Origin: a virus
Lineage: Duplodnaviria > Heunggongvirae > Uroviricota > Caudoviricetes
Virus record (IMG/VR): IMGVR_UViG_2654587772_000002
Strand: one strand, 5' to 3'
Length of the DNA: 64,000 bases
In this document: in pieces, positions 1-64,000 of the stretch
Position numbering within the stretch: position 1 is the first letter of the stretch
Layout of the letters: every line of letters begins with the position of its first letter
Translations under genes and position numbers: made by a program
The notes under the pieces: generated by a model
Databases searched by the model: none
The model's input: the letters and a program-made list of their open reading frames with translations, nothing else
Told to the model about the DNA's origin: nothing

Positions 1-320
1 ACATCCCCCGTTTTATCACTCCCCGCAGAGATTCCGGTACCATTCAGCTTCTGGTTCAATGCCCGGACAAATGCCTGCATGGTCCGGTGTAACTGCAAAC
101 GAGTAGAACTAATCGCCTCCAATAAATCCGTAGCACACCAGTGGATCGGCGTGTCATAGAAGAACGTTGCCTCGATTTCCTCCAGGGTGTTGGATTCCGT
201 CATCAGATAGCGGTCCTGACCAGCCATTAATGCGCGATATTCATCATCAGTCACCGGCGGGGGAAGCACGTCAAGCCCCGGCTTAATCGTCACCCCTTTA
301 TTGATATTGAACTGTTCCAT
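1..320 (-). CDS. Hypothetical protein, partial (start codon at 320-318, runs off window start)
   Basis: ATG at 320 on minus strand opens an uninterrupted frame to position 1 (MEQFNINKGVTIKPG...); absent from ORF track because no stop in window. Confidence 0.35.
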   Translation of the reverse strand, partial: MEQFNINKGVTIKPGLDVLPPPVTDDEYRALMAGQDRYLMTESNTLEEIEATFFYDTPIHWCATDLLEAISSTRLQLHRTMQAFVRALNQKLNGTGISAGSDKTGD

Positions 321-321
321 G

Positions 322-933
322 TTAATTTCCTGCTTTCAGTTGCTTAAGACGGCGTTTGAGTTCGCCATTCCGTGCCTTTTCGTTATTGAGTCGGCCCGTC
401 TCCTTATCCAACTTCGCCCGCAAATCTGTGATCTGCTGTTGATTGAAAGACACCGAATTCTGCGCGGACTTATAAGCGGCAACCACCTGAGCATTCCGCT
501 GTTTTGCTTCTTGCAGGCGCTGAAAGTTGGATTTAACTGCCGGTTTCTTGTCTACCGGATTGGCAACACGCTTCGCTTTGGCGATCAGTGATTTCTGGAA
601 TTTCGCAGAGTTTTTGCGGGCCGCTTGCCCCATGACGGTACCAAGCGTCTTGATATCTGGCGACTGTGCGTTAGGAATAGATTTTCCATTCAGTTTCACA
701 GCCGATATATCACCAGTATCGTTTACCTGTATGGCAAGAATTTGTCCGTCGTTAAGAACCAGTTTTGCGGTTTTAACTTTAACGCCATCTTTCGTTGTTG
801 CGCGGTTGCTGGAGTCAACCTCAATTACCGTAACACCGGTTTTATTGATCGCCGCGATAAGGGATTTCAGCCCCTTTTCATTAACCTGGTCAAAATCGAC
901 CGTTGCATACTTATTTTTCGTCATCTGACACAT
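322..933 (-). CDS. Hypothetical protein with lysine-rich C-terminal coiled-coil
   Basis: 203-aa ORF; C-terminal heptad-like K/Q/E-rich region; no family recognised. Confidence 0.45.
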   Translation of the reverse strand: MCQMTKNKYATVDFDQVNEKGLKSLIAAINKTGVTVIEVDSSNRATTKDGVKVKTAKLVLNDGQILAIQVNDTGDISAVKLNGKSIPNAQSPDIKTLGTVMGQAARKNSAKFQKSLIAKAKRVANPVDKKPAVKSNFQRLQEAKQRNAQVVAAYKSAQNSVSFNQQQITDLRAKLDKETGRLNNEKARNGELKRRLKQLKAGN

Positions 934-1354
934 CCTGTGCGAGATTTATTACGTAACTTCTGCGGATTTGCTGAGTAACAGGGAAAATCCGATACAACGG
1001 GTTAATGAACGAGTCGCCATGCGTAACCATGACGTTGAAATGCCACAGTCGCTCTCCTTTACCCATATATTCAGTGGGTATGTACAACCATTCACTGTTT
1101 TCGCCCTGTTCAGCCGACGTCAGACAACGTTGTTCGCCTTCAATCACTGTCGTCGGCTTCTGAACATCGCGGATCCAATATCTGACCGTTGCGCCGCGCA
1201 AAAACGGGAATTTAGACCGGTATTTGAACGGCACCCGAATGAAACCCGGTTTAATTTCCACATCACCAAGTTCTAAATGCGTGATGTCCTTGCGTTTTAG
1301 CAAATAGCGATCGGCTAAGGCTAACGCAAGAACGCATACACCCCAGCCAATCAT
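911..1354 (-). CDS. Hypothetical protein with N-terminal hydrophobic segment
   Basis: 147-aa ORF, N-terminal GVCVLALALA hydrophobic stretch; overlaps neighbours by a few nt (operon-like). Confidence 0.4.
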   Translation of the reverse strand: MIGWGVCVLALALADRYLLKRKDITHLELGDVEIKPGFIRVPFKYRSKFPFLRGATVRYWIRDVQKPTTVIEGEQRCLTSAEQGENSEWLYIPTEYMGKGERLWHFNVMVTHGDSFINPLYRIFPVTQQIRRSYVINLAQDVSDDEK

Positions 1355-1680
1355 TTCCCACCTCCCTTTTTCACCAAACTTGTAAGAACATTCAGAATGC
1401 TATCGATATTCACTCGTTTCATCCCTGAAATCACCTCATGACCGTTATTGCTGGCTATCGTTACCATTAAGTACGTAATTGATAACTCCCAGCCTTCGTG
1501 TTGCCCCAATAGGTACGCCACCGCGCCAGCTGTCACTGCAACAAAGATCTCCGTAACCAATCCCAACAAGTTGCCAGACTGGCGACCATCTCGGACATCC
1601 ATCAGGAACGTGCCTATCCCACCAATTACTGAAAGCAGGAGCGCAATAGCAACTGGAGCTAATTCCTGTGTGTCAAGCAC
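1351..1680 (-). CDS. Small membrane protein, holin-like
   Basis: 109 aa, two to three predicted TM helices (LLSVIGGIGTFLM, IFVAVTAGAVAYLLG), charged C-terminus; topology typical of holins but family not confirmed. Confidence 0.4.
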   Translation of the reverse strand: MLDTQELAPVAIALLLSVIGGIGTFLMDVRDGRQSGNLLGLVTEIFVAVTAGAVAYLLGQHEGWELSITYLMVTIASNNGHEVISGMKRVNIDSILNVLTSLVKKGGGK

Positions 1681-1752
1681 AAGTTCCCTCCTACGTTGTC
1701 AGGAGGTAATGGTATGCAAAGTAACTTCTCAACCGGTCATGTTACTTGACAT

Positions 1753-1778
1753 CCTCCACGTCCTTTAGAGCGTGGAGG
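1753..1778. other. Perfect 8-bp stem / 10-nt loop hairpin immediately 5' of intron-like GTGCG
   Basis: cctccacg-tcctttagag-cgtggagg; 4 nt upstream of GTGCGCCC at 1783. Confidence 0.5.
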
Positions 1779-1782
1779 ATGT

Positions 1783-2640
1783 GTGCGCCCAGCATGGGCG
1801 CGATCTTGGAGGTGAAAGCCCTCCCGCGAGCTGACCACAGCGAGCGAAAGGAAGTGCAACTGCGTGAGGGCGGCTAGGCGTGGGGAGGAAGCACGGAATG
1901 AACCCGTGAGCCGATGAACAAGAATCGGATATGAGGCGCGATGGAGCAAGGCGAGCAGGCACATCACTGCGAAGCTTTCGTGACAAAGTCGCGTAGATCC
2001 GACGGTTGTGCGGGGAAGGATCGCGTTCTTACCTGGGGAGTTCTCGCCTCATGCCTGAAAGGGCAACGTCGTAAGACGGAGCGAGAAGTCAGCAGAGGCC
2101 GTAGTAGTCAGGACTCCGACGAAGGGCCGAACGAGAAGGAAAGCCAAAAGATATGACTCTTGACAGGACATTGCGTCAGAAGCCGGGGAAGCCCGGTACG
2201 GACCCGCATGCCGGGTGGTGTGGCAGGGGCGCAGCCTTGTGCTCCCCCCTATGCCGATCAAGCAGAACATTGTGCTGGGCCTCTGACGCATCTCCTTGAT
2301 GGTCTTGGCATCGTGCTTAAGTGGATTGGTGTCGTCTCTGATAGGCTCATGGAGGCAGAATGAAACTCAAAAATCCGGGACAGCACGCAAAACAGGCTGC
2401 ACAAAAAGCGCAGGTTGCGTAGGAGTGGAATCCCGCTCCCAAAAAATGGTGCAGAAGTTGCGGCAGTGGTCATCCGACGCACTGGAAAATAACAAACCCG
2501 CCGTGACCAGAATCGGAGGCCTGAGGGAGTGACCGTAAAACCGGATAACCCAGGCAGCAAATACCCGCTGGATGAGGCATGGTTCCGGCAGATAATACCG
2601 AAAACCGCCAGACACACTGGATAATCAGTAGAAATAACCC
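1783..2640 (+). ncRNA. Group II intron 5' fragment (ribozyme domains I-III plus decayed start of the RT/maturase ORF), truncated at the 3' side
   Basis: Begins GTGCGCCCAG as group II introns do; GC-rich, no long ORF on either strand; short frames near 2430-2640 read like RT N-terminal remnants (..NKPAVTRIGG.., ..RQIIPKTARH..); ends abruptly at AT-rich DNA. Confidence 0.45.
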
Positions 2641-2651
2641 ATTAAAATCAT

Positions 2652-2657
2652 TATAAT
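2652..2657 (+). promoter_or_regulatory. Candidate -10 element (TATAAT) for the acetyltransferase moron
   Basis: tataat about 22 nt upstream of ATG at 2679 in AT-rich leader; -35 is weak. Confidence 0.3.
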
Positions 2658-2678
2658 AATTGGGCACATTATTATATT

Positions 2679-3242
2679 ATGCTGAATAATAGAGACATGA
2701 ATATTAATGAACTTAAAGACTGTATTCACTATGAAGTAATCGGTAGCGAGCGTCCTTTCTCCTGGCGAAAGGCAATTGTTCGCGCAATAAAACATAGAAG
2801 AGTTCGTTATTTATTTTGGTGGCGCATAGCCAAATACCTTTTTGATAAAGGCGGATACTGTCGGAAGATTGCGGGGAAAATGGAACGTTTCATTCTTGAT
2901 AAATATAGTGTAACAGTCCCTTTAACTGTAAATATAGGGAAAGGCTTTGATATTTCTTATCTCAACGGTGTTGTTATCGGTCACAAAGTAACCATTGGTG
3001 AAAATTGTTCAATAAAACCAGGGGTAACTATTGGGCTACGTGGTGATTTTAATGATATGGATATTGTTATAGGACATAATGTGACCATTGGTTGTAATGC
3101 CACCATTCTTGGTGGCAAAGTGCGTATAGGAAACAATGTCACAATAGGTGCTCATGCATTGGTATTGCATGATATTCCTGATGATTCAACATTCATCACT
3201 AAATTTCAGTCTGAAGTTATCTGCTCGTCCTCTTGCACATAA
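2679..3242 (+). CDS. Hexapeptide-repeat (left-handed beta-helix) acetyltransferase; candidate surface-polysaccharide O-acetyltransferase moron
   Basis: Tandem [LIV]-G-x-x-x-x hexapeptide repeats ([53 protein letters not shown]); AT-rich; convergent with tfa, 3' ends overlap 37 nt. Confidence 0.75.
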
Positions 3243-3823
3243 CCCTGATTCATCAGCTCTGGCCATACGATATCCGGAGCTGTACTGGTGTCAATTCGAC
3301 TCACTAATACTCTGTATTTTCTCCAGGAATCCAGTTGTGAATTTTCCTCGGTTGTTGCTATTTCAAGATTAACTGCATCCTGCAGAATTGCGATGTTATC
3401 TGTTGCCTCCTGAATCAACCTTGCCTTTTTCTCTTCCGCTTCCCGTATCCGAAACAGTTTTTCTGCTTCCTCATCCTTCACCCAGGATACGCCGTCCCAC
3501 TTCTGATACTCCCCTGCTGGCGACAACCAGGTGACATTCTCTGGTAACGGTCCGAGTTCAGAAATAAACAACGCGTCCCCCGATGCCACGTCATAGACCG
3601 TTTTACCACGATGGTCTTCAACAATAATCCATGATTCATTTTCACTGTTAAAAACTGCCACAAAGCCAGCAGGAATTTCCGGTGGGGCGATATCTGTAGA
3701 ATTAGCTGGTAGCCCTGTATGAGGTGGAATATATGCGTCACCTTCACCAATAAACTCATTAGTTCCGGCGAGCAGGTTATAAATTTTTACAGTACGTGAT
3801 TGTTCACTCATTCTGAATGCCAT
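3206..3823 (-). CDS. tfa: Tail fibre assembly protein (lambda Tfa-like)
   Basis: N-terminus [48 protein letters not shown] matches lambda Tfa as recalled. Confidence 0.85.
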
Positions 3824-4713
3824 TATGCAAGCCTCACAATATAATTAAATGCGATGTTTTTAACGGTGTTTTCCGAGTTACCAGCAGCGTTAACGGTGAT
3901 GGTGTGTCCATGTGAACCAATCGCAACAGAGTGCGTATGAGCGCCAATATCAACTGTATGTGCATGCGCCCCTGCACTTGCAGCGGTGCCTGATACTGAG
4001 TGGGTGTGTGCACCAGAAGAAGGCACAGTTCCATTCCCCACCACAGTGCCGCTTGATGAGCCATCAAGCCAGTCGAAATTCATACCGCCACCATCTGGTC
4101 TCCTTAATGGAACGGTATGAGTATGTGCGCCAGCACTATTTGCAGTACCAGATACATTGTGGGTATGTGCACCTGTGTTATTCGTTGATTTAGTACCGTA
4201 ATCAAACGAAGATGTGGTTTTCGTACCCAAATCCGTATTGGATGCGCTGGCGCTGTGGGTGTGCGATTTAATGCCATCCTGTTCCAGAGACAATACGTCC
4301 CGACCACTGGCGGGTTTGCCCTTGATTGTCCAGCCACGCATATCCGGGATCACGCCTGACGGATAAGCGGCTGCAAGTTTCGGGTATGCAGATTTGTCAA
4401 AAGTCTGTCCCTGCATCAGGGCGTAACCAGACGGCACAGTATCTGATGGCCACGGATGCGGAACACCAACAGGAAGGACCTCAATATCCCCGGAACCATC
4501 AAACGAAACGTTATTAATTTTACGGGCTGTTTTCAGCTTTGTAGCCGTTGAGGCATTGCCGGACAGCTCACCAGAAATGCCACCAACAACTGTTAGATCA
4601 CCAGTTATTGTGCCGCCTGAACTTTCCAGTTTTTTAGCAACATCACTCTTAATAGAGTCGATTTCTTTTTTCAGATTAGTTATATCTGCTGGTATCGTTG
4701 TCACTGTTGCCAT
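3823..4713 (-). CDS. stf: Side tail fibre C-terminal module (lambda Stf-like) with its own start
   Basis: [52 protein letters not shown] ... GAHTH repeats ... [31 protein letters not shown] match lambda Stf C-terminus. Confidence 0.8.
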
Positions 4714-4722
4714 ATTAATTCC

Positions 4723-5001
4723 TTACGCCCATTCCCGCAGCGGTTGTTCTAATTGAACTTCAAAACCATCAAACATTTGTTGTTTCAAACTGTTGTTTAA
4801 AATACGAACATTAACGAAGAAGCCATCATTTTTAATCACTGTTGGTTCTTCGTTCTCGCCGTTTGGTATTTCGGTATATGTAACACCTACAACATCAAGA
4901 AGAATGTTGTTTTGCAGCTCTTCATTATCGTGCCAGGATATACTCTCTAAAAAAGAGTCGTATTCTGCCCTGTCTCTGAATTTCAACGTGATATCTTTCA
5001 T
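4723..5001 (-). CDS. Hypothetical protein; possible chaperone for the upstream fibre
   Basis: 92-aa ORF immediately downstream of the large fibre gene (1-nt stop/start overlap); no family recognised. Confidence 0.3.
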   Translation of the reverse strand: MKDITLKFRDRAEYDSFLESISWHDNEELQNNILLDVVGVTYTEIPNGENEEPTVIKNDGFFVNVRILNNSLKQQMFDGFEVQLEQPLREWA

Positions 5002-7901
5002 TAAATAACCTCAGCCATTTGTTGGTCTGTTAATGCTTTATGCCATATTCTGAAATTTCTGATATGACCAAATAAATGACGTAACCCTGCTGTAGTCTGG
5101 CCTCCAATACGGATGGTTGCAGAGTTCTGAATATAGGACCATGTCGTCTTTGTTTCGCTGGATATGCGCCCGTTACTTACTGAGCACGTAGACTGATCTG
5201 ATTTTACACGCATCCCCATAACCATTTTTTCAAGCAATGCGTTTTCGTTTACCCGTCTGTTAGCTCCTCCAATATCGCAATAAGGAAATCCGTCGTAATC
5301 TGCTGAAGAACCGAAGCCAAGAATAATAGCCGCTCCGGTTTGATGACCGCCGGTATCAAAAACACGTGGCGCTGCATTTGGCGTTTTATACCAGTTCTTA
5401 TGTACCTCACAAAGAACCGTAAAAGGAAGATTATAAAGATTATTATTAATTGGAACTGTAACTATATCGCTTGCGCGGGTAGCCGCCGTCGTTCCCGAGA
5501 TAATAAAAGATGATGCACACGAACCATCCTCAACCTGAGGGGTGGACAGATAAATATAGTCTCCAGATATGGTTGCTCCGCCCTGCTTAGGAGAATACTG
5601 TATCTGAGATCCTATTTTTAACTCATCATCAATTGCCTGGATTGTTGCCTCTGCAAAAATCCATCCGGTAGCTTCGTCCTTTCTGACTCTCGCTGTAATC
5701 CTTGAGGCCGCGCCACCTGTCATATTAATTTCAAGCGTTTGTGTATCAATATATGCATCACCAAGAAAAGTTGTTGCACTACCGTCATATTTATCAAAGC
5801 GGATACGTAACCTTACCTGTCGTTCTGTTTTAAAACGACATGAGGTTGTCACGTACTTGTTATCGCCTGAAACATCAACTGACTTTGTAGCAGCAATTGA
5901 TGCCATATTAATGGCTGACGTTTGCCCAATCAGAGAATCGTTACAGACAAACTTTCCATAGGTAAAACCAAAACTATCCGTCCCGGTTTCGGGAACATCC
6001 ATATTTGACGAGCGCCCCCAACTGGCAGGGTTTTCCGAATTGAGCATGTAGTTTGTTCGTTGTCCCTCAATAAGCAGACCATCACGTTCAAATCGTGGCT
6101 CGTCAATGGCAGCCTCTGTCAGCACACCAGATTTATTTATATAGGTTGCTTTCGATGCGCGTTTAAACTTAACAACCTTGTCGCCAGGCATTGTTATTTC
6201 GTCGTCGCCAATAACAATCTTTTTATATGATGGAGAAAAGCCCGCAATCATATCCAGCGAATCGTTAAACGGTATCCACACATCTGGCAGCGGTTGAATA
6301 ATCTTCCTGGCATCCTCCAGTGACAATGCTTCGACATCCGAAGCTGTTAAAGAAATATCTGCCGAACCGTCAAATGAAACGTTGTTAATCATCCGTGCTG
6401 TTTTTAATTTCGTTGCGGTGTCGGCGTTCCCCATCAGTGCGCCGGTGATCCCGCCGTTGAAAGTCTGGCGTGCACTCCATGTGTTAGCCGTGCTCAACAG
6501 GGGGATCTTTTCACCGCTTGTGCCGAGTTCTCTTAAACCAAGGTATTGGATAACAGCAAGGACGCTTGTTTTGGACAGAATATCGCGACCGACTGACGTT
6601 AAGTCAGTCTGAGAAACAGTGTCTGTACCGGTAAAGTACGGCAGTTTATTTGCGCCTGTAGCAAGACCAGCAAGCGCGGTTAAAGTTGCATCCAGAGGCT
6701 GTTTGCCTGCCAGCGCATTTGTCATTGTTGTCGCAAAGTTCGGGTCATTACCAAGTGCTGCGGCAAGCTCATTCAGGGTATCAAGAGCTTCTGGTGATGA
6801 ACCAACCAATGCGGATATGGCAGCTCTTACATAAGCAGTCGTAGCAATCTGCGTATTATTTGTGCCCTGCGCAGCCGTAGGCGCAGTAGGGACTCCCGTT
6901 AATGCAGGGCTTGCCAAAGGCGCTTTGAGGGCTAGGGCATTGTTGATAGTTGTGCTGAAATTCGGGTCGTTATTGATCGCAGCAGCTATTTCTTTAAGCG
7001 TATCCAGTGTGCCAGGTGCACCGTTGATAAGTGCCGTTATAGCTGACTTAACAAAGGCTGTATTTGCGATCTGCGTGCTATTTGTACCTTGCGCTGCCGT
7101 CGGCGCGGTTGGCGTTCCTGTCAGACTCGGGCTTTCTATTGGCGCTTTGGTATCAGCAAGACCTTTTACAGACTTAACGGCTTTAGGGGTAGCCGCCATT
7201 GTTTCGCTGTCGCTGTTAGTTTCGCTACTGAGCTGAACTAATCCCTTTTGCGTTGTGCTTGCATCCTGTGCCGTATACTTGCTTTTCGCCAGATCGTAGG
7301 CTTTTTTAGCTGCCAGCGAACTTGCAGCAACATCACTTCTGCTACTGGTTACAGAGTCTGAAATATCAATGCCGATCGTGCGGTTAATACGCTCGGATGT
7401 ATCAATCATCTCCTGGGTAATGGCTGATACGCCAGCAGGGATATTCACCGTACAAACAAGCAGCTCTCCATCTCCTAACTGATATGAATCGGTATAGGTT
7501 CTGGCAACAAATTCAGCCGCATGAATATGTGACGCGGTATTAACCTGATAGGTATCCTCTCCAAGGAGGTATCTTCCCTTCAGCACAATTGCATATTTCT
7601 TGCCTTCACTAAGTGCAAGAGAAATATCCTTACGGTGCCGAATAGTTACCTGGTAGAATTCACCAATATCCACTGACGCAGCGCCAGCAGTTTTATCACC
7701 ATCCACTGAGGTGATTAACAGGTTCATACCACCGCCAGGCTTCGGCAGGAAACCGGCATAAAACCCAGGATCAACAATTCCCCTGAATTTTCGGTTTAGC
7801 GCGGCTGACAGATATGGTTCGTGGTATTGCACATCAGCCACCAGAGCCAGTGACTCGGGCGATGGGTAAGTAACTGATGTAACAACTGTAACGTCATTCA
7901 T
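5001..7901 (-). CDS. Tail fibre protein with Stf-type collagen-like repeats and a distinct C-terminal (lectin/LamG-like?) receptor-binding domain
   Basis: Repeated PL(A/D)SPxLTG(T/V)PTAPTAAQGTNxTQIA(N/T)TA(F/Y)V units and GLVQLSSETNSDSETMAATPKAVK as in lambda Stf; start set at internal ATG (MNDVTVV) just after the upstream stop; ORF-track start 7988 overlaps the previous gene. Confidence 0.8.
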   Translation of the reverse strand: MNDVTVVTSVTYPSPESLALVADVQYHEPYLSAALNRKFRGIVDPGFYAGFLPKPGGGMNLLITSVDGDKTAGAASVDIGEFYQVTIRHRKDISLALSEGKKYAIVLKGRYLLGEDTYQVNTASHIHAAEFVARTYTDSYQLGDGELLVCTVNIPAGVSAITQEMIDTSERINRTIGIDISDSVTSSRSDVAASSLAAKKAYDLAKSKYTAQDASTTQKGLVQLSSETNSDSETMAATPKAVKSVKGLADTKAPIESPSLTGTPTAPTAAQGTNSTQIANTAFVKSAITALINGAPGTLDTLKEIAAAINNDPNFSTTINNALALKAPLASPALTGVPTAPTAAQGTNNTQIATTAYVRAAISALVGSSPEALDTLNELAAALGNDPNFATTMTNALAGKQPLDATLTALAGLATGANKLPYFTGTDTVSQTDLTSVGRDILSKTSVLAVIQYLGLRELGTSGEKIPLLSTANTWSARQTFNGGITGALMGNADTATKLKTARMINNVSFDGSADISLTASDVEALSLEDARKIIQPLPDVWIPFNDSLDMIAGFSPSYKKIVIGDDEITMPGDKVVKFKRASKATYINKSGVLTEAAIDEPRFERDGLLIEGQRTNYMLNSENPASWGRSSNMDVPETGTDSFGFTYGKFVCNDSLIGQTSAINMASIAATKSVDVSGDNKYVTTSCRFKTERQVRLRIRFDKYDGSATTFLGDAYIDTQTLEINMTGGAASRITARVRKDEATGWIFAEATIQAIDDELKIGSQIQYSPKQGGATISGDYIYLSTPQVEDGSCASSFIISGTTAATRASDIVTVPINNNLYNLPFTVLCEVHKNWYKTPNAAPRVFDTGGHQTGAAIILGFGSSADYDGFPYCDIGGANRRVNENALLEKMVMGMRVKSDQSTCSVSNGRISSETKTTWSYIQNSATIRIGGQTTAGLRHLFGHIRNFRIWHKALTDQQMAEVI

Positions 7902-7912
7902 CAAGCATATCC

Positions 7913-8347
7913 TTATGCTATAGTCGTGTTGATGGCCATAACTGCGGTATATGTTTTTCCCACATACAGCGAGTCTTCCTGAACACAAATAATTGCGATG
8001 GGCTTATTCTCGTTATCCAGAACAACCAGAGTGTTGAATGGATAGTTTTTCCCTTCCTGCAACTGGCTTTGATCAAGGTCCATTCGGACAGTAATTATCC
8101 CGCCAGAGTAGGTTGGGACGAGGTTGATGGTGCAAAATTGACTGGTCAGTTCTGCCAACTCGAAAGTCTTTGGCAGTTCTCCAATGTCATAAGTACCATC
8201 TTCATTTTTGGTAACCAGCGAACTGGTGCCGAAAACGGCCTTGCTGATTAAAAATCGAGAGCCTTTGTTAATGGACGATTCAGCGCGTCGCTGATAGTAA
8301 TAATCCAACAACTGACTCTTATAGAGATTTGTTGAGACGTCAGACAT
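7913..8347 (-). CDS. Hypothetical virion-associated protein
   Basis: 144-aa ORF in co-directional operon immediately upstream of the tail fibre. Confidence 0.4.
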   Translation of the reverse strand: MSDVSTNLYKSQLLDYYYQRRAESSINKGSRFLISKAVFGTSSLVTKNEDGTYDIGELPKTFELAELTSQFCTINLVPTYSGGIITVRMDLDQSQLQEGKNYPFNTLVVLDNENKPIAIICVQEDSLYVGKTYTAVMAINTTIA

Positions 8348-8425
8348 GATTTTCCCTAATCAATGTTGTGAAGCCTCATTGTAAGAGAAGTAACTTGTCA
8401 CCCCGCCCTGCGGACGGGGTAATTG

Positions 8426-9265
8426 TCAGGCATCGCTATCCAGCAGCAAATCATCTGCGCGGGAGCGATCAAACGTAGGCGTTGCTTTCACAATAGTGCC
8501 GCCCGGCGTTGCAGTGATCGGGGCACTAATCGACGTAACTCCGGCAAGCGAAGTTGTATCCGAAGTTTCAAACCAGCAGTACGCTTTTTCGGTATCAGAA
8601 ATCTCGTTCAAAGTGATCATGTCGGCCTGTTCATTTACAACAACCGACAAATAGAGCGTAAGCCCATCAAACACTATATGCAGTGGCAGTAGAGGCTTTA
8701 CGAACTGATTAAACTTTCTGAGAATTTCTTCTGTAATTGCGGACTGATCTATCGTGCCAGTAATACCCATTGTCCTGGCCAGGTCGTTTATGGGAATACT
8801 GATCATCCCTCTGGAAGTCAGAAACATCTCGCCGAATGTGCCGCCAGTAGTCTCCAGTGTGCTTTCTGGTATTAGAACTGTGCCATAGGGATGACGCTCA
8901 AGGTCCACCGGTGCATATATCGGATCCCATAAAACAGAAATACCGTTAAATTCGCGGTAAATTGTCTGGTTTATAGGACGTTCAGTTCCCTTAAAGTGGA
9001 TCTCATCAAGCCGCTGTTGTAACAACATCGGAACGGAAGATGAGTTCGAGGTTCTGATAGTAAAGAACTGGCCAAGTTCATTTGTCCTGGTCTCCAGATC
9101 CTCCTTGCTCATGGAGAAAATAGACTTCCGGTTGGTAATTCGCTCCAACCATGGGTCAACAAAGGTGTCCATCATTGACTGAACCAAATCAGCCAATGAT
9201 TTATAGAGCAATGACTTTTGCTTAGCTGATGTAAGCCGGTTATTAAACCAGGAACGCTGCATCAC
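8426..9265 (-). CDS. Hypothetical virion-associated protein
   Basis: 279-aa ORF; 4-nt start/stop overlap with upstream gene. Confidence 0.4.
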   Translation of the reverse strand: MMQRSWFNNRLTSAKQKSLLYKSLADLVQSMMDTFVDPWLERITNRKSIFSMSKEDLETRTNELGQFFTIRTSNSSSVPMLLQQRLDEIHFKGTERPINQTIYREFNGISVLWDPIYAPVDLERHPYGTVLIPESTLETTGGTFGEMFLTSRGMISIPINDLARTMGITGTIDQSAITEEILRKFNQFVKPLLPLHIVFDGLTLYLSVVVNEQADMITLNEISDTEKAYCWFETSDTTSLAGVTSISAPITATPGGTIVKATPTFDRSRADDLLLDSDA

Positions 9266-10695
9266 TCCTCCTCATACGAAATATTAAAGGTGGAGCTTTC
9301 TGTATCCAGATAAACGAAATCGTAAAAGCCGTTGGACTCATTCCACTCGACAAATTCCAGATAAAAGTCGCGGAAATAACCCAGCGTTTCGATAAACGCC
9401 CAAACGTCTTTTTTCTTAATCAGGATGTACTTTCCGACGCGGTTCGGATCAAAGAAAGTTGAGTCGCGCCCAAATTTTGTTTCCAGTGCCGACTTCAGCT
9501 CATCGGTCACATTCTCAATGGTCAGGCTTGCCGATATCCGTCCGGTGATGGTTATCTTAAATGGTAGTTTTCTGACCTCTTTATAAGAGAATTTCTTGTT
9601 CAGTTCATTCGGTACCTTCTTAAAGGCAGTCAGGATCATTTCTTCAAGCTCTGACTGGCTTTTATTTGGATGCCATCCTGAAATAAATATCTTATTGATA
9701 TTCTGAACATTATAAGCACCATCTAATTTCTCTTGCTGGCCTTCGCCCCATGCCTTTACCCAGGACAGCCCCGGGATGTTACGAACCAGAAAATACGTAT
9801 AGTCCCCGCCCCATACGACCTGATCATCATAGGCAAGGTAATATTGTGCACGGTTACGTGTGATCTCCGTTGTTTCAGCATCGGTACCTGCGGTTATAGG
9901 TGTCGTTGTCTTAACTGAAATCAAATTAGCTAAATCAGCCGCAGAATCGACAGGCGTCAGGTTTTGGCCAGCAACCAGGGTTATATCGCCGTTGGTGCAC
10001 CATACCTTAAGCGTAATTGTCGAACCTTCTGGCGGTATTTGCCCAATTAGCCCATCGCCGAATCGAACCCCCAACTGCTCGGATGGTTTATAAAACTCAA
10101 CGTAGACCTGGCTTTTACTACCGGCTAACCGGAACATAGTGCTGGAAGACCACTGCGTGGTCTTCCCATCGGTTGTCACGAATACTTCCAGCTTATAGCA
10201 GACAGCAGTAAGAGCCTTTGATAACACGACTTCCAGAAATTCTTTGGCTGCCGTAACGGTATATGTCACCTCCTGGATTTCCAACTGTGCCACTTCTACC
10301 GTACCGGTGCCGTCAACCAACCTGCATACATCCATAGTCATGTAAGGGTACTGGTCGTCAGATATTAAAGGCATGTTTTTGGGGATTACCGCTGGGGCAT
10401 CTTCACTTGTGGCGGTGATCTCAATCATCCCCGATGACGGTGTTGGCTTGGTACCAACATAACTGTTCGTTTCTGCCGCAGCCAGGATAGAGGAACGCCG
10501 CGTCGCGGTCGATATAAAGCCTTCAGCCAGCGCCGCATCGGCATACTGAAAGCACCTGTAGACAATCTGGGTAATAAACAATGTCAGCATCGAGACAAAT
10601 TGAGAGCCGACAAACTTCGACCAGAATGAATCTTTCTCGACAAGCTCTTCAAACTCTGCACGAATACTGTCTTTAGTCGGTGTTGTTTTACTCAT
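9262..10695 (-). CDS. Hypothetical virion-associated protein (477 aa)
   Basis: Long clean ORF, 4-nt overlaps with both neighbours (translational coupling). Confidence 0.4.
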   Translation of the reverse strand: MSKTTPTKDSIRAEFEELVEKDSFWSKFVGSQFVSMLTLFITQIVYRCFQYADAALAEGFISTATRRSSILAAAETNSYVGTKPTPSSGMIEITATSEDAPAVIPKNMPLISDDQYPYMTMDVCRLVDGTGTVEVAQLEIQEVTYTVTAAKEFLEVVLSKALTAVCYKLEVFVTTDGKTTQWSSSTMFRLAGSKSQVYVEFYKPSEQLGVRFGDGLIGQIPPEGSTITLKVWCTNGDITLVAGQNLTPVDSAADLANLISVKTTTPITAGTDAETTEITRNRAQYYLAYDDQVVWGGDYTYFLVRNIPGLSWVKAWGEGQQEKLDGAYNVQNINKIFISGWHPNKSQSELEEMILTAFKKVPNELNKKFSYKEVRKLPFKITITGRISASLTIENVTDELKSALETKFGRDSTFFDPNRVGKYILIKKKDVWAFIETLGYFRDFYLEFVEWNESNGFYDFVYLDTESSTFNISYEEE

Positions 10696-11051
10696 AGCAC
10701 CACGTCCTGTGTGATAGTTATATCCCTGATACGAATGGATATTTTCAACTTATCAAAAGCATCTCCCTCGGCTACTGACAAGCCAGAAATCGGTATGTCA
10801 GGTAAATCTACCGTCAGTTTTTGCAACAGCATTGCCTCAACCGCAATTTGAACATGCGACAAGTTGGTCGGTTCGTGTTTAAACTGCGGTAAAACATTGC
10901 CCCATGACGGATCTCCGTATACCTCACCCTGATAAGTGTTTAGCCACTCATATAAACGAGCGCCCCAGGCCTCCTCCTGGGACTCATACGTTTTTACGCC
11001 GGATAACTCCAGCGTCAGCAAAGGATCAATTTCGTTATTGTTGGCCATCAA
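10692..11051 (-). CDS. Hypothetical small virion protein (119 aa); baseplate gp25/GpW-like is a weak possibility
   Basis: Size and loose pattern resemblance only; not confirmed. Confidence 0.35.
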   Translation of the reverse strand: MMANNNEIDPLLTLELSGVKTYESQEEAWGARLYEWLNTYQGEVYGDPSWGNVLPQFKHEPTNLSHVQIAVEAMLLQKLTVDLPDIPISGLSVAEGDAFDKLKISIRIRDITITQDVVL

Positions 11052-14000
11052 TCAACTCTCGCGTAGTCATTCATCAACGGATCATCAATTGACAGTGGCA
11101 CCGTGCGCATAACGCCCGGTTGAGGCGTGCTGACCTTTACGACAGTTCCCTGGCCTTTCGCCGAGTCTTTAGTGTGCTCTTCAATCCTGGCAAGCAATGA
11201 GGTCATCTGCGCAAACAGCCGCTTCGTTTCACCATCAAGTGAAACGGTATTATCAGCCAACTGCATTGTCGGCTTGGCACCAGAGCCGCCAAGGTCACTA
11301 ATAACCTGTCCGTCTATCTGCATACGACCGGTTGGTTGCTGCAAATCGTTGGCGGCAGTCGTCACCTGGGACGTGGAGGCTGGTTGAGGAGAGTTATTTG
11401 AGCGCATTCCCCGGGCATTAATGAGTTTGTCATACAGCCCATCAATCCCCATTTGTGCACCGAGTTGGTCAAAGTAACTTGAGTTGTTTGCTACCGGACG
11501 TGCCTCTTCAACTGGCATAGGTGTATCAACATACACATTGCCAGCAGCCGTTGCGGTTCCCCTTCCTCGTGCACGTTCTTCGAGGGTTCCCTGAACGACT
11601 TCCCGACGCATCCCCCGACCATTCATGAATTTGTTGACCAGATCGTTAACGCCAACAGCATTACCGATTTTGTCTACCAAACCGCCTTTCTCAAACGGGC
11701 TATCACCAGGGGTAAACGCCAGACCAGTAGACTGATCGATAACGGCGTTATCAGGCAGTGGTCCCCTCACTCCATATTGCGCCCCACCCTGTGCTCCTGC
11801 TCCAGGTGTATAGATTTCACCACCTAAATAGCGAGCACGATGAGTATTGACCTTGATCGCGTACTCACGGTTTTCTTTCGATAAGTCACCTGTGCCTTTT
11901 TTCCACTTATTGATAGTGCCAAACCCAGCATTATATGCAGTGATGGCCTCGTTTAAGTCTCCATTGGCTTGCTTCAGATACTTGCTCATGAGAAGAGCCG
12001 CAGCTTCTGCCGATTTCACAGGATCAAATGCATCCTGTTCCGATATCCCTGTCTCTTTACGAGCAATACTCGTGAACTGGAACATCCCGAGTGCGCCACC
12101 ACTTAACTTTCCATCTGGTGATCTTGTAAGCGGAGACTTTGCGTTAGGATCCCCTCCTGATTCAGTTGCCGCAATCGAGTAAAGAGTGCCTTCAGGAAGG
12201 CCATATTTATTCTCTAGTTCAGCAAAATACGGAGCCAGCTTATCCAGATTTGCCTTACCTTCAGCGCCAAGGCTTCCGACTTTTACATCTAAGTTGCCAT
12301 TGTTGTAGGTATCCGCAGCTTTCTGAATGTCATTCCTAGTGCCAGTAGTATTAAGCGACGATGATGATGAGCTATTTTGACCAATAGCATTATCAATTTT
12401 CTGCAACGCTCGATTGCCCGTTTCTACGGCATTTGCATTGATAATCTGATTGGCAGTTTCTTTAACTGTTTTATTGCTATCTTTCGCCGTCTCTAGGGAT
12501 GCATTTACAACACGAGTGACAATATTAGCCTTTTTAGGGGTATATTCAGTCTTAGGAGCATTGTCCTCCTGACTTTCTTTAGCTGGTGTTTTTAATTCAG
12601 GTGTAACCTCTTTCGCATCCGCTTTGTTGACTAGCTTTGATGCAACCCAGGCCACAGGGGTGCTCTGAACAGCGGCATCGGCAACCTTACCAGGAAGCTC
12701 TTTTGCGGCATTCCATAGATTACTACCAGCCTCTTTAATGTATTTTCCCGGGTTCTTAATGAAATCAATTGCACTATCAATTGCATCACTGAAAACCTTT
12801 TTCAGGTTATCGACAGTAAAGAAGTCTTTGATGGCGTCTAATTTTTCGTTCAGACTCTTGGTTGTGTCACTGAACCAGGCTGAAATAGCATCGCCAATCT
12901 TGGCTGTGTAATCGTTGAATGTTGTGGATATGGTGTCACCAAGGTTAGAAATATATGTTTCTAAATTGGTAATCCCACTATCAATGGCCTGGGCAATACT
13001 TTCCGTCGAAAATGATTGCAACATATTGCCGATATCCTCAAATCCAAGTGATTTGAGAACGCCACCAATGGCATTGCTAATACCAGATACCAGTCCTCCC
13101 ATATCGAGAACGTTAGCCAGTGTATAAGCCGCTTTTTGCTGAAAAGATGGATCTTCCCCATCCTTAAGCCCAAAGGTCCGACGTTGTGCTTCTGTATCAT
13201 TCCAACCGGTTACCGCATCATAGATACCTCCAGCCACCGTGCCGACTAGCGGAATTGCGCGTAAAGCCCCCTTTGCAAAAGCCTTAACACCTAGTTTCTC
13301 CAATCCCTTAGTTGCAAGTTTTCCGGCACCGCGAGTAGCCAATTCGCCAGCTTCTTTGGCAGCAGCTTTTTTCCCACCAAAGCCCAATAAGCTTGCAACT
13401 TTTTTTATACCTAAAGCGCCTAGTGCCATCGAGCCAACTTTCTTTAGTGCCCCACGGCAAAAAATAAGGGAAGCAATACCACCGGCCCCCTTCCCTAACA
13501 GGCTAAATAATTTGGACAGCAAGCCGCCCTTCTTTTTCCCGGTGTTTTTGGCTATCTGATCAAGGGCGCTGAGAATCTTGTCATTGCCCTCTTTAATTTC
13601 GCTGGTCTGATCCTGAAGTTCCTGAACCGTCCGTTTTTGGGTGTTAACCTGAACGACATCGGCACTACTTTGCGATTTACGCCTAAAAAAACCTTTTCTA
13701 CGGCTGTTATCGTCATTGCCACGAATCACATCGGCAATTGACTTTCTGGCACCATTAAGCGAACCGCCAACTTCTTTTGATATTCCGCCAAGCTCCTTTC
13801 CTGCTGCCCACAATGGACCAGCAACGGCATAACCTAAAGCATCGACGGCACGAGTCTCTGAAGGGTTACCTATGCCTTCAGCTACTTTTGACAGTTTTTT
13901 TAATAAACCCGATTCAGCATTTAGACGCTCATCATCCTCTTTGCGCCTAGCTTTTTCAGCACGTTCAGCACGGGCATCTTCCGCTGCGGCCTTACTCCCT

Positions 14001-14476
14001 GACTTCCCAATAAAACGACCACGCGCATCGCGTTGGTTTTGGCTTTTTTGCGCACCGCCTTTTTGACCGAACATTTCGCGAGCGTGTTCGGCTGCTTCGG
14101 TCCGTTGTGCCTTTACATCCTCTGGTATAGCCTTCCTGCGTCGTTTTTTACCCTTTGGTGTGGTTGATTTGGCCCGCTGTTCCTGTTGAGCAACATCTTC
14201 CTGAACTACACGAGAAACGTCCCCTAAGTTAAGCCGTTTCATTGCCTCAACAATAGGGTCCACTGATGGCGCATTGGCCACAAAGTCTGGCCGTGAATTT
14301 TCGATTGTGCGATTTAATGCCGACACACTGCGAGAGACAGGATCAACAGTTGCAACGCGCCCCCCTTTCAAATCTTCAACAGCTTCCCGGATACCTGCAA
14401 GCTCTTCCAGCTCTTTTGCGCTGGCGGTTTCAACTGTCCTTATAACATCGTCAATGTTGGCGTTTTTTCGTTCCAT
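11048..14476 (-). CDS. Large virion/ejection-type protein with internal lytic transglycosylase (SLT) domain
   Basis: 1142 aa; N-terminal charged coiled-coil, Gly-zipper hydrophobic stretch (GKGAGGIASLIF..GALGIKKVASLLGFGG), SLT motif region (ATESGGDP...GALGMFQFTSIARKETG...AYNAGFG), C-terminal repeated G(V/I)(N/D)xL(V/Y)xK(F/L)(M/I)N(G/A)RGMR motifs. Confidence 0.6.
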   Translation of the reverse strand: MERKNANIDDVIRTVETASAKELEELAGIREAVEDLKGGRVATVDPVSRSVSALNRTIENSRPDFVANAPSVDPIVEAMKRLNLGDVSRVVQEDVAQQEQRAKSTTPKGKKRRRKAIPEDVKAQRTEAAEHAREMFGQKGGAQKSQNQRDARGRFIGKSGSKAAAEDARAERAEKARRKEDDERLNAESGLLKKLSKVAEGIGNPSETRAVDALGYAVAGPLWAAGKELGGISKEVGGSLNGARKSIADVIRGNDDNSRRKGFFRRKSQSSADVVQVNTQKRTVQELQDQTSEIKEGNDKILSALDQIAKNTGKKKGGLLSKLFSLLGKGAGGIASLIFCRGALKKVGSMALGALGIKKVASLLGFGGKKAAAKEAGELATRGAGKLATKGLEKLGVKAFAKGALRAIPLVGTVAGGIYDAVTGWNDTEAQRRTFGLKDGEDPSFQQKAAYTLANVLDMGGLVSGISNAIGGVLKSLGFEDIGNMLQSFSTESIAQAIDSGITNLETYISNLGDTISTTFNDYTAKIGDAISAWFSDTTKSLNEKLDAIKDFFTVDNLKKVFSDAIDSAIDFIKNPGKYIKEAGSNLWNAAKELPGKVADAAVQSTPVAWVASKLVNKADAKEVTPELKTPAKESQEDNAPKTEYTPKKANIVTRVVNASLETAKDSNKTVKETANQIINANAVETGNRALQKIDNAIGQNSSSSSSLNTTGTRNDIQKAADTYNNGNLDVKVGSLGAEGKANLDKLAPYFAELENKYGLPEGTLYSIAATESGGDPNAKSPLTRSPDGKLSGGALGMFQFTSIARKETGISEQDAFDPVKSAEAAALLMSKYLKQANGDLNEAITAYNAGFGTINKWKKGTGDLSKENREYAIKVNTHRARYLGGEIYTPGAGAQGGAQYGVRGPLPDNAVIDQSTGLAFTPGDSPFEKGGLVDKIGNAVGVNDLVNKFMNGRGMRREVVQGTLEERARGRGTATAAGNVYVDTPMPVEEARPVANNSSYFDQLGAQMGIDGLYDKLINARGMRSNNSPQPASTSQVTTAANDLQQPTGRMQIDGQVISDLGGSGAKPTMQLADNTVSLDGETKRLFAQMTSLLARIEEHTKDSAKGQGTVVKVSTPQPGVMRTVPLSIDDPLMNDYARVD

Positions 14477-14557
14477 GATCTTATCGCCTACCGTTTCGGT
14501 TTAAGTTTTTCTTCCAGTTTCTCCAACAGGAAAAACGCATAGGATTCAGTAAGCCTT

Positions 14558-15439
14558 TCAGCGTCCTGAATCGGTATACCCCCATACAAAACCAGGTTGG
14601 ACACTAAGGTCTGATAGCTTTTCAATCCCCACCTGTGGAATGAAGTCGGTAGCCCGAAAGGGCACCCACAGACGGGTATATGCACCCTCTGTGGACTCCT
14701 TTTTATCCTGATTTGGGCATTTATGCGGCGGGAGACGAAGACGCATTTCACCTTTATCGATGTAGCACGGCAAACCATGTTCGAGCTTTTCATGAGCCAG
14801 TCGGATGTGTGCCGCCAGCTTCATAAATTCAGTATCAATGGCCATCCGTTTAATCGTTTCATAACGACGCTCAGCCTGATCTTCACGAGTACCGCTAACA
14901 TCGTTATAAAGCTCACACTGATAAGCGAATTCCCAAAAACGCAAATCAACGATCGCTTCTTTGAATTCCGCGTCGTCTTCAGGTGGCAATGCTGCACGGC
15001 GCATCTCCAGCATTTCCATTGCCCAACCATCAAGCGGCACGATACGCCATTGATAAGGCACTCCCTCTACAGACACCTCAATATCGTCAATGAACGGTTC
15101 CGCTTCCAGGACCTGGATATCTTCAGCCAGGGCATTCATATCGCAATCGTAATAATGCTCTTTACCGCAATGTTTACAGGTGTAGGTGAATGTCTCGACC
15201 GGTGTTTCACGGGAGCCGGTAAATATCCACCATAACGCGGTAATCCGGTCCTGCGCCGTCCATGTCAGGGGATCATGTTTCGCGGGTTCAGCCAGCAAGG
15301 CTTTTAAATACGCCGTTGTCTGTTGTTCTTGTTCCTCCGGTGTTATCGAGTTGAAACGCATCGCATCAGCAATATTTGGCTGACGGAACTGGATCAATTC
15401 AGTTGGCCGCGATGGTAGCGGGAAAAGAGGTAAAAGCAT
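14558..15439 (-). CDS. Hypothetical protein with Cys-rich motif (CKHCGKEHYYDCD)
   Basis: 293-aa ORF in same operon. Confidence 0.4.
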   Translation of the reverse strand: MLLPLFPLPSRPTELIQFRQPNIADAMRFNSITPEEQEQQTTAYLKALLAEPAKHDPLTWTAQDRITALWWIFTGSRETPVETFTYTCKHCGKEHYYDCDMNALAEDIQVLEAEPFIDDIEVSVEGVPYQWRIVPLDGWAMEMLEMRRAALPPEDDAEFKEAIVDLRFWEFAYQCELYNDVSGTREDQAERRYETIKRMAIDTEFMKLAAHIRLAHEKLEHGLPCYIDKGEMRLRLPPHKCPNQDKKESTEGAYTRLWVPFRATDFIPQVGIEKLSDLSVQPGFVWGYTDSGR

Positions 15440-15453
15440 CCTTGCTCCTTAAT

Positions 15454-16065
15454 TCAAAGAGAAAAGCTAAAGCCCAGAAGGGAAGCCAAAGAACTTGAGG
15501 ATTGGTTAAACGTGCTGTGCAATGCGAAGGTCATTGGGAATGACTTAAATTCCGTAACCTGATCCCGCGCATAGGTGACATCTCCGGTAGTGACCGGGAA
15601 TACCGTCATCTCATTTTCCAGTTTGGTTAAACCGGAGGACAGCAACCGATAAATACGCACATTGAGCAAATATTTAGATGGTATGTTCCCGGTGCCGTCA
15701 GGATTGATCACCCGACTTTTTGCCGTCTTAAACCAGTCCAAAACGAGGCCATCAACGGTATCCCTGACCATCATTGTTATCTGCCCTGGCGAACGCTCCG
15801 TTGGCTGAAGGATATTCCCTCCGCCGATTTTAATCGTTTCATATTCGATGCTGTAATCGTGGTAGGTAATGTCTTTAGCAAAGAAGTCTGCCCCCTCCAG
15901 ACCATCAACTTCGACAGAGAACTGCCATCCTTGCGCGAACAGCATTTTGTTCATGATGATTGACGTCAGCTTACCAACTTCCCGTTCACCAACGCCGGAG
16001 CCAAATAATGTCGTCGTTAATGCCGAAGATACATAAGACTTTACTGAAGCAACATTAAGCCCCAT
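15454..16065 (-). CDS. Hypothetical virion-associated protein (203 aa)
   Basis: Clean ORF in operon; no family recognised. Confidence 0.4.
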   Translation of the reverse strand: MGLNVASVKSYVSSALTTTLFGSGVGEREVGKLTSIIMNKMLFAQGWQFSVEVDGLEGADFFAKDITYHDYSIEYETIKIGGGNILQPTERSPGQITMMVRDTVDGLVLDWFKTAKSRVINPDGTGNIPSKYLLNVRIYRLLSSGLTKLENEMTVFPVTTGDVTYARDQVTEFKSFPMTFALHSTFNQSSSSLASLLGFSFSL

Positions 16066-16075
16066 ATCAGCCCCC

Positions 16076-16666
<591 letters not shown>

Positions 16667-17000
16667 TTAACCGATTCTACGAGTAGTCATTTGTTCATCG
16701 TGTAACAATATTGCCATTGGATAAAATAACTACAGCGCCCACAAACGGGCGCATTCTGTACATGACTTGAGATATATTATGTTGCATTAAAGCTTTTCAA
16801 ATGATAATCAGCCAAGCCTTTCGCAATTATCGGCATAGTATTTTGTTGCATTTACTATTATTGACTCATAATACGATTTGCATTCTTTCTTCCATGGAGT
16901 GCACGAATTTATTTTTTCCATATCGTTTTTATTTTTAGAAATACCAACAAGCATAATGTACCCGATAAATCTTGTTGTCAACGCGCCAATCGGTAGCGTT

Positions 17001-17288
17001 CTATTCTCGGCTACTGTCTTTTATTAAATTATCTTTATATTGAGGAATGAAATAGTTACCAACATATTCCAGATTTGCTTCAATAGGATTAAGATAGAAT
17101 GAGCAATACTGAAAAGTGGGAATTTGTCTAAATTTAACACCAGAACATAATGAATAAATTTCTTGTTCTTTTGTTAGTTCTTTTACTATGTGACTGTTGT
17201 CAGTCGTATCTTCTAATCTTATATAGTTCAAAGACGATTTTGCTTGTCCTGGGCTTACAAGCTCAATAACAGGATGCCCATTAGACAA
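17001..17288 (-). CDS. Hypothetical protein in AT-rich insert
   Basis: 95-aa ORF in low-GC DNA that interrupts lom. Confidence 0.3.
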   Translation of the reverse strand: MSNGHPVIELVSPGQAKSSLNYIRLEDTTDNSHIVKELTKEQEIYSLCSGVKFRQIPTFQYCSFYLNPIEANLEYVGNYFIPQYKDNLIKDSSRE

Positions 17289-17338
17289 TGTTATTCTTTC
17301 GATCTTACCCCGAATTCTAGAAGTTTGACTCCATTCAT

Positions 17339-17572
17339 CTAGGCTGCTATTTCATTTTTCTTGAATGAATCAACAATATCTGATGGCAAGCTAAAAACAG
17401 TAGCTTTCGTATTCATAGTATATGCAAGCGAAGCAGATACCATATAGTTTCTGACTAAATTATAGTCCTTCTCGGAAACAGAATACTCATTAGGAATAGC
17501 TATTGAATTTGCAAATGAATAGCTGCTAACAAAAGCAAACGGCAACAATAGTTTAAACATTAATTTTTTCAC
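17339..17572 (-). CDS. Small secreted protein (Sec signal peptide)
   Basis: MKKLMFKLLLPFAFVSSYSFA-NS: n-, h- and c-regions with AxA-like cleavage site; AT-rich. Confidence 0.35.
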   Translation of the reverse strand: MKKLMFKLLLPFAFVSSYSFANSIAIPNEYSVSEKDYNLVRNYMVSASLAYTMNTKATVFSLPSDIVDSFKKNEIAA

Positions 17573-17601
17573 TTATCACTATCCTTCGAATATCTTTACA
17601 T

Positions 17602-17787
17602 TTAAAGCCCGTCTTTGCAGAGACTAGTTGCTGTAGCGGTAAGTTGTGAAACAGGAATGTTAGGGCTGTCCCGTTTCTGAAGATACCCGGCGCTTAGTGT
17701 GGACTGATGCTCTGCTGCGCTCGCTGGCGTACCAGCGGCAACCAGCCAGACTACTGCGGACAGAATAACAGCACATAATTTACGCAT
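17602..17787 (-). pseudogene. lom: lom (outer membrane protein) N-terminal fragment, truncated at the AT-rich insert
   Basis: MRKLCAVILSAVVWLVAAGTPASAAEHQSTLSAGYLQ matches lambda Lom N-terminus; ORF ends after 61 codons where the sequence turns AT-rich. Confidence 0.7.
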
Positions 17788-17854
17788 AATTACCTCTCGC
17801 TTTTCTGCAATAAAAAAGGCGTCATTTCTGACGCCCGTATTGGGGTTATAAAAT

Positions 17855-20800
17855 TCAGCTGATACTGATGCCTGCGGTGGCTTTCTTCATCACCACAACC
17901 AGCAAATCGCTGATACTTGCTGTGGGATACCAGCCATTTACCCACCATGCTGATACCGAAAACTCCAGTGTCATTACGCCACTGCCTGCAGGCATATCAA
18001 TAACACCCGTGTAAATCAGAGTATTATCCAGAGCCGTTCGGTTATAAATTTCAGCCCCGTTTTTCTTCACTATCAGGCGGCATGACGAATAAGTATCGCT
18101 ATTCTCCCGTTCATGTCTGGCACCGCTGAAAGCCACCGCCGGGATAACAATTTGCCGGTCAAACGGCTGATCGTCATAAACCCTGACGGTAATGGTCCCT
18201 GATGGCCACCGTTCCGGTGCACGGGAGTCACGGGGGAAAGCTTTGCCCACTGTTTTAACGAGATCGCCTTCAATCTGGTTCGCGGACAGTTTTCCCAGAA
18301 CCCGGCAGTTCTCGTTAATCGTGACGTTGTTGAGCGTCCCGGAGTTCGCATTCACGTTACCGCTGATATCGGCATTTTTTGCCGTCAGCCGCCCGTCCGG
18401 TGTCAGGGAAAATGCCGGAGGATTACCGCCGCTGGTAATGGTGGGAGCCGTCAGATATTTCAGGAACACTTCATTCATAAATATCTGATCGCCCTGACCA
18501 ACAAACATCGGCTTTGTGTTGCCATTCGCAGGATTAATCATCGCAATCCTGTCCGCCGCCAGCAGCACCTGACTCTGCATACCGTCAGGGGTATTCTCAA
18601 TACCGGCACCAATACCCGCGATATAAAGGCGTCCGTCCTGCATCTGCTGCAGCTTCACAGCCCACATGCTGTTCAGGTTATTATTTGTATCAACCTGAAC
18701 CTTCTGTATCTGCTGAATTGCCGCACTCTGGTCTTCCAGTTTCTTATTGACGGTCTGCGTGATTTCATTGCTGACATCCGTAATGGACGTCCTGATTTCA
18801 GCCAGGTCAGGCGCAAGCTGACCGTTATCAATCTGCGTCCACAGCTCCTGAGCCAGATGGCTTTTCCCTATCTCTCCTTTGAAAAAATCCAGATAGCCGG
18901 ATGCATCATCACTCGGCTGGCCAACAGCCTCCACAAATGCCGATTTGCCAACGGTGTTCACACTGCGGATGTAAAAATAATAATCATGGCCCGGTTTGAT
19001 ATTGATACTGGCGGCTATCCAGTACAGCGCCGTGCCAAGATAGCGGGCTGTGGTTTCAACCTGCCTGATATCGGTAATCCGCTTTTCCGAGAACCAGAAC
19101 TCAAACTGTACCGTCGGGTCATAAATGGCAAGATGCGGCGTGGCGGTTATCTGAAAATAGCCCGGCGTCAGCTCAATCCTCGACGGTGCTGCCGGTGCGG
19201 CAATCCGGAACGATACCGACGCCGCATCGCCCTGCTGCCCCACGCATTTACCGCCCGGACTGTCAGCCTGTAGTTCCCCAGCGCCAGTTGCGTGAAGCGG
19301 TATGTGGTTTCCGTCGTCCGGGCCGTGCTGACCAGCCGCTCACTGCCGTCGTCCGCTGTTACGGTCAGACGGAGCAGGAAGCTCACGCCCTTCACCACCT
19401 TCGGTGTGTCCCATCGCGCCAGCACCTGATATTCCCCGCTGTCTGCAGTGACTTCTGCGGTCAGGTGCTGCACCGCTGGCGGCGTGACACCATTCACCGT
19501 GCCACTCTGTTCGCCGTCAAAGTGCGCCCCGTTATCCACGATGGCCTCTTTTTCCGGCACATGCTGCACGGCGGTGATGGCATACGTGCCGTCGTCGTTC
19601 TCACGGATACTCACGCAGCGGAACAGGCGCTGGCGCAGCGTCGGCAGCTTCAGCCCCCATACGCTGTATTCAGCAACACCCTCAGGAACACGGCTCACTT
19701 TTACCTTCACGCCGTCGTTGACGGACTGAACCTCCACGCTGACCGGATTGCCACTTCCGTCAACCAGGCTTATCAGCGTGGTACCGGAGGATGGCAGCGT
19801 GATTTCACGGTCGAGCGTCAGCGTCCGGGTCTGGCTGTTCACCGCCAGCACACGACCACCGGTGCTGATACCGGCATAGTCATCATCGCAGATTTCAATA
19901 ACATCGCCCGGTACATGGCGAAGCCCTTCTGCGCCGACGCTGAAATCCACGGTCTGCGTCTCCAGCAGCTCCGTTTTAATCAGCCACAGCCCGGCGCGGT
20001 GTGCCTGCCCCCGGCTGGTACAGCCAAAGGCATCCATCTTCGTAACATTACGACCGTAACGGGCAATGGCCTGCGTATCTTCAACAAGCTCTGTCGCCGT
20101 CTCCCAGCCGTTGTCCGGGTCAATCCAGTTCACCTCAACGGCATTATGGCGGTCTTTCAGGGCGCTGAAGCTGTAGCGGAACGGCGCGCCATCATCCGGC
20201 ATCACCACATTACTGCGGTTATAGGTCCACGCCTTATCCGACGGTCGGTCCTGCACGAACGTCAGCGTCTGCCCGTTCCATACCGGCATACAGCGCATCG
20301 CCGAGCAGAAATCACTGAGAACGTCCCACGCCTTGCGCTGTGTGGTCAGGTACGCATTACAGGTGATGCGCGGCTCCGTGCCGCCAAAGCCGTCCGGCAC
20401 TGACTGGTCGCAGTACTGGCCGATGACATACAGCGCCCATTTGTCCACATCCGCCGCACCAAGACGTTTCCCCATGCCGTAGCGCGGATGGGTCAGCATA
20501 TCCCACAGACACCAGGCCATGTTGTTGCTGTATGCTGGCTTAAACGTTCCGTCCCAGATACCGCTGTATTGTCGCGTCTGCGGGTTATAGTTCGACGGCA
20601 CCTGCAGAATGCGCCCGCGAAGATGATAATTACGACTCACCTGCTGGCTGCCGAACTGCTCCGAGTCCACCTGTACGCCGACCAGTGCCGTGTTCGGGTA
20701 GCACTGTTTCACATCGATGATTTCGGTGTATGACGACCAGAGCGTTTTGTTCTGCAGCTGGTCTGTGGTGCTGTCCGGCGTCATCCTGCGCATCCGGATA

Positions 20801-21333
20801 TTAAACGGGCGCGGCGGCAGGTTATCCACCACCACCGAGGCCAGATACTGCGAGGTGGTTTTGCCTTTAATGGTGATGTCTTTTTCCGTCACCCAGCCAC
20901 CGTTACGCTGTATCTGAACCAGCAGGCGGACTTCCGACGGATTCCGGTCCCCCTTTGAGGTGGTTTCCACCAGTGCCTGCACACCGAAGGTAAAGCGCAG
21001 ACGGTCGATGTTTGCAGACGTGATGGTCCGGGTAATCGGCGTGTCGTACTTCACTTCCGTACCCAGCACCGTCTCGGAGCCGGAGGATTCAAACCCCTCC
21101 GGCGGTGTCTGCTCCTGCTCACCGGCACGGAACACCACCGTGACACCGGAGATGTTGGTATTCCCCTCAGTGTCCAGCACCGGCGTACTGTTCAGCAGCA
21201 CGCTTTTTAATCCATCCACCGGACCTTCAACCGGCCCTTCGCTGATGGCATCGATCACACTCAGCAACTGCGTGGACTTCAGGTTGTCCTTCGCTTCGCG
21301 CGGGGTATGCCCCTTACTGCTTCCTTTACTCAT
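17855..21333 (-). pseudogene. J: Tail tip / host specificity protein J, split into two ORFs by a 1-nt frameshift in a GGGG tract (~19238-19241)
   Basis: N-part (19168..21333) and C-part (17855..19243) both match lambda J; junction ..NAWG|QQGD.. is continuous in lambda; here tggggcagcag lacks one nt. Confidence 0.8.
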
Positions 21334-21393
21334 TCCTCACGCTCCATAAATGACAAAACCGCCCGCAGGCGGTTTCACATAAAACATTTTGCA

Positions 21394-22065
21394 TCAGCGA
21401 CCAATCACCACAACCTGACCACCGTCCCCTTCGTCTGCCGTGCTGATCTCCTGAGAAACCACGCGTGACCCCACGCGCATTTCCCCGTACAGAACAGGCA
21501 GAACATTGCCCTGGGCAACCATGTTATCCAGTGAGGAGAAATAGGTGTTCTGCTTACCGTTATCCGTTGTCTGTGTACGGGGAGTTCTGGCTTTCGGTGC
21601 CAGCATCTGCGCCACACCACCGAGGACCATACTGGCACCGAGAGAAAACAGGATGCCGGTCATACCACCGGCCCCAATGGCTGCCCCCCATGCTGCAAGG
21701 GTGGCTCCGGCGGTAAAGAATGATCCGGCAATGGCGGCAGCCCCCAGGACAATCTGGAATACGCCACCTGACTTGGCCCCGGCGACTCTGGGAACAATAT
21801 GAATCACAGCGCCATCAGGCAGAGTCTCATGTAACTGCGCCGTTAACCCGGACGTGCTGACGTCCCGCCCGGCAATCCGTACCTGATACCAGCCGTCGCT
21901 CAGTTTCTGACGAAACGCCGGGAGCTGTGTGGCCAGTGCCCGGATGGCTTCAGCCCCCGTTTTCACACGAAGGTCGATGCGGCGACCAAATCGTTGTAAA
22001 TCCCCGTAAAGGCAGATGCGCGCCATGCCCGGTGACGCCAGAGGGAGTGTGTGCGTCGCTGCCAT
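21394..22065 (-). CDS. I: Tail assembly protein I
   Basis: Near-identical to lambda gpI as recalled (MAATHTLPLASPGMARICLYGDLQRFGRR...). Confidence 0.85.
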   Translation of the reverse strand: MAATHTLPLASPGMARICLYGDLQRFGRRIDLRVKTGAEAIRALATQLPAFRQKLSDGWYQVRIAGRDVSTSGLTAQLHETLPDGAVIHIVPRVAGAKSGGVFQIVLGAAAIAGSFFTAGATLAAWGAAIGAGGMTGILFSLGASMVLGGVAQMLAPKARTPRTQTTDNGKQNTYFSSLDNMVAQGNVLPVLYGEMRVGSRVVSQEISTADEGDGGQVVVIGR

Positions 22066-22706
22066 TTGTCGGTGTACCTCTCTCGTTTGCTCAGTTGTTC
22101 AGGAATATGGTGCAGCAGCTCACCGTCACCACAGTAAATGGCGGCATGATTCGGCACCGATGAACCAAAACAGCACAGCAGCACATCGCCCGGCTGCGCC
22201 GCTGACAACGGCACCTGATACAGCCCTGTGGCCTCCAGATTATCCAGATAGAGATTCTGACCGTGACGCCACCAGTCATCCCCGCGATGAAAATCCGGCA
22301 TCTCAATCCCCGCCAGATGATAAGCATCCCGGAACAGCGTGTAACAGTCCGTCACCCCGTGCTCAAAGCGCCGCCCGGTGAGATGCGGCACACAGCGGAA
22401 CTTATGAATCGCCCCCCGGCAGACCAGCCACCACGGCAAATCACTCTGCACCTGCAGCCGCCGGTCAGCCTCACTCAGCCAGGGCAGACCACCGGGGTGG
22501 CTGTGGACCAGCGCCACAATCTCACCCTGCATTTCTGCCTGCAGCCAGTCCTCCGGAGCCATCCGGAAATAATCCTCCGGCTCACCGGAAATATTCACGC
22601 CGGGAAAATATCTTTCCCCCTCCGGCGTGCTTACCACGAAGCCGCACGACTCCGCTGGCGCACATCGCCGGGCGTGCGCCAGAATCGCTGATTCTGTCTG
22701 TGTCAT
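21963..22706 (-). CDS. K: Tail assembly protein K (NlpC/P60 + JAB/MPN-type)
   Basis: HSHPGG motif; lambda gpK-like; overlaps I as in lambda. Confidence 0.85.
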   Translation of the reverse strand: MTQTESAILAHARRCAPAESCGFVVSTPEGERYFPGVNISGEPEDYFRMAPEDWLQAEMQGEIVALVHSHPGGLPWLSEADRRLQVQSDLPWWLVCRGAIHKFRCVPHLTGRRFEHGVTDCYTLFRDAYHLAGIEMPDFHRGDDWWRHGQNLYLDNLEATGLYQVPLSAAQPGDVLLCCFGSSVPNHAAIYCGDGELLHHIPEQLSKRERYTDKWQRRTHSLWRHRAWRASAFTGIYNDLVAASTFV

Positions 22707-22711
22707 GGGAT

Positions 22712-23410
22712 TTACTGCGAAAGTTTGTTAATGGAAAGGAAGCCGCCAAAGTTGCCGACGTTATTGCGAAACTTACAGCCACTCAGGCATTTGCTGCATT
22801 TATCCTTCGTGATATCGGACGTCGGCTGGTCATATTCATCCGCGACCGCCGGACCGCTATAACCGCACTCATCGCCGCGATAGGTCCAGGTGCAGGTGTT
22901 GGCCAGCATGATACGTCCCGGAAAAACAGCGCCATCCGTTTCAGTCGGCGTGGACAGTACAAAAGAGGCACTGACCGCGCTCAGTTCGCTGCACTGCTCG
23001 ATGCGCCAGCGGCTGATCACCTCCTGCTCCGGATCGGCTTCGCTGTTTCCGTTGACGAAGTTCACCGCATCCAGAAAGCGGGCGTAAACCTTACGCCGGA
23101 CCACCGTTCCGCCGACCAGACTCTGCAGATCTTCCGCCATCCCGGTGATCATGCCGTGCAGGTTAGAGACCGTCAGTGTCGGACGGGCAGCACTGCCCTT
23201 GCCGTTCATCTCAAATCCACTCCCCTGAATGGGATAGGCCTGATACTGCCGACTCTGCCAGGTGACAGACTCACCTTTTTCGTTCTGCTCATTACAGAAA
23301 AAGTAGCGATCCCCGTCTACCTCTGTCAGGTCGATTTCCCAGAGCACCACGCTGGCAGACTGCTCCGCACGAATGCATTCATTCAGCGTTTCCTGTTGTA
23401 TGTCCTGCAT
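22712..23410 (-). CDS. L: Minor tail protein L
   Basis: Lambda gpL-like, C-terminal Cys cluster (CSKCLSGC). Confidence 0.85.
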   Translation of the reverse strand: MQDIQQETLNECIRAEQSASVVLWEIDLTEVDGDRYFFCNEQNEKGESVTWQSRQYQAYPIQGSGFEMNGKGSAARPTLTVSNLHGMITGMAEDLQSLVGGTVVRRKVYARFLDAVNFVNGNSEADPEQEVISRWRIEQCSELSAVSASFVLSTPTETDGAVFPGRIMLANTCTWTYRGDECGYSGPAVADEYDQPTSDITKDKCSKCLSGCKFRNNVGNFGGFLSINKLSQ

Positions 23411-23748
23411 CAGATCACCACTTCGTCAAACTGACACGAAAAATCGGTATAGGTGATATGTTCTGTCGCTGACCACGTTCGACACACCACTCTGATTTTT
23501 CTGTTAATACCCGGCGGGCGCCAAAAAAAAGATTTATAGCCTTCATGCCGGGCTAAAAATTTTTCAAATGAATCACGTTCATTCGCCTCAACTTTGAAAT
23601 CACAGGTGAAAACGCGCAGAGAATGATTAAGTCCATTTGGACTTCGTTGCTCATAACCATCGCCAAATCTTACAGTTTTTATCGATGGTTTATTTTCTGT
23701 TTTCATTCCATCCTCTGGTAACCAGTGAAATTCTTCCGTATTAGCCAC
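23410..23748 (-). CDS. M: Minor tail protein M
   Basis: [16 protein letters not shown] motif as in lambda gpM. Confidence 0.85.
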
Positions 23749-26700
23749 TTAACATTCCCCCATCACGTCGCATATTTAACAGATTGCCCTGCACCCGCTG
23801 ATCAACCATCCCCATAAGTGCTTTTATTGCCTGAGGGCCAATCTCTCCATTCTGGCCGTCATTTTGAATAGTGATTTGGTATACAGGGGCATAGGTAATA
23901 TCTCCGCCTCCATTACCACTTTTACTATTAATAGCTCTGACACCAAGAGAACCATCGGAAGTTCGTGTTAATGGCATAATGGCTTCCGGACCAGCCTCAC
24001 CAAAAACACCAGCCCCTCTTGCAAAAGCAAAAAATTGCGGGGAATCATAAATACCGTTCGAATACGTGTTCAATGACGGAGACTCATAAACACCGCCCTT
24101 TGCATTCGGAATAAATTTACTAATAGCACTCCCGATAGTTCCTAAAATCCCCCCAGAAGAACTGTTACTAATGCTGTCGAAAATCCCAGTAATTGAAGCC
24201 TTTAATGCTATTCGACTAAGATCCGAAATCACGGAAGTAGCGAAAGAACGAAAATTTGCCTTGCCTGTCGTGACAAAATCACCCAGCGCATCGGTCATTC
24301 CATCAAACATCTGAGTCGTGGTTGATTTTATCTGCTCACTGATATCCTTAGTGTCATCCAGCCAGTTATTGAATCCCTGGGAGGCACCACTAACCCAGTC
24401 TCCTGCCTGAATATCGAGCTGCTCGTTTTTCTGTCTGACAATTTCTTTTTCTCGTTCCAGAGCATCATTCAGAGCCTGCATTTTCTCCTGAAAAACATGA
24501 TTTGACATCCCACGGGATTTATCTGCATAGTCACGTTCAAGTTGCAGACGCTGATTGTTATATTCACGTTCAATCCGCAGTAATTCCTGCTGGCGTTGCT
24601 GATTTTTATCGCCAACCCCATAACCAGCAATCTGAATATCATACCCCTGTTGACGATTATCAATCGAAGCCTGCAATGAATCACGCCATGCAGCTATTTC
24701 GGCGGATTCCTTGATTAGCCTGTTATTTTTTTCAATCGCAACATTTTTCTCCATCAACGCGGTTATTTCTTCCAGGTGTAAGAGAAGCGATTTCTGATCC
24801 TGGGTTAATTTCGATGACGGTCGTGACTCCAGGTCGGCAATCTGCTGACGCCACTTAACCAGTTCCTGTTCAGAGGAACTTAATTTAACGGTTAATTCAG
24901 TTTGTGAACTTAGTAACGCATTCTGTTGATTCAGATGATCAATCATTCGTTGGGCAGCATCATCCGAATAACCTTTCGCCTTTGGTTGCTTTGGATCTTT
25001 ATAACGCTCATTTATTTGAGCGATAAAATTATTATATTCTTCCTTTGAATACTGACTCTTTAGCTTTTCCAGTTTTGCAAGTTCACTAGCTCTCTGCTGC
25101 TCCCGGGTCTGATATTGTTTTGAAAAGGCATCTGCTCTCTGTCTGAGTTCAATTCCTTCCTGTTGTCGCTTGTTGTAATCGTTTATTGATGAATTTAGGA
25201 CGTCCTGAGCAATTTTTTCTGCTTGAAGTACGCCCAATTGCTGCTTTAATCGTGCCAGCCTTTTATTTTGAGCTCCGCCATCTCCAATGCCACCTAACCC
25301 GAAAACTCCGGGTCGGGTATTTTTTTCTATTTCATCAATTTGACGGAGAACATCTGAGATTTTTTGATCAAGGGAGGCCTCACGGCCAATGTCCAGCATG
25401 GAATCCCATGCCCATTTTGCGGAGTCTGCGACAGCTTTCCATGCAGTCTCAAGATAACCAAGATTTTCTTTAATCTGGTTGGTGCGCTGGATCATTGAGG
25501 ATGAGTATTCTTCTGTCGCAATGCGGGCGGCCTCCTGCTGGTTCCCTTCATCCTGTAGCGCCTTAATCTGGTTATAAGTCGCAAGTGTCAGAAAATGGTA
25601 CTGATCATTAAGTTTTGATATGGCACTGACAGGATCCTTTGCAATTTCATTGAAGTCATTAACCAGTTGTTCGGTTGATATTCCTGTTACTTCGCTCGTT
25701 TTTACTATCGCTGTCGTCACTTGCTCCAGCGAACTGCTCGCTACCTTTCCCGAACGCACAAGCTGATTTAATACTGCCGCCGCAGCACCAGTTGTCGAAT
25801 CAGCCGCATTCCCGGCACGTTGAGCTATATCGCCCAATTGCCCGCTGGTTGTCCCCAACTGATTTCCGGTAAGAATAAGAGATTTATTAAATTCGTCCTG
25901 CTCCTGAGAGCCTTTATAGTAAGCCAGTCCTAAGACCCCAACGGCTGCTGCGGCCAGGGTAAAAGGATTAATTAATCCCAGCACATAAGAACCTACACCT
26001 TTGATCGCCGGGCCAATCCCACCGAACATATCTTTTAGCTGGCCGCCCTGCTGCATTAACACCATAAATGGCGACTGACCAGTGGACAACCCAACAACAA
26101 TATCCGTCATTTGTGCAGGCAACATGCGCATAGCAAAAGCCGTTTGTTTTGCCGACATTCCGGTTTTGCTTAATTGTGATTGAGTAACCTCAAGCTCACT
26201 CCGCATAGCACGAAGTTTTCCAGAAAGCTCCTCATACATTTCAGGAGAAAGCATCCCCTTAGCTTTTGCTTCATTGAGCTGTTTCTGTTGTTCTACCAGA
26301 CGATTAAAAGCAGTTCCGACAGGATCAAGTTGAGCAATCAGACGTTGCAAAGCAACAACCTGTTCATCATGCGCTTTTGCTGCTTCTCGCTCTGCCTGAG
26401 CCTCTCCGGTAAGCTCTCGCCGTGTTTCCTGTATTTTTCGGCTATAATTCTCAAACTGAGAACCATTTATTTTCCCGGATGCAAACGCAGCATTAAGTTC
26501 ATCATGCTGTTGTTCAAGATTTCTTAGCGCCGCAGCCAGAGGGTCGATCTTGTCCAGCATTCTTTGAAAGGCCTGAGCCTGCGCTTCCTGCTGGGCGGCA
26601 GCAAGTTTTCCGGCCTTCTCGGCTTCTCTCTGCGCTTGCGCAACCCCGCTCAATTCCTCTGTGGTTTCATTAAGTTTACGGACAAGAAATTCATATTCTT

Positions 26701-26974
26701 CTTTATCAATAAGCCCTTTATCGAAAAATTTCTTTAATTCAGAATAGCGTCGACCGACAGTATCAATTGCGGCACCAACTGGATCAATAGCTGCTTTTAA
26801 TTTTGCGAGCGCGTTCTTCTCATCTTCTGTTGCCTTAGTCACTTTCCCTGCGCTATTTGCAGCAGTTTCCCCAGCCTGCGTCATTTTGACTAATGAGGAG
26901 GTCAGATTGTCAGCATTATTTTTCGCTCCAGTGCTATCAATAATTATTGCGAGACGCGAGGTTTGCTCTGCCAT
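23741..26974 (-). CDS. H: Tail tape measure protein (lambda H-like)
   Basis: 1077 aa, extended coiled-coil, hydrophobic central segment, C-terminus like lambda H. Confidence 0.85.
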
Positions 26975-27139
26975 TTATTAAAACTCCTGACAACAAAAAA
27001 CCCACCGCGAAGTGGGTTTCAGGCGACATAATAGTAGATATAGCGATTACGAGGCCACGCAATGCTTTTCTCCAGGAGCATCATCGATTTAATTAAAGAC
27101 ACCATCACATCTCTGTAACAGAGTGTACGTAATTAACAA

Positions 27140-27459
27140 CTACACACACTGCTCCTGAAAATACTGGTCATCCAGTGCAAAGATCACTGCTTCAAATTCA
27201 TCGCGCTCAATCAATACCGGATGAGTGGCTAAATATTCATTTATCTCTGTCAGAGATAAAGGCAAAGGCACCCCAGCCATTCCAGCATAACGTCGGGCAC
27301 GGGATATTACCGAATAGGCGTACAACAACTCCTTAAGCACCGGGTCTATTTCTGGTTCCGGTATCGGTGGCAACCTGAGTTTTTCTCGCTTCCATCTTGC
27401 CTTTTCCCCCCTTTCTCCCCCGAACTCCGATAACCACCGCTGGGCAGCTATGGCTTTTT
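27140..27459 (-). CDS. T: T extension of the GT frameshift product (-1 frame relative to G)
   Basis: -1 frame is open from the AAAAAAG heptamer at the end of G through to 27140; no canonical ATG (ORF track starts it at TTG). Confidence 0.55.
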
Positions 27460-27909
27460 TATCGTATCCTGCTTCTGCTGCTCTTTACCCTGGGCGATGC
27501 TGGCTGCTTCTGCAAGGATCTGCCAGTACAACTCTGGATTCTGCTTAAGCAGCGCGATCCCTCGTTCTGCCGTATATTCCAGTGCAACCTCAACACCATT
27601 AACCAGTTCACCAACCCCTTTCCAGTCTTTCAGCAGATAACGAGCGGCATTATCAATGAGTAAATCATCAACAGAATCCACCTCGGAAACCTTTGAAATA
27701 TCAAACTCCTTCGTTCCGACGTGCAAACTGGCATCCATTTTCTCAATGTGGCGACGGATTAATGCATTACGGGAGCGATACTGATCGTTATCGCTGCTTG
27801 CCACCAACAGTTTTAACCCGTCTACAGGTTTTAAGTCCTTCATTGGCGTAAACCAGCGTTCTCCACCAATGATAATTTTCTGATTAAGAATAAACATCCA
27901 TAACCTCAT
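27448..27909 (-). CDS. G: Tail assembly chaperone G
   Basis: 153-aa ORF between major tail protein and tape measure; ends just after an A-AAA-AAG heptamer. Confidence 0.7.
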   Translation of the reverse strand: MRLWMFILNQKIIIGGERWFTPMKDLKPVDGLKLLVASSDNDQYRSRNALIRRHIEKMDASLHVGTKEFDISKVSEVDSVDDLLIDNAARYLLKDWKGVGELVNGVEVALEYTAERGIALLKQNPELYWQILAEAASIAQGKEQQKQDTIKKP

Positions 27910-27957
27910 TCAATGCGTCCCCCTGTAGGGCAGTACCACAGGAGGAATAACGGAAAA

Positions 27958-28920
27958 TCAACTAATCGCCTCAGCACTGGCTTTTGCGATCACGGCAGCC
28001 GGGGAATTTTTTTTTCTGGTTATCGTAGGTGCTTCATCTGCTGCGGTAATGCTCAATTGAACCTGGATAATGTCGCTATTACCCCCATCAGGCCATTCAC
28101 CTGACACCTGAACCTTCGGGAAACTGAAAGTGTATGCCCCCTCTCCATTCGAAAGCGTGAAGCTGAACGGAACTGTTTCTCCAGTCAGTGTTTTACTCCA
28201 GATTTCCCACGCGGCTTTAGACCATGAAAGCGTCACCGTACCGGACGGTGTAAAAGTAGTCGGAATATTTGCTCCTGCATAAGGCGAGCCAGTCCCGATA
28301 CAACGCTGTGTCTGGAGTTTGTTATCGAACTGAATATCAAAACTGTCGATACAAAAACCGTTACCTCCGGCAACACCATTCAGGCTTACTGCTGAAACCT
28401 CCTTAAACGAATAACGTAGCTTTCCTGCACTATCCACAGGTTCGCCTTTGATAAAATTCGTATCATCGGCCTTTGATTCCCAGTCCAGTCCGGCAAAGGT
28501 TACGGTCGCTGTAATATCGCCGTCGTTAGGGATCTGCATTTTCCATGAGCCAACCTGCGCTCCTCTGACGACAGAGGCAATTCCGACATCGGACGCATAG
28601 GTCGCCAGAGAAAATGTTATTCGCTCATTCCCCATTGTCAGAGAATCGCCTGACCATTCCGCGCCGAAACAGGATGCAAGAAAATCATCATGTTGACCCC
28701 AGCGAAATTTGGTACCAACATCACCGCCGACATCCACAGTGCCAGGCGTCGCCCCCTGAGCCATCCGGGAGCCACCAATCTCATTATTTTCGCCTTTATT
28801 ATGGGTGGGTTTTACTCCCCAGCTTGTGCGTTTTAATAAACTCCAGTCACCACTTGCTGGCGTAGTGCCTGCAACCGTCTCCCGGATAAATGCCGAGATA
28901 ACCTTTGCACCTGAACTCAC
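27958..28920 (-). CDS. V: Major tail (tube) protein with probable C-terminal Ig-like domain
   Basis: 320 aa, position directly upstream of G/GT; Thr/Ser/Gly-rich beta-type composition. Confidence 0.7.
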   Translation of the reverse strand: MSSGAKVISAFIRETVAGTTPASGDWSLLKRTSWGVKPTHNKGENNEIGGSRMAQGATPGTVDVGGDVGTKFRWGQHDDFLASCFGAEWSGDSLTMGNERITFSLATYASDVGIASVVRGAQVGSWKMQIPNDGDITATVTFAGLDWESKADDTNFIKGEPVDSAGKLRYSFKEVSAVSLNGVAGGNGFCIDSFDIQFDNKLQTQRCIGTGSPYAGANIPTTFTPSGTVTLSWSKAAWEIWSKTLTGETVPFSFTLSNGEGAYTFSFPKVQVSGEWPDGGNSDIIQVQLSITAADEAPTITRKKNSPAAVIAKASAEAIS

Positions 28921-28946
28921 AGGAGCCTCCTATGTCATTAATTGCG

Positions 28947-29339
28947 CTAGAGCGCGCGATATGGAATTTGAAGATTAAGCTGGAACCAGCCATTCTTTTC
29001 GCCAACGGCTATTGAGGAAACAGCCTGGTAACTGAGACGATCGTCATCCTGAAACTCAAACAGTTCCCGCAATTTATCGGCTGTCTCAGTAATGAGTTTT
29101 GAACCAGAACCTGCGGGGACAAATAACTGAATAATGATTATCCCCGTGCGATAAACAATCGGCCCCGCGCCAATTTCATTAACTCCAGCCTGCCCGGGAA
29201 TATTACTTAACCGCGCCCAGATTAACTTACCGGAAGGATCGAACGTTGGCGCGTTCGGATACAATACGTCTTTTCCATCAATAATCGTCTGTGCCGTCAT
29301 TCTGGAAATAACCGTATTTCTGATTTCAGTAAACGTCAT
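28947..29339 (-). CDS. Tail terminator (lambda U-like position)
   Basis: 130-aa ORF immediately upstream of major tail gene (lambda U is about this size). Confidence 0.5.
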   Translation of the reverse strand: MTFTEIRNTVISRMTAQTIIDGKDVLYPNAPTFDPSGKLIWARLSNIPGQAGVNEIGAGPIVYRTGIIIIQLFVPAGSGSKLITETADKLRELFEFQDDDRLSYQAVSSIAVGEKNGWFQLNLQIPYRAL

Positions 29340-29716
29340 TTGTAAGCCTGTAAAACACCATGAAAAGCGTTGGCATACACGCCAGTTGGCGCTTGTTGTG
29401 AATGACCGTTTTCAAGAGCCTCTGCATAAGGAAGGTTATTCTGGATATAAATAACTCCGTAATTTGCAGCTTTCGAAATAACCCCGATCCCACGCTGAAC
29501 AGCAATCGTACCGTTCGGATCCACGTTATCAGATATACCAAAATCGGGATGCTGTAACGACACCAGGTTGTTATTTCTGAAACGTCCGGTATCAACCGGA
29601 GCAGCAATATCAATAGCAGTAAGAATCTGAATAGCGATGTAGCGAATCTTCAGCCCTACATCTTCCTCAATCATCCCGGCAAATATTGACGGTTCTATAT
29701 CCCATGCCTTTGCCAT
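29336..29716 (-). CDS. Tail completion / head-tail joining protein
   Basis: 126-aa ORF, synteny. Confidence 0.45.
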   Translation of the reverse strand: MAKAWDIEPSIFAGMIEEDVGLKIRYIAIQILTAIDIAAPVDTGRFRNNNLVSLQHPDFGISDNVDPNGTIAVQRGIGVISKAANYGVIYIQNNLPYAEALENGHSQQAPTGVYANAFHGVLQAYK

Positions 29717-30100
29717 TTACGCTCTCCTTAACTGGATAGAGTAAACTGATGCGGAAGGATCTACACTTGCTGTAATTACCTCGTATCGTTGTAACTGCCT
29801 TGATACAGGATCATAAATCTCAATAATATGGTCGACAGCTGGTTTATCCGTAACCTCGCATACCAGAGCGGTTAATTTAAGGTCACCATGCAAAATATTA
29901 ATCCCATCAATTCTGCCCAGCTTATAACGTGTCAACACGCCTCGCCCGGTATAGATTGCGGTGGATTCGCCGCCAGTTTCCGTCACAGGATCCCAGTGCC
30001 GGTGCGTAACGTAAGAACCAGAAAAATCACTCACGGCGTCCGCTAAATCCTCATCAAAAGCAGCGGCAACCTCTGACTGAATCTCTTCACGAAGCCCCAT
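29717..30100 (-). CDS. Head-tail connector protein
   Basis: 127-aa ORF, synteny between capsid and tail genes. Confidence 0.45.
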   Translation of the reverse strand: MGLREEIQSEVAAAFDEDLADAVSDFSGSYVTHRHWDPVTETGGESTAIYTGRGVLTRYKLGRIDGINILHGDLKLTALVCEVTDKPAVDHIIEIYDPVSRQLQRYEVITASVDPSASVYSIQLRRA

Positions 30101-30495
30101 TATCCCCCCCTCACAACCCTGACTTGTGAGCGACTAAGTCCGTACGGTTTCAGCAGTGCTATCGCAAGCTGTAAATCGGGTTCAAGCAATGCAGTGCTGT
30201 TTGCTGGCAACTCAGAAAATGATTTCGATACACTGACCCCGTCAGCCGACACGGCTTTACTGATAACAACGCCAGAATCATTTTTCTGCTGAAACAACTT
30301 ACCGAATGAGGCAATTCTGGCTGCATATGCTCCCGCAAGTTTTACCTCTTCCGGAATACGGGATGGGTTAATTTTCAGGTTGAAGCCATTAAGCCAGGCA
30401 TTAGCCATTAAAACAGCTTTATTTTTAGCGTTCTCACTCGTCCAGGCGTTCCCAAACGCATTATCAACGTCATCACAGGTCACGTAAGTGATCAT
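30100..30495 (-). CDS. Head-tail connector / head completion protein
   Basis: 131-aa ORF, synteny. Confidence 0.45.
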   Translation of the reverse strand: MITYVTCDDVDNAFGNAWTSENAKNKAVLMANAWLNGFNLKINPSRIPEEVKLAGAYAARIASFGKLFQQKNDSGVVISKAVSADGVSVSKSFSELPANSTALLEPDLQLAIALLKPYGLSRSQVRVVRGG

Positions 30496-30498
30496 GTG

Positions 30499-30675
30499 TT
30501 ACTCCTGAGTTTTCCAGCCCATAGCCTTCCAGTTGTCAACTTCATCAGGATGAACATTAGCGATAGTTGGTGCGCCGGGAAACATCTGATAATCGGTCAC
30601 CATAACCACTAACTCAATTTGCGTTTTTTGTGCGGCTTCACGCTGTGCTCTTTGCTCTTTAGTTAATCCGGCCAT
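30499..30675 (-). CDS. Small hypothetical head-region protein (~58 aa)
   Basis: Short ORF (MAGLTKEQRAQREAAQ...) filling the gap after the capsid gene; below ORF-track length cut-off. Confidence 0.3.
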   Translation of the reverse strand: MAGLTKEQRAQREAAQKTQIELVVMVTDYQMFPGAPTIANVHPDEVDNWKAMGWKTQE

Positions 30676-30717
30676 ATGCCCCCCATTAAAAATGGGGCCG
30701 AAGCCCCGTTTGAATGT

Positions 30718-31857
30718 TTAACCAAGAATCAGACAACCATGTGCCGGCTTCACTGATGAAACACCCCATGCCAGTCCAACTTCATAGCGCACCTGGCGAT
30801 ACTGACGATACAGTGCAATCTGGAACGTAATCCCTGAAATCGGGTCCGTAACATTCATTACATCATCAGCATTATCGCCACCTTCCGGCATTGCCGGAGT
30901 ACGGGATGCCAGCAGAAACGCGTTGCGATCAAACGCCATATTTGCCGTAAAGGCCCCAACAACTGTGATGGCAGTATCATCGGCCAGATCCTGACGCAGT
31001 CCGGGCGCTGCAAGAGTAATCAGATTGCTGGTCGCTGCTGCCACAACATACTGATTCGGATCACCAGCGAACGTAACAATCTGACCTGCAGAAATACTCC
31101 CCGAACCAGTATCAATGGAAATAAGAACATCGCCTTCTTTTTTCTCTCCATTCACGAGATAACCAGTTGCAGCAACCTTTGGCGCTCGTTTCACACCTGC
31201 CGAACTGTGAATATTGAATCCCTCCAGACGCCCCAACACGCCCTCACGCAGTAGCTGTTCAGTGCCGGATTCATTCACTTTAAACAATACAGACTGTTTT
31301 CCGCGCAAATTAGCAATGGCAGTGGAGCCAAGCACCATCTGCAGATCGGTTGTCGGTGCGCCGTTATCCTCCAGAACCTGACGAGCCAGAGCAGCATCAG
31401 AAAGATCATCTTTAACACCAAACGGCGTTGTCCCTGCGGTTCCCACGGCGCGGGAAGCACCGAAATACAACGCACCAAGATCAGCCTCAACCTCGTTTGC
31501 AAGGGCGCGAAAAGCCTGCTTGAACTGATCAGCCAGAATGGTGTTGTAAGTCCCTGAAGGGCCAAGAGCCAGTTGTTCTTCACCATTCCATTTAACCGGT
31601 GCCATTTTGGATTTAGTAATTTTTACATCAACAGTGCCAATATTTTGATCACCGGTATTCGGAGCTGACGGCCCCGGTACGATATCTTCGGTTTTCGCCT
31701 CAGGCGCAACTGGCGCGGTTACCGTCTGATCTTTTGCTGCGGCGTCAGCTTTTGCGTTTTTTGCTACCGCAGGGATAAAACCTACCTGCTCACGGGATAC
31801 AACATCCAGGGCGGTATAAATAGTCGGGATCAACCCGGTCAGGGTATTTCCAGCCAT
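30718..31857 (-). CDS. Major capsid protein
   Basis: Start at ATG (MAGNTLTG) preceded by AAGGAA RBS; 379 aa; position after scaffold. Confidence 0.7.
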   Translation of the reverse strand: MAGNTLTGLIPTIYTALDVVSREQVGFIPAVAKNAKADAAAKDQTVTAPVAPEAKTEDIVPGPSAPNTGDQNIGTVDVKITKSKMAPVKWNGEEQLALGPSGTYNTILADQFKQAFRALANEVEADLGALYFGASRAVGTAGTTPFGVKDDLSDAALARQVLEDNGAPTTDLQMVLGSTAIANLRGKQSVLFKVNESGTEQLLREGVLGRLEGFNIHSSAGVKRAPKVAATGYLVNGEKKEGDVLISIDTGSGSISAGQIVTFAGDPNQYVVAAATSNLITLAAPGLRQDLADDTAITVVGAFTANMAFDRNAFLLASRTPAMPEGGDNADDVMNVTDPISGITFQIALYRQYRQVRYEVGLAWGVSSVKPAHGCLILG

Positions 31858-31955
31858 AATTAAATATTCCTTAAAAATTTGCGTAATTGTGAATAGATGG
31901 AGTAATGAGCTATCCAGCCCTGACACCAGCTCCCATCCGGAAGCTGACAAATGTG

Positions 31956-32720
31956 TTAATCAACGATTGTGATACCGTCTTTCAATGCGTTTTGCTTACC
32001 TGCAACATCCAGTGCATCAAAAGCAGAGCGTTTCATCGTTTTCTGACCAATATCATGCTGTGTCGGACGGGAGCCGCCGCCATTGTTGCCACTGGCTTTC
32101 AGGATGTAGTCTTTCTGAGGGTAATTTTCGACAAGGAACTCCAGCGCCTCATCAAACTGCGCCAGTTCGCCAGGCTTCGCGCGGGAATAAATTTTGTTGC
32201 CGGAAGCGTCATAAGCAACGATCCTCCCTTCTTCCACTTTGAATGCCTGCCCGAAGCGGGCTTGTAATAAATCTGCCGGGATCGCAATTTTATCGGCAAT
32301 ATATTTTGAACCCGCAAAACTACCGCCAATCATAGAATCGTAAAGCTGCTTCTCCAGCATCTGAGAGCGTTGCTTTTCTTCATCTAATTGCTGCTGAAAA
32401 TTTTTCGTAATTTCTGCCTTAACCTGGTCAACCTGTCCCGCATCGAGCAGCTTTTTCTGGTCGATTTTTGACAGCATTTCCAGTGCCTCGATCGCCTTCT
32501 TCGGGTCTTCGATAGCGGCAAACTTAGCCAGTTTTTCCTCTGCAGCTTCTTTAGCCAGGCGATGATTTTTTGCCTCGCCATTAAGCTCTGTAATTTTTTT
32601 TGTCGCCAGCGGTGCATCGAAGCCAATTTCTTTACCATCGTCGTGCACATAAACTGGCAGGCCAGCAGTATCAATTTCTGCGTATTGTTTTCCGTTAATC
32701 TCGACCGTTTTCAGTTTCAT
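31956..32720 (-). CDS. Scaffolding protein
   Basis: Highly charged, coiled-coil-rich 254-aa product between head-morphogenesis and capsid genes; start at MKLKTVEING. Confidence 0.55.
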   Translation of the reverse strand: MKLKTVEINGKQYAEIDTAGLPVYVHDDGKEIGFDAPLATKKITELNGEAKNHRLAKEAAEEKLAKFAAIEDPKKAIEALEMLSKIDQKKLLDAGQVDQVKAEITKNFQQQLDEEKQRSQMLEKQLYDSMIGGSFAGSKYIADKIAIPADLLQARFGQAFKVEEGRIVAYDASGNKIYSRAKPGELAQFDEALEFLVENYPQKDYILKASGNNGGGSRPTQHDIGQKTMKRSAFDALDVAGKQNALKDGITIVD

Positions 32721-32824
32721 ATTAGTACCTGGTTTAAGTCTTCCGACAGTTACGCTGCTCACCATCCGGATCGCAGCAATAAAAAAGGCCACCCGAAGGT
32801 AGCCTGTTGTAATAAATGATTTAT

Positions 32825-33940
32825 TTAAATCCCTGCTTTTCTGAATACCTGTGCATCACGCTCACGGAGCTGCTTCAGCGTCAGCCATTCGCCTTTATCG
32901 GTGTAAAATTCATCTGGCGACATACCACCATCCCGAATCAGCTTTGCTCGGGTTTCCCCCACAATCTGTTTTTGTCTGGTGTAAGGCTGACGCAAAAACC
33001 ATTCCCTGTAGGTTGTATCTCCGGCCACCACGCCATCCATGCTGGCCCGCTCAGCCGGGGAAATATCGCGAACATCAATACCCAGTTCCTTCGCTGATTT
33101 CAGAATGAACGTTTCCGTTGAGCGGCAGCAGAAATGAATTTTTCCCGGCCCCTGCAAATAAGGCACGCTGTGACCTACAGGTTTATTATTCAGCGTATAT
33201 TTGAGGCGATCCCTGATTCGACATTGTGGCGTAGTACGATTATCAAGCGTTGATAACCATTGCTTACCCTTAATCAAATCATTATTCGCGCTGGCAAAAC
33301 TCTCACGGGCAGTAGCAGCAAGATGTCCAACCGCTGTTTTTGCAATGCTGGCCGCATTAGCCCGGCTCATCTGCAATGCACCATCCTGAAATCCCTTACT
33401 GACATGTCCCCGAATTTTTCTTGCGATCTGCTCATTGGTATCCCCCAGCAAAAAACCCTGACGCACTGTATTTGTTATGCGTCTGAGCCGATCCGCCTCA
33501 AGATCTGAGGCCCACTCACTGAGCAGTCGTCCCTGGAATGGTCGCGCCATTGCAGCGGCATAAAGTGCATCAGGAGAGATACCAACCAGAGGGTGAACAT
33601 CAGCAACAAAATCAGGTAGCATAGAATCAAACAGACTTAACTGATAACCAGCCTCATAAATTGCCAGCTCGTTCAGCTCTCCGGAGAGACTGGTAAACAT
33701 GCTGTTAATAGCAGTGCGGTTAACCTTTCTGACGCTCGCCAGAAGTGACTCCAGGCGCTTAACGGTAAAATTACCTGGATCGAGGCTGTCCAGTGCTATC
33801 AGCAGGCGAGCAGTAAGTTCCGCATCGCTGTCATTCAGTATTTTCACCATTCTGGCAGCCACGCCAGTGCTATAGCGGGATATCCAGACTGCATGAGCAA
33901 TTGATTCATCACGCAGCCGTTCATTCACGGTTTGCATCAT
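32825..33940 (-). CDS. Head morphogenesis protein (Mu F-like minor head protein)
   Basis: 371 aa following portal; TTPQCR motif region typical of this family. Confidence 0.6.
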   Translation of the reverse strand: MMQTVNERLRDESIAHAVWISRYSTGVAARMVKILNDSDAELTARLLIALDSLDPGNFTVKRLESLLASVRKVNRTAINSMFTSLSGELNELAIYEAGYQLSLFDSMLPDFVADVHPLVGISPDALYAAAMARPFQGRLLSEWASDLEADRLRRITNTVRQGFLLGDTNEQIARKIRGHVSKGFQDGALQMSRANAASIAKTAVGHLAATARESFASANNDLIKGKQWLSTLDNRTTPQCRIRDRLKYTLNNKPVGHSVPYLQGPGKIHFCCRSTETFILKSAKELGIDVRDISPAERASMDGVVAGDTTYREWFLRQPYTRQKQIVGETRAKLIRDGGMSPDEFYTDKGEWLTLKQLRERDAQVFRKAGI

Positions 33941-35327
33941 TGATTTCCATCAGCATTACACTCTGATTTTTTAATTCATCGATCACTTCCTCTGGACGGG
34001 AATCCTGATCGATAAATTTCAACGCCTGCAACACCCGAACCGCATCAATCTGACGTATATCACCGCCCTGACGCAATGACTGAACAGCCAGCGCGGAGGA
34101 TGAGTCAAACACCTGGGCAGATACATCCAGTTCAGTGCGCACATCCACATTGCCACCGCAACTCTCTCCGATCCATTCCGCCATTATCTGGAGAATATTA
34201 TCGAGGGCATCTTCGAGGGAGTTCGCCATTGTATAAAGCGGCGAGTTTTCCTGCATTCGCTCTTCATTAGTCTGATCAACAGATTTGGTGGATGTATTTT
34301 CAGCACGCAGAAGTTTAGCGCCGGCATGACGCATCTGATTTTCCAGCTTCTCAAGTGATGTTTCGCCAGATTCTATCGCTGCGCCACTATGTTCAACATA
34401 TTCGAGGCCATTTTTTGTTCTGTCCTCAAAAATCGTAGCGGTGGATGCACCAACCGTCAGTTCTTCATTCCTGTCCAGCCCGTAGGCCACCAGCAATGGA
34501 ACGCGGGTAACATGAAGAATATTGTCCTGCTCGCTCTGGCTTTGCCAGTGCTTGATATTCAGCAAGCCAAGATTAAGCAATGGCGGTGTACCACGCATAA
34601 ATCCTGTTTTCTTCGTGTACAGTGTTACCAGAGGAATATCATCACGGCTGGTATTCCATGACTCATGAAGCGTCCAGACAGATTCGCCATTAGTGCCTTC
34701 GCTACGTCGATAAATTTCAACTCGACGGGGCATAATATGGCGGATCTGCTCCACCTTCTTCTGCCCGAAATCATCACCATCAATAATGATGACCTCTTTT
34801 ATACGCAAATCAGTGAGAACAACTTTCCCTTTTTCAACTTTCGATTTCCATCCAATAACCTGGCGTGGATTCAGCATCGTAACGTACGGACGACCACCGG
34901 TCGCGTTTTCATCGGCTTTTGTACGAATCTCTTTCATATCCGTTCGTGGATAGTCCACCAGCGCATGTGCCACACCATACTGAAATGCGAGGCTGAAAAA
35001 TTGCTGGGCCCACACATCCAGTCGGCTCCCCTCCATGTCGATATTTTCTGCATATTCCCTGATTTTTGCCGGCGTTTCCTCACTCAATACTGTCGGCTCT
35101 GCAAATATGCGCCCAATATTTTGCTTGATGCTTTCTTCATACACAGGAAGTAGCGTAGCCACAGACAGGCGTTTTTTATAAGCGTCTTCATCTTCGTTAG
35201 GCCATTTTGGGAGATAATTTTCCCCCTGCCTGCGCATTTCAAGCGTACCGCCCATCAGTGCGTCGTTAATATCCCACGCCTCCAGCATATCGTTATAGTC
35301 GAGGTTGGGTGTTGATATATCAGCCAT
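33921..35327 (-). CDS. Portal protein
   Basis: 468 aa directly downstream of terminase large subunit. Confidence 0.7.
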   Translation of the reverse strand: MADISTPNLDYNDMLEAWDINDALMGGTLEMRRQGENYLPKWPNEDEDAYKKRLSVATLLPVYEESIKQNIGRIFAEPTVLSEETPAKIREYAENIDMEGSRLDVWAQQFFSLAFQYGVAHALVDYPRTDMKEIRTKADENATGGRPYVTMLNPRQVIGWKSKVEKGKVVLTDLRIKEVIIIDGDDFGQKKVEQIRHIMPRRVEIYRRSEGTNGESVWTLHESWNTSRDDIPLVTLYTKKTGFMRGTPPLLNLGLLNIKHWQSQSEQDNILHVTRVPLLVAYGLDRNEELTVGASTATIFEDRTKNGLEYVEHSGAAIESGETSLEKLENQMRHAGAKLLRAENTSTKSVDQTNEERMQENSPLYTMANSLEDALDNILQIMAEWIGESCGGNVDVRTELDVSAQVFDSSSALAVQSLRQGGDIRQIDAVRVLQALKFIDQDSRPEEVIDELKNQSVMLMEINDANRE

Positions 35328-35329
35328 AA

Positions 35330-36640
35330 TTAAATCCGAAGTGATGTGACTCTTCCGGTCGGTTTGACAATAGGGAATTGCTTAACGATGAAATAACCTC
35401 CTGCATCATTCGGGTGATCATTGCCAGATTTTTTATCAGGCTCCCCCTTCTCATCCCAGACCTGTTGCTCCAGAGATTCGGCATATAACGGGCAACGCTT
35501 CACATTAACTTTATAGCGACGCTCACCATTGGCATTGCAGAACATTGCATTCATTGAGTTAACGCGATCTTTTACTGGCGGGTTCGAGCTGTTCACCACA
35601 ACGTTAAAACCAGCCTGCTTAAGCTGGGCTATATCCGTCGTACTTGCGTTACTTGATTTTCTGGAATCCCCGGAAGCATCTGGATAAATATAAATTTCCC
35701 TCACTTTCCGGTAATCATTCCCATCATACAGCCAGAAGCGTTCTTTAATGATGCGGATCATATCCGGCGTATCGTAGGCATTGATGATTTCAGTTACCGC
35801 ACATGGAAGCCCCAAACGCAGCACATGGACGATTCCCGCCATCTTTCCAACGTTAAAATCCATCCCAATATAAATCGGCTCCCCTGGCTGCTCCACTTCT
35901 TCGCAATTATTCAGTTTCCGGTCAAACTGATGGTAAACAGTACCACTTGTCAGGTTAGTAAACTGTCCTCGAAGATAGGCTTTAATCAGCTCTGGAGGGT
36001 ATGATTCAAGAAGCGAAGGAATGTAATCTGCTGGCAGGTTCTTTTCATTATCGAAAGTAGATGCCTGCACCAGACCATACAGTGAGGCCAGCTCTGTTTT
36101 TTCACGCACGGCTTTAACAAACTGCTCGTAGACAAATTTGAATCCTTCCGGCGTGGTTGTAACGTCAATACCGTTGCGAAGTCCATCAATCTTATAACGC
36201 ATACGTGCAATTATCTTGCGCCACGCCGTTCTGGCTTTTTCCTTCGGCAAAATGTCCAGTTCATCCACCAACGCATTACCAATTTTGAAACCGACGATCG
36301 TTTGTGGCTTCTCCATCGATCTGCAGATAGTGGTTCCCCGATACTGGCGTCCGTAATAAAAGTGAACCTCTTTATTTCCCTCATTAATTTTTACGTTCAA
36401 TCCCCAGTCAGCAGCAACTTCTTCCACTGTAGGGTAAAAAATATCGCGAATTTGGGGATACGTTGGCGCAAAATATCCCTGATTTATACCTGGATGCTCC
36501 CAAATCCCCTTGCATATGCCGCCACACCCAACCCATGTTTTGCCCGAGCCAAAACCAGCAATATAGGCTTTAAATTTATGGGGCATTGAAAGAAATCGCG
36601 CCTGAGGCACATTAAGCGTCGGAGAGATCATCTTCATCAC
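35330..36640 (-). CDS. Terminase large subunit
   Basis: Walker A (AGFGSGKT), 436 aa, C-terminal nuclease-type region. Confidence 0.85.
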   Translation of the reverse strand: MMKMISPTLNVPQARFLSMPHKFKAYIAGFGSGKTWVGCGGICKGIWEHPGINQGYFAPTYPQIRDIFYPTVEEVAADWGLNVKINEGNKEVHFYYGRQYRGTTICRSMEKPQTIVGFKIGNALVDELDILPKEKARTAWRKIIARMRYKIDGLRNGIDVTTTPEGFKFVYEQFVKAVREKTELASLYGLVQASTFDNEKNLPADYIPSLLESYPPELIKAYLRGQFTNLTSGTVYHQFDRKLNNCEEVEQPGEPIYIGMDFNVGKMAGIVHVLRLGLPCAVTEIINAYDTPDMIRIIKERFWLYDGNDYRKVREIYIYPDASGDSRKSSNASTTDIAQLKQAGFNVVVNSSNPPVKDRVNSMNAMFCNANGERRYKVNVKRCPLYAESLEQQVWDEKGEPDKKSGNDHPNDAGGYFIVKQFPIVKPTGRVTSLRI

Positions 36641-37706
36641 TCCTTACTCTGGCATCAACCACATTAATATTGATCGCCACAGGCTGGGGATGTTCATTAT
36701 CTTCCACCGTTTCGATCTCTTTGCGCAGCTTCTGGTTTTCCATTCTGCGCCGTTCAATTTCCAGTTCCTGTAGCCGTTTATCTGCACATAAAGCCCCGCC
36801 AGCAGAAAACAAACGCAACAATTCACGCCGGGCGGCAGCCTTATCCTCCAGCAGGATCTCAACGCCGAATTTTCCGAATTTTGCCCCTGCATATAATTGC
36901 CGCGCATCCCCATCAAGCAGAGTGGTATCAGCCATATAAAGCTGTCCCGTTCCCTCACCGCAGCACTTCGGGCAGTCCGGATTGGGTATGGCGTTATCAA
37001 CAAAGCCGAGGCCTCCATATTCCGGTTCGGGTTTGCCATCTCTGGAAGCCTGCGCCGCTGCCTTGTCGAATTCTGCTATATCGCGCCACTGGTAGAGATG
37101 ATTCTCGCCCCAGCAATAACGGCAGTTAACACGGCGAAATTGTGCAAGCTGATTGGGGTCGGCCAGGACAATAGCCATCAACTGACTCACTAGTAAATCC
37201 AGGTCTGCGGTATAGCGTTTCTGGTACTGATTGCGGAAGTAGCTGATAGCGCGAAAAACCCTGGCATTTCTAAGCATACGACTGGCGTTGCTGTTAGCTG
37301 TCGCACCTTGCCCCTCATAACCGGCTAGTCGGTACGCCTCTGTCGGCTTTTTACCCTGAGCAACAAGCATCGCAAACTTAGCCTGCTGGTCAGAAATGCC
37401 GAATTCATCGGGACAGAACGAAAATTCCTCCGCGTCGCCCTCATTCAGGCCCGCATCGAATACTGGCTTTTTTTCCTGAGATTTTTCGTTCCGCTTTTGT
37501 GCAGTCTGCGCAGATTTTTTCTGCGCACTTTTTTGCGCAGTTTTGCACATTTCTGTCTGCGCATTTTTCGGAGTTTTTTTGATGTAACGACGGGCTGTTG
37601 CGTAATTCAGTCCCCTTGCTTCACACCATGCCACCGGAGATATACCGGAGCGGGTGTATTCAGCAATATACTCCTGCTGCAACGCCCCCCAGTCCGGTCT
37701 GCTCAT
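36612..37706 (-). CDS. Terminase small subunit / DNA-binding packaging protein
   Basis: 364 aa with N-terminal HTH-like segment, immediately upstream of and overlapping TerL. Confidence 0.55.
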   Translation of the reverse strand: MSRPDWGALQQEYIAEYTRSGISPVAWCEARGLNYATARRYIKKTPKNAQTEMCKTAQKSAQKKSAQTAQKRNEKSQEKKPVFDAGLNEGDAEEFSFCPDEFGISDQQAKFAMLVAQGKKPTEAYRLAGYEGQGATANSNASRMLRNARVFRAISYFRNQYQKRYTADLDLLVSQLMAIVLADPNQLAQFRRVNCRYCWGENHLYQWRDIAEFDKAAAQASRDGKPEPEYGGLGFVDNAIPNPDCPKCCGEGTGQLYMADTTLLDGDARQLYAGAKFGKFGVEILLEDKAAARRELLRLFSAGGALCADKRLQELEIERRRMENQKLRKEIETVEDNEHPQPVAININVVDARVRSDEDDLSDA

Positions 37707-37709
37707 CAG

Positions 37710-37961
37710 TTAGTCCTGATTTTTATCCACCCTGAGTAGTTCGCGCAGAGCAAAGGCATCCCCTTTTCTGGCAAGCTTAAACAATGCCGCTCGTAACTCG
37801 GCTTCACCTTTCGCTCTGCCCTTACGGATGGCCGCATAAAAATCTGTCATTGCTTCCCGATTTTCTTTCAGTCGGTTCAGATCAACATCCAGAACGTCAG
37901 CGATTTGTTGTGCAGTCATCCGGCACGCTGCCAGAGACTCGACTTTCGAATACGGAATCAT
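37710..37961 (-). CDS. Hypothetical small protein
   Basis: 83-aa ORF; true start may be internal (MTAQQIADVLD) because it overlaps the upstream gene. Confidence 0.3.
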   Translation of the reverse strand: MIPYSKVESLAACRMTAQQIADVLDVDLNRLKENREAMTDFYAAIRKGRAKGEAELRAALFKLARKGDAFALRELLRVDKNQD

Positions 37962-38829
37962 TTGTCACCCCCATTGATATGCAGGGTGTCTTCTTCCTGT
38001 ATTTTTCGTGAAGGATTTTTACTGCAGCGTTGTTCCAGGTGACCTGATGGTGAATGCGTTTATGGCTGGCACCCATCAGTGAGATTTTTACGCACGACGG
38101 CGCATACATGACGGAGTAAAAACTTTTAACGTAGGTTCCGGAATCCAGATACAGCTCGGTCATTCCGCCGCTGTTTTTCTGCGTCTGTTTCTGCCCTAAC
38201 TGGACAGCACCGATCGTCATAAACAATTCACCACAGCGACCGAGATTCGTGTACGTATTCACATCCTCGTTAATGCGCCCCATGAATGAGAACGGTCGAT
38301 CAACCGAACAGATAAAGCTGTTCATTGCCTTGCGTTTCACCCACGAAGCATGGCCGCCATTGTCACCAAGAAAATCCCCGCCCTGCGACATAGCGATGGA
38401 AAGAGCAGGTATTGATTCGTAGTACGCCAGCATTTCAGAAAGGATCGCATCCAGTTTCCTTATCGGAAAATAGGCCTGGTCATAGTTGCGATCCACCCGA
38501 AACTGGAACTCGTGATAATCATCATCGAGCTGAATGAAGTATTTACACCCGACCAGTTTTGCCAGGTCGAAACAGGCATTACGGGCGTAAAAAATTGAGC
38601 GGCGGTCACAGAAATTATCGGCTTCGTCAAAACGACTGGCGATATCGGCTTTGGAAAACACCAGCACCTGTTCACCAAATTCAGCCATGTACTGATTCCG
38701 TGTCTTATCTTCATCATCAACAACGATAAAAATTTTCCCGGTATAGCCAGCACGACGCAACGTCCGGTAAGTCAGAACTTTGTCCGGTCGCCCGTGAGTC
38801 AGAATAAAGGCGCAAAAATCATCACGCAT
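37897..38829 (-). CDS. GT-A fold glycosyltransferase-like protein (soluble)
   Basis: FILTHGRPDKV...IFIVVDDED and IQLDDDY resemble the family-2 glycosyltransferase N-terminal and DxD motifs; no TM segments. Confidence 0.5.
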   Translation of the reverse strand: MRDDFCAFILTHGRPDKVLTYRTLRRAGYTGKIFIVVDDEDKTRNQYMAEFGEQVLVFSKADIASRFDEADNFCDRRSIFYARNACFDLAKLVGCKYFIQLDDDYHEFQFRVDRNYDQAYFPIRKLDAILSEMLAYYESIPALSIAMSQGGDFLGDNGGHASWVKRKAMNSFICSVDRPFSFMGRINEDVNTYTNLGRCGELFMTIGAVQLGQKQTQKNSGGMTELYLDSGTYVKSFYSVMYAPSCVKISLMGASHKRIHHQVTWNNAAVKILHEKYRKKTPCISMGVTNDSVFESRVSGSVPDDCTTNR

Positions 38830-39613
38830 ATTCCTCCTCCTCACCACCATGCATGATCTCCACCATGCGCTGCGTCATCCGGACAAATCCATTTTCAATA
38901 GCCTGCTGATAATCAATGATCACCAGCGCCGACTCCTCGAAAAAACACTGAATTTCAGAGGGGGCGTGAGCGTAATAGTCCGCAATTCTGCTGAAATTAA
39001 ACACCGTGTGACGTTCTGCCGCACACAGGAGGAATTTCTCAATATCAGGCTCAAGGGACGCCGAACGTATCCGGCTGATCAGCTCCTGAGTTTTCGTATC
39101 GTCGTACAGTTCACTGATATCCGGTTTACCGCCCGACGGCTCATAAACAGGCGTATCAATTTTCGTCGCATACGGCTCCTCCTCATTTCCTGTACCGGGC
39201 AAAACATCCGTCAACAGTTCATCAATTTCTGTCGGGATGAAGCCTGTCAGGGAGACATCAAAATCAGCATTGATTAGGTCCGACAGCTCCATCCGCAACA
39301 GATCTTCATCCCAGCCAGCATTCATCGGCAGGCGATTATCTGCCAGGCGGTACGCCTTTTTCTGCTCATCCGTCAGGCCAGACAGAACAATGACCGGAAC
39401 AGAATCCATTTTGAGCATTTCAGCCGCCATAACACGACCGTGACCCGCAATAATTTCGCCCTTTTCGTCAATCAGCACCGGATTAGTCCAGCCGAATTGC
39501 TTAATACTTTCTACCAGTTGTGCCACCTGCTCAGGGCTGTGCGTCCTGGCGTTGTGCGCATACGGTGACAATTCTTGTAATGGGCGATAGACTATCTTTA
39601 ATTTCTCGCTCAT
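38822..39613 (-). CDS. ynaK: ParB-like nuclease domain protein
   Basis: N-terminal ParB/Srx-type motif (..VLIDEKGEIIAGHGRVMAA..); position as in Rac. Confidence 0.7.
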   Translation of the reverse strand: MSEKLKIVYRPLQELSPYAHNARTHSPEQVAQLVESIKQFGWTNPVLIDEKGEIIAGHGRVMAAEMLKMDSVPVIVLSGLTDEQKKAYRLADNRLPMNAGWDEDLLRMELSDLINADFDVSLTGFIPTEIDELLTDVLPGTGNEEEPYATKIDTPVYEPSGGKPDISELYDDTKTQELISRIRSASLEPDIEKFLLCAAERHTVFNFSRIADYYAHAPSEIQCFFEESALVIIDYQQAIENGFVRMTQRMVEIMHGGEEEEYA

Positions 39614-39750
39614 ACAGCCTTGCTTTATGAATAAAACGCACCCCAGCAGCCAGTGCTACTGGGGACGGAGGGGTTGCTGGTAAAGTTAGGTATTGGATCA
39701 ATGAGTGAGTCAACATAATATTAAACTCACAATTATAAATCAGCCATATA

Positions 39751-41208
39751 TTAGGAGCGCCAAAAAAAACCTGAAAACAATATAATAACAGGATAAATTT
39801 CAAGGCGACCAAGAATCATAGCTATGCACATTAAACATTTTGCAATGTCATTAAGCACTCCGAATGACGATGCAGTAGCCCCAAAACCTAATCCCATATT
39901 ATTAATACATGCAGCCACTGTTGCAAATGATGTAAGAAAATCATATCCCATACCATTTAACACCAGTATAAAAAACACCGTGAAGAGAGTATAAAGAAAA
40001 AAGAAACTCCATACAGACCTCATTACACGATCTGTAACTATCTTCCCTCCTACATTTACACTCAACAACGCTCTGGGATGAGAAAGCTGATTTATCTCGT
40101 GTTTGCTTTGTTTGAAAAGTATAAGAAATCGAAGTGACTTAATTCCACCACAAGTTGAACCTATACATCCCCCAAAGAAACTTGACAACAGCAAAAACAC
40201 TATCGTGTGCGTGGGCCAACTTGCATAATCCTGCGTAGCTAAACCATTATCAGTGAGCATGGAGCTGGCAAGAAAAAACGAATGAATAAAACTTCCATGC
40301 AAGTCATACATACCTATATGCCAGACCTGGAAAGAGGTAACAATGATCACCCCTAAGGCTATTAACAGAAAGAAACGAAGTTCAATATCTCTGATTAAAG
40401 GTTTTATCGTTTTCCTGCTAATAACAATATACCAAAGAGTGAAGTTGAAAGCCGATAGCAGGGAAAAAGAACCAGCCACCAGCTCAACCAAATAGTTATT
40501 AAAATATCCGATACTCTCGCTATGAGTTGAGAAACCACCAAGCGAAACTGTGGAAATCCCGTGACAAATAGCATCAAACAAAGGCATTCCTGCAAGTCTA
40601 TAACAGACAATACAAGCAATACCTAATAAAGAATAAGTTATCCACAGTGTCCGTGACGTATCGGCCAGGCGGGGAGTGAGTTTGTCATCCTTAAATGGCC
40701 CCGGCATTTCTGACTGATAAAGCTTTGCACCACCAATACCCAATAATGGCAATACAGCAACCGCCAGAACAATAACTCCTAAACCACCTATAAAATTTAA
40801 CTGTGACCGATAGTACAAATATGCCCGAGGTAATGAACTAACATCATCAATTACAGTTGCTCCTGTTGTTGTTATTCCAGAAACCCCTTCAAACAGAGCA
40901 TCAATGAACGTTAAATTAAGTTCTGAGTCAATCCATAAAGGGAATGCACTAATAACAGAAAACAAAATCCAAAACATTACAATTATAATAAACCCATCAC
41001 GGGTACGTAATTGAATGCCAGATTTCTTAGTTGTATACCACGCTCCGCCACCAATGCAAAAAAATATAACGAAAGTTATAAAGAAAACGAACAGGCTTTT
41101 TTCTTTATAAAACAATGCTACAACCATTGGTGGCAACATTGAAAGACTATAGAGCCAAACCAGGAACCCACACATATGAGTAACAACTCTTACATGAGAT
41201 GTATTCAT
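39751..41208 (-). CDS. trkG: Trk system potassium uptake protein TrkG (prophage cargo)
   Basis: 485-aa polytopic membrane protein starting MNTSHVRVVTHMCGFLVW; AT-rich relative to flanks; known Rac cargo gene. Confidence 0.85.
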   Translation of the reverse strand: MNTSHVRVVTHMCGFLVWLYSLSMLPPMVVALFYKEKSLFVFFITFVIFFCIGGGAWYTTKKSGIQLRTRDGFIIIVMFWILFSVISAFPLWIDSELNLTFIDALFEGVSGITTTGATVIDDVSSLPRAYLYYRSQLNFIGGLGVIVLAVAVLPLLGIGGAKLYQSEMPGPFKDDKLTPRLADTSRTLWITYSLLGIACIVCYRLAGMPLFDAICHGISTVSLGGFSTHSESIGYFNNYLVELVAGSFSLLSAFNFTLWYIVISRKTIKPLIRDIELRFFLLIALGVIIVTSFQVWHIGMYDLHGSFIHSFFLASSMLTDNGLATQDYASWPTHTIVFLLLSSFFGGCIGSTCGGIKSLRFLILFKQSKHEINQLSHPRALLSVNVGGKIVTDRVMRSVWSFFFLYTLFTVFFILVLNGMGYDFLTSFATVAACINNMGLGFGATASSFGVLNDIAKCLMCIAMILGRLEIYPVIILFSGFFWRS

Positions 41209-41345
41209 ATCTAAATATTCTTTCAATTATAACCACCTTGCTGCAATATTATGATTATACTGTATAAAATTTAACTCCTCTTAGATCTTACTTCACTGTT
41301 CCTTATGAAACAATCATCAAAATGAATCATATTGTAGTTAAGATT

Positions 41346-41810
41346 TTACTTTAAACACTGCTCGGTTATGTATTGCTGAGCACCTTCAAGTTGGGCCTGC
41401 ATCATTACCAGTCGTTCCCGGAGGGTGAAATAATCCCGTTCAGCGGTGTCTGCCAGTCGGGGGGAGGCTGCATTATCCACGCCGGAGGCGGTGGTGGCTT
41501 CACGCACTGACTGACAGACTGCTTTGATGTGCAACCGACGACGACCAGCGGCAACATCATCACGCAGAACATCATTTTCAGCTTTCGCATCAGCTAACTC
41601 CTTCGTGTATTTTGCATCGAGCGCAGCAACATCACGCTGACGCATCTGCATGTCAGTAATTGCCGCGTTCGCCAGCTTCAGTTCTCTGGCATTTTTGTCG
41701 CGCTGTTCTTTGTAGGCGATGGCGTTATCACGGTAATGATTAACACCCCATGACAGGCAGACGACGATGCAGATAACCAGAGCGGAGATAATCGCGGTTA
41801 CTCTGTTCAT
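41346..41810 (-). CDS. Rz: Spanin inner-membrane subunit Rz
   Basis: N-terminal TM anchor followed by coiled-coil periplasmic region; downstream of endolysin. Confidence 0.8.
41405..41590 (-). CDS. Rz1: Spanin outer-membrane lipoprotein Rz1, embedded in Rz in the +1 frame
   Basis: [20 protein letters not shown] lipobox then proline-rich (PPPPPAW..PPPDW) periplasmic tail; entirely inside Rz. Confidence 0.75.
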
Positions 41811-42304
41811 TGCTGACCCCACAAACAGATTTCACGCTCAATCTCACGACGAGTCATGAGACCTTTCCATTGCTTACCGCCAGCATATGTCCAGCGACGT
41901 AGCTGATCACATGCGCCTTTGATATCGCCCTGGTTTATTTTGCGAAGAAGCGTCGATGTTCTGAAATTGCCAGCACCCACGTTGTAAACGAATGAGTAAA
42001 GAGCGCCGCGCGTTGTTTCCGGTATATCGACTTTGATGTACGGGTTAATTTGTCTGGCGACCGTGGCAAGGTCTTTATTCAAGAGTGTTTTGCATTCTGC
42101 TTTGGTATACGTTTTACCGAGCATGATGTCTTTTCCTGTATGCCCGTGACATACAGTCCATACACCAACAATATCTTTGTATGGTATGTAGCTGACACCT
42201 TCCAGACCATCGTTACCACTTGGGCCAGTGATTAACACTGATGCTATAGCAATTGCTCCGCCACCAATAGCAGCAGCAACGACTTTTCGTAATGATGGAG
42301 GCAT
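41807..42304 (-). CDS. R: SAR endolysin (lysozyme with N-terminal signal-anchor-release domain)
   Basis: Gly/Ala-rich N-terminal SAR helix ([18 protein letters not shown]) followed by lysozyme-type domain; phage 21 R-like. Confidence 0.85.
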
Positions 42305-42519
42305 TATTCACCTCTCGCAGCCTTGCGCTTATCTTCTTTAATCTTGAAATAAAGGTTTGTCAGGTACGTCAGCAGGCCAAATACCAGACTACCCAGCACA
42401 CCGATTGCAGCCCACTGTGACGGAGTTACTCTATCGAGCAACTGTAAAAACCAGTAGCCAGCACTGCCTGCGGAGGTGCCGTAGGCAATGCCTGTTGAAA
42501 TTTTGTCCATGGATTTCAT
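42304..42519 (-). CDS. S: Pinholin (phage 21 S-like) with dual-start MKSMDK motif
   Basis: [26 protein letters not shown]...[13 protein letters not shown] matches S21 as recalled; upstream in-frame extension to 42576 probably not translated. Confidence 0.85.
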
Positions 42520-42619
42520 AGCCTCACCTCCGCACGGAACGGATGGCATAGTTATTATGTGTAGGCTTTCAGACACATCAATCAGAGCCTTAATTGATAT
42601 ATATGCTGGAGACGATGCA

Positions 42620-42645
42620 ATATAAAAAGCTCGCCGTAGCGAGCT
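42620..42645 (-). terminator. Rho-independent terminator after lipoprotein moron
   Basis: agctcgc-cgta-gcgagct stem-loop followed by U-run in the minus-strand sense. Confidence 0.4.
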
Positions 42646-42770
42646 AATAAAATGTATTTCTCTGATATTATGTTTATTTGTATTAGCTCAGACTTGACAT
42701 CACAGGTTTCGTATATAGAACATCATCAAATCTGTCAGTTTGCTATGAATGAGATATAGTAACTGAAGAG

Positions 42771-43166
42771 CTAACCTCGCATGTCAAAGCCAGATTTCTG
42801 AAAATCTCTGTAGACTTCCGGATTGTTGAAGGCCGGAAATTTGGCTTTATGAGCTGCGGACTTTATCGCTTCGCAATAGGCTTTATCACCGTTACTGGTA
42901 GATATTTTTAACGCCGTACCATCCTGAGAGAATTCCATATGCAACCTGCATTTTTTCCCTTTCCAGTTATGCGGCTCATCAAGTTTGGCATTAATTGCAG
43001 CTCTGATTCCCCGCGCTTGCGCCCCCCATTCATCCTGATCATCCCAGCGTCCTGAACTGCAACTACCTGTAGCAGTAGTTTTGTGGCAATCTGAAGGGTG
43101 TAAAGGTGTGCATCCCGCAACAAAACCGACCCAAAAAGTCAACATAACGATTTTCTTTAATCCCAC
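42771..43166 (-). CDS. Lipoprotein (moron), paralog of 43317..43745
   Basis: Signal peptide with lipobox VAGC; shared C-terminal domain (GKKC.L.M....G..L.....GD...C.A...A..KA.FPA...PEVY..FQ). Confidence 0.6.
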   Translation of the reverse strand: MGLKKIVMLTFWVGFVAGCTPLHPSDCHKTTATGSCSSGRWDDQDEWGAQARGIRAAINAKLDEPHNWKGKKCRLHMEFSQDGTALKISTSNGDKAYCEAIKSAAHKAKFPAFNNPEVYRDFQKSGFDMRG

Positions 43167-43316
43167 TTCTTGCTCCTCAATCCATTAAAATCTCAGCAAT
43201 AGTAGTTGTTACGTCCGCCACTGGCTCAGAGCTGACTATCCGCTAAATTTAGCTCAGTGCCGTAGCTGTGTCAGAACAAACCTAAGCCGAAACCGTTTAT
43301 TACAAAACAATAAATA

Positions 43317-43745
43317 TCAGGGTTTAAAATCCAGCACCCCATTTTGAAATACTTTATATACTTCCGGCGAAGGGGGGGCAGGTATATCAGCATTCTTTAT
43401 CGCATTCATCGCTTCACGACATAAATCGAGGTCTCCACTTTCTCTTTTAACCTCCAGTAGAAGGCCATTCGGGGCCATATGCATTCTCAGTGTACACTCT
43501 TTTCCTGAATACTTACTCGCATCCCCGAACTGTTTTTCGATGGCGCTCTTGATTTGATGGGCATACAGACGGATATCCTCACTAACATCAGAAGTACGTT
43601 CAGATGAACTCACATACTGTGTCTCTATTGCTTTATCGGAGTAATATGATGTACGGTCATGATAATTTGTCGATACAGCATCAGTGCACCCGATAATAAT
43701 CCCACTAATAATCAACGTAAGAATTGATGCGCTACGAAAACCCAT
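43317..43745 (-). CDS. Lipoprotein (moron), paralog of 42771..43166
   Basis: Signal peptide with lipobox IIGC; same C-terminal domain as the neighbour. Confidence 0.6.
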   Translation of the reverse strand: MGFRSASILTLIISGIIIGCTDAVSTNYHDRTSYYSDKAIETQYVSSSERTSDVSEDIRLYAHQIKSAIEKQFGDASKYSGKECTLRMHMAPNGLLLEVKRESGDLDLCREAMNAIKNADIPAPPSPEVYKVFQNGVLDFKP

Positions 43746-44332
43746 TTTTCCTCACATATGTCATATAGTAAAGGATTATATATACCGTTGTTTTGGACGC
43801 TCAAACAGCGAATCAGATCAAATAAAACGCACATTTGTTAACATTTACACAAAGTCTGCGTGGGATATTCTGAAAGAATATCCATAATGTGGAGAGAATC
43901 TATTGAAGTGCATGGTGCCGGGTGCCTCCCGGTGAACAAAATGTTCGTGATACCTGTCGGCGACAGAAAAGGTTAATGGTATCACCCCACCGCACAGGGG
44001 GATTCACCATGCAGGAGTTTTCTTAGCAAACTCACTGCGCGCCCGGCAACTCCCAACCACATAAAATGCGGAGTTTGTGGTATTTATGCATATAACTCGC
44101 AGGAATTATCTTAAAAAACTGATGTCGATCCGGATTAAAAAGAAGCAGGTCATCATCAGATGACTGGAAAAAAGGAAAACAAAAAATACTCATCATACAG
44201 TTTTGATTGCAGGGATGAGCCTGCTATGCACAATATGCAGAATATAAGCAAGATAAAAATATGCAGGCATATTATTTCGGATTTTGTTATTAACACAACC
44301 TTTTTAATAATCATTTGGCATACAATAAACCA

Positions 44333-44362
44333 GCCCAAAAAGAACCGCCTAAACAGGCGGTT
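44333..44362 (-). terminator. Rho-independent terminator (candidate late-operon tR')
   Basis: aaccgcc-taaaca-ggcggtt stem-loop followed by CTTTTTGGG on the minus strand. Confidence 0.45.
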
Positions 44363-44682
44363 GGTCAATACAAAGGATGCTTCGTCTTTATTATAGTAAT
44401 CTGAGGCGTCGAGTGTCTTGTATCAGACAACATATTGTCCCGCTAAACAGCGAATTACAAACCACCCTGCAATGATCTCTCATCTCATTTTATATGAGTT
44501 GACGACATCAGGATAACGCATCATCAGCCCCTGCCAAGAAATATCAAAACTCCCGCCAGCAATGTGTTATCACAATATTGTAAAAAAAACACAGCACCGA
44601 AACTATAACTGGTCTCTGTTATAATTTGGAGCAGAAAGACCAGTTGCCCAACTAGCAGCATTCTCCCCTGCTTTCCTGACGT

Positions 44683-44710
44683 AAAAAAACCGCATTGAGC
44701 GGTTTTTTTA
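44683..44710. terminator. Bidirectional stem-loop terminator about 100 nt downstream of Q
   Basis: aaaaaaaccgc-attga-gcggttttttt: 7-bp stem with A-run and T-run on either side. Confidence 0.45.
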
Positions 44711-44789
44711 CGATGTCCATGTCTGCAATCCGCCTCGCGATACAGCTTTACGAAGCATAGCAAAATTGAAGCAGTTTATACGTAAGAAA

Positions 44790-45332
44790 TCAAGCCATTT
44801 TCTCAGCAAATGATTCACGCATGGGAATATATAGGGCATACTCAGCAACAGCTAACCAATTAGCAATCCGTTTTTCGCATGTGCTAAAACACCACTCTGG
44901 GTGTGCATCATTTAGCAATTCAGCCATTTTGCGCTTAGTCATCCCCCGCCCTTCATAGCGTTGCCGGAGAATGCAAATCAATCCTGGATGCTCTGCCAGC
45001 ACCTCACTTATGACTCGATCAATACATAACGCCTCTGCATCAGTACAATGCGCCAGCCAGCTCTTTTGCTTGCCGTTGATCATCTCTCGCAAAAACGCTT
45101 CCAGCTCAGCTTTCTCTATTCCCGCTTTTTTCATTCTGCGCAGGGCTTCATTAATGGCTGTTTTCGTCAGTTTTTTGGATGCCAACAACTGATTGAACAT
45201 ATTCCCTGACCTGCCACCGCCAATATACGACCAGCGCCCCCACATACGTAGTTTTCCCTGAATCCAGACACTTTCCAGCGTGGTGAGGCGAAGGTGTTCT
45301 CCGCTTTTTCCTGTATTCGTTGGGTAAATCAT
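44790..45332 (-). CDS. Q: Late-gene antiterminator Q
   Basis: 180-aa protein in the Q position (after nin-like genes, before terminators and lysis cassette); resembles phage 82/21-type Q as recalled. Confidence 0.7.
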   Translation of the reverse strand: MIYPTNTGKSGEHLRLTTLESVWIQGKLRMWGRWSYIGGGRSGNMFNQLLASKKLTKTAINEALRRMKKAGIEKAELEAFLREMINGKQKSWLAHCTDAEALCIDRVISEVLAEHPGLICILRQRYEGRGMTKRKMAELLNDAHPEWCFSTCEKRIANWLAVAEYALYIPMRESFAEKMA

Positions 45333-45619
45333 AAATGACCTTTCTTTCTCCAGATTTCTTGTGTGCGAAAAACCCCTTCAGCATGCATCAGGCGCAATTC
45401 TTCTTTGGTGTAATCGCTGGTTTTTACCCGCCCGTCGATTAGATCGTGGCATGAGCTACAGGCTATCGCCGCCTGCATATCGTGTGGTTTTGTCGCTGTT
45501 CCGCACGTCCCCGCCAGCCTGTAATGCGCCAGCACAGAGGTTTCGGGATTGTGATTGCAGTAGCCAGGGATTCTGATCTGGCATATCTGGCCTTTAGCCG
45601 CTTTACGTAAATTCACCAT
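45329..45619 (-). CDS. Nin-region Cys-rich protein (DUF1364/YbcO-like)
   Basis: 96 aa with CxxxxxxC...CSSCH Cys/His pattern; 4-nt overlap with Q start. Confidence 0.5.
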   Translation of the reverse strand: MVNLRKAAKGQICQIRIPGYCNHNPETSVLAHYRLAGTCGTATKPHDMQAAIACSSCHDLIDGRVKTSDYTKEELRLMHAEGVFRTQEIWRKKGHL

Positions 45620-46218
45620 TACGCAAACTCCAGTAGTTGTGCGGCCACATTTTCAACTTCCTCCTGAGAGGAGAATTTACGGAACAGAATCCAGTTCCAC
45701 AGCACATTCAGTACAGATTTATAAACCTGCTGAAACTCGACTTCGTCCATATTCGCAAAAGCGATGGATTTTGCCCGACGCCCACGGCTACCGTCCGGAT
45801 AAATATGCTCGGTGTAAAATCCGGCCTGAATGGTTACCCACTCGCGGAAAGCCTCAAACGACTTTAGCAACGCCGTATCCCGGGTTCTACGAGTCGCAAC
45901 GGTGTTAAGGTATTGCTCTGCGGCATCACTCAGGGCTGGCGTGTGTTCCCGACCAACTGATTCGCACAGGTAATCAACGAAACCAGACAGCAGTTCTCGT
46001 TCGCGAGGCGTGATCGCCCCACCGACCGGAGTCCAGTAATCGAATCCCAGTTGCAGGAGTTTGAAAAAACGCTTGTGGAATGCGTAGTTACGCACACGCT
46101 TAAAATCTGCGTGTATCCACTCACCTATTTTGATTTGATGCAGAAAATCGCAACTCTCCGGCGTCGCCGGGAGAAGTAAACCAGAAGAAGTTTGTTTGAC
46201 CAGTTGTATATGCGCCAT
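45619..46218 (-). CDS. Nin-region protein (DUF1367-like)
   Basis: 199-aa ORF, 1-nt overlap with downstream gene; family assignment from memory only. Confidence 0.4.
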   Translation of the reverse strand: MAHIQLVKQTSSGLLLPATPESCDFLHQIKIGEWIHADFKRVRNYAFHKRFFKLLQLGFDYWTPVGGAITPRERELLSGFVDYLCESVGREHTPALSDAAEQYLNTVATRRTRDTALLKSFEAFREWVTIQAGFYTEHIYPDGSRGRRAKSIAFANMDEVEFQQVYKSVLNVLWNWILFRKFSSQEEVENVAAQLLEFA

Positions 46219-46636
46219 TTCTCAATCTCTCGATGGCGCAGTGCAGCAGATGCCAGTTGTTCAAGCTAGCACGCAAATTGTAAACCAGAATGCCAGGAAA
46301 AAACAAAACCCGCCGAAGCTGGTTGTGTGCGGTTGCGTTGAAGTCTCCTAGCCAAAGAGTAGCGGTGACCACTCCCCGCCGATAATCTTAGTTGTTTAAT
46401 TTCGTAAGCTAACTAGGCTAAAAGCTCTCTGTTGTCTGCCTGTTGTACAATTAACAAAATGAACAACGAACTAGATATACCAACGCCAGAATGGTGCAAC
46501 AAATCCCAAACAACACAGCAATGCAACAATAACATATGTTATTTTCCTCTCACGGGATTCAGTCCTGAATTCTCATAAAGCTAATCTTTTTTTAAAAACA
46601 TACTGTTAGATCACATGCACTTTCTTTCTTAACATC

Positions 46637-46664
46637 GTTGACTTCGCATGCGAAGCGTTTAAAA
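46637..46664 (+). promoter_or_regulatory. Sigma70-type promoter for the ATPase operon with palindrome TTCGCATGCGAA in the spacer
   Basis: TTGACT (46637-46642), 16-nt spacer, TAAAAT (46659-46664); perfect 12-bp palindrome 46642-46653. Confidence 0.45.
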
Positions 46665-46717
46665 TCAACAATTTGCACTTAAGGTATTTATTTTCCCAAA
46701 CACATAGAGAGTAAATT

Positions 46718-48109
46718 ATGACTGAGAACACGACTCCAACAGCAGACTTTAGTCCTAGTAAAAGATTTTTTGTGAGTATGCTAACTCGAGATATCGACTT
46801 AAACGATGCCATACTTGATCTGCTTGATAACTGCGTCGATGGGGCTTTACGTACAATAAAAGACACAAAAAAAACTTCAAAACCATATGAAGGATTTTAT
46901 GCGAAACTTACGATTAATAAAGATGTCTTTATTATAGAAGACAATTGCGGAGGTATCCCTAAAAGCTTCCGAGAATATGCTTTTAAAATGGGACGACCCC
47001 ATCAAAAAGAAGAAGAAAATGAAGGCACCGTTGGCGTCTATGGTATTGGTATGAAAAGAGCCATTTTTAAAATGGGTAGAGATTGCTCAATACAATCGAA
47101 TAATCCCGATGGCGCATTCACTGTAGATATAACACCTGATTGGATCGATGGTGATGGTTGGAAAATACCGATGCACGAGAGTGACTATGATAACAAAAAT
47201 CCAACAGGCACAACTATAGAGATAAAAAAACTCCATTCTAATGTGGCACAAAAATTTAATGAGAGCACATATCTTACTGATCTCTTTTTACAGATAAAAC
47301 ACTCATTGTCATTTATTATTCAAAAAGGATTTAAAATAGAATTAAATGGAGTTGTTGTTGAACATAATCCGATTAACATCATAACTGATCATTCTAAAAT
47401 AGAACCATACATATATAAAGCTAAAATAGACGATGTTGATATCGATTTAGTTGTTGGCTTCTATAAAAATTTAGAAGATGACAATGATGATGTTTTAGAA
47501 AAAAGGAGTTCTGATGATGCTGGATGGACTGTCATTTGCAATGACCGCGTTGTTCTATATTGTGATAAGACACATCTCACAGGTTGGGGCTTTGCTAATG
47601 TACCAAGGTTTCATACCCAATTTATAGCAATTTCTGGGGTTGTTCGCTTTACCAGTAAAAACCCAGAAAAATTACCAATAACAACAACGAAACGAGGTGT
47701 CGATCTTAGTTCTACATTGTACAATGATGTACGAAATAAAATGATTGAAGGGATGATGCATTTTATTCGATTCACCAATCAGTGGAAAGGTGAGCATCTT
47801 GAAGAAGGGAAAAAATTACTTAAGTCAGCTCAGTCACATGAAGCTCAATCTTTATTTGAAATTACCCCACAATCAACTCCAGAAGATAAAAAAAATAACT
47901 GGTCCAACCCTAATAGAAACAAAAATGAGTGGCGATATACACCTAAGCTGCCTACCCCAGTAAAAAAAAGCTCTACTGTACGAATAATCTTCACCAGAGA
48001 GAAAGAAGATGTTAAAATTTTATCTAAATATTTCTTTGGACATGAAGATGCTAGCGCTTCTGATGTGGGGATGCAATGCTTTGATACGGTGATTGAAGAG
48101 GTGAAGTGA
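46718..48109 (+). CDS. GHKL-family (MutL/MORC/histidine-kinase-like) ATPase with about 330-aa C-terminal domain of unknown function
   Basis: Bergerat-fold motifs: N box LLDNCVDGA, G1 box IEDNCGGIP, G2 box GVYGIGMKRAIFKMG in the first ~120 residues. Confidence 0.8.
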   Translation: MTENTTPTADFSPSKRFFVSMLTRDIDLNDAILDLLDNCVDGALRTIKDTKKTSKPYEGFYAKLTINKDVFIIEDNCGGIPKSFREYAFKMGRPHQKEEENEGTVGVYGIGMKRAIFKMGRDCSIQSNNPDGAFTVDITPDWIDGDGWKIPMHESDYDNKNPTGTTIEIKKLHSNVAQKFNESTYLTDLFLQIKHSLSFIIQKGFKIELNGVVVEHNPINIITDHSKIEPYIYKAKIDDVDIDLVVGFYKNLEDDNDDVLEKRSSDDAGWTVICNDRVVLYCDKTHLTGWGFANVPRFHTQFIAISGVVRFTSKNPEKLPITTTKRGVDLSSTLYNDVRNKMIEGMMHFIRFTNQWKGEHLEEGKKLLKSAQSHEAQSLFEITPQSTPEDKKNNWSNPNRNKNEWRYTPKLPTPVKKSSTVRIIFTREKEDVKILSKYFFGHEDASASDVGMQCFDTVIEEVK

Positions 48110-49098
48110 TGTCTGGACAATACATTCCCTATCACTTAAGGCATAATAAGTCTATTGATAGAGAGATTTTTCTCGAAAGCCTAAACCTCTTAAGCAAAAG
48201 ACTAAATATTCAAGAATATACATATATAGGTTTTGGTGGTCCGATGCTTGAAGATTTTAGAATCATGCATAATCGTATCGCTCTTTCTGATATGATTTCT
48301 CTCGAAGAACAAGAGTCTACTCACATCAGACAAAAATATAATTTGCCTTATAATTGTATTGATTGTAAGCTAATATCAGCTCATGACTTTATTCTTGATT
48401 ATAGTTTTTCTAAACCATCAATAACATGGTTAGACTATGCCTCCCCGAAAAAAATACAAACGGATCTAGATGATATACACTTACTAAGTACTAAAGTAAG
48501 CTCTTTTGATATTTTGAAGGTCACCTTCCCCATAAATCCTAGTTCTTATTACCAACGTAGAGTTGGAGAAAGTTTAGATATTTTTAAAGAAGCTTTTATT
48601 AATTCATTAAAATCATTGCTTGGGAAAAAGTATCTTGATTTTAATCTTCAGATATCAAATGCAGATCTTTCAGATCGTAAGATTAAAGCTCTTTTAATAC
48701 GAATTATTACAAACGCTTTTAGATCAGCAATAGAACGTGGTCTTTCAGGACGTAAGGATAAGATTCAGTATTACCCATTATCTTTAAATCAATATAATGA
48801 TGGCAGTCATACCATGTTGACAATATCAGGTTTTTTCTCCTCAGAACAAGAATATATAGAGTTATCTAAGGCATGCGACCTTTCTAACTGGCAATTTTAT
48901 TCAACAAATTGGGAAGACGTGCAAGAAATAGCAATACCAACACTAACAATTAAAGAAAAGATAAATTTAGATAGTAAACTGCCTGATAAAGAAGCATATC
49001 AGGCAGCCGCTGAAGAGTTCTCTTTAAACGAAAATGAACGGGATAACTATTATAAATACTATAGGTTATACCCTAACTTCCAAAGAATTATGGTTTAA
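48106..49098 (+). CDS. Unknown 330-aa protein translationally coupled to the GHKL ATPase (candidate effector/specificity subunit)
   Basis: Stop/start overlap (GTGATG) with upstream gene; AT-rich; no recognisable motif. Confidence 0.6.
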   Translation: MMSGQYIPYHLRHNKSIDREIFLESLNLLSKRLNIQEYTYIGFGGPMLEDFRIMHNRIALSDMISLEEQESTHIRQKYNLPYNCIDCKLISAHDFILDYSFSKPSITWLDYASPKKIQTDLDDIHLLSTKVSSFDILKVTFPINPSSYYQRRVGESLDIFKEAFINSLKSLLGKKYLDFNLQISNADLSDRKIKALLIRIITNAFRSAIERGLSGRKDKIQYYPLSLNQYNDGSHTMLTISGFFSSEQEYIELSKACDLSNWQFYSTNWEDVQEIAIPTLTIKEKINLDSKLPDKEAYQAAAEEFSLNENERDNYYKYYRLYPNFQRIMV

Positions 49099-50217
49099 AT
49101 ATTCGGGCTGTACTCTTTTATTTAATAAATTGTACAGCCCCTTTAATATATATTCAGCAACTATTGGTGACACGCTATTTCCTATTTGTCTGAAACTATG
49201 CCATTTAGTTACATGAAAGCGAAACCAATCAGGGAAGCCTTGTAATCTAGCAGCTTCTCTTGGTGTAATCACTCTTGGATGATAAGGGTGGATCGGCCTG
49301 ACGGCTTGAAAGCTTCCTTTATCTCTAGCGGTTCCCGCCCTTAAAGTCGGGCAAAAACCATTTGGATCTAATCTTGTAGATCTTGAAATTTTATCAGTTT
49401 CCCCAAAAGATAAGGAAGCATAACGCTCTTGGACGATTTTGCTATGTAATGTTCCGGTACATCCAGATATGATATTATTTTTTAACTTAGCGATCGATTC
49501 TGTATCACCAACATTCCGAGGGATCTGCCCCCATAATTTTTCATAAAATCCCCCTTTTCGATCTTTTTTAATTGTTCGCCAACTCTCAGAGTCTGATTGC
49601 CAATTGGCATCGATAATATCTGGTAATCCATACAAAGCATCTTTTACAGTAACCGGATCAATCATTTTAGGCATAAATACTTCATCTGAAATATCAAGCT
49701 TCAATGATTTTTTTACACCGATAAAAAAATATCTAGTTCGAATAGTTGGAGCACCATAATCAGATGCTTTTACCTTGATGGGATCAAGAATATCATAATC
49801 ACCGCTAACCAAATTAAATGCTTTATTTCTAATGCCAGAATATTTCTCTTGCATAATACCTGGAACATTTTCTGCCAAAAAGAATAATGGCTGTAATTCT
49901 GATACTAAACGGTAGAAATGCATGTAAAGCTGATTCCTGCTATCATCAGGATTCCCCTTGCCTATTGAACTAAATCCTTGGCACGGAGGACCGCCAATAA
50001 TACCATCTATGGGCATATCGTTTTTAAAAAAACCCTTAATTATTTCTGCATTTAGTAAAGAAACATCTTCTTGGACGTGCAAACTTCTTGGAAAATTAAT
50101 TGCGTGAGTATTAATAGCATGTTGATCAATTTCAACTGCCATTTTAACATCAAATCCAGCACGTGCAGCACCAAGACTTAGACCTCCAACGCCAGAAAAC
50201 AAATCTATTACATTCAT
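49066..50217 (-). CDS. DNA (cytosine-5)-methyltransferase
   Basis: Motif I DLFSGVGG, motif IV GGPPCQGFS, motif VI ENV (FLAENVPG), motif X GNSVSP; about 150-aa variable target-recognition region; convergent with partner gene, 3' ends overlap 33 nt. Confidence 0.9.
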   Translation of the reverse strand: MNVIDLFSGVGGLSLGAARAGFDVKMAVEIDQHAINTHAINFPRSLHVQEDVSLLNAEIIKGFFKNDMPIDGIIGGPPCQGFSSIGKGNPDDSRNQLYMHFYRLVSELQPLFFLAENVPGIMQEKYSGIRNKAFNLVSGDYDILDPIKVKASDYGAPTIRTRYFFIGVKKSLKLDISDEVFMPKMIDPVTVKDALYGLPDIIDANWQSDSESWRTIKKDRKGGFYEKLWGQIPRNVGDTESIAKLKNNIISGCTGTLHSKIVQERYASLSFGETDKISRSTRLDPNGFCPTLRAGTARDKGSFQAVRPIHPYHPRVITPREAARLQGFPDWFRFHVTKWHSFRQIGNSVSPIVAEYILKGLYNLLNKRVQPEYLNHNSLEVRV

Positions 50218-50479
50218 ATAGTTGCAACGTCTCTTATTAGTTTCTATGTATTATAACACAACTGTTCTTGATGTTTTAACCCCATAAGATAACCTCATAA
50301 AGGCTATCCCTTGAAAATACCGGATCGCATAAATTTAATCTTTCAAAACTACTTGTCTATTAATCGAGCAATTTAAGGTTTTTTTAGTCATGTCGATACC
50401 GACATAGTTAACTAAACCCATTTCATCGTCCAACAAATGGGGGTAATACACTTTGATTTATAGTCGGGTGGGTTTTTCT

Positions 50480-50515
50480 CTATCTGCCTTTGGTGTTCAT
50501 GCCCAAGGCAGATAG
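50480..50515. repeat. Perfect 11-bp inverted repeat with 14-nt spacer
   Basis: ctatctgcctt ... aaggcagatag in the intergenic region upstream of the methyltransferase. Confidence 0.6.
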
Positions 50516-50568
50516 CCTCAAGCACCCGCAGCAATTCTACTTAACTATCCTTTTCCCGCAAATCGTTT

Positions 50569-50652
50569 TTATCCCCAGCGGCAAATCGAATACACAACCA
50601 GCGCCACCGCCATCGCAATTCCTACCGTTGTGAATGCTTCAGTCCAGGTCAT
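50569..50652 (-). CDS. Small hydrophobic peptide (27 aa), translationally coupled (ATGA) to upstream ORF
   Basis: MTWTEAFTTVGIAMAVALVVYSICRWG: single predicted TM helix; start overlaps stop of 50649..50906. Confidence 0.35.
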   Translation of the reverse strand: MTWTEAFTTVGIAMAVALVVYSICRWG

Positions 50653-51152
50653 CGTGAAACATCCTCCACGCTTATAAGTCCGCTTCGCTCCAGGTAGTCC
50701 ATCACTTTATCCGGCAATTTGCAGCCCGGTTTCGCTTTCTTCAGTTGACTAACCAATTGTTTAACCAGCATTGTCAATTCGCGAACTTGTTTCCCGGGCT
50801 CCCCTTTGCCCTGAAGCAGGGCAGCGCGGCAAGCGTTCCATCCCTCAGCATATGTTTCAGTTACACCATCGAGATGGCATGTAAGCAAATCCATTTCTTC
50901 CGGCACTACTGGCGCTGGAAAAACGGCATAGGGTGGCGTCCATTTTGGCGCTTTATCTCCAGCCGAACGCTGCTACCAGTCATCCGGTTTGTATTCATAA
51001 AAATCACCAACTGGCTCTGCTTCCAGCGATGCCAGAGCAATTTTGAATAATTCGCCCTCTACCCGTGCCATCCCTGAATTGGGGTGGCATTTCTCAATCG
51101 CTATTTTTAATTTAGCTTCTTCGATTAATTGCTTTTTGGTTAATTCAGTCAT
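50649..51152 (-). pseudogene. Early-region ORF interrupted by an in-frame TAG at 50973-50975
   Basis: ATG at 51152 and the 85-aa ORF are in the same frame, separated only by one TAG (..YKPDDW*QRSAGDKAPKW..PEEMDLL..). Confidence 0.45.
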
Positions 51153-51312
51153 TTTTCATTACCGCCCTTTCGGGCCGCCTCCTAATATTTTGAGGGTGCA
51201 GCCCCCCCTCCGGTTAAGGATTAAATTTTATTTACAGTGCTAAATTTAATTATTCAGATTTGGATTATGATTTCTCTTTCAGTTCACGCAGTTCCCTGAT
51301 TGTTAATTTGGC

Positions 51313-51750
51313 TCACAACAGCACATCCTGAAAATTACCCTGATAGAACGCCAGTACACGCTGCATGACTTCGCTCTTCCGGCACTCGCGACAGATTATA
51401 TTCAGACGCCTGTCATAGCGGCGTATTTCTCCGTCTGGTAATGACCAGATAAGGTCCGGATCAACTACAGCAGGTTTCTTCACCTTTGCCCTCGATAGTT
51501 TTTTGCGGGCGTTTTGCCAGTCTTTACGCGCCTGTTCAGACGGGAATAACCCGTAACCAGAGTTGTATACATCGCCACTGGCAACCAGCTCACTGGCGAG
51601 AACACTCATCAGATATCTTGTCGCACCTGTCTTGGCTTCCAGTTGCCGTAACGTCTCGCGACCGCTCAGACGTACAAGTTCAACAACCTGCCCTTTAATT
51701 TTTTCCCGCTCTTCTGGTGTAAATACTTTTGCCATAAGCGCCTCCGGCAA
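51313..51750 (-). CDS. Hypothetical early-region protein
   Basis: 145-aa ORF abutting the upstream gene. Confidence 0.45.
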   Translation of the reverse strand: MPEALMAKVFTPEEREKIKGQVVELVRLSGRETLRQLEAKTGATRYLMSVLASELVASGDVYNSGYGLFPSEQARKDWQNARKKLSRAKVKKPAVVDPDLIWSLPDGEIRRYDRRLNIICRECRKSEVMQRVLAFYQGNFQDVLL

Positions 51751-52563
51751 TCACTTTTCCGATGCAACACAGCGAGAAGAATCAGTAATCTGTCGAACAA
51801 TATCCCGGTGCTTGTTCAGCTCCCGCAGCGCGGCGCAGACACGCTCCCACTTCTGGACATGATTTTTCGCCCGACGCAGTTCGCGGTTTGCCATATGCAG
51901 CGATGGCAGAACGAGGTCATCCGCTCGCGTTTCGGTAAACGATGGCAACGACTGCACAATGTCCGCCACAGTTTCTGTTTTAATATCTTCCTGTGTTGCA
52001 GCTTCCTGTCCCGGTAACGCAACACCTGCTGGTTGAGGAAAGGCTTTACCATCAGTTTCCGTTACCGATGCAGCTTTCGGCTCTGCTGGTAAATTATCGC
52101 CCGGCATGCAGTAACGAAATTTACCGTTCTGATTAACGCGAATCAGACGACCTTTACTGATTGCCATTGCCAGCGTTGAAGCCACTTTGCGTGATGTGAT
52201 GCCGAAAAACGTAGCCAGTTCATCCGCCGTTTGTGGGCCACGTTGTTCAATCGTCGCAGTTAAATCGCACTCCGAAATTTTTGCGACTGTTGCCGTGGTG
52301 GTTTCTTCCGGCAGTTCTGCCTGCTCTGGCTGTTCCTGCTGAACGTTGTTATCAGCCACGCGCCAGGTGTATACGCTTTTATCAACGAAGCCAGCCTTTT
52401 TCAGTTCCCACAGCTCGTTCAGCACTTCTTCACGACTGATATCAAGTCGCGCAGCCAGTTCTACCGACGTAGCTTTCCCCATTGCTTTCAGTGCGTCAAA
52501 AACAGTCTCCATTAAATTTTTCTCCCGGTAAAAACTACTTCGCAATTCCTGGCTGGACGACAT
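51751..52563 (-). CDS. Hypothetical early-region protein with putative winged-helix segment
   Basis: 270-aa ORF downstream of the DnaC-like gene; acidic/Gln-rich linker. Confidence 0.45.
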
Positions 52564-53281
52564 TCGGACGCCAGCTCTCCCAGTTAAAATTCACCCATCG
52601 CCCGCCGTTCATGGTCATGCGATCCATAATCCGCTCGCCGAGCAATGTTTTCATGGCCTCATAGTTCAGGTTTGTCAGCATTCCCACGCTACGCATCGAC
52701 GCTGTCCGTCGATCAATAATCTGGTGCAGTACCACCTGCTCGTTTTTCGTCTCGCGCTGAATGCCAATTTCATCAAGAACCAGCAGATCCACTTCGCACA
52801 GTTCCCGCAAAAATTTTTCGCCTGACTGCCCGTCGTCATAGCTGGCGTGGAGGGCACTCATAACATCAGCCACGGTAACCACAATCACTGTCTGACCGTC
52901 TTTCAGCAGGCGATTCCCGATAGCTGCCGCTAAGTGATTCTTCCCGGTACCAGGTTTTCCGCTGAACGCAAAATTTGTACACCCGGTCATCAGTTCATCA
53001 GCGATGGATTTCGCCTGACTCAACGCGTATCGCTGCCCTTCGTTCTGCACCTGGTAATTCGAAAACGAGCATTTGCGGTGCAATGGCTGGATGCCAGAGC
53101 GATTCAGAATTTTTTCCACCCGCAACTGACGATTCTGACGGTTGATCTCCTCACAACGTTTCTGGCCTTCGGAAAGTTGCCACTCGCGCCACTCCGCTAC
53201 CGTCTTGAATGGCGCGGTTACATGTGACGGGGCCAGTCTGCGGATACGTTCAAGAACGTCGCCTGTCGCAATATTTTTCAT
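52535..53281 (-). CDS. ydaV: DnaC-like replicative helicase loader (AAA+)
   Basis: Walker [16 protein letters not shown], Walker B LLVLDEIG; 248 aa. Confidence 0.8.
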
Positions 53282-53287
53282 GGTCAG

Positions 53288-54076
53288 TTACCCCCTGAAG
53301 CCTGGCGGGATCGCACTATCCGGTAACGAGACGGTGTTAACCTGTCGGAGTAACGTCTCAGGTCGAACACCTTTCGGCGCGAACAAGCCCTGGTATTCGT
53401 TGGCGATGCTGTGTCGAATCACCTGCTCAGGTGAAAAACCCTGCTGGCGGAATTTTTCCAGCTCCCGTATCGCCCCGTTAGCGCCCTGCTCCGTTCGAAT
53501 CGGTTTTCGCAATGCCTGCCTGAACTGAACCCACTCATGCCAGAGTGTTTCCGGCAACCAGTCAGGCAGCTCGATAGCCTCCGGTTCGAATTTTTTAGAC
53601 GCTCGTTTTTGGCGAGGGGGATTTAGGGGGAGATAAGTATTTATATCTTCCTCTTTCTCTTCCTCTGGTAACGCTTTTTGATCCGTTTTTGTAACGCTGG
53701 CAGCGTTACCTTTTCGTTTCAGTTCTCGTATTTTTGTTACTCTCTCGTTTGTAACCGCCCGTTTTTTAGAGCTTTTCCCGTTATGGCGCTCAAAGTTAGG
53801 AAGCGACAACACACCATTAGTTTCGACCAGCCATCCAACCTGAATTAACGCATCAGCAAAACCAGCCATAAAAGTGATGCGATCTATTGCACTTTTTGTA
53901 ACGCCGCGAGCGTTACACTCTGCGTTACCGTCTATCATTTGTTGATCCGCCCATGCCCAGAAGCGAATGACTTTCCCTAATGCGGCATCTGGATCAATAT
54001 TCAGAATCTCAGCAAGCCTGAATATTTCCGGCTTATCCGGCGTAATAACTTCGAGCTTTATCCAGTTTGAAGCCAT
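53288..54076 (-). CDS. ydaU: Replication initiation (O-like) protein
   Basis: 262 aa, position between ydaT-like and DnaC-like genes; Lys/Glu-rich linker. Confidence 0.65.
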   Translation of the reverse strand: MASNWIKLEVITPDKPEIFRLAEILNIDPDAALGKVIRFWAWADQQMIDGNAECNARGVTKSAIDRITFMAGFADALIQVGWLVETNGVLSLPNFERHNGKSSKKRAVTNERVTKIRELKRKGNAASVTKTDQKALPEEEKEEDINTYLPLNPPRQKRASKKFEPEAIELPDWLPETLWHEWVQFRQALRKPIRTEQGANGAIRELEKFRQQGFSPEQVIRHSIANEYQGLFAPKGVRPETLLRQVNTVSLPDSAIPPGFRG

Positions 54077-54153
54077 TTGTTTTCACCTTGTAACGCTCGC
54101 AGCGTTACATTTAACTGATACCGAACAAAACAGTTCGGTACGATTAATTTCAA

Positions 54154-54576
54154 TCAATGCACTACGACAGAATCGCTAGGAGAACCGCCGCCGCTGAAAT
54201 GCGCTTTCCGGTAAACGGCTTGGACTGCATCATCATGCGCATCAATTGCCGTACTTAACGCTTCCTGCGCCGCCAGTAATGCACGGCGTTCCAGGGTATC
54301 GAAGATGCAGAGTCGGTGACGCAGCTCGCGCGGAAGGATTGCCAGAATTGCTGGGATCAGCTTCTGAATTTTTTCCCTTTGCGCATTCGTTTCACCTTTC
54401 AACCAACGGTGATAGATATTCTGCTGATTGTTCCAGTCCTTGCCTGGAACCAGGGGCAATTCGCCGCCCCCCTGGCGCAGATATTCTTCAGTAATTGCAT
54501 TGGCTACCCATGCCTGCCTTTTTTCGGCTGCCAGGGCAAACAACACCGATTCGATGTGCTCATGCTTGATTTTCAT
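54154..54576 (-). CDS. ydaT: YdaT-like regulatory protein
   Basis: 140 aa, immediately downstream of the Cro-like gene, as in Rac. Confidence 0.65.
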   Translation of the reverse strand: MKIKHEHIESVLFALAAEKRQAWVANAITEEYLRQGGGELPLVPGKDWNNQQNIYHRWLKGETNAQREKIQKLIPAILAILPRELRHRLCIFDTLERRALLAAQEALSTAIDAHDDAVQAVYRKAHFSGGGSPSDSVVVH

Positions 54577-54598
54577 GAATCATTTGCCTCTTGATGTT

Positions 54599-54895
54599 TC
54601 AGGTATGATCAAATGAGGATTTGTTACTGTCATTTAGTTGCTTCACTGACATATTCTGCGAACAACATGCCGAACGTCGTAAATATGACCAGTCAATATC
54701 AGGACGAAGTTCTTCGCACAGCACCTCACCTCTTGTTGCACGTTCAATTGCTGGACATCTCTCGGCAGGCAATTGACGTACCCCTTTGATCCATTGATTT
54801 ACGCTTGGAGGTGATACACCTAAAAGCCTAGCCATTGCTGTTTGCCCACCGACAACAGCACAAGCTTGCTTGAATGAATAGTTCTCTTTTTTCAT
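54599..54895 (-). CDS. ydaS: Cro-like HTH regulator
   Basis: 98 aa, HTH (QTAMARLLGVSPPSVNQWIKG), divergent from the repressor gene. Confidence 0.75.
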   Translation of the reverse strand: MKKENYSFKQACAVVGGQTAMARLLGVSPPSVNQWIKGVRQLPAERCPAIERATRGEVLCEELRPDIDWSYLRRSACCSQNMSVKQLNDSNKSSFDHT

Positions 54896-54924
54896 CGAAT
54901 GAACTCCAAAAACACACAGAGATA

Positions 54925-54990
54925 TTAGGCGACGCCTAATACAAATGTCAATAGGCTATGCCTAATACAATGAGAGTAGGGATTGCCTAA
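54925..54990. promoter_or_regulatory. OR-like operator array: three TTAGGC-N3-GCCTAA-type palindromes between ydaS and racR
   Basis: ttaggcgacgcctaa (54925-54939), ataggctatgcctaa (54951-54965), gtagggattgcctaa (54976-54990); about 25-bp spacing. Confidence 0.6.
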
Positions 54991-55018
54991 TGCAATGAGC
55001 ATAGGAGAATATTAAGCA

Positions 55019-55495
55019 ATGCTTAGTGGTAAAGACTTAGGCCGAGCGATAGAGCAGGCCATTAACAAAAAAATCGCATCGGGATCCGTCAAATCAAAGG
55101 CGGAGGTCGCACGCCACTTCAAAGTCCAACCACCATCAATCTATGACTGGATTAAGAAAGGCTCCATAAGTAAAGATAAACTTCCAGAATTATGGCGTTT
55201 CTTTGCTGATGTTGTTGGTCCAGAGCATTGGGGGCTTAACGAATACCCCATACCAACCCCCACCAATCCAGATACAAAAAGTGAACTTTTAGATATAAAC
55301 AACCTTTATCAAGCAGCCTCTGATGAAATAAGAGCGATTGTAGCTTTCCTGTTATCTGGAAATGCTACAGAACCAGATTGGGTTGACCACGATGTTCGCG
55401 CCTACATAGCAGCGATGGAAATGAAAGTGGGTAAGTATCTGAAAGCTCTAGAATCTGAACGGAAAAGCCAGAACATCACAAAAACTGGAACTTAA
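55019..55495 (+). CDS. racR: Prophage repressor (CI-like)
   Basis: 158 aa, N-terminal HTH, divergent from the Cro-like gene and flanked by operator arrays. Confidence 0.75.
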   Translation: MLSGKDLGRAIEQAINKKIASGSVKSKAEVARHFKVQPPSIYDWIKKGSISKDKLPELWRFFADVVGPEHWGLNEYPIPTPTNPDTKSELLDINNLYQAASDEIRAIVAFLLSGNATEPDWVDHDVRAYIAAMEMKVGKYLKALESERKSQNITKTGT

Positions 55496-55572
55496 ACTTA
55501 TATGGTCTGACGGAAAACTCCTGGATTCCGTTATTTAACCCCCCCATCACTTTCTCCAGTCGCCATCACCTA

Positions 55573-55631
55573 TTAGGTTACGCTTAAAACATTAGGCATA
55601 GCCTATTGACAATCAATTAGGCATTACCTAT
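55573..55631. promoter_or_regulatory. OL-like operator array: three copies of the same palindrome downstream of racR
   Basis: ttaggttacgcttaa (55573-55587), ttaggcatagcctat (55592-55606), ttaggcattacctat (55617-55631). Confidence 0.55.
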
Positions 55632-55803
55632 AGTTCCAGCATACCACCCACCCCGCCCCACAGAACGCCAGGCAATACTTCGAGTTACCAGGTAGTGGTC
55701 AGGGGTTAAGTAGCCAGCCCGAGGCGTATGAACATGACGGCGGGATTCAAATTTTGCAGTGCAGCAGTTAGTTCCGCCACCCGGCGTTAAGGGGATAGAT
55801 AAG

Positions 55804-55938
55804 ATGGTGCATTACGAAGTAGTTCAGTATTTGATGGATTGTTGCGGTATCACTTACAACCAGGCTGTGCAGGCTTTACGCAGCAACGACTGGGATCTCT
55901 GGCAGGCAGAAGTCGCTATACGTAGCAACAAGATGTGA
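55804..55938 (+). CDS. ydaG: Small early-left protein (44 aa)
   Basis: MVHYEVVQYLMDCCGITYNQAVQALRSNDWDLWQAEVAIRSNKM; symbol from recalled Rac order and size. Confidence 0.45.
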   Translation: MVHYEVVQYLMDCCGITYNQAVQALRSNDWDLWQAEVAIRSNKM

Positions 55939-55948
55939 GATTCGCAAA

Positions 55949-56104
55949 ATGCAAAAAATCGACCTCGGCAACAACGAATCCCTGGTGTGCGGCGTGTTCC
56001 CCAACCAGGATGGAACGTTCACTGCCATGACGTATACCAAAAGCAAAACATTTAAAACCGAAACTGGTGCGCGCCGATGGTTGGAGAAGCACACAGTAAG
56101 CTAA
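55949..56104 (+). CDS. ydaF: Small early-left protein (51 aa)
   Basis: MQKIDLGNNESLVCGVFPNQDGTFTAMTYTKSKTFKTETGARRWLEKHTVS; overlaps sieB 3' end by 4 nt. Confidence 0.45.
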   Translation: MQKIDLGNNESLVCGVFPNQDGTFTAMTYTKSKTFKTETGARRWLEKHTVS

Positions 56105-56589
56105 CGATTAAAACGTCTACTCCTGCTGTTCCAGAATAACTTCATAAAATGGGAGTATTTTTCGGTGACGAGATAATAAGAACAGTTTGCGCTATCACTC
56201 TGATGTTGAATGATGCCCTTCCGTTCTAATTTTTTCATAACCGGGTTACGGCAAGGAGAAGTGATAATAAGATTTCCTGTTTTAAGGAAATCTTTAAATA
56301 CAGCGATTTCTTTCTCAGATAAACGAAGCAATACTCGTTGCTCTGGTAGTAATGAATAATGCTTTTGAATATGTGCTCGCAATCTTGAGAAGGAAATGGC
56401 GACCACGAAAGAAAAGGCAAAAACGATAATCTGAAAGAGCCAAGGTATTTCAGTATAAGCATTGAATGCGACAGTAAACTCTTTCGGTATCAGCCAGAGA
56501 GTGAGACCAAAAATGATAATCGTATACATAAGTCTTTCGAGTGGCTCGTTAGCAAAAAGTTTCAACAATGGAGTAAATACATCCAACAT
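56101..56589 (-). CDS. sieB: Superinfection exclusion protein B
   Basis: 162-aa product from internal start MLDVFTPLLKLFANEPLERLMYTIIIFGLTLWLIP with TM segments; antisense to the early-left operon. Confidence 0.8.
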   Translation of the reverse strand: MLDVFTPLLKLFANEPLERLMYTIIIFGLTLWLIPKEFTVAFNAYTEIPWLFQIIVFAFSFVVAISFSRLRAHIQKHYSLLPEQRVLLRLSEKEIAVFKDFLKTGNLIITSPCRNPVMKKLERKGIIQHQSDSANCSYYLVTEKYSHFMKLFWNSRSRRFNR

Positions 56590-57030
56590 ATCAATAACTC
56601 TCAACTGTAAGGGTATTGAAATGTTAACACAAGCTCTCGCTGTAGGGGTATAGCCGAGACCACCGAAGCCCGGAGGTGGTGAAATAAAACCGGGCACAAC
56701 ACGAAGGCGCATTTCCGATATCCATAAAGAGTCGGTCTTGTCTGTTAAATTTAAATGGTGGGAGTGCGCCTCCGGTTGTAAATAACGACATTGCTGTGTG
56801 TAGTCCTGGCGGCATCAGTTTTTTTCTTGAAGTTCGGCTGATGTCCGCCCTTTTTAAAGTGAATTTTGTGATGCGGTGAATGCGGCTAAGCGCACGTGGC
56901 ACAGTTAAAAGTCATGTTTGTCCTTATTGGTTTGGGTGGGAAAGCCGACTGTAATTGTTAACTGGTTGCAGTCACCTGGAGGCACCAGGCACCGCATCAA
57001 CAAAGTTCATTTGTAAAAATGGAGATAATT

Positions 57031-57252
57031 ATGATTGCACATCACTTCGGAACTGATGAAATACCACGTCAGTGTGTGACTCCTGGCGATTATGTTCTTC
57101 ATGAAGGCCGGACATATATTGCCTCGGCAAACAATATTAAAAAGCGAAAACTATATATTCGTAACCTGACCACAAAAACATGCATTACTGACCGCATGAT
57201 TAAAGTCTTCCTCGGTCGTGATGGTTTACCTGTAAAGGCGGAGTCATGGTGA
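57031..57252 (+). CDS. kilR: Cell-division inhibitor KilR
   Basis: 73-aa product [46 protein letters not shown]... as recalled for Rac KilR; ORF-track start 57019 adds 4 residues. Confidence 0.7.
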
Positions 57253-57422
57253 TGACTAAGAAAATAAAATGTGCTTACCACCTTTGCAAAAAAGACGTTG
57301 AAGAAAGCAAAGCTATTGAAAGAATGCTTCACTTCATGCACGGGATTTTATCAAAAGACGAACCGAGAAAATATTGCAGTGAAGCTTGTGCCGAAAAAGA
57401 CCAGATGGCACATGAACTTTAA
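57252..57422 (+). CDS. ydaE: Small Cys/His-rich protein YdaE-like
   Basis: 56 aa, start overlaps kilR stop (TGATG); C..H..C pattern. Confidence 0.55.
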   Translation: MTKKIKCAYHLCKKDVEESKAIERMLHFMHGILSKDEPRKYCSEACAEKDQMAHEL

Positions 57423-57496
57423 TTAATTGACTATTCGAAACTGAATTTATGCCAGAAATGGCAGGTATTCGCTCAACCTTAATTAAGGAGAAAAAC

Positions 57497-57772
57497 ATGA
57501 TTACCAATTATGAAGCCACTGTTGTAACTACCGATGACATTGTTCACGAGGTGAATCTGGAAGGAAAGCGCATTGGCTACGTAATTAAAACAGAAAATAA
57601 AGAAACCCCATTCACTGTGGTTGATATCGATGGTCCATCAGGCAACGTAAAAACACTTGATGAAGGTGTCAAAAAAATGTGCCTGGTGCATATCGGAAAG
57701 AATCTGCCCACAGAAAAAAAAGCCGAATTTCTGGCAACTCTAATTGCAATGAAATTAAAAGGTGAAATCTGA
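57497..57772 (+). CDS. racC: RacC-like protein
   Basis: 91-aa product from ATG at 57497 (MITNYEATVV...), between ydaE and recE. Confidence 0.55.
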   Translation: MITNYEATVVTTDDIVHEVNLEGKRIGYVIKTENKETPFTVVDIDGPSGNVKTLDEGVKKMCLVHIGKNLPTEKKAEFLATLIAMKLKGEI

Positions 57773-57873
57773 AAGAAATAGCCTGCGTATGGCGCAGGCT
57801 ATGAACAGTGTGTATCCGGCAAGATCATTCACTGAACAAAACGAATTTTAATCTGAGTTGAGGTTAAAAAACA

Positions 57874-60800
57874 ATGAGCACAAAACCACTCTTCCTGTTA
57901 CGGAAAGCGAAAAAATCATCCGGTGAACCTGACGTCGTCCTGTGGGCAAGCAACGATTTTGAATCGACCTGTGCCACTCTGGACTACCTGATCGTTAAGT
58001 CAGGTAAAAAACTGAGCAGCTATTTTAAAGCTGTTGCCACGAATTTTCCTGTCGTTAATGACCTGCCCGCTGAAGGTGAGATCGATTTTACCTGGAGTGA
58101 ACGCTATCAACTCAGCAAAGACTCCATGACATGGGAACTAAAACCGGGAGCAGCACCAGACAACGCTCACTATCAAGGCAATACCAACGTCAACGGCGAA
58201 GACATGACTGAGATTGAGGAGAATATGCTACTCCCAATTTCTGGCCAGGAACTGCCCATTCGTTGGCTTGCTCAACACGGTAGCGAAAAACCGGTAACGC
58301 ACGTTTCACGCGACGGACTCCAGGCATTACACATTGCTCGGGCTGAAGAACTACCGGCTGTTACTGCCCTGGCTGTTTCCCACAAAACCAGCCTGCTCGA
58401 CCCGCTGGAAATTCGCGAACTCCACAAACTGGTTCGTGACACTGACAAAGTTTTCCCTAATCCTGGTAATTCAAACCTGGGACTGATAACTGCTTTTTTC
58501 GAAGCATACCTGAACGCTGACTACACCGATCGAGGACTGCTGACAAAAGAGTGGATGAAGGGTAATCGTGTTTCACACATCACTCGCACGGCTTCCGGTG
58601 CTAATGCTGGCGGCGGAAACCTCACCGATCGCGGCGAAGGTTTCGTACACGATCTGACGTCACTGGCGCGCGACGTAGCCACTGGCGTACTGGCCCGTTC
58701 AATGGATCTGGACATCTATAACCTTCATCCGGCACACGCTAAACGCATTGAGGAAATTATCGCTGAAAATAAACCGCCCTTTTCTGTTTTCCGCGACAAA
58801 TTCATCACCATGCCTGGCGGGCTGGATTATTCCCGCGCCATCGTGGTTGCGTCCGTAAAAGAAGCACCAATTGGGATCGAGGTCATCCCCGCGCACGTCA
58901 CTGAATATCTGAACAAAGTACTGACTGAAACCGATCATGCCAACCCTGATCCGGAAATCGTGGATATTGCCTGCGGTCGCTCCTCTGCCCCGATGCCGCA
59001 GCGAGTAACAGAAGAAGGAAAACAGGATGATGAAGAAAAACCGCAACCATCTGGAACAACGGCAGTTGAACAGGGAGAGGCTGAAACAATGGAACCGGAC
59101 GCAACTGAACATCATCAGGACACGCAGCCGCTGGATGCTCAGTCACAGGTAAATTCTGTTGATGCGAAATATCAGGAACTGCGGGCAGAACTCCATGAAG
59201 CCCGGAAAAACATTCCATCAAAAAATCCTGTCGATGCCGATAAATTGCTTGCTGCATCACGTGGTGAATTTGTTGACGGAATTAGCGACCCAGACGATCC
59301 GAAATGGGTAAAGGGGATCCAGACTCGCGATTGTGTGTACCAGAACCAGCCAGAAACGGAAAAAACCAGCCCGGATATGAATCAACCTGAGCCAGTAGTG
59401 CAACAGGAACCGGAAATAGCCTGCAATGCCTGCGGCCAGACTGGCGGGGATAACTGCCCTGACTGTGGTGCGGTGATGGGCGACGCAACATACCAGGAAA
59501 CATTCGATGAAGAGAGTCAGGTTGAAGCTAAGGAAAATGATCCGGAGGAAATGGAAGGCGCTGAACATCCGCACAATGAGAATGCTGGCAGCGATCCGCA
59601 TCGTGATTGCAGTGATGAAACTGGTGAAGCGTCAGCTCCTGTAGCAACTGAAATCATGTGGCCGTCATATTTCGAGCCTGGCCGCTATGAAAACCTCCCG
59701 AACGAGGTTTATCACTCCGCCAACGGAATAAGCAGCACGATGCTGAAGGATGCCCGTATCAGCCTGATGTATTACCATGGACGGCACATTGCCGGAACTA
59801 TTCCGAACGAGGAAAGTGATGCACTGCTGCGTGGGCGGATCATTCACAGCTATGTTCTGGAAACGGATAAATTCGCTGATGAATATGCCATTCCGGTACC
59901 GGTTCCTGAATATGTGGTTACTACTTCTAACGAACTGATCGCCATCATTAAAAAACACAATGCCAGTCTGCCAGCACTGATGACACCAGAGCAGATGAAA
60001 GAGTGGATCGAAAGCTACAACAGCACTCTTATACAGCCACTGTCTGTAAGTGCCGGGGCCGAAGAAACAGGCATCCTTTACGGTTCGCTTCCGGTGGAAT
60101 TTCGGCGTATTCCTGAGGGGGAAAAACACACAGCATCAGCAATGAAAGCCTGTATTAAAGAATACAACGCAAGCCTCCCTCCTCTGTTGAAAACCAGTGG
60201 AGCACGGGAGCAGCTTCTGGATCAAATTGAAACTGTAGCCCCAGAACTAGCAAAAAAAGAACGTGCTAAATCTTTGCCTTACAACATCAGTGGCACAAAA
60301 GAGCAATTAACCGAAATCGCACGGCAAATTCGCCCGGAACTGGTGACTCTGGAGGACTGGCAAAAACGCCAGCAAGAAGAAAACGCCGGGAAAACGTTTA
60401 TCAGTCCGGATATGTATGAACAGGCAAAAAATATTCACGCGGCACTACAAAACAATACCGATGCAGCAAGGTTACTCAACCACCCGGATCGCAAATCTGA
60501 AATCAGCTATTTCGGGTTTGATGAAGAAACCGGGCTGGAAATCAGGGTCCGTCCTGATATCGAAATCCGGCTGCCATACGAAAGCATTTGCGCTGACGTG
60601 AAGTCAGTCAGCCTCGGTTATGTGCGACAGGAACGACTTAAAGATCGCCTGCACCGTGAAATTATTGAACGTGATTATCATCTCAGCGCCGCAATGTATT
60701 GCGATGTGGCAAACCTGGACAAATTTTTCTGGATCTTCGTCAACAAAGATGCTGGCTATCACTGGGTGGCAGTCGTGGAAGCCTCGCAGGAACTCCTGGA

Positions 60801-60945
60801 ACTTGGTCGACAGGAATATCGCCGGACGCTACGCCAGATAAACGAAGCCCTGGAGACAAACAACTGGCCAGCACCGATTACCGAAAGTTATACCGACGAA
60901 TTAAACGACTTTGATCTTCGTCGTCTTGAAGCACTGAGCATCTGA
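57874..60945 (+). CDS. recE: RecE-family 5'-3' exonuclease (exonuclease VIII-like), 1023 aa
   Basis: N-terminus [36 protein letters not shown] as recalled for RecE; acidic linker; C-terminal PD-(D/E)xK-like region (..[20 protein letters not shown]..). Confidence 0.8.
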
Positions 60946-60956
60946 GGAAGGACACA

Positions 60957-62009
60957 ATGAACGAATTAACTCAACAAGAAAATATTAACTCTAATGTTGC
61001 GGTTTTCAGCCCTCAGTCCCTGGCTGCAATTCAGACATTTTCCCAGGTAATGGCTTCCGGCATGGCTACTGTACCGGAACACCTCCGGGGAAATCCATCA
61101 GACTGCATGGCCATCACCATGCAGGCGATGCAGTGGCAAATGAACCCTTACGCAGTAGCTCAGAAAACTTTCGTTGTGAATGGTGTGCTCGGATATGAAG
61201 CGCAACTGGTTAATGCCGTAATCAGTACTCGTGGGCCGCTAACCGGGCGTATTGAATATGACTGGTTCGGGCCGTGGGAAAAAATTATCGGGAAATTTGA
61301 AATCAGGAAGAGCGACAAAGGGAAAGAATATCGTGTACCTGGCTGGAAGCTGGCCGATGAAAACGGGATCGGTGTTCGTGTCCAGGCAACACTACGCGGC
61401 GAAAGTAAACCACGCGTACTGGAATTACTTCTGGCGCAGGCCAGAACACGTAACTCAACGCTATGGGCCGACGATCCTCGCCAGCAGCTTGCCTATCTGG
61501 CGCTGAAACGCTGGGCGCGCCTTTATTGCCCCGAAGTGATTCTTGGAGTGTACACCAGGGACGAACTGGACGAGCCACAGGAAAAAATCATTAATCCGGT
61601 TCAGGAACATAAAAACACTTCCGCTTGCCGCGCTGAACGTGAAACAACAATTATTGAGCAGGATGCCGGGGAAAACTGGATCGATGCTTTCCGTGAACGT
61701 ATTGAGCAGGCACAAAGCACCGGGGAAACAACAGCACTTCGCCAGGAAGTGGAAGATCATAAAAATACACTTGGCGCTCTCTATACGGAACTTAAAGGAA
61801 AAGTGGTTCAGCGTCATCACCGTCTCAATGCTATTGCCCGTATCGAGAAGATGATAAATGACCTACCTTCTTCAGGTGATCCAGAAGCAGAACAAAAATT
61901 TACTGCTCTGGAAAATACGCTGAATGCTGCCCGGCCACATCTGGGTGAATTATATGAGGCGTATAAAACGACACTGACAGATATGAAACCAGAATATATC
62001 GGCTCCTGA
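60957..62009 (+). CDS. recT: RecT/Red-beta-family single-strand annealing protein
   Basis: Position directly after exonuclease gene; conserved C-terminal pattern (..NSTLWADDPRQQLAYLALKRWARLYCPEV..). Confidence 0.7.
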   Translation: MNELTQQENINSNVAVFSPQSLAAIQTFSQVMASGMATVPEHLRGNPSDCMAITMQAMQWQMNPYAVAQKTFVVNGVLGYEAQLVNAVISTRGPLTGRIEYDWFGPWEKIIGKFEIRKSDKGKEYRVPGWKLADENGIGVRVQATLRGESKPRVLELLLAQARTRNSTLWADDPRQQLAYLALKRWARLYCPEVILGVYTRDELDEPQEKIINPVQEHKNTSACRAERETTIIEQDAGENWIDAFRERIEQAQSTGETTALRQEVEDHKNTLGALYTELKGKVVQRHHRLNAIARIEKMINDLPSSGDPEAEQKFTALENTLNAARPHLGELYEAYKTTLTDMKPEYIGS

Positions 62010-62072
62010 TATTGACTTTGGCGGTGTAGCCTCACCGCCATCACAAAATTTTATTTTATGAGAGAAAAGACA

Positions 62073-62267
62073 ATGCGGTATGAAAAAGTCAAACCATGCC
62101 CTTTTTGTGGTTGTCTATCAGTAACGGTAAAAGCCATTTCAGGATATTACCGCGCGAAGTGTAACGGATGCGAATCCCGAACCGGCTATGGTGGAAGTGA
62201 AAAAGAAGCACTCGAACGATGGAATAAACGAACCACTGGAAATAATAATGGAGGTGTTCATGTATAA
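62073..62267 (+). CDS. ralR: Restriction alleviation protein Lar/RalR
   Basis: 64 aa, MRY..VKPCPFCGC.SVTVKAISGYYRAKCNGCESRTGYGGSEKEALERWNKRT Cys4 motif. Confidence 0.8.
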   Translation: MRYEKVKPCPFCGCLSVTVKAISGYYRAKCNGCESRTGYGGSEKEALERWNKRTTGNNNGGVHV

Positions 62268-62448
62268 AATTACCGCCACTATTGAAAAGGAAGGTGGCAC
62301 TCCTACTAACTGGACAAGGTACTCAAAAACAAAATTAACCAAATCAGAATGCGAAAAAATGCTCTCAGGTAAAAAAGAAGCAGGCGGTTCCAGAGAGCAG
62401 AAAGTAAAACTGATAAATTTTAATTGCGAGAAACTTCAGTCGTCGTGA
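62260..62448 (+). CDS. ydaC: YdaC-like small protein
   Basis: 62-aa ORF from ATG at 62260 overlapping ralR 3' end. Confidence 0.45.
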   Translation: MYKITATIEKEGGTPTNWTRYSKTKLTKSECEKMLSGKKEAGGSREQKVKLINFNCEKLQSS

Positions 62449-62547
62449 ATTGCATTGTATTCAAATTAAAACTTCATAGCTGATTATTAATAATCAACAT
62501 CGGGCGTCAATTTCAGTCTAACATTGGCGCCTGCCAGAGGTGATGCG

Positions 62548-62763
62548 ATGGCACAAGTAATCTTTAATGAAGAGTGGATGGTTGAATACGGCCTGATGCT
62601 TCGCACTGGTCTGGGGGCCAGACAAATTGAAGCATACCGCCAGAACTGTTGGGTGGAAGGCTTCCACTTCAAACGAGTATCTCCTTTAGGGAAGCCAGAC
62701 AGTAAGCGAGGGATTATCTGGTACAACTATCCAAAGATAAATCAGTTTATCAAAGACTCATGA
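62548..62763 (+). CDS. xisR: Excisionase
   Basis: 71-aa basic protein immediately upstream of and abutting the integrase gene. Confidence 0.65.
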
Positions 62764-62764
62764 T

Positions 62765-64000
62765 ATGTCTAAATTACCAACAGGTGTCGAGATTCGAGGT
62801 AAATACATTCGCATCTGGTTCATGTTTCGAGGAAAACGATGTCGGGAAACATTGAAAGGCTGGGAGGTTACTAACAGTAACATTAAAAAGGCCGGGAATT
62901 TAAGAGCGTTGATAGTTCATGAAATCAACTCCGGTGAATTTGAGTATTTAAGACGTTTTCCCCAGTCCAGCACTGGGGCAAAAATGGTGACAACGAGGGT
63001 CATAAAAACGTTCGGGGAGCTTTGTGATATCTGGACAAAAATTAAAGAGACAGAGTTAACAACAAACACAATGAAGAAAACGAAATCACAATTAAAAACA
63101 CTCAGGATAATAATTTGTGAGAGTACACCTATATCACATATTCGTTATAGCGATATCTTAAACTACCGGAATGAACTGCTGCATGGAGAAACGCTTTACC
63201 TGGATAATCCAAGATCCAACAAAAAAGGAAGAACCGTGCGCACAGTTGATAACTATATCGCCCTGCTCTGTTCGTTGTTACGTTTTGCGTATCAGTCGGG
63301 ATTTATATCAACCAAACCATTTGAAGGAGTAAAAAAATTACAGCGAAACAGAATAAAGCCTGATCCGTTATCTAAAACAGAATTCAATGCATTAATGGAA
63401 AGTGAAAAAGGACAGAGCCAGAACTTGTGGAAATTTGCCGTTTACTCCGGGCTTCGTCACGGGGAACTGGCTGCTCTGGCGTGGGAGGATGTGGATTTCG
63501 AGAAGGGAATTGTGAATGTCAGAAGAAACCTGACGATACTTGATATGTTCGGTCCCCCAAAAACAAATGCCGGGATCCGGACGGTAACATTACTACAGCC
63601 AGCTCTTGAAGCACTGAAGGAGCAATACAAACTGACCGGGCATCATCGCAAAAGCGAAATCACTTTTTATCATCGGGAGTACGGCAGAACCGAAAAGCAA
63701 AAACTGCATTTTGTTTTCATGCCCAGGATGTGTAACGGAAAACAGAAACCTTATTACTCGGTAAGCAGTTTGGGTGCGAGATGGAATGCAGCAGTAAAAC
63801 GTGCTGGTATTCGCCGCCGTAATCCGTACCATACGCGACATACTTTTGCCTGCTGGCTGTTGACGGCAGGAGCGAACCCGGCATTTATAGCCAGCCAGAT
63901 GGGGCATGAAACTGCGCAGATGGTGTATGAAATTTACGGTATGTGGATTGATGACATGAACGACGAACAGGTAGCTATGTTGAATGCGCGGTTATCGTAG
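62765..64000 (+). CDS. intR: Tyrosine-type site-specific integrase
   Basis: 411 aa, C-terminal catalytic region (..RHGELAALAWEDVDF..YHTRHTFACWLLTAGANPAFIASQMGHE..); stop codon is the last triplet of the window. Confidence 0.85.
   Translation: MSKLPTGVEIRGKYIRIWFMFRGKRCRETLKGWEVTNSNIKKAGNLRALIVHEINSGEFEYLRRFPQSSTGAKMVTTRVIKTFGELCDIWTKIKETELTTNTMKKTKSQLKTLRIIICESTPISHIRYSDILNYRNELLHGETLYLDNPRSNKKGRTVRTVDNYIALLCSLLRFAYQSGFISTKPFEGVKKLQRNRIKPDPLSKTEFNALMESEKGQSQNLWKFAVYSGLRHGELAALAWEDVDFEKGIVNVRRNLTILDMFGPPKTNAGIRTVTLLQPALEALKEQYKLTGHHRKSEITFYHREYGRTEKQKLHFVFMPRMCNGKQKPYYSVSSLGARWNAAVKRAGIRRRNPYHTRHTFACWLLTAGANPAFIASQMGHETAQMVYEIYGMWIDDMNDEQVAMLNARLS

Follow-up and report, generated by a model that had tools for sequence, protein, structure and literature searches.

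Two adjacent temperate-phage genomes in a 64-kb Escherichia coli sequence: a likely gene-complete Rac-type prophage and a P1-like segment most likely joined to it at assembly

The analysed stretch of 64,000 nt (hereafter, the window) holds, with good confidence in the explanation as a whole, two unrelated temperate-phage genomes lying next to each other. The Rac-type prophage occupies 17678-64000 only (46.3 kb), and the left 17.7 kb (1-17677) are late genes of phage P1-like (Punavirus) DNA. A sequence-only reading had assigned all of 1-64000 to an apparently intact Rac-type prophage; this extent is wrong for a quarter of the window. The same reading rightly recognized a full-length counterpart of the K-12 Rac remnant, but erred on 1-17677, on the two lesions in J and lom and on intactness, as the element in the window lacks both ends.

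Positions 27022-64000 are 100% identical to CP007394 and most of the remainder matches CP007393, both from E. coli strain ST2747. In our explanation, 17678-64000 would be part of a lambdoid prophage of ~53 kb at ttcA, the full-length form of the K-12 Rac relic. PacBio scaffolds of ST2747, including a plasmid contig, would have been ordered and concatenated into one chromosome record, producing the join in lom, and the J frameshift would be a homopolymer consensus error of the same low-coverage assembly.

Gene content of the Rac-type prophage

K-12 Rac proteins were found by tblastn against the window in K-12 order at 52060-64000, with 95-100% amino acid (aa) identity (intR, xisR, rcbA, ralR, recE, racC, ydaE, kilR, sieB, ydaF, ydaG, racR, ydaS, ydaT, ydaU, ydaV and ydaW). 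The recE match covers the N-terminal 734 aa (84%), and that of ydaU the C-terminal 124 aa only, the YdaU N-terminus being a different allele. K-12 recT had no tblastn match in the window; a different RecT-family gene (PF03837) and PDDEXK nuclease pair is located at the K-12 recT/recE position, and the C-terminal nuclease domain of RecE is just 29% identical to K-12. The Rac-like early order proposed before stands, with three exceptions in sequence: recT, the RecE nuclease domain and the YdaU N-terminus differ from K-12. The early part contains (coordinates, strand, feature):

50811-51152, −, pseudogene (PGAP flag), phrog_660 fragments, function unassigned
51313-51735, −, DUF977 gene
51751-52512, −, ydaW (DUF1627), full-length
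52535-53281, −, ydaV, DnaC-like loader
53288-54076, −, replication initiator
54154-55495, ydaT and ydaS −, racR +, immunity region, 95.7-99% aa to K-12
54154-54576, −, ydaT, 95.7% aa to K-12
54599-54895, −, ydaS, 99.0% aa to K-12
55019-55495, +, racR, 98.7% aa to K-12; NCBIfam RacR equivalog, 242 bits against a cut-off of 200
55804-62469, +, early-left operon (ydaG, ydaF, kilR, ydaE, racC, recE, RecT-family gene, ralR, rcbA)
56101-56589, −, sieB, inside the early-left stretch
57874-60945, +, recE, early-left operon
60957-62009, +, RecT-family gene, early-left operon
62073-62267, +, ralR, early-left operon
62260-62469, +, rcbA, early-left operon
62266-62444, −, RalA sRNA, 212 bits
62548-62763, +, xisR, 100% aa to K-12
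62765-64000, +, intR, 98.8% aa to K-12; the window ends at the int stop codon

The early-left order kilR-ydaE-racC-recE-recT-ralR-rcbA matches K-12, most genes at 95-100%, RecT and the RecE C-terminus apart. The racR gene diverges from ydaS-ydaT as in the K-12 Rac immunity region. Domain searches of RacR (158 aa) found no S24 peptidase domain. The repressor of the Rac-like prophage Sp10 likewise lacks this domain, and Sp10 is not mitomycin-inducible (PMC2669165); for both reasons mitomycin C induction would be a poor test. If it behaves like Sp10, the prophage in the window would be expected to excise spontaneously at a low level and not to respond to SOS induction.

As had been proposed, the early region is joined to complete modules, with Q, lysis, packaging, head and tail present next to the Rac-like early genes. 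For replication the prophage has O-like and DnaC-like genes, and for late control a Q-like antiterminator; it combines these with a lysis cassette, HK639-like head and packaging genes and a lambda-like tail. Its cargo consists of trkG, two TolA-like genes and a methyltransferase island. The late part comprises:

17677/17678-17787, −, lom', cut after its first 111 nt (37 codons); matches the beginning of lom in FDAARGOS_1279, where the gene is whole (600 nt)
17855-21333, −, tail tip protein J, split into ORFs 19168-21333 and 17855-19243; Pfam J domains over both
21394-21966, −, I (Pfam)
21963-22706, −, K (Pfam)
22712-23410, −, L (Pfam)
23410-23748, −, M (Pfam)
23741-26974, −, tape measure (Pfam)
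27140-27807, −, tail assembly chaperones G (ydaY) and T (phrog_313, phrog_1189)
27958-28920, −, tail tube (PGAP annotation of the 100% identical CP007394)
28947-29339, −, tail terminator (same annotation)
29336-30675, −, head-tail connector genes (same annotation)
30718-37706, −, head and packaging genes (PHROG matches, E-values 1e-64 to 1e-183)
30718-31857, −, P22-family coat, 75% aa to HK639 coat
31956-32720, −, scaffold (PHROG)
32825-33937, −, head morphogenesis (PHROG)
33921-35327, −, portal (PHROG)
35330-36631, −, terL (PHROG)
36612-37706, −, terS (PHROG)
37897-38829, −, TAGT-family glycosyltransferase
38822-39613, −, ParB/Srx protein
39751-41208, −, trkG potassium transporter, cargo, 100% aa to K-12 TrkG
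41346-42519, −, lysis cassette (PGAP names essD, rrrD, lysis protein)
41346-41810, −, Rz
41405-41590, −, Rz1, embedded in Rz; K-12 RzoR matches 61/61 aa at 98%
41807-42304, −, lysozyme
42304-42519, −, holin
42771-43745, −, two TolA C-terminal-domain cargo genes (Pfam PF06519), between Q and holin
43856-46218, −, late control region
43856-44042, −, STnc100 RNA
44790-45332, −, Q-like antiterminator (DUF1133)
45329-45619, −, YbcO
45619-46218, −, DUF1367
46718-50217, mixed strands, low-GC cargo island
46718-48109, +, GHKL ATPase, low-GC island
48106-49098, +, PF20553 protein, low-GC island
49066-50217, −, C5 DNA methyltransferase, low-GC island

A phrog_290 match lies within the tube, terminator and connector stretch (27958-30675). 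In G/T, a slippery heptamer A AAA AAG is present at 27460-27454 and the -1 frame is open. Two K-12 relics are parts of genes found here: ynaK is an 86-aa stump of the ParB gene, and the first 312 aa of the ynaA product (342 aa) correspond to the N-terminal part of the tape measure protein.

Completeness, prophage ends and the J frameshift

Replication, late control, lysis, packaging, head and tail genes are all present in the window and uninterrupted apart from J, which has lost one base. Intact genes include those for the Q-like protein, holin/lysozyme/Rz-Rz1, terS/terL, portal, head, connector, tube, G/GT, tape measure, M, L, K and I. The pseudogene at 50811-51152 is the only one flagged by PGAP in the identical CP007394 stretch (27022-64000), and the tail genes from I to the tape measure (21394-26974) are all PGAP-intact in FDAARGOS_1279, which carries the same prophage at 99.96% (10 SNPs and one gap over 26.1 kb). 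Judged by its sequence, the prophage is likely gene-complete, though a complete set of genes is no proof of function.

Neither att site lies within the window. The ttcA-side att repeat would be at 64059-64101, 59-101 bp past the window in CP007394. This 43-bp repeat is the same as in K-12 Rac, and its partner is found near uspF in CP007393. The other prophage end (rest of lom, stf, pinR, ynaE, attR) is missing from the window; FDAARGOS_1279 and CP007393 both have annotated side tail fibre genes, the second fibre gene also being present in CP007393. In FDAARGOS_1279, J, lom, stf, pinR and attR are intact beside uspF, giving the native uninterrupted element with both att sites and ~53 kb between the repeats. 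The claim of an intact prophage holds in that J is the one essential gene found disrupted, but both ends are absent from the window. From the sister assemblies and FDAARGOS_1279, the real prophage would be intact in the strain.

The J frameshift reported earlier is present in the window sequence, but is best read as an assembly product and not as a true lesion. At 19238-19241 a C-run is one base shorter in the window (C4) than elsewhere (C5). The loss is absent from three other copies of J, namely FDAARGOS_1279 and both CP007393 copies, and the frameshift is therefore probably a homopolymer consensus error. The homopolymers with frameshifts differ by assembly: they fall in J for the window, in K and tube for CP007393, and in the tape measure for CP007394. 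Conserved chromosomal genes adjoining the prophage (zntB, ynaL and an MFS permease) are likewise flagged as frameshifted.

It is unlikely that the prophage, while gene-complete, has truly and recently been inactivated by a real J mutation or by a cargo-enlarged genome too long to package. The lost base does stand in the window sequence, and the att-to-att length of ~53 kb is 7% above that of HK639 (49.6 kb), so that it may exceed head capacity. Furthermore, K-12 lysogens of the gene-complete, Rac-like Sp10 gave no visible particles (PMC2669165). Against this reading, FDAARGOS_1279 has the extra base, as do the two copies of J in the clonal CP007393, and the lesion is located in a homopolymer within an assembly series rich in such errors.

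The P1-like segment and the junction in lom

P1-like phages usually exist as plasmids of ~95 kb. The segment left of the junction retains the P1 late order (dar/lyd, tail fibre, baseplate, sit-pmgB-tub-pmgC), with an aligned P1 match of ~12 kb, and P1-like plasmids are continuous with the window up to 17677. It contains:

1-17677, −, P1-like (Punavirus) late region, 94.5-98.2% to phage P1 NC_005856 over 1-1740 and 6397-16713
1-320, −, darA'
322-933, −, hdf
911-1354, −, lydB
1351-1680, −, lydA
1741-6396, −, non-P1 replacement block
5001-7988, −, S-like tail fibre
7913-8347, −, R
8426-9265, −, gene 16
9262-10695, −, bplA
10692-11051, −, pmgA
11048-14476, −, sit
14558-15439, −, pmgB
15454-16065, −, tub
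16076-16642, −, pmgC
16.7-17.68 kb, −, sim-region variant
17677/17678, blunt junction of P1-like DNA with the Rac-type lom, 1 nt ambiguity

Like P1 (Punavirus, IncY), the window is collinear at 1-1740 and 6397-16713 with P1 29504-46647 (darA-lydA, S-pmgC). Unlike P1, it has 1741-6396 in place of lydC, cin and the invertible C segment, a block that holds a 5' fragment of a group II intron, a gene for a hexapeptide acetyltransferase and another set of tail fibre genes; P1 31244-36336 (cin, invertible C segment) has no counterpart in the window except a 155-bp inverted match. The sim region is also a variant, and just 17.7 kb of the P1-like element lies inside the window. Its repA, parA and parB are outside, but present in the P1 block of CP007393 and CP007394.

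The truncation of lom to 111 nt, noticed from the sequence alone, is real in the window, but the cut coincides with the blunt Rac/P1 junction and is best read as a contig-join breakpoint. No insertion sequence (IS), att sequence or microhomology was found at the junction, and it occurs in no record of the searched collections, including complete E. coli genomes. The Rac/P1 breakpoints differ in the three clonal assemblies: the window has the break in lom, CP007393 in the stf N-terminus and CP007394 in K. In addition, 4.5-6 kb of Rac DNA is duplicated on either side of the P1 block in the sister assemblies. In CP007393, a P1 block of ~92 kb with repA-parAB is placed between a 4,465-bp direct duplication of J'-lom-stf', whose copies are 8 mismatches and 10 gap openings apart. 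In CP007394 the overlap is ~6 kb, with 21 and 10 gap openings. The published ST2747 assembly used PacBio C2 chemistry at ~28-fold coverage, giving ~14 scaffolds that were ordered into a "gapless chromosome". Given the differing junction positions and the duplicated Rac DNA, the join in lom most likely has no biological origin and would stem from contig concatenation. The ends of the P1 block would be arbitrary cuts of a circle, since CP007393 lacks window 15314-17676 (tub, pmgC). An ORF that plasmids carry intact is broken here by indels, six indel bases being clustered at 16755-17341, within 0.9 kb of the junction.

This argument, drawn from the sister assemblies and the published method and not from reads, probably holds. 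Against it, neither the junction nor a gene product identical to the frameshifted J fragment occurs in the records searched. Furthermore, the Rac side of the junction shows no errors over 17678-18139 compared with FDAARGOS_1279, which is unusual for a ragged contig end, and direct-repeat flanks are also the product of a Campbell-type integration, if the plasmid carried that Rac segment. P1-like DNA lies inside the Rac tail region in all three ST2747 records, and a stretch of 1,268 bp is common to P1-like S and Rac-type stf (93.5%, same orientation), which could support recombination. Nevertheless, chromosomal integration of the P1-like element into the prophage, disrupting lom, separating J from the side tail fibre genes and attR and leaving a nested, mutually inactivated pair, appears quite improbable. 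The breakpoints vary among three derivatives of one clone just three platings apart, none falls within the S/stf homology, and the junction shows none of the signatures sought. Moreover, all differences between the duplicated flanks are small mismatches and indels such as sequencing errors produce, the P1 block contains a full plasmid replicon and partition system, and scaffolds were concatenated in the published method. A true insertion in lom by illegitimate recombination, with the junction of the nested pair shifting between clonal derivatives, is very improbable.

A single Rac-type prophage of 64 kb, its left part made of tail fibre, baseplate and cargo genes, is hardly credible: its P1-like tail fibre and assembly genes do reach 80% aa identity to K-12 stfR and tfaR and could suggest a Rac tail end, but the idea is refuted by the collinearity of 1-17677 with phage P1 and P1-like plasmids (94-98%) and by alignments of the native end (lom-stf-pinR-attR), present in FDAARGOS_1279 and further along in CP007393 and CP007394, while myovirus baseplate, tail tube and sit genes are out of place in a lambda-like siphovirus.

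Relation to known Rac-type elements

The full-length Rac-type prophage is a common, already described kind; the late module occurs in 672 of the 5,426 complete E. coli genomes. Its relatives in phage databases are predicted prophages from genome sequences. By capsid, the closest cultured phage is Escherichia phage HK639 (NC_016158, 49.6 kb; 75% aa over 99% of the length), which shares no extended nucleotide similarity and is shorter than the estimated 53 kb. The head type thus belongs to viable lambdoid phages.

Full-sized or morphogenetically complete lambdoid prophages of ~50 kb at ttcA with a Rac-type early-left region have been published (PMC4632033, PMC5917428, PMC2669165); Sp10 and CP-933R are likened here by published description. 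Of window 42001-64000, 44% aligns with Rac-SA53 at 92%, but Rac-SA53 has dicA/dicC-type immunity and toxin cargo. A ttcA prophage of EHEC, not itself equated with Sp10 or CP-933R, shares the recET allele of the window and has an identical island with the methyltransferase, with identical proteins at the same position. It differs in its HTH regulators, which are not annotated as RacR/YdaS, and in a lambda-like head with S49 protease and decoration protein.

The cryptic Rac of K-12 (NC_000913 1411899-1434958) shares the ttcA integration module, the 43-bp att repeat, the RacR/YdaS/YdaT immunity, kilR-ydaE-racC, sieB, ydaF/G and ralR/RalA, as well as the late relics rzoR, trkG, ynaK, ydaY and ynaA in the same order (97-100% aa). 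Missing from it are three stretches of the window, 41791-52060, 27798-39356 and 26039 to lom, and with them the genes for Q, lysis, packaging, the head and most of the tail. By sequence comparison, K-12 Rac can be derived from the window layout by three deletions (41791-52060, 27798-39356 and 26039 into lom); the deletion junctions coincide exactly with the ends of K-12 ydaW, ynaK and ynaA. K-12 also has an IS5 in lom, whereas the window has other alleles of RecT, the RecE nuclease domain and the YdaU N-terminus, and a methyltransferase island. Compared with Rac-SA53 and the EHEC example, the window element keeps both the K-12 immunity and the K-12 late relics.

Extent and gene content of the prophage

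The sequence-only reading took 1-64000 as one apparently intact Rac-type prophage. A Rac-type prophage, probably gene-complete, is present, but it occupies only 17678-64000 and the remainder is P1-like plasmid-phage DNA. A Rac assignment for the whole window is ruled out, since two stretches, 1-1740 and 6397-16713, match 29504-46647 of phage P1 with 98.2% and 94.5% identity. The gene order of this left part is darA', hdf, lydB, lydA, followed by S, R, 16, bplA, pmgA, sit, pmgB, tub and pmgC, and P1-like plasmids of 91-105 kb match it without a break as far as position 17677.

Positions 27022-64000 are 100% identical to CP007394, a chromosome record of E. coli ST2747. The remainder of the window is mostly matched by the sister record CP007393 with at least 99.9% identity, and the same prophage is carried by a third strain, FDAARGOS_1279. 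In the collections searched, no single record contained the whole window, and an exact-identity look-up of the frameshifted J fragment gave no protein on record; the window probably comes from CP007392, the third ST2747 record. Within the window there are neither tRNA genes nor any internal repeats of at least 40 bp, such as could mark att sites or IS ends.

The K-12 Rac proteins were located by tblastn in the right part of the window, arranged as they are in K-12. This largely bears out the proposed Rac order of the early region, with three departures.

Rac early genes on the right side of the window (tblastn, K-12 queries)
intR (98.8%), xisR (100%), rcbA and ralR
recE, N-terminal 734 aa only (84%)
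racC, ydaE, kilR, sieB, ydaF and ydaG
racR (98.7%), ydaS and ydaT
ydaU, C-terminal 124 aa only
ydaV and ydaW

The RalA antitoxin sRNA was also detected. K-12 RecT gave no tblastn match in the window, and its position is filled by a 350-aa RecT-family protein. The C-terminal nuclease domain of RecE, which scores as PDDEXK, is just 29% identical to that of K-12. The replication initiator is unlike K-12 in its N-terminal half, though its match to a phage replication-initiator family spans the entire protein. The same recET allele is found in a Rac-like prophage at ttcA of an EHEC strain.

Downstream of the early region, the following late genes were found.

Late region of the prophage
Full-length ydaW and a DUF977 gene, downstream of the early region
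DUF1367, YbcO and a Q-like DUF1133 protein, then the STnc100 RNA (late control)
Holin, lysozyme and Rz/Rz1 (lysis)
trkG, after the lysis genes
terS, terL, portal, head morphogenesis protein, scaffold and P22-family coat protein (packaging and head)
Connector genes, tail terminator and tail tube
Tail chaperones G and GT, with the slippery site A AAA AAG intact
Tape measure, M, L, K, I and J (tail)

In the CP007394 stretch identical to the window, the NCBI annotation flags only one pseudogene (50811-51152), a small gene without known function. In FDAARGOS_1279 the prophage spans ttcA to uspF with J and lom intact; beyond lom it carries a side tail fibre set (791, 93, 346 and 97 aa), a tfa remnant, pinR, ydfK and ynaM. 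As att sites it has the K-12 repeats, which are imperfect, 43 bp long and share a perfect core of 26 nt. On the ttcA side, the repeat is found 59-101 bp past the right edge of the window; the other is near uspF. The whole element, composed of the window part and the distal part from CP007393, is ~53.1 kb. Judged on these sequences, the apparent lesions of the prophage are best explained by assembly, and the element seems otherwise gene-complete.

Apparent lesions and the Rac/P1 junction

The J frameshift noted earlier exists in the window, which has one C fewer (CCCC at 19238-19241), but it is probably not a true lesion, as the run is CCCCC in FDAARGOS_1279 and in the two J copies of CP007393. 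Apart from this one gap at the J C-run, ten substitutions separate the window from FDAARGOS_1279 over 26.1 kb. Frameshifts are found elsewhere in the sister records, in K and the tube gene of CP007393 and in the tape measure of CP007394. Given the CCCCC of the other copies and these scattered frameshifts, a homopolymer consensus error is the simplest reading.

The supposed truncation of lom is the Rac/P1 junction itself. The P1 homology ends within a plasmid gene, 76 nt short of its 3' end, and the P1 DNA runs directly into the Rac-type lom at codon 37; the join has a single ambiguous base and carries neither IS nor att sequence. A search across 17677/17678 found no complete E. coli genome with this junction.

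The boundary varies among the clonal records: it lies in lom in the window, in the N-terminus of stf in CP007393 and in gene K in CP007394. In CP007393 a ~92-kb P1 block (with repA, parA and parB) is flanked on each side by a J'-lom-stf' segment of 4,465 bp, in direct orientation. Between the two copies there are 8 mismatches and 10 gap openings, and the second is followed by the lom-stf-pinR-ynaE-attR-uspF end in intact form. CP007394 shows a ~6-kb overlap from tube to K with many indels. The genes tub and pmgC are present in the window and absent from CP007393, and the P1 block looks like a circle opened at arbitrary points. Close to the junction, within the final 0.9 kb of P1 DNA, 16755-17341 has six indel bases against plasmid CP027575, splitting into three frames a 260-aa ORF that plasmids carry undamaged; the 2.2 kb ahead of this stretch is free of indels. 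This stretch resembles a poorly polished contig end. The ST2747 genome was obtained with PacBio C2 at ~28-fold coverage, in ~14 scaffolds per strain, which were ordered and concatenated; chromosome records alone were deposited, and the three records are a parent and two derivatives after three platings (PMC3983296).

Taken together, the scaffold method, the three breakpoints, the duplicated flanks, the arbitrary P1 ends and the indel cluster argue that the lom/P1 junction is probably an assembly product, in which a plasmid contig was set between unmerged contig ends, a reading made from the assembled records and the published method. A true integration of the P1-like element at this point is unlikely. 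It would accord with the clean Rac side of the junction, and a Campbell-type event would also produce flanking repeats if the plasmid carried that Rac segment; however, duplicated flanks, shifting breakpoints and a scaffold-based method fit unmerged contig ends. A 1.27-kb homology between the P1-like S and the Rac-type stf was rejected as the cause of the join, because no breakpoint falls within it.

This homology (S at 5026-6293; 9495-10762 of L005, the locus with the Rac-type side tail fibre gene) covers 1,268 bp with 93.5% identity in the same orientation and is an exchanged tail fibre segment. The CP007393 assembly lacks 4933-6519, which holds it. At 1741-6396 of the P1-like part, other DNA takes the place of lydC, cin and the invertible C segment. 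The replacement includes a 5' fragment of a group II intron at 1864-2127 (Rfam RF02001, RF01998), with which no reverse transcriptase ORF is found, a hexapeptide acetyltransferase (2679-3242) and a different tail fibre set. Other P1-like plasmids share this arrangement, and coverage of 1700-2700 is at least 80% in 35 plasmid records.

In the CP007394 flank of the prophage (L001, 295-5504), an MFS permease, zntB and ynaL, which are conserved chromosomal genes, carry frameshift annotations, a sign that indel errors may be frequent in the 2014 PacBio records. In the chromosome-sized record NZ_CM169485.1 of E. coli EC16, P1-like DNA (5104502-5120614) is found within the last 100 kb, and this may be a further case of a plasmid joined to a chromosome record. 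Caution is needed, as scaffold concatenation into a "complete" record can place plasmid-phage DNA inside a chromosomal prophage and can also create seeming lesions, such as a truncated lom or a frameshifted J, that prompt biological stories.

Cargo genes and phage functions

A low-GC (35-38%) island of three genes is found at 46718-50217 in the nin-like region. It encodes a 463-aa GHKL ATPase (HATPase_c_3), overlapped by a 330-aa PF20553 "putative O-methyltransferase", and a convergent C5 DNA methyltransferase. Within the island only the latter matched PADLOC models; the GHKL ATPase and the PF20553 protein had no match in PADLOC, NCBIfam, PDB sequences or the literature. Identical proteins occupy the same place in the EHEC Rac-like prophage, and the island may be restriction-modification-like or defence cargo.

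Immediately upstream of terS, 37897-39613 encodes a 263-aa ParB/Srx-domain protein, of whose gene K-12 ynaK is an 86-aa stump, and a TET-associated-glycosyltransferase-family protein (PF20691, phrog_842). A DNA modification role of the pair is possible; no accompanying TET/JBP gene is in sight. Two small proteins with TolA C-terminal domains are encoded at 42771-43745, between the Q/STnc100 region and the holin; related prophages carry toxin cargo at the matching position.

Two points would favour a working phage: every expected phage function is encoded and undisrupted, apart from the probably assembly-derived lesions, and the coat protein shares 75% identity with its counterpart in HK639, a cultured phage. 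A point of doubt is length, as the HK639 genome is 49.6 kb as against ~53 kb for the element with its cargo, which may thus approach or exceed what can be packaged. A phage database already has near-identical prophage predictions, but the ON4705xx relatives were rejected as proof of virions, because these records are prophages predicted from genome sequences.

RacR has 158 aa; domain searches found no S24 self-cleavage domain in it, and no relative of solved structure was found. The Rac-like Sp10 has kept all its morphogenetic genes, and its repressor has no peptidase domain; its circular forms do not rise with mitomycin C, a marked copy moves to K-12 at low efficiency, and no particles from K-12 lysogens were seen (PMC2669165). 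Excision of K-12 Rac is driven by XisR and RpoS (PMC4632033). Because RacR has no recognizable S24 domain and Sp10 behaves in this way, the proposed mitomycin C induction could give a negative result even if the element were functional.

Comparison with K-12 Rac and other Rac-like prophages

The view of Rac early genes joined to complete late modules stands, as the K-12 relics map exactly onto this layout, except that the left 17.7 kb is P1-like. The K-12 genes ydaW, ynaK and ynaA each terminate at a deletion junction relative to it, and K-12 Rac can thus be read as the same layout minus 41791-52060, minus 27798-39356 and minus 26039 into lom. In this way the three K-12 deletions are placed within a few bases.

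The late module (22000-44000) is covered by at least 80% in 672 of the 5,426 complete E. coli genomes (~12%), and the early half (44000-64000) to the same extent in 34. Full-size Rac-like prophages at ttcA are already published, namely Sp10 and CP-933R (PMC4632033, PMC2669165), as are the toxin-carrying ones of LT-II strains at ttcA, for instance Rac-SA53 (PMC5917428). With such prophages published and the late module common in E. coli, no new question is opened. Where compared, the published prophages differ from the present element in immunity region and head module, whereas K-12 Rac has its immunity region and late relics in common with it. This prophage type is a good template for K-12 Rac before its decay, useful to workers on racR, ydaST, kilR, recET, ralR and trkG, and, by sequence comparison, it appears to be a closer model for the ancestor of K-12 Rac than the published full-size Rac-like prophages.

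What the first reader, a model, noticed from the sequence alone, without database searches (positions are those of the whole stretch)
1753..2640. Decayed group II intron 5' fragment inserted just after a stem-loop
A perfect 8-bp hairpin (1753-1778) is followed 4 nt later by GTGCGCCCAG, the characteristic group II intron 5' end. The next ~850 nt are GC-rich and have no long ORF on either strand, as expected for ribozyme domains I-III. Short frames near 2430-2640 read like the beginning of an intron-encoded reverse transcriptase interrupted by stops and frame changes, and the element ends abruptly where the AT-rich acetyltransferase moron begins. Insertion directly downstream of a stem-loop is the known target preference of class C group II introns. 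This looks like a truncated, inactive intron, possibly cut by the later moron insertion.
Basis: partly seen in the sequence, partly recalled or inferred. Interest (0 to 1): 0.6.

Follow-up and report, generated by a model that had tools for sequence, protein, structure and literature searches.

The report
Internally deleted class C intron relic
A 476-base, gene-less and probably dead copy of a class C group II intron sits right after a hairpin in a P1-like prophage: an ordinary decaying mobile-element relic, though the hairpin is the kind that ends IS200/IS605 (TnpB) transposons.

Summary
The 5' end is real. GTGCGCCCAG at 1783 follows a perfect 12-bp hairpin (1749-1782), and Rfam group II models hit 1864-2028 and 2046-2127. 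An intron-less sister plasmid shows that the insertion is exactly 1783-2258 (476 nt) and keeps both intron ends. A full-length relative (1832 nt, 456-aa reverse transcriptase) shows that the window copy lost 1350 nt between two GCCCGG repeats. That deletion removed the protein gene apart from its first 15 codons (2153-2197) and damaged domain V. Window 2263-2502 is a frameshifted fragment of a phage tail tape-measure gene, not a reverse transcriptase. The acetyltransferase gene did not cut the intron. Class C is supported: the relative's protein best matches GsI-IIC RT, and the RNA has a CGC triad, a short domain V, the AGGAA motif, and a 5-bp EBS1-IBS1 pairing next to a stem-loop. All 35 plasmid copies share the same junction and the same site, so there is no sign that the deleted form moves. 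Side finding: the hairpin is the right-end hairpin type of IS200/IS605 TnpB elements. Intact relatives occupy that same position in several phyla.

The parts
1749..1782 (+). Target stem-loop. It has a perfect 12-bp stem (1749-1760 / 1771-1782) and a 10-nt loop, and it resembles the right-end hairpin of IS609-like IS200/IS605 elements. There is no T-run.
   Evidence: Sequence; fold z = -5.5; not flagged as a terminator; a 31-nt match occurs 13 nt after the insQ/TnpB stop codon in L013 and L015
1778..1782 (+). IBS1 (GATGT), the last 5 nt of the 5' exon. Here it is buried in the lower part of the stem.
   Evidence: It is complementary to EBS1 ACAUC at 1961-1965. The pairing covaries with the Leclercia relative, which has EBS1 AUAAAA and a 5' exon ending TTTTAT
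1783..2258 (+). Internally deleted (ORF-less) class C group II intron, 476 nt, with both ends intact
   Evidence: Empty-site comparison with L004; two-piece match to the full-length intron L002 4029-5860
1864..2028 (+). Domain I core (Rfam group-II-D1D4-3). It includes the class C AGGAA motif at 1886-1890 and the EBS1 loop at 1959-1966. It carries a 6-nt deletion and a GACCGG-to-GGCTAG change that are specific to this window.
2046..2127 (+). Domains II-III with the J2/3 junction (Rfam group-II-D1D4-1)
2129..2190 (+). Remnant of the 5' side of domain IV, with the ribosome-binding site and the start of the intron protein gene. The ATG is at 2153, and the first 15 codons span 2153-2197.
   Evidence: tblastn finds 14 of 15 identical residues to the start of the L002 IEP
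2191..2196 (+). Deletion junction. This is the single GCCCGG left from two copies (L002 4443-4448 and 5793-5798); 1350 nt are missing between them.
   Evidence: the same junction is present in L008 and L009
2189..2218 (+). Domain V (30 nt), damaged. Positions 1 and 2 are changed C to A, so the CGC triad reads AGC opposite G. A G-to-A change at 2198 breaks the 3-bp distal stem.
   Evidence: D5 is 100% identical in four ORF-bearing copies, three from E. coli, Leclercia and Vibrio with an intact ORF (L002, L017, L018) and L005, whose ORF is split. The canonical D5 structure scores -20.4 kcal/mol in the full-length copy and -11.2 here
2221..2258 (+). Domain VI with a bulged A at 2251, 8 nt from the 3' end. 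The intron ends ...GCCGAT.
2259..2261 (+). First bases of the 3' exon (CAA). C2259 is the presumed IBS3. Together with T1782 these bases read TCAA, the end motif of the IS right end.
   Evidence: Empty sites read GGATGT|CAA in L003 and L004. The same 3' exon start is seen in L002, L005, L023 and L026
2263..2502 (+). Not intron. This is a frameshifted internal fragment of a phage tail tape-measure gene.
   Evidence: it is also present in the intron-less L004
2697..3242 (+). Context only. This is the acetyltransferase gene, with its own promoter-like sites at 2629-2690. It is unrelated to the intron boundary.

Best explanation
A class C (IIC) group II intron reverse-spliced into the site GGATGT|CAA, immediately 3' of a stem-loop. 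The site lies in the intergenic spacer between lydA and an acetyltransferase moron of a P1-like phage-plasmid lineage. A 1350-nt DNA deletion between two GCCCGG repeats then removed the reverse-transcriptase/maturase gene, the 3' strand of the domain IV stem and the first bases of domain V. The result is a 476-nt ORF-less copy with intact 5' and 3' ends. It has since been inherited passively with the plasmid module and is decaying. It most likely neither splices nor moves. Shown here: the exact boundaries, the deletion, class C identity, the shared junction in all copies, and the damage to domain V. Inferred: retrohoming as the mode of arrival, and present inactivity.
For: Boundaries. Window 1700-1782 matches L004 3919-4001 and window 2258-2700 matches L004 4001-4449, with nothing in between in L004.

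Full-length relative. L002 4029-5860 is 1832 nt. Window 1755-2196 matches L002 4001-4448 at 96.2%, and window 2191-2261 matches L002 5793-5863 at 95.8%.

Intron protein. The L002 IEP is 456 aa with RVT_1 and GIIM domains and no Pfam endonuclease-domain hit. Its best solved relatives are GsI-IIC RT (E = 8e-129) and the E. rectale and R. intestinalis IIC RTs. IIB (2e-42) and IIA (6.5e-38) proteins score far lower.

Class C RNA features, as defined in PMC1702495. The full-length D5 has a CGC triad and a 3-bp distal stem. The AGGAA motif is at 1886-1890. EBS1 ACAUC pairs with IBS1 GAUGU directly after a stem-loop, and this pairing covaries with a Leclercia relative.

Single origin. L008, L009 and the window share the same junction and the same D5 G-to-A change. 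The 35 plasmid records that hold the whole 476 nt equal in number the 35 that hold it with the P1-type flanks.

Decay. The window copy has an extra 6-nt deletion and a cluster of substitutions in domain I. D5 differs at 3 positions from a sequence that is invariant in four ORF-bearing copies, and each change breaks a pair.

No helper. Only 3 of 5426 E. coli genomes have a full-length copy, and this chromosome record has a single place matching the query. There is no promoter-like site upstream on the + strand.
Against: Catalytic inactivity is inferred from sequence only. An AGC triad is the norm in IIA and IIB introns, and ORF-less group II introns can be spliced or mobilised in trans in other systems. 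Rfam's domain V/VI model (RF00029) hits neither the window nor the full-length copy, so it cannot judge D5 integrity. One base at the boundary is ambiguous, because T occurs both at 1782 and at 2258. The order of events (insertion first, deletion second) is the simplest reading, but insertion of an already deleted RNA is not excluded.
Confidence: 0.9

Rival explanations
1. This is a 5' fragment of a class C intron (domains I-III plus the start of the RT gene) that runs to about 2640 and was truncated by insertion of the AT-rich acetyltransferase moron.
For: The 5' end and the Rfam D1-D4 hits are real. GC content drops sharply at about 2640.
Against: Domains V and VI and the 3' splice site are present at 2189-2258. 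Window 2259-2700 is collinear with an intron-less plasmid. Window 2263-2502 is a tape-measure gene fragment, and there is no RT similarity beyond 2197.
Confidence: 0.02
2. A functional non-autonomous mini-intron. The ORF-less 476-nt RNA still folds and splices, and it can be mobilised by a maturase/RT supplied in trans from a full-length copy.
For: Both ends, EBS1, domains I-III and domain VI with its branch A are retained. A second, independent internal-deletion copy that keeps both ends exists in F plasmids, and a third lies between ygiV and parC.
Against: Every copy with this junction is at the same site, in the same flanks. D5 has three pair-breaking changes at positions that are invariant in ORF-bearing copies. 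The 3' strand of the domain IV stem is gone. Differences among the three aligned copies are scattered through intron and flank alike. Full-length helpers are nearly absent from E. coli, at 3 of 5426 genomes. The F-plasmid and ygiV-parC copies are visibly more decayed.
Confidence: 0.06
3. An exapted structured RNA. The relic has been kept because it serves the phage-plasmid, for example as a 5' leader or insulator for the acetyltransferase gene or for the lydA late promoter.
For: It has persisted in at least 35 plasmids and 30 E. coli genomes.
Against: Sister plasmids with the same genes lack it. The acetyltransferase gene has its own promoter-like sites 370 nt downstream of the intron, and no promoter-like site lies upstream of the intron. 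Differences among the aligned copies are scattered through intron and flank alike, with no sign of extra conservation.
Confidence: 0.02

Closest known systems
Bacterial class C (IIC) group II introns, e.g. B.h.I1 of Bacillus halodurans and GsI-IIC of Geobacillus stearothermophilus
   Same: Small ribozyme. The full-length copy has 376 nt before the ORF and 85 nt after it. The IEP lacks an endonuclease domain and is closest to GsI-IIC RT. The RNA has a CGC triad, a domain V distal stem 2 bp shorter than in IIA/IIB, the AGGAA motif, a short EBS1-IBS1 pairing, no IBS2, and a stem-loop where IBS2 would be.
   Different: The stem-loop is not an intrinsic terminator, since it has no T-run. IBS1 is GAUGU rather than a U-run. 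The window copy lacks the ORF and has a damaged domain V. Relatives at about 80% identity in Leclercia and Vibrio do sit after canonical terminators.
ORF-less or internally deleted group II intron copies, and the intron 'fragments' catalogued in Enterobacteriales (PMC3522654)
   Same: A degenerate copy on a large mobile element, single in its genome, with free target sites left unoccupied. This fits the pattern of inactivated copies riding on MGEs described in that survey.
   Different: That survey lists class C introns only in Dickeya and Sodalis, not in E. coli. Here both ends are kept and the deletion endpoints (GCCCGG repeats) are identified.
IStrons (group I intron fused to IS200/IS605-type TnpB elements; PMC4227781, PMC10690162)
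   Same: This comparison concerns the side finding only. A self-splicing intron is physically associated with the right end and guide-RNA region of TnpB transposons.
   Different: Here the intron is group II class C with its own reverse transcriptase. It is inserted 3 nt inside the right end rather than forming the body of the element. The window itself contains no TnpB.

Membership tests
Group II intron | 5' GUGYG start and a covariance-model match to domains I-IV | tested here: met
   GUGCG at 1783; RF02001 95.5 bits and RF01998 46.8 bits, both above their gathering scores
Group II intron | Domain V hairpin with a catalytic triad and a 2-nt bulge; domain VI with a bulged A 7-8 nt from the 3' end | tested here: inconclusive
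   Domain VI and A2251 are present. Domain V is recognisable, but 3 of its 30 positions are changed and break pairs. RF00029 gives no hit, but it also gives none on the full-length copy.
Group II intron | Intron-encoded RT/maturase in domain IV | tested here: not met
   Only 15 codons remain in the window. The full-length relative L002 has a 456-aa RVT_1 + GIIM protein. The window copy is therefore a defective derivative.
Class C (IIC) group II intron | The IEP groups with class C RTs and lacks the En domain | tested here: met
   Tested on the full-length relative: GsI-IIC RT E = 8e-129, against IIB 2e-42 and IIA 6.5e-38. Pfam finds only RVT_1 and GIIM. No formal phylogeny was made.
Class C (IIC) group II intron | Domain V distal stem 2 bp shorter; CGC in place of the AGC triad (PMC1702495) | tested here: met
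   The full-length D5 is 30 nt with a 3-bp distal stem and a CGC triad. In the window the triad reads AGC, because of the deletion junction.
Class C (IIC) group II intron | Conserved AGGAA in the epsilon-prime region | tested here: met
   AGGAA at 1886-1890, aligned to the conserved AAGGAA of RF02001
Class C (IIC) group II intron | No EBS2/IBS2; a short EBS1-IBS1 pairing; a stem-loop at the IBS2 position | tested here: met
   EBS1 ACAUC (1961-1965) pairs with GAUGU (1778-1782), and the stem-loop lies directly upstream. The pairing covaries with relative L017. Absence of EBS2 was judged only by a manual look for complementarity.
Class C (IIC) group II intron | Insertion downstream of an intrinsic terminator (inverted repeat followed by Ts) | tested here: not met
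   There is no T-run and the hairpin is not flagged. The literature also allows 'other inverted repeats' (PMC1702495 abstract), so this does not exclude membership.
Class C (IIC) group II intron | Self-splicing and retromobility | not testable with these tools
   This needs splicing and mobility assays.
IS200/IS605 right end (for the stem-loop) | Subterminal hairpin followed by a TCAA-type end, just downstream of tnpB | tested here: inconclusive
   The hairpin and TCAA match the sequence found 13 nt after the insQ stop codon in L013 and L015, and in L002 and L005. The window has no tnpB, P1 homology ends at about 1740-1743, and the 5' arm differs. At most it is a stray right-end tip.

The most novel reading that the evidence does not exclude
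The intron belongs to a class C lineage that has switched from transcription terminators to the right-end hairpin of IS200/IS605 TnpB elements. It inserts at GGAGGATGT|CAA, 3 nt inside the transposon end. By established knowledge of TnpB guide RNAs, that position lies between the guide-RNA scaffold and the guide. The hairpin in the window would then be a stray right-end tip that was colonised in the same way. Intact copies occupy this exact position behind TnpB genes in E. coli and, in the 9 true loci from the species-representative scan, in Gamma- and Betaproteobacteria, Verrucomicrobia and Nitrospirota. The hairpin stems differ between loci but keep pairing. Such an intron would be co-transcribed with the guide RNA and might depend on it or interfere with it. 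I found no description of this in the searchable literature.
Probability: 0.5. Interest if true: 0.55.

Novelty: new member of a known kind. Interest (0 to 1): 0.3.

Why it matters
The window element itself is a routine decaying retroelement copy. Its value is a correct annotation: 476 nt with both ends present, not coding, and not linked to the moron. It also provides a clean natural example of how a group II intron loses its ORF, through a repeat-mediated deletion that clips domain V. The broader point is the target. If a IIC lineage really homes into the right ends of TnpB transposons across phyla, it adds a group II counterpart to the group I IStron-TnpB association. It would also widen the known range of single-strand hairpins used by IIC introns, which so far comprises terminators and attC sites.

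Tried and rejected
1. RmInt1/class D idea. The many Sinorhizobium plasmid hits first suggested RmInt1. I rejected this. The IEP is closest to IIC RTs, the RNA has IIC features, and S. meliloti is reported to carry a class C intron on pSymB (PMC5894124).

2. Rfam RF00029 (domain V/VI). It gave no hit at E up to 10 in either the window or the full-length copy. It is therefore uninformative about D5 damage, and I compared D5 directly instead.

3. Megablast of 1740-2680 against the phage collection gave no match. A more sensitive search showed that P1/P7 homology stops at about window 1740-1743, so reference P1 lacks both the hairpin and the module.

4. MAFFT placed the empty-site flank against the intron 5' end. 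Pairwise blastn gave the correct boundaries.

I replaced it with tblastn using the IEP and the tape-measure protein.

6. Terminator hypothesis for the hairpin. Rejected, because there is no T-run on either strand.

7. Looking for the same deletion junction at other sites. None was found in the plasmid collection.

8. My recollection that the sequence resembles the Oceanobacillus iheyensis IIC intron served only as a lead. It is not used as evidence.

Full report
**Observation**

The sequence at 1741-1790 reads gttacttgACATCCTCCACGtcctttagagCGTGGAGGATGT|GTGCGCCC. Folded as RNA it gives -23.5 kcal/mol, z = -5.5, and none of 200 shuffles fold as well. Rfam places two group II models above their gathering scores on the + strand. 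RF02001 (D1D4-3) hits 1864-2028 at 95.5 bits and E = 4e-18. RF01998 (D1D4-1) hits 2046-2127 at 46.8 bits. The group II 5' end after a hairpin is therefore real and far beyond chance.

**True extent**

The region is 100% identical to E. coli ST2747 chromosome NZ_CP007393.1. It recurs at 97-99.6% identity in about 30 E. coli genomes, mostly on 90-115 kb P1-like (IncY-type) plasmids.

One sister plasmid, pMB18359_2 (L004), has the same lydA holin, the same acetyltransferase and the same spacer, but no intron. Window 1700-1782 equals L004 3919-4001, and window 2258-2700 equals L004 4001-4449. The insertion is therefore exactly 1783-2258, 476 nt, in the site GGATGT|CAAG. One T at the boundary is ambiguous. 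A second intron-less plasmid (L003) has the same hairpin and CAA followed by unrelated DNA.

**Full-length relative and the deletion**

E. coli MFDS1022581 (L002) carries an 1832-nt intron at 4029-5860, with a 456-aa ltrA gene. The window matches it in two pieces. Window 1755-2196 matches L002 4001-4448 at 96.2%. Window 2191-2261 matches L002 5793-5863 at 95.8%. The overlap is GCCCGG, which is present at L002 4443-4448 and again at 5793-5798.

So 1350 nt were lost between two 6-nt direct repeats. The deletion removed the ORF after codon 15, the 3' strand of the domain IV stem, and the first bases of domain V. tblastn with the full IEP finds only MTLDRTLRQKPGKPG, at 2153-2197, anywhere in 1700-2700.

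**What 2259-2640 is**

It is not intron. Window 2263-2456 is about 80% identical to an internal part of a phage tail tape-measure gene. At protein level the similarity continues to about 2502, but it hops across three frames and contains a stop codon. The acetyltransferase gene (2697-3242) has its own promoter-like sites at 2629-2690. It did not truncate the intron.

**Class**

- The L002 IEP has RVT_1 and GIIM domains and no Pfam endonuclease-domain hit.
- Its best solved relatives are GsI-IIC RT (E = 8e-129), the E. rectale IIC RNP protein (3.5e-92), and the R. intestinalis and E. rectale IIC RT fragments (about 1e-78). A IIB protein scores 2e-42 and LtrA (IIA) 6.5e-38.
- Toor et al. (PMC1702495) define IIC ribozymes by small size, a domain V distal stem 2 bp shorter, CGC instead of AGC, a conserved AGGAA near epsilon-prime, a 3-4 bp EBS1-IBS1 pairing, no EBS2, and a stem-loop in place of IBS2.
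- The full-length D5 is CCGCCCGGU-GCG-GACC-CGC-AU-GCCGGGUGG: 30 nt, a CGC triad and a 3-bp distal stem.
- AGGAA is at 1886-1890.
- The loop GCACAUCA (1959-1966) offers ACAUC to pair with GAUGU (1778-1782).
- A Leclercia relative at about 80% identity has AUAAAA in the same loop and a 5' exon ending UUUUAU. This is a clean covariation.

Class C is supported. My initial suspicion of RmInt1/class D, raised by the Sinorhizobium hits, was dropped.

**State of the window copy**

L008, L009 and the window share the same GCCCGG junction and the same G-to-A change at 2198. In the plasmid collection, the 35 records that contain the whole 476 nt equal in number the 35 that contain it with the P1-type flanks. 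This points to one ancestral event and gives no sign that the deleted form has moved.

D5 is identical in four ORF-bearing copies, L002 and L005 from E. coli plus Leclercia and Vibrio (L005's ORF is split into two CDSs). The window differs from it at three positions, and each change breaks a pair. The energy of the canonical D5 structure falls from -20.4 to -11.2 kcal/mol. The z-score of the D5-D6 segment falls from -2.8 to -0.2.

The window copy alone also has a 6-nt deletion and a GACCGG-to-GGCTAG change in domain I. Only 3 of 5426 E. coli genomes hold a full-length copy, and this chromosome record has one place matching the query. No promoter-like site lies upstream of the intron on the + strand. 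I conclude that it is a passively inherited relic that is most likely inactive. The inactivity is inferred, not shown.

**The stem-loop**

It is not a terminator. There is no T-run on either strand and the scan does not flag it. P1/P7 homology ends at about 1740-1743, just before it.

The 31-mer TCCACGTCCTTyAGrGCGTGGAGGATGTCAA occurs about 10,400 times in 4942 of 5426 E. coli genomes. In the two intron-free places I inspected (L013, L015) it lies 13 nt after the stop codon of insQ (TnpB) of IS200/IS605 elements. In L002 it aligns to the 3' end of Rfam sot0042.

The near-full-length E. coli copies examined (L002 and L005; L016 was checked only at its 5' junction) all sit at this position behind tnpB. 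The window hairpin shares the 3' arm, the loop and TCAA with these, but it has a perfected 5' arm and no tnpB. The tape-measure fragment starts right after TCAAG. This is what one would expect if an IS right end once abutted that gene.

**Wider pattern (side finding)**

An exact scan for GGAGGATGT|GTGCGCCCAGC in one genome per species returned 10 loci, 9 of them true. They come from Pantoea, Cupriavidus, Methylotenera, Alcaligenaceae, other proteobacterial MAGs, Verrucomicrobia, Methylacidiphilaceae and Nitrospirota.

In every true locus the intron follows a stem-loop, 8-9 bp in most, plus a largely unpaired GGAGGATGT. The stem sequences differ between loci but keep pairing. The upstream ORFs are TnpB by Pfam where enough sequence is held. 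The 3' exons begin CAA. Relatives at about 80% identity in Leclercia and Vibrio sit after ordinary terminators. I found no paper linking IIC introns to IS605/TnpB right ends. Non-open-access literature and the intron database could not be checked.

**Verdict**

The finding is a real class C group II intron relic, but it was mis-measured and its history misread. As an object it is ordinary: a new member of a known kind, interest about 0.3. The target-site observation is the part worth following up.

Noticed in passing
L002 3985-4031; L005 2985-3028; L016 2466-2500; L013 and L015 2501-2531; L020-L029: Full-length relatives of this intron sit at GGAGGATGT|CAA, 3 nt inside the right end of IS200/IS605 TnpB elements. 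This holds in E. coli and in the 9 true loci of a species-wide scan, which span several phyla. The hairpin stems vary between loci but keep pairing. The pattern looks like a IIC lineage specialised on TnpB right ends.
   Followed up: partly
L011 2484-2729 (E. coli M8; between ygiV and parC); the same place in L012: About 1360 E. coli chromosomes (a quarter of complete genomes) carry a relic of the same intron. It consists of GTGCGCC joined to the last ~225 nt (end of the ORF, domains V and VI), and it is followed by CAAG. It is unannotated in the records I inspected.
   Followed up: partly
L006 2500-2823 (IncF plasmid CP099137.1, upstream of sopA): This is a second, independent and more decayed internal-deletion copy: about 190 nt of the 5' end joined to about 115 nt of the 3' end. 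It lies behind a decayed version of the same hairpin and recurs in many IncF plasmids.
   Followed up: partly
L017 about 4330-4350 and the second ltrA at 4762 (Leclercia plasmid pIMP-Z96-1): A second IIC intron (GTGCGCCAGGCATGG...) starts within a few bases of the 3' end of the first. The two appear to form a tandem pair.
   Followed up: no
window about 13,770 (record NZ_CP007393.1 about 2,139,027): The P1-like segment (window 1 to about 13,770) abuts a complete Rac-like lambdoid prophage (about 13,770-61,075, at ttcA) inside truncated tail-fibre genes. P1-like elements are normally plasmids, so this is either a tail-fibre recombinant or an assembly chimera.
   Followed up: partly
window 62266-62444 (-) and 43856-44042 (-): Rfam gathering-score hits to RalA (the antitoxin sRNA of RalR, 212 bits) and to STnc100 (86.6 bits), both inside the Rac-like prophage.
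   Followed up: no
window 3823-4713 and 5001-7988 (-); L001 8084-10576: The tail-fibre genes of the P1-like segment are annotated in RefSeq as incomplete pseudogenes. The cin invertase and invertible C segment of reference P1 are replaced here by the module made of the hairpin, the tape-measure fragment and the acetyltransferase gene.
   Followed up: no
L014 2501-2539 (E. coli GB089 prophage, between a methylase gene and a LexA-family repressor gene): Another solo copy of the extended hairpin (87.5% identity over 40 nt), with no tnpB annotated within 2.5 kb. Such right-end-like hairpins occur as orphans in phage DNA.
   Followed up: no

Follow-up and report, generated by a model that had tools for sequence, protein, structure and literature searches.

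Replaced catalytic residues in an acetyltransferase-like gene carried with the tail-fibre genes of P1-like phage-plasmids

Introduction

Why should a P1-like phage carry, at the end of its tail-fibre genes, a gene that is annotated as a serine acetyltransferase, and what could the product do in the lysogen? Prophage-borne acetyltransferases that alter the surface polysaccharide of the lysogen include Sf6 Oac and CUS-3 NeuO, the latter a hexapeptide-repeat protein. An earlier note on the DNA studied here had proposed a similar, lysogenic-conversion role for the gene. We analysed the gene within the window, by which we mean the whole 64-kb stretch of viral DNA, and compared it with homologous loci in genomes and viral contigs. 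As the catalytic histidine and aspartate of the family have been lost and strong selection has been kept, we suggest that the gene is probably an accessory one that modifies the host, rather than one for a serine acetyltransferase.

Results

The gene lies in the place of the invertible C segment of P1 and P7

The first 15 kb of the window form a P1-type (Punavirus) segment, with darA, hdf, lydB and lydA (1351..1680) in this order before the acetyltransferase-like gene, and the tail-fibre gene S, R, gene 16, the baseplate genes and sit after the gene region. In P7 and P1, lydA is separated from the constant part of S by lydC, cin, cixL and the invertible C segment (Sv′, U′ / U, Sv), which is inverted with Cin for host-range switching. 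The window shares this genomic place and retains a cixR crossover site (Table 1), but differs from both phages in having no cin, lydC, cixL, Sv′ or U′. Instead of lydC, cin, Sv′ and U′, there is a piece of a group II intron with unrelated scraps, together with the acetyltransferase-like gene, which is itself missing from P1 and P7. Meaningful inverted repeats are absent from positions 1300-8400, and the whole 64-kb window has neither a second cix site nor a cin-like gene, which together rule out a segment that is still invertible. The cixR site is a remnant of a C segment that has had its other half, with cin, cixL, Sv′ and U′, replaced, and where P1 and P7 invert, the window has a single fixed fibre tip, tfa and the acetyltransferase-like gene. 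The same replacement has been noticed in JL22, a P1-like phage-plasmid, where the reason for the serine acetyltransferase gene was said to be "still unknown" (PMC9603915).

Among 5426 complete E. coli genomes, the gene is carried by 192 (~3.5%), with 58 plasmid places and 166 chromosomal ones. The exact fibre arrangement of the window is found in no complete E. coli genome of this collection.

Table 1. Features of the acetyltransferase-like gene region; positions are those of the window
Feature	Position	Strand	Basis or remark
Truncated 5′ group II intron piece and unrelated scraps	1744-2608		In place of the lydC/cin/Sv′/U′ region
Leader of the acetyltransferase-like gene	2609..2696	+	Upstream edge of the mobile cassette; GC 28%
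Sigma-70-like promoter, TAGAAA-17-TATAAT	2629-2657	+	-35 TAGAAA 2629-2634; -10 TATAAT 2652-2657
Acetyltransferase-like CDS, 181 aa	2697..3242	+	Pfam, NCBIfam, AF2 fold; PGAP start in identical copies
tfa, tail fibre assembly, 205 aa	3206..3823	-	Pfam Caudo_TAP E 2.3e-39; phrog_105 E 8.5e-94
T4-gp37-like tail-fibre tip ORF, 296 aa	3823..4713	-	Pfam Collar, Phage_fiber
Orphan cixR crossover site	6529..6551	.	Exact P7 cixR match inside S; 0 chance matches expected

The gene is AT-rich and has a conserved promoter-like site

The six-frame list of open reading frames gives a plus-strand frame at 2679..3242, which reads as 187 aa from ATG 2679. This ATG is not conserved in a variant with 83% DNA identity, while ATG 2697 is kept there and is also the start chosen by PGAP in identical copies. 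Because ATG 2679 is missing from the divergent copies, ATG 2697 is most likely the start, which would give a protein of 181 aa. All residue numbers below (Thr79, Tyr94, Pro114, Asp128 etc.) follow the 187-aa reading. The frame has a GC content of 37.5% and a GC3 of 29%, compared with 45% in tfa and 46.5% in the window, and only 7.6% of the 546-nt intervals across the whole window are equally AT-rich, in agreement with the AT-richness that the earlier note had described.

That note had also given the gene its own promoter-like leader, and the comparison of variants supports this part as well. The number of sigma-70-like sites that a promoter scan finds in the region is, taken alone, no higher than chance; in the variants with 95% and 83% DNA identity, both hexamers of the putative promoter and the 17-nt spacer between them are kept while the flanks differ, and further upstream the sequences of the diverged copies are unrelated. 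No intrinsic terminator was found after the gene, whose 3′ end runs into tfa. Tandem repeats, which had been suggested as a possible 5′ switch, are absent from positions 1600-3900 by Tandem Repeats Finder, in the gene as well as before it, so that nothing points to phase variation. The gene is convergent with tfa, and the 37-nt overlap of their 3′ ends reported before is exact in the window (3206..3242), but it is not a conserved feature, as the stop codons are 11 nt apart in the 83% variant.

Promoter, gene, tfa and fibre tip move as a 2 kb unit

The fibre tip that follows tfa belongs to the T4 gp37 / lambda Stf type; over 215 aa, it is 64.7% identical to the C-terminus of T4 gp37. In the window, its frame is separated from the main S gene. 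To find the limits of the cassette, the first 9 kb of the window were aligned to the fetched loci. In P1-like elements, homology to the window runs from darA onward. In P2-type prophages (recognized by gpU, the tape measure, gpI and gpJ), homology starts sharply at 2609 or 2622, takes in the gene and tfa along with the final ~250 fibre-gene codons, and ends at ~4455-4585; these limits indicate that the putative promoter, the gene, tfa and the tip move together as a 2 kb unit. The parts of the cassette have diverged jointly, and the gene order is unchanged in the 83% variant.

Among the 40 loci whose gene has tyrosine at position 94 (Tyr-type, described below), tfa is directly convergent with the acetyltransferase-like gene in 39. 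Two of the 40 depart from the intact gene-plus-tfa arrangement: in L116, tfa is cut by an insertion sequence, and in L122, homology stops within the acetyltransferase-like gene. More distant relatives (33-48% identity) are also convergent to tfa in many prophages, some of them at P2 moron position 2, which is flanked by G (tfa) and the sheath gene. The Tfa HMM was built from one Tfa family, and the loci of the type with histidine at position 94 (His-type) that were scored as having no tfa nearby may under-count the linkage. The P1-like phage Ro157c2YLVW has a family member of 34% identity at the same place. With its low GC content, conserved promoter-like site, orientation towards tfa and presence or absence among otherwise similar P1-like elements, the gene behaves as the moron that the earlier note took it to be.

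Fibre tips that are 80% identical are also found with other cargo, namely YbcY in phage PhiR29_2 and host sit genes in SPF_0923, and two divergent Tyr-type genes, P0014 (53% identity) and P0009 (69%), lie outside prophages and not beside tail-fibre genes. These cases weaken an obligatory tie of the gene to this fibre tip and suggest that the fibre linkage may be hitch-hiking, so that co-transfer of the gene with the tip may be simple linkage and not shared function.

The protein has a serine acetyltransferase-like fold

Pfam gives only hexapeptide and β-helix matches for the protein (Hexapep E 6.6e-13, Hexapep_2 and LbH_EIF2B), with no match to SATase_N (PF06426) and no PF01757 Acyl_transf_3 domain. 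An AF2 model from a 101-sequence alignment reached a pLDDT of 92 and a pTM of 0.86, and superseded an earlier run with an 11-sequence alignment (pLDDT 67). In this model, four N-terminal helices are followed by a β-helix with short strands throughout residues 77-170, suggesting a soluble helical and β-helix protein. The Hexapep match and the predicted fold thus bear out the left-handed β-helix and the acetyltransferase family that had been assigned to the gene. In a Foldseek search of the PDB, 50 of 50 among the matches listed are serine acetyltransferases, with TM-scores of ~0.7 (query-normalised), and a sequence search of the PDB agrees that the closest solved structures are CysE enzymes. 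Nothing close was found by Foldseek among viral structures.

The best NCBIfam match is EpsC with 85.5 bits (cut-off 150), together with the CysE models TIGR01172 (74.2 vs 210.65 bits) and PRK11132 (46.1 vs 397 bits) and with WcaB, for which 59.4 bits compare with cut-offs of 194.65 (TIGR04016) and 196 (PRK10191). WbbJ (39 bits), LacA (31) and MAT (30) are far under their cut-offs and weaker than the CysE-type matches, and matches to the Vat/CatB xenobiotic acetyltransferases are also weak, much below EpsC, CysE and WcaB. In sequence and predicted fold, the protein is nearest to the CysE/EpsC/WcaB type instead of the NeuO/WbbJ/LacA branch that the earlier note had considered. Among PHROGs it matches only phrog_2154, of "unknown function", and PADLOC returned no match to a defence system.

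CysE (EC 2.3.1.30) has the same overall fold, an N-terminal helical bundle and then a left-handed β-helix, but the protein studied here is ~90 residues shorter, has no SATase_N match and lacks the C-terminal Ile tail by which CysE binds CysK, ending in ...CSSSCT. WcaB (colanic acid) and EpsC, which give the best NCBIfam matches along with CysE, are of similar size (~160-190 aa). They presumably keep the catalytic histidine that the Tyr-type proteins lack.

The active site is replaced in a narrow clade

In CysE, His158 is the general base and is supported by Asp143, and the serine pocket is lined by Asp92, Asp157, Gln178, Arg192 and His193 (PMC9547175). The motif IGxGxxIxH gives a gap-free alignment between the protein and CysE, in which Asp143 corresponds to Thr79, Asp157 to Ser93, His158 to Tyr94, Gln178 to Pro114, Arg192 to Met127 and His193 to Asp128. 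The closest solved homologues are the housekeeping enzymes that the earlier note had held against its own proposal, but the protein has not kept the residues that serve them in substrate binding and catalysis, which excludes a housekeeping CysE role. Judged by these residues, the database label "serine acetyltransferase" is wrong.

The replacements separate the homologues, which were fetched from genomes and viral contigs, into two types. Position 94 is His in all 97 homologues with ≤48% identity and Tyr in all 40 with ≥89% identity. In the 95 nearest non-redundant His-type sequences, every one of which has His94, position 79 is always Asp or Glu (95/95), with Gln (85 sequences) or His (10) at position 114. 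The nine diverse Tyr-type sequences compared, with identities down to 53%, all have Tyr94; their position 79 is Thr, Lys or Val, Pro114 is present in eight, and position 128, which aligns with CysE His193, is Asp in eight and His in the ninth. A HMMER scan of 1.84 billion cluster representatives gave only four matches with E <= 1e-30, and the best 143 other representatives have His in 139 and Tyr in none. The absence of Tyr from these 143 shows that the Tyr clade is narrow and unique, and the residue is confined to the clade of the query, with 53-100% identity.

The positions that are conserved in the Tyr clade with residues rare in the His clade (79, 81, 94, 114, 121, 127, 128 and 136) are largely those of the CysE active site (D143, H145, H158, Q178, T185, R192, H193 and M201). 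Positions aligned with the CoA-contacting residues of CysE show no difference between the Tyr type and the His type. This pattern of substitution indicates that the pocket of the Tyr clade was remodelled and has since been kept unchanged. For the two main DNA variants, dN/dS is 0.07 (dS ~0.7, dN ~0.05), and the Tyr clade is under strong purifying selection and not decaying.

As the Asp/His pair of the family and the residue equivalent to Gln178 are all replaced, even acetyl transfer is not assured, and catalysis may be lost or changed in the Tyr clade. In mutational work on Haemophilus CysE, the histidine equivalent to His193 can reportedly serve as a weak back-up base. By analogy, Asp128 may be a replacement base, which we regard as a lead and not as a result.

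Some His-type relatives adjoin glycan genes

We found no tested function for any member of the family in the literature. Some His-type relatives have GT2, GT17-like or Wzy_C genes as neighbours, as seen in five species (Proteus mirabilis, two Pseudocitrobacter species, Buttiauxella and Leminorella). The Proteus ones are situated between a genuine cysE, whose product matches SATase_N, and trmL. Some relatives adjoin mug, some family members stand alone on conjugative plasmids of the IncK2/Z and IncF types, and on chromosomes most relatives are single genes with unrelated neighbours. The query gene itself is in a prophage tail-fibre region and not in a polysaccharide biosynthesis cluster. What points to the O-acetylation of surface polysaccharides, as had been proposed, is the position of some His-type relatives next to glycosyltransferase or Wzy-like genes; this gives modest support to a surface-glycan role in the family at large, but no support that is specific to the Tyr clade.

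Discussion

The explanation that we favour, although tentatively, is that the protein has a re-wired active site, with which it acylates an envelope-glycan precursor. The gene rides as a moron at the end of a host-range cassette of tail-fibre genes, made up of the fibre tip, tfa and then the gene, and in P1-like phage-plasmids this cassette has taken the place of cin and of one half of the invertible C segment. Its own sigma-70 promoter would drive it antisense to the late tail-fibre operon, and because of this antisense orientation it is presumably expressed in the lysogen. The product would be a soluble, probably trimeric, left-handed β-helix protein with the CysE/WcaB fold, which would use acetyl-CoA as the donor and, on the cytoplasmic side, acylate a sugar of an envelope glycan (LPS core, O-unit, ECA or a colanic-acid precursor). 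In the re-wired site, Tyr94 and Asp128, the latter at the position of CysE His193 beside the substrate nucleophile, would take the place of the Asp/His pair and Gln. The outcome would be an altered cell surface as it is met by phages and by the host immune system.

Loss of catalysis is the reading that we rank second, and we consider it less likely, though plausible. The protein would then be a pseudoenzyme that retains the β-helix scaffold and the CoA groove and works by binding, either to a nucleotide-sugar, a lipid-linked intermediate or acetyl-CoA/CoA, or to a host enzyme, or a part of the machinery that makes receptors or polysaccharides, which it would block. The Asp/Glu, His and Gln of the nearest relatives, where they vary little or not at all, have all been replaced, and the replacements are themselves conserved under strong purifying selection, as is typical of a re-used scaffold. 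Against this, the Tyr clade has a candidate new base at position 128, aligned with CysE His193 beside the nucleophile, and its CoA-contact positions are like those of the His-type clade. Ranked third, and rather unlikely, is an acyltransferase for an acceptor other than a glycan (an antibiotic, a toxin, a signalling nucleotide, an amino compound or a protein), with a benefit unrelated to phage receptors. An amine acceptor needs no general base, as is established for some β-helix N-acetyltransferases, and such an acceptor would let the protein dispense with one; the solitary family genes on IncK2/Z and IncF plasmids, the single-gene islands with unrelated neighbours and the weak Vat/CatB matches would also fit. 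However, EpsC, CysE and WcaB are matched far better than Vat/CatB, there is no match to a known defence system, and some relatives are in glycan gene clusters.

Two further explanations are contradicted, a serine acetyltransferase role by the residue data and a functionless remnant by the selection. A decaying hitch-hiker that persists only through its linkage to the tail-fibre cassette would suit the degenerate state of the P1-derived segment, with its orphan cixR, intron fragment and split fibre gene, and the missing catalytic residues; we consider it very unlikely, given a dN/dS of 0.07 over a dS of ~0.7, only 2 of 40 Tyr-type loci that are not intact, and a Tyr clade that is conserved down to 53% identity, including genes outside prophages. 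Least probable, to the point of being scarcely credible, is a true serine O-acetyltransferase that raises cysteine synthesis or O-acetylserine signalling in the lysogen. Both the name given by PGAP and the phage records and the CysE enzymes among solved structures speak for it, but the CysE models score far too low (TIGR01172 74 vs 211 bits, PRK11132 46 vs 397 bits), SATase_N and the C-terminal Ile tail for CysK are missing, and Asp143, Asp157, His158, Gln178, Arg192 and His193 have become Thr, Ser, Tyr, Pro, Met and Asp.

A bolder proposal, which we regard as improbable, is that the Tyr clade is a new phage-borne class of β-helix proteins, either acyltransferases with a general base shifted to the adjacent loop (Asp128 with Tyr94) or non-catalytic binders, that has been selected for altering or masking the envelope receptor of the linked T4-gp37-type tip. 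If this were true, the lysogen would exclude phages with that tip, and released virions would be spared from sticking to debris.

The presence of the gene was already known from databases and from one paper (PMC9603915). What appears to be new is that its "serine acetyltransferase" label is wrong, that it belongs to a fibre-tip cassette and that its catalytic residues have been replaced under strong selection. Its carriers include P1-like phage-plasmids that also spread resistance genes. If the favoured acyl transfer to an envelope glycan takes place, the serotype and phage susceptibility of these carriers, and possibly their immune recognition, would change, and a soluble β-helix enzyme would join the known receptor-modifying genes that have receptor-binding genes as neighbours. 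That strong selection has continued after the Asp/His pair was lost also offers a natural experiment on how β-helix acyltransferases work, or are re-used, without the canonical base.

In comparison with known systems, the protein falls outside CysE, WcaB/EpsC, the NeuO/LacA branch and the AT3 family. Among the AT3 enzymes, Oac is an integral membrane protein, whereas the query has no PF01757 domain; NeuO, from the LacA/NodL/MAT branch, undergoes phase variation by 5′ heptanucleotide repeats, whereas the query has weak matches to this branch and no repeats. By analogy, the gene nevertheless resembles the lysogenic-conversion acetyltransferases, and it resembles NeaT in position and evolutionary pattern. 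In the P2-like prophage of E. coli CFT073, NeaT is an acyltransferase in the slot after tfa and in the same orientation (PMC3573123). Like the query, neaT has a low GC content, occupies P2 moron position 2, is transcribed against the tail genes, and is scattered among phages and islands with alleles that vary greatly (PMC3573123). NeaT is a membrane acyltransferase (PF01757, Acyl_transf_3) and the query a soluble β-helix protein, and as the two folds are unrelated, NeaT is an analogue and not a homologue. The varied cargo found at this position (YbcY, sit genes and NeaT) suggests that it is a general moron slot, and His-type relatives of the query occupy exactly the NeaT slot, beside the sheath gene.

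The fibre region and the remnant of its invertible segment

The fibre gene at 3823-7988 is a mosaic. The S tail-fibre gene ends in one tip, and the T4-gp37-like tip ORF forms with the tail fibre assembly gene, tfa, a separate unit downstream of S and the 92-aa ORF (table). This exact arrangement was absent from every complete genome in the collection searched. Strain ST2747 is 100% identical but lacks 4933-6519, and each end of the deletion falls at CTCT(A/T)AAA, a sequence similar to a cix half-site.

Features of the window and of related loci
Feature	Source	Coordinates	Strand	Remarks
Non-coding filler	window	1744-2608		GC-rich (57%); occupies P1/P7 place of lydC and cin
Group II intron 5' piece	window	~1755-2196	+	Rfam matches 1864-2028 and 2046-2127
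T4-gp37-like tip ORF	window	3823-4713		
92-aa ORF	window	4723-5001		phrog_1361; comes after S
S tail-fibre gene	window	5001-7988		995 aa; ends in different tip (phrog_1419)
cixR crossover site	window	6529-6551		exact P7-type; within S
STnc100 sRNA	window	43856-44042	-	above Rfam threshold
RalA antitoxin sRNA	window	62266-62444	-	above Rfam threshold
Invertase, intact	L026	10138-10686		near another family member and a tfa gene
cin-like invertase, N-terminal fragment	L134	7531-7767		92% identity; directly upstream of His-type family member
YbcY-like gene	L167 (phage PhiR29_2)	4278-4946		same convergent slot after tfa

In the 64-kb window, neither a partner for the cixR site nor a cin-like invertase was found, and the host-range inversion switch is therefore frozen. 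Elsewhere, the invertase fragment in L134 and the intact invertase in L026 show that members of the acetyltransferase-like family repeatedly lie next to tail-fibre segments that can invert, or to what is left of them. The cargo in the slot after tfa differs between phages, and the fibre tip adjoining the YbcY-like gene of PhiR29_2 is 80% identical to that of the window.

The filler upstream of the acetyltransferase-like gene includes a group II intron truncated to its 5'-terminal 450 nt, which are 96% identical to ltrA-carrying copies; the piece lacks both a reverse transcriptase and domain V/VI. Further along, 2263-2456 is ~80% similar to a portion of a tape-measure gene. Most of the filler (at least 80%) is common to only 30 E. 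coli genomes, compared to 192 with the acetyltransferase-like gene.

Taken with lambdoid tail genes located farther into the sequence, the two sRNAs identify the window as a chromosomal composite that combines a P1-derived segment with a Rac-like prophage, as strain ST2747 does.

Relatives in Proteus and on plasmids

Relatives of the His type, which keep the catalytic His where the window's clade has Tyr94, are found at 36-38% identity in loci of Proteus species (L010-L013, L016, L018, L024, L025, and L061), directly downstream of a genuine 277-aa cysE and followed by trmL, or else by GT2 or other genes. This site may mark the border of the O-antigen region in Proteus. A solitary His-type relative (~37-39% identity) is also carried by several hundred conjugative plasmids, and thus the family is common on several kinds of mobile element. 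The carriers include E. coli IncF and IncK2/Z plasmids (L165, L166); in the IncK2/Z example, the gene has the yacAB toxin-antitoxin genes on one side and a ProQ/FinO gene on the other.

Follow-up and report, generated by a model that had tools for sequence, protein, structure and literature searches.

A putative two-part tail-fibre cassette at the tail-fibre locus of a P1-like phage-plasmid

We asked why, in the 64,000-nt stretch of viral DNA analysed here (the window), a long tail-fibre gene is followed by a small gene and then by a second, short fibre gene with a tail-fibre assembly gene (tfa) behind it, and whether the short gene is a leftover or a working part. All four open reading frames, encoding the long fibre (fibre-1), a 92-aa protein, a 296-aa fibre (fibre-2) and Tfa, lie on the minus strand at the positions given by a first-pass annotation of the same DNA (Table 1), and that annotation was also right about this set of genes, about the motif NNVSFDGS in both fibres, about tfa and about the lack of an invertase. 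Its description of the long fibre needed revision: the protein has 966 rather than 967 residues when counted from the ATG at 7901 (the end at 7988 belongs to an upstream TTG extension), the repeats that had been called collagen-like are of the Phage_fiber_2 type and belong to the constant part of P1 S, and the new C-terminal domain covers ∼430 residues (aa 535–966) instead of ∼350. The short downstream gene most likely encodes a functional second segment of the fibre, not a leftover.

Table 1. Features of the tail-fibre locus (window coordinates)
Feature	Coordinates	Strand	Basis and remarks
Homologue of P1 gene R, 144 aa; opens the late tail-fibre operon	7913..8347	-	Inside the 95.7% nucleotide match to P1; PHROG 2032
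Fibre-1, 966 aa from ATG; chimera	5001..7901	-	ORF; P1 S constant part (aa 1 to ∼453) and foreign proximal-fibre end (aa 535-966)
Orphan cix at the Sc/Sv boundary; encodes IQYLGLRE, fibre-1 aa 451-458	6528..6553	-	Exact match to the 26-nt cixR-region sequence from the P1 alignment
NNVSFDGS copy 1, fibre-1 aa 506-513	6363..6386	-	ORF translation
Foreign proximal-fibre end module	5004..6299	-	Conservation profile, 15 non-redundant loci
92-aa protein; homologue of IrisVonRoten Gp23	4723..5001	-	PHROG 1361, E = 1.6e-35
9-nt spacer between the 92-aa gene and fibre-2	4714..4722	-	Stop codon + GGA = Shine-Dalgarno for fibre-2, TAAGGAATTAATATG
Fibre-2, 296 aa	3823..4713	-	Starts 9 nt past the 92-aa stop; AAGGA Shine-Dalgarno; N-terminal 'plug' aa 1-15; collar, HxH needle and tip aa 78-296
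NNVSFDGS copy 2, fibre-2 aa 67-74	4492..4515	-	ORF translation
Tfa, 205 aa; tail-fibre assembly chaperone cognate to the gp37/Stf-type tip	3206..3823	-	PF02413 (Caudo_TAP), E = 2.3e-39; PHROG 105

The flanks of the cassette and its single cix site

Sequence on both sides of the cassette identifies a P1-like (Punavirus) phage-plasmid. Positions 1–1740 are 96–98% identical to P1 darA to lydA, and positions 6397–9560 have 95.7% nucleotide identity to P1 (Sc, R and gene 16), with the P1 homology stopping at 6397; between the two blocks the P1 lydC-cin-C-segment region is absent and other sequence is in its place. The tail-fibre locus of the window is the R-S operon of such an element. It has in common with the R-S-U operon of P1 and P7 gene R, the S constant part, cix at the Sc/Sv boundary and the lydA and gene 16 flanks (95–98% identical), but it lacks cin, the second cix and the alternative arm, and where P1 has Sv-U it has four coding units, namely a lectin-like end, the 92-aa gene, fibre-2 and tfa. 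In sister contigs the counterpart of R carries PF26881 (Phage_P1_tail_fiber_R). Scans for internal promoters or terminators that would split the cassette gave no more sites than shuffled sequence. The identity of the long fibre with P1 S is absent from the first-pass annotation.

The orphan cix site was the only match in the 64 kb at three or fewer mismatches (0 expected by chance), and neither a second cix nor a second match to its core was present in the same 64 kb. A tblastn search of the 64 kb with P1 Cin found no homologue, giving only a 25-aa match (E = 0.46), and no convincing paired inverted repeats were seen over this length. With one cix, no cin and no such repeats, an invertible segment within the window was ruled out. 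The statement of the first-pass annotation that this is not an invertible segment of the Mu/P1 type therefore stands for the window itself, but it does not extend to the history of the locus, which is a decayed P1 C-segment site, or to relatives, in which the cassette is invertible. The intact cix is likewise absent from that annotation.

In the P1-like plasmids L002 and L105, two cix sites flank a segment of ∼6.1 kb next to cin, and proteins identical to those of the window (the fibre-1 end, the 92-aa protein, fibre-2 and Tfa) make up one arm of it. Both orientations of this type of segment were found in complete plasmids: two records match the predicted flipped junction at 99.4% over a length of 1100 nt, a third matches 98% of the query at 93.4%, and in the flipped state Sc-Sv′ is in frame. 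These comparisons suggest that the window is a fixed, cin-less recombinant at the decayed C-segment site, while the same cassette can still be inverted in its relatives.

Recombination junctions and the origin of fibre-2

The two fibres are 63% identical over the 51 aa around NNVSFDGS (E = 5e-14). Compared as DNA, the copies agree at only roughly 70% (judged by eye from the alignment) and share no long exact repeat, so NNVSFDGS is a conserved fibre motif and not a recent in-situ duplication; a homologous-recombination switch between the two copies was ruled out on the same grounds.

A sister plasmid, L003 (MINF_9A), carries a single uninterrupted 1181-aa fibre followed by tfa. It matches the window at ∼98% over positions 1–4582 and 6355–12088, i.e. 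on either side of the foreign segment, and the homology of fibre-1 to the L003-type fibre accordingly ends at 6355. The last ∼250 aa of the L003 fibre, together with its tfa, are 96–98% identical to the tip of fibre-2 and to tfa in the window. Such a pattern is what would be expected if a new receptor-binding domain and a chaperone had been inserted into an ancestral stf, with the 296-aa ORF as the orphaned old C-terminus, expressed by accident or not at all and absent from virions. It also fits this explanation that the RefSeq annotation pipeline (PGAP) labels several such fibre-2 genes as N-terminally truncated pseudogenes, and that the RefSeq record of a near-identical element in strain ST2747 is short of 1587 bp within the cassette, from which it would follow that the plasmid can be maintained without the cassette and that the region is able to decay.

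However, the start of fibre-2 argues against a relic. Homology to L003 begins only at nt 4582, while homology to L002 covers 4493–4713, so fibre-2 does not take its start codon, ribosome-binding site or first 44–74 aa from an L003-type stf, and the recombination junction lies within 4493–4582, where the L002 and L003 homologies overlap. The ATG, the Shine-Dalgarno sequence and the N-terminus instead came with the foreign cassette and belong to a conserved family of second fibres. The earlier proposal that the C-terminal part of an old stf was simply left behind as an ORF is not supported, and neither is the reading of the small ORF as the chaperone of the new domain. Moreover, the first ∼15 aa do not vary among the second fibres of unrelated phages, the cognate tfa has been kept intact, the 296-aa ORF is intact on 14 independent contigs, and in relatives a homologous fibre-2 is inverted together with fibre-1. 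We consider it improbable that fibre-2 is a relic.

The 1587-bp indel in the ST2747 record lies at exactly this place, which might also be taken to mean that the split between the fibres is an error (a frameshift or a mis-join) and that the true gene is one long fibre. This is hardly credible: between fibre-1 and fibre-2 lies a complete conserved 92-aa gene, not a frameshift, and the arrangement is identical in at least eight contigs of different origin and in the homologous loci of many phages. The recurrence of the same gene order around the 296-aa protein in independent NCBI, ENA and Logan assemblies rules out an artefact of this kind, and a frameshift joining the 296-aa ORF to upstream sequence, the case that the first-pass annotation had named against its own reading, was not borne out.

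Most simply, the locus may have originated from an L002-type plasmid with the cassette in its C segment and an L003-type plasmid (cin-less, with a single long fibre ending in a gp37-type tip, tfa and an acetyltransferase) by crossovers in two conserved motif regions. In line with the first-pass annotation, the locus is a mosaic in which receptor-binding modules were exchanged at a conserved 18-letter motif, and its single-fibre relative L003 matches both sides. Between the window and L003, tfa is 98% identical at the nucleotide level, with 9 synonymous and 3 non-synonymous differences. The dN/dS values (0.15 for the tip, 0.10 for tfa and 0.05–0.16 for the 92-aa gene) are low, which is weak evidence of current function, as the differences may largely predate the recombination.

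A three-gene module in diverse phages

The fibre with a galectin/LamG-like end, the overlapping 92-aa gene and the second fibre form a conserved three-gene module. Among loci found with a profile of the 92-aa protein, 81 of 83 had an upstream fibre ending in ...RIWHKALTD..., and the same proportion (81/83) had a downstream gene starting with M[ATV]TxTxIPxDIxxLK; the window has all three features, i.e. a fibre-1 with the RIWHKALTD-type tail and the junction block, the 92-aa gene and fibre-2. By tblastn, homologues of the 92-aa protein were detected in the genomes of 183 cultured phages, among them T5-like, T1-like, lambdoid, Queuovirinae-size, Dhillonvirus and rV5-like phages. A single-sequence word-index search had returned only 14 clusters, so that the profile-based locus search and tblastn were needed; the family has 61 representatives among 1.84 billion proteins. 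We inspected the full trio in the lambdoid phage Tritos, the T5-like phage L6jm, IrisVonRoten, a P2-like plasmid and P1-like plasmids, and the module occurs in T5-like, T1-like, lambdoid, Queuovirinae, P2-like and P1-like phages. What had been described as a new C-terminus, a small ORF and a 296-aa ORF is, by this comparison, likely to be a conserved module and not an accidental split of an old stf, although linked genes that are simply transferred together could also produce such tight synteny, with no physical interaction behind it.

In fibre-1, the conservation profile over 15 non-redundant loci revealed a sharply conserved junction block (aa 537–626), a variable beta-sandwich core (aa 627–941) and a conserved C-terminal tail, HLFGHIRNFRIWHKALTD. 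The foreign end contains a galectin/LamG-like domain (the match to Laminin_G_3 is weak), and aa 611–811 match the NCBIfam GTA_spike_fiber domain (NF048003). Its C-terminal 432 aa are 65% identical to aa 363–796 of IrisVonRoten Gp22, and the module has 93% nucleotide identity to the Stf of phage Tritos, the homology to which begins at 6296. An AlphaFold2 model of the lectin-like module, built from a shallow alignment, had a mean pLDDT of 50 and was confident only at module residues 90–253, a beta-sandwich; Foldseek searches with this model gave weak matches to a chain of the E217 baseplate and to legume lectins, which we left out of the evidence. The core varies next to an unchanged fibre-2: the identical 296-aa protein is intact on all 14 contigs, some of which have a different allele of the lectin core, and in L095 and L101 such an allele adjoins the identical fibre-2.

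Fibre-2 has the lambda Stf-type C-terminus that the first-pass annotation assigned to it. Residues 78–296 match the T4 gp37 tip (PDB 2XGF, E = 1.8e-82), a Collar domain and seven HxH motifs are present, with matches to PF07484 and PF03335, and the tfa ATG overlaps the fibre-2 stop. The order of gp37-type tip, Collar, HxH repeats and then a Caudo_TAP Tfa is shared with lambda Stf-Tfa and the T4 gp37 tip, but here the tip sits on a 77-aa N-terminal piece, not on a long Stf or gp37 shaft. A domain search of the 296-aa protein found no tail attachment domain of the lambda type (PF08400); fibre-1 has P1 Sc instead. Across the module, the distal parts of fibre-2 have at least nine architectures, and the chaperone that goes with each is of its own kind, be it an S74 domain within the molecule, a U-like protein or Tfa; among the sampled loci a gp37-type tip on this N-terminus occurs in the present lineage only. 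Because the N-terminal parts belong to a second-fibre family that always follows the 92-aa gene, fibre-2 is best read as a distal-fibre N-terminus that already existed and onto which a gp37/Stf-type tip has been grafted; the result is a complete gene, and its architecture is a known one.

Among the closest described systems is that of Tequintavirus IrisVonRoten (Bas32; bas32_0022/0023/0024), which has the same trio in the same order and spacing, Gp24 also starting 9 nt past the small gene and having the MxTxTxIPxDIxxLK motif at its N-terminus in common with fibre-2. By AlphaFold-Multimer prediction, Gp24 is a distal fibre on the proximal fibre Gp22, from which a galectin-like domain protrudes; its Gp12-like receptor-binding domain (RBD) was placed among the RBDs of O16-targeting phages, and the 92-aa protein is not discussed (PMC11990801). 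The two systems differ at both ends. In the window the P1 S constant part (myovirus baseplate) serves as proximal anchor, in IrisVonRoten the T5 Ltf N-terminus; the distal part is a gp37/Stf-type tip needing Tfa in the former and a T-shaped Gp12-like and T5-like dual RBD with an intramolecular chaperone in the latter. In the branched fibres of the T5-like phages DT57C and DT571-2 (PMC4728585, PMC10713586), LtfA is described as having a phiEco32 gp14-like region and LtfB a gp15-like N-terminus (PMC4728585). The principle is the same as that proposed here, an anchorless second fibre borne by the first via a short conserved N-terminal segment to give two receptor specificities, but no small intervening gene is described there, and the likeness is drawn from the published description.

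Predicted assembly of a jointed fibre

Taken together, a widespread two-part-fibre cassette, present as a fixed copy, has probably taken the place of the P1 Cin-invertible Sv/U//U′/Sv′ segment in the window, with the 296-aa protein as a working second fibre segment. In such a fibre, the P1 S constant part would anchor fibre-1 to the baseplate. Past cix and NNVSFDGS, fibre-1 would run into the foreign proximal end, a junction block of ∼90 aa followed by the variable galectin/LamG-like beta-sandwich, and the 92-aa protein would be made by translational coupling to fibre-1. That fibre-2 attaches to fibre-1 is inferred, as are the receptors and any role of the 92-aa protein: the invariant N-terminal ∼15–25 residues of fibre-2 may dock on the end of fibre-1, either directly or via the 92-aa protein, and Tfa may, by homology, assist the folding of the distal collar, needle and tip. 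Virions built in this way would have a fibre that is jointed or branched and offers two potential sites for receptor binding, one in the lectin-like domain of fibre-1 and one at the gp37-like tip of fibre-2.

Alternatively, fibre-2 could be functional but attached by its N-terminus to another component of the tail or baseplate as a separate short fibre, with the 92-aa protein doing no more than helping the lectin-like domain of fibre-1 to fold, as a chaperone. The 92-aa gene does overlap the fibre-1 stop (by 1 nt, TAATG), as many fibre chaperone genes do; the AlphaFold2 model of its product (pLDDT 86), a small stand-alone alpha/beta domain, has no fibre-like features; and the attachment of fibre-2 to fibre-1 is itself only inferred. 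However, the same N-terminal motif occurs on phages whose tails and baseplates differ completely, from myoviruses like P1 and P2 to siphoviruses like T5, T1 and lambda, and the only partners common to these phages are the fibre-1 C-terminal module and the 92-aa protein, which makes this arrangement unlikely.

A further, tentative extension of the two-part-fibre reading, which we regard as possible but not as the expected outcome, is that the 92-aa protein and the invariant ∼15-residue N-terminus of fibre-2 act as 'socket and plug' at the fibre-1 terminus, a universal fitting for exchangeable second fibres across unrelated myo- and siphoviruses. In this P1 lineage, dual display would have replaced the either/or switch of P1, and the 92-aa protein would be a structural joint with a gp35-like role and not a chaperone. 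In the long tail fibre of T4, the separately encoded segments gp34, gp35, gp36 and gp37 are joined end to end; a small protein sits at the joint, and the tip is of the gp37 type. Its homology to the window is in the tip only, and it serves here as an analogue of the joint that the 92-aa protein might form. With IrisVonRoten Gp23 the 92-aa protein shares 54% identity, and a search for structural neighbours of its predicted fold returned none that was informative.

The locus is another instance of known modular host-range evolution, instructive but fairly ordinary. It corrects a misreading common to automated annotation, as short fibre genes behind lectin-ended fibres belong, as complete genes, to a conserved distal-fibre family and are not truncated pseudogenes. 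P1-like phage-plasmids, by which resistance genes are commonly carried in E. coli, can exchange the classical S/S′ tips of P1 for a two-part fibre kit that is common to T5-, T1-, lambda- and P2-like phages and is held either in an invertible segment or fixed. As P1 is genetically tractable, this lineage would be convenient for testing the attachment of the distal fibre and the role of the 92-aa protein, and such knowledge could serve the host-range engineering of transducing particles.

Finally, the spacer between the 92-aa gene and fibre-2 is 9 nt long in nearly all surveyed loci and 12 nt in a few, and the stop codon together with GG(A/G) forms the Shine-Dalgarno element. The two genes are in the same frame across the 9 nt; a fusion of the 92-aa protein to fibre-2 by stop-codon read-through is nevertheless unlikely, because the stop is TAA and the Shine-Dalgarno sequence accounts for the spacing.

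Gene layout and P1 background

The locus is a two-part lateral-fibre module, a known kind of system, that has been grafted onto the S fibre gene of P1 and replaces the invertible C segment. Five closely packed genes occupy 3206-8347 on the minus strand of the window.

Genes of the fibre operon in the window
Gene	Coordinates	Strand	Remarks
R	7913-8347	-	
Long fibre (fibre-1)	5001-7901	-	966 aa counted from ATG; Phage_fiber_2 repeats (Pfam) and weak Laminin_G_3
92-aa gene	4723-5001	-	ATG overlaps fibre-1 stop (TAATG)
296-aa fibre gene (fibre-2)	3823-4713	-	Start 9 nt past 92-aa stop, preceded by TAAGGA Shine-Dalgarno
tfa	3206-3823	-	Caudo_TAP; ATG overlaps fibre-2 stop

The first-pass annotation had described two fibre ORFs with a common NNVSFDGS motif, followed by tfa, and this was borne out by the ORFs, the domain matches and the alignment of a 51-aa stretch around the motif (63% identity, E=5e-14). 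The DNA of the two copies of this region was, judged by eye, only roughly 70% alike, and no long repeat between them was detected at the DNA level. The long fibre is a real ORF, one residue shorter than the 967 aa proposed; the start at 7988 belongs to an upstream TTG extension; the repeats that had been called collagen-like are of the Phage_fiber_2 type, and the foreign C-terminal module is present but spans about 430 aa, not 350. Residues 611-811 correspond to the NCBIfam 'phage head spike fiber' domain. In Pfam, PHROG and NCBIfam, PHROG 1361 (unknown function) was the one match of the 92-aa protein, and the 296-aa protein matched Collar and Phage_fiber repeats; aa 78-296 of the latter matched the T4 gp37 tip structure 2XGF with E=1.8e-82. 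The AF2 model of the 92-aa protein was confident (pLDDT 86) but had no informative structural neighbour, and the lectin module was modelled poorly except for one beta-sandwich, so that its fold search was not usable. Between R and tfa no internal signals rose above chance.

By megablast, window 6397-9560 was 95.7% identical to P1 Sc-R-16 (Sc is the constant part of S) and 1-1740 was 98% identical to P1 darA-hdf-lydB-lydA. P1 lydC, cin and the 4.2-kb invertible C segment (Sv', U', U, Sv) are swapped for window 1741-6396. The 26-nt cixR-region sequence, taken from the P1 alignment, is intact within the long fibre gene (6528-6553). The earlier statement that the window holds neither invertase nor inverted repeats was right: the 64 kb have just this one cix site, and nothing in the window is homologous to cin. 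A P1 switch site has decayed here. In P1-like plasmids the C-segment/tail-fibre region is a hot spot and cin is often lost (PMC6906374); the searchable literature on these plasmids contained no description of the present cassette.

The cassette inverts as a unit in sister plasmids

The AREA_494 plasmid matched window 4493-11755 at 97% and has the long fibre and the 92-aa gene as in the window. Its second fibre (365 aa) begins with the same 74 aa as fibre-2 and carries a Mu S'-like tip, with a U-like chaperone; the cassette is followed by a U'/Sv' arm in the opposite orientation and then by cin. Since this plasmid has two cix sites (925-950 and 7039-7064), the whole four-gene cassette, chaperone gene included, is one arm of a ~6.1-kb segment. 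The cix-flanked segment (925-7064 in AREA_494; in p2022H047-2 within the region 8390-15900) has Sv'/U' as its other arm, and the plasmids carry cin. In the constructed post-inversion junction of AREA_494, Sc-Sv' reads through in frame, and the reciprocal junction (cin-cix-lectin arm) was found in two complete plasmids (99.4% over 1100 nt) and in a third (93.4% over 98% of the query). Among these three is p2022H047-2, whose 92-aa, fibre-2 and tfa proteins are the same as those of AREA_494, but there the cassette is flipped 'off' and the Sc-Sv' fusion is 'on'. As both inversion states occur in complete plasmids with identical proteins, in nature the cassette is turned on or off as a whole.

The MINF_9A plasmid has one 1181-aa fibre, then tfa and an acetyltransferase gene; its match to the window covers 1-4582 and 6355-12088, with about 98% identity. 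Most simply, the window is a recombinant, MINF_9A-like up to 4582 and AREA_494-like from 4493, which places the crossover within the second motif region; homology to MINF_9A picks up again at 6355, in the first. The anatomy is modular and the junctions are chimeric, and the proposal of modular exchange at the conserved motif stands. Its central idea, that the 296-aa ORF is the orphaned C-terminus of an old stf, is probably wrong, and we consider it quite unlikely. An identical 296-aa protein, with its neighbouring genes in unchanged order, is encoded on 14 contigs that come from separate NCBI, ENA and Logan assemblies. This excludes the sequencing frameshift that the first-pass annotation had raised against its own reading, and makes it barely conceivable that the split is an artefact.

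Spread of the module and exchange of its domains

Searching IMG/VR and GTDB genomes with a profile built on the 92-aa protein yielded 83 loci. The upstream gene ends ...HLFGH(I/V)RNFRIWHKALTD... in 81 of the 83, and the downstream gene begins M[ATV]T.T.IP.DI..LK, likewise in 81. In the surveyed loci the Shine-Dalgarno sequence before the downstream fibre is partly made of the 92-aa stop codon. The spacer from this stop to the fibre-2 ATG (window 4711-4725 and homologous loci) is nearly always 9 nt, and 12 nt in a few, so that the two genes always share one reading frame, probably as a by-product of Shine-Dalgarno spacing. Homologues were present in 183 cultured phage genomes by tblastn (T5-like, T1-like, lambdoid, Queuovirinae-size, Dhillonvirus and rV5-like). 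The 92-aa family is small, with only 61 representatives among 1.84 billion in an exhaustive profile search; the members detected belong to phages and prophages.

The lambdoid phage Tritos has the order J, Stf homologue with the same end domain (93% nt identity), 93-aa homologue and 346-aa fibre; in the T5-like Salmonella phage L6jm it is LtfC, 786-aa fibre, 92-aa homologue and 576-aa fibre. A 47.8-kb P2-like myovirus-type plasmid (NZ_JBSWBF010000004.1) carries the trio after the baseplate genes gpV, W, J and I, which shows that the module was also grafted onto P2 H-type fibres. Downstream of the Tritos trio come a 97-aa gene and a gene for a PinR-type recombinase (1485-2596 of that locus).

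The N-terminus is the sole part common to the second fibres. Distally, at least nine architectures can be told apart, and each is folded in its own way. Some tips have an S74 intramolecular chaperone, Mu S'-like or P1 S-like ones come with U-type chaperones, and the gp37/Stf-type tip of the window comes with Tfa. Within the foreign module of fibre-1, conservation is strong at aa 537-626 and over the last ~25 aa, and the beta-sandwich core (aa 627-941) is variable; a variable core flanked by conserved structural blocks is the pattern expected for an exchangeable binding domain. Two sister P1-like contigs (L095 and L101, 2789-5713 in each) encode a 974-aa fibre-1 next to a 100% identical 296-aa fibre-2. 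In this fibre-1 the junction block and C-terminal tail are conserved, while the allele of the lectin-like core (about aa 620-930) has diverged strongly. This indicates that the fibre-1 domain was exchanged independently of the distal fibre. dN/dS was low for the 92-aa gene (0.05-0.16), for the tip (0.15) and for tfa (0.10), but the underlying sequence differences may be older than the recombination.

A proposed jointed or branched fibre and neighbouring features

Phage IrisVonRoten (Bas32) has the same trio (bas32_0022/0023/0024), with 65% identity to fibre-1 over 432 aa, 54% to the small protein and the fibre-2 N-terminal motif in common. Its Gp24 was modelled as a distal fibre on the proximal fibre Gp22, from whose C-terminus a galectin-like domain protrudes as a proposed further RBD, and the Gp12-like RBD of Gp24 was grouped with those of O16-targeting phages; the 92-aa protein is absent from the discussion (PMC11990801, the BASEL completion paper). 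Siphovirus lateral fibres may comprise one, two or more proteins (PMC8594841, an earlier BASEL paper). The branched LtfA/LtfB fibres of DT57C are a functional precedent with, going by the papers, different domains (PMC4728585, PMC10713586).

We think it rather likely that the locus encodes a two-part, jointed or branched fibre. From the P1 late promoter, which lies upstream of R, transcription would run through all five genes from R to tfa, and these are coupled in translation. P1 fibre trimers attach to the baseplate by the Sc part, and fibre-1 trimers would do so as well, presenting the junction block and lectin-like domain at their distal end. Fibre-2 trimers, folded with Tfa as homology suggests, may dock by their invariant N-terminus on the fibre-1 end, either directly or via the 92-aa protein, which would give two candidate binding sites. 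That fibre-2 instead forms a short fibre of its own, and that the 92-aa protein is no more than a chaperone, seems unlikely to us. The locus offers a tractable P1 system for studying how distal fibres plug on.

The E. coli ST2747 'chromosome' (L001, NZ_CP007393.1), a RefSeq chromosome record in which the P1-like element sits, agrees with the window at 99.98-100% identity except that 1587 bp (window 4933-6519) are missing between 5-bp GTGCC microhomologies. The absence destroys fibre-1 and the 92-aa gene; either the deletion is genuine or the assembly has collapsed at this place. PGAP lists fibre-2 of L001 (6824-7474) and of two other loci, L103 (6384-7037) and the P2-like plasmid L104 (737-1576), as pseudogenes ('tail fiber protein, incomplete, missing N-terminus'). 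The window, near-identical to L001 there, has a full fibre-2 ORF with the conserved MATxTxIP start 9 nt past the 92-aa gene. Going by its length, the gap between the 92-aa gene and the annotated fibre would have room for such an N-terminus in L103 and L104 too. The locus helps to correct pseudogene-type annotation of such fibre genes.

In place of P1 lydC-cin, GC-rich window 1741-2678, which MINF_9A-type plasmids also match, contains group II intron D1-D4 RNA fragments, especially at 1864-2127 (+) (RF02001, 95.5 bits; RF01998, 46.8 bits). No long ORF fit for an intron protein was among the ORFs listed there, and the stretch looks like an ORF-less intron remnant. Next to it, 2679-3242 (+) encodes a 187-aa hexapeptide-repeat acetyltransferase (PHROG 2154; EpsC/CysE/WcaB-like below all curated cut-offs), convergent to tfa and overlapping its 3' end by 37 nt, a possible lysogenic conversion gene for acetylating surface glycans, located beside the fibre genes.

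Follow-up and report, generated by a model that had tools for sequence, protein, structure and literature searches.

The tail-tip gene J of a full-length Rac-type prophage of E. coli, present as two overlapping ORFs in the window (i.e. the whole stretch of 64,000 nucleotides that was analysed, from IMG/VR record IMGVR_UViG_2654587772_000002), is very probably split by a homopolymer consensus (base-calling) error and not by biology, judging from comparison with related sequences. The real DNA would then have five Gs where the window has four, together with an intact J of 1,159 aa, one G having been under-called in the assembly. This reading is based on the presence of the five Gs in both sister assemblies of the same strain, on the private homopolymer-length differences between these assemblies and on the low-coverage, unpolished PacBio C2 sequencing published for this strain. 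Taken at face value, the split J would lead to a full-length, apparently complete Rac-type prophage being labelled as tail-defective, with J as a pseudogene. The relevance is one of annotation hygiene only, and a real deletion would amount to no more than an ordinary inactivating mutation, here of a prophage tail gene.

One J gene in two reading frames

The site is defined by two ORFs and a short homopolymer, all on the minus strand:
19168–21333, minus strand: N-terminal part of J, a 721-aa ORF with the Pfam domains FNIII-A_GpJ, Phage-tail_3 and Ig_J
17855–19243, minus strand: C-terminal part of J, a 462-aa ORF with the Pfam domains Ig_J_second, Phage_Tail_Tip and Ig_GpJ_C
19238–19241, minus strand: GGGG tract (CCCC on the plus strand), which is GGGGG in relatives; position of the missing base splitting J

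An earlier note on this DNA had reported two J ORFs overlapping by 76 nt and jointly forming a lambda-type J, on which coordinates and Pfam domains agree, the overlap being exactly 76 nt (19168–19243) and the six J domains all scoring above the Pfam cut-offs, in the right order and three per ORF. As predicted from these domains, the break separates two Ig-like domains belonging to the same J protein, and the 462-aa ORF corresponds to the putative second Ig-like domain, tail tip fibre and receptor-binding domain of J. The same six Pfam domains are arranged in the same order in lambda gpJ (tip attachment or host specificity protein J), as found in full-length E. coli Rac-type prophages. In addition, lambda J DNA is about 96% identical to the window over a 601-nt region and the lambda-type gene order L-K-I-J-lom is the same in the window, which differs from lambda in its J frame broken by the missing G and in its truncated lom followed by P1-like DNA. 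The prophage itself is of the Rac type, not lambda.

On the minus strand, the J junction reads GTAAATGCGTGGGGCAGCAGGGCGATGCG. The last 26 codons of the 721-aa ORF are out-of-frame read-through down to a stop at 19168, while the frame of the 462-aa ORF, after (V), is the continuation of lambda J; the GTG "start" of the latter is merely the first start codon retained by the ORF finder and does not speak for separate translation. J of the window is consequently devoid of a single continuous frame, the expectation for a J-type protein being about 1,130–1,160 aa. At the tract, the window has TGGGGCAG versus TGGGGGCAG in lambda (J02459), phage mEp332 and E. coli CP031215 and CP027546. That one extra nucleotide is needed at the GGGG, as initially proposed, is borne out by the relatives, which have G5, and by the effect of the added G, which restores one J: a single 1,159-aa ORF is obtained, identical to the annotated J of E. 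coli ST2747 CP007394.1 and with 2 aa different from J of strain FDAARGOS_1279. Comparison with orthologous J genes, which the earlier note had suggested, likewise gives G5 in lambda, mEp332, CP007393.1, CP007394.1 and FDAARGOS_1279. Besides, a 405-aa ORF is present antisense to J (window 19186–20403, plus strand).

Rac-type prophage and its join to P1-like DNA

From 17677 to 64000, the window consists of a full-length Rac-type prophage adjoining ttcA, with the Rac genes intR, xisR, ralR, recT, recE, kilR, sieB, racR and ydaS/T, as well as lysis genes, trkG, terminase, head and tail genes, L, K, I and J. From 1 to 17677, it consists of P1-like plasmid prophage DNA. The two parts meet as follows:
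17670–17684, no strand assigned: join (17677) between Rac, in a truncated lom, and P1-like DNA, as defined by alignment ends

Rac alignments to CP007393/4 and FDAARGOS_1279 begin at 17677, where P1-like alignments stop, and the Rac DNA of the window breaks off about 110 nt into lom, 1,561 nt away from the G tract of J. The claim of otherwise intact structural genes therefore stands for the head and tail genes but not for the prophage as a whole, which is cut inside lom at 17677 with P1-like DNA beyond. In CP007393.1, the same odd Rac-P1 arrangement is encountered, except that the two parts meet in stfR, some 1 kb beyond the position seen in the window. CP007394.1 exhibits a normal Rac right end, namely J, lom, stfR, tfa, pinR, ydfK, uspF and ompN, its junction with P1-like DNA being located instead in the tail tube gene of Rac (window 28244). 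Since three assemblies of one strain display three different Rac/P1 joins, the join at 17677 is most likely a scaffold concatenation and not a real integration.

In the P1-like part, a 1,587-nt stretch (4933–6519) within a tail fibre gene (ORF 5001–7988) is absent from CP007393.1, where this gene is annotated as two partial pieces. No flanking repeats explaining the absence of the segment were found, and it could result from an assembly collapse in this sister assembly or reflect a variable tail-fibre segment. Inside Rac, a cargo cluster (46718–50217) encodes a 463-aa ATP-binding protein, a 330-aa O-methyltransferase and, on the opposite strand to these two, a 383-aa DNA cytosine-5 methyltransferase. 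With PADLOC, the ATP-binding protein and the O-methyltransferase have no defence-system match, and the methyltransferase is the only gene of the cluster to be recognized, as MTase_II (E = 2e-98).

Sister assemblies and the wider distribution of the allele

By far the best matches to the window are the RefSeq records CP007393.1 and CP007394.1, both from E. coli strain ST2747; from 56000 to 64000, the window is identical to both. The ST2747 genomes, deposited as CP007392, CP007393 and CP007394, are those of one parent and two in-vitro nitrofurantoin-resistant derivatives, isolated after three platings (PMC3983296). For each strain, one PacBio RS II SMRT cell (C2 chemistry) provided about 28x coverage, and assembly was by HGAP with no short-read polishing; the scaffolds, about 14 per strain, were then put in order with the help of an in-silico map from another strain and concatenated to give a "complete gapless chromosome" (PMC3983296). 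We infer that the window was drawn from one of these three assemblies, most likely CP007392.

At the J tract, both CP007393.1 and CP007394.1 have G5. Over the 46.3 kb of Rac DNA plus the P1-like part, the isolated differences between the window and CP007393.1 are limited to five homopolymers, each longer or shorter by 1 nt, with no isolated substitution anywhere:
19238–41: in J
22359: in K
about 28016: in the tail tube gene
45241: in the DUF1133 gene
4672: in the P1-like part (T6 in the window, T7 in CP007393.1)

One messy patch of 170 nt adds to these differences at 17978–18143, in the C-terminal end of J, which in CP007393.1 is made of dense small indels and mismatches and results in an over-long J (3,543 nt) in RefSeq. 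As CP007394.1 is identical to the window over this patch and FDAARGOS_1279 nearly so, with only two edge substitutions (18140 and 18143), the patch is an error of CP007393.1. Respecting CP007394.1, the 10.5 kb compared contain no substitution; the 11 gaps are all of one base in homopolymers, and ten of them fall within 26036–28015, beside the join of this assembly at 28244. Wherever a three-way comparison can be made, the odd one out is always the sequence with the broken ORF, i.e. the window at J, CP007393.1 at K and at the 17978–18143 patch, and CP007394.1 at its ten sites. The length of a T run at 28007–28015, close to the 3' end of the tail tube gene, differs between all three assemblies: T9 in the window (as in FDAARGOS_1279), T10 for CP007393.1 and T8 for CP007394.1. 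RefSeq itself flags frameshifts in K, tail tube, DUF1133 and Lom for CP007393.1, and in the tape measure, tube and ydaY genes for CP007394.1.

In the sister assemblies, private homopolymer changes amount to about 1 per 1–15 kb, and the indel differences gather near the Rac/P1 join of the assembly concerned, at distances of up to about 2.2 kb. A dozen frameshifts with zero substitutions in one prophage would not arise from three platings, and such a pattern is that of homopolymer consensus errors. In the same group of assemblies, where false frameshifts are many, P1-like DNA is stitched into the chromosome at three places, and both features would make gene-content or pseudogene statistics derived from these assemblies misleading. 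In the P1-like part of the window, comparison with an independent P1-like element, MINF_9A plasmid 3 (98% identity), reveals only one homopolymer difference, in an intergenic position (2244; C6 in the window, C7 in the plasmid), and is uninformative as to further private errors of the window.

Outside ST2747, the same prophage is found in an independent strain, FDAARGOS_1279 (CP069957.1), with 19 substitutions relative to the window over 46.3 kb. Setting aside an IS3 insertion proper to FDAARGOS_1279, the J tract is the sole indel between the two over this length. This comparison cuts both ways, as it singles out the J tract as the only anomaly and yet indicates that the local error rate of the window is not high.

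The G4 allele was surveyed with a query of 80 nt centred on the tract, for which a score of at least 99% corresponds to an exact match only. Among 5,426 complete E. coli genomes, the query matched 4,123 records at 7,694 places, none of them with the exact G4 allele; 117 phage records were equally devoid of it, and the exact G4 26-mer is absent from the GTDB representative genomes. Elsewhere, this 26-mer occurs once in IMG/VR and once in a metagenome collection. Aligned with the window, the IMG/VR contig (IMGVR_UViG_2531839454_000013, 9290–14731) requires 122 gap openings over 5.5 kb, and the metagenome contig, with 1.0x coverage, 7 over about 2 kb. Considered as natural G4 alleles, these two sequences are not credible, being indel-ridden or 1x contigs. 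The corresponding G5 27-mer is present in at least 120 IMG/VR contigs and, among the fetched loci containing the site (n = 131), 129 have G5 and 2 have G4. As a side observation, the IMG/VR contig with G4 is a very error-rich prophage contig from an isolate genome, in which J is shredded into many short ORFs.

Readings of the missing base

The features seen at J are those of a consensus error, namely a one-base homopolymer change relative to the relatives and its restriction to one assembly of the strain, while the sister assemblies have an intact G5 at J and private homopolymer errors of their own. The source would be an ST2747 assembly obtained from long reads only, at low coverage with PacBio C2, in which a wrong homopolymer length would be the usual leftover error; such errors would be expected to be commoner where coverage drops near contig ends, and the tract is 1.56 kb from the putative scaffold join. 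Published work on long-read-only bacterial assemblies describes homopolymer-length errors as the commonest residual error (PMC8812927) and as pseudogenising genes (PMC12007338); the J split resembles these errors in being a one-base contraction that fragments a gene. Counting against an error, the window is cleaner than its sisters; unlike these error-rich assemblies, it has only one such change in 46 kb of prophage, which is also its one private indel relative to FDAARGOS_1279.

This good local consensus, with no other private indel in the window over 46 kb, speaks in favour of a genuine deletion, as does the mere fact that the sequence as given carries G4. Under this explanation, which is unlikely, replication slippage would have converted G5 to G4 in one isolate, J would be truncated after the first Ig-like domain, and any Rac particles would be without the central fibre and the receptor-binding domain, and non-infectious. 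Slippage by -1 is commonplace in short G runs, nitrofurantoin is a DNA-damaging agent, and the strains of the likely source study were passaged on it; should the window belong to a derivative selected on nitrofurantoin, it could conceivably carry a private mutation that is real. If it belongs to the parent, however, a real G4 would require two independent reversions, both sister assemblies having G5. Moreover, only a handful of mutations per 5-Mb genome would be expected between the parent and derivatives of three platings (our own estimate), so that the prior for a hit in a 46-kb prophage is of a few percent at most, whereas private homopolymer changes occur at about 1 per 1–15 kb in the sister assemblies. 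G4 is also encountered in no good-quality genome among the complete E. coli genomes, GTDB representatives and phage records. The genuinely tail-defective prophage envisaged in the earlier note, given G5 in both sister assemblies, is then much less likely than an error.

A functional slippery G tract, acting as a programmed frameshift or a phase-variable switch, is highly improbable. Full-length J would be produced by a -1 slip of the ribosome (P-site tRNA-Gly moving from GGC to GGG) or of the RNA polymerase. The geometry fits, as a shift of -1 leads from the upstream frame into the downstream one, and a -1 slip after TGG GGC brings CAG next and would restore ..NAWGQQGD.. exactly; from the arrangement of the codons, a low-level spontaneous rescue of J by a tRNA-Gly slip would be geometrically possible. 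However, the zero frame G TGG GGC AGC includes no X XXY YYZ heptamer and would allow single-tRNA slippage only, and the 106 nt from the site onward have an MFE of -39 kcal/mol against a shuffle mean of -39.7 (z = 0.19), 107 of 200 shuffles folding at least as well. Neither is the two-ORF J conserved (0/4,123 E. coli records and 0/117 phage records) and, while a contingency tract is expected to be variable, G5 is found in 129 of the 131 fetched loci with the site. It is hardly more probable that G4 is real and works as a reversible on/off switch, either because the DNA tract slips between G5 and G4 or because tRNA-Gly slips by -1 on G GGC at a low level; if so, the switch would tune the output of infectious particles from a full-length Rac prophage. 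Of the three readings that had been offered unranked, the homopolymer sequencing error is thus retained and the slippery tract is unsupported, with no heptamer, z = 0.19 and a split that is not conserved.

What a programmed site looks like can be seen in the same tail module, where a canonical -1 site is present:
27460–27454, minus strand: tail chaperone -1 site A AAA AAG, with the ORFs 27448–27909 (minus strand) and 27140–27373 (minus strand)

There, the A AAA AAG heptamer is positioned two codons before the zero-frame stop and the -1 frame extends over about 100 aa, to 27140. Like J, the lambda G/GT system (tail assembly chaperone -1 frameshift) involves overlapping ORFs of the tail cluster and a -1 shift; unlike the chaperone site of the window, J has no heptamer and its overlap is absent from all relatives. 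Programmed frameshifting at J was rejected on these grounds, the heptamer being missing, the downstream fold ordinary and the split unconserved. As for the chaperone itself, the -1 extension is unannotated in the RefSeq relatives examined, where the chaperone ORF is designated as ydaY.
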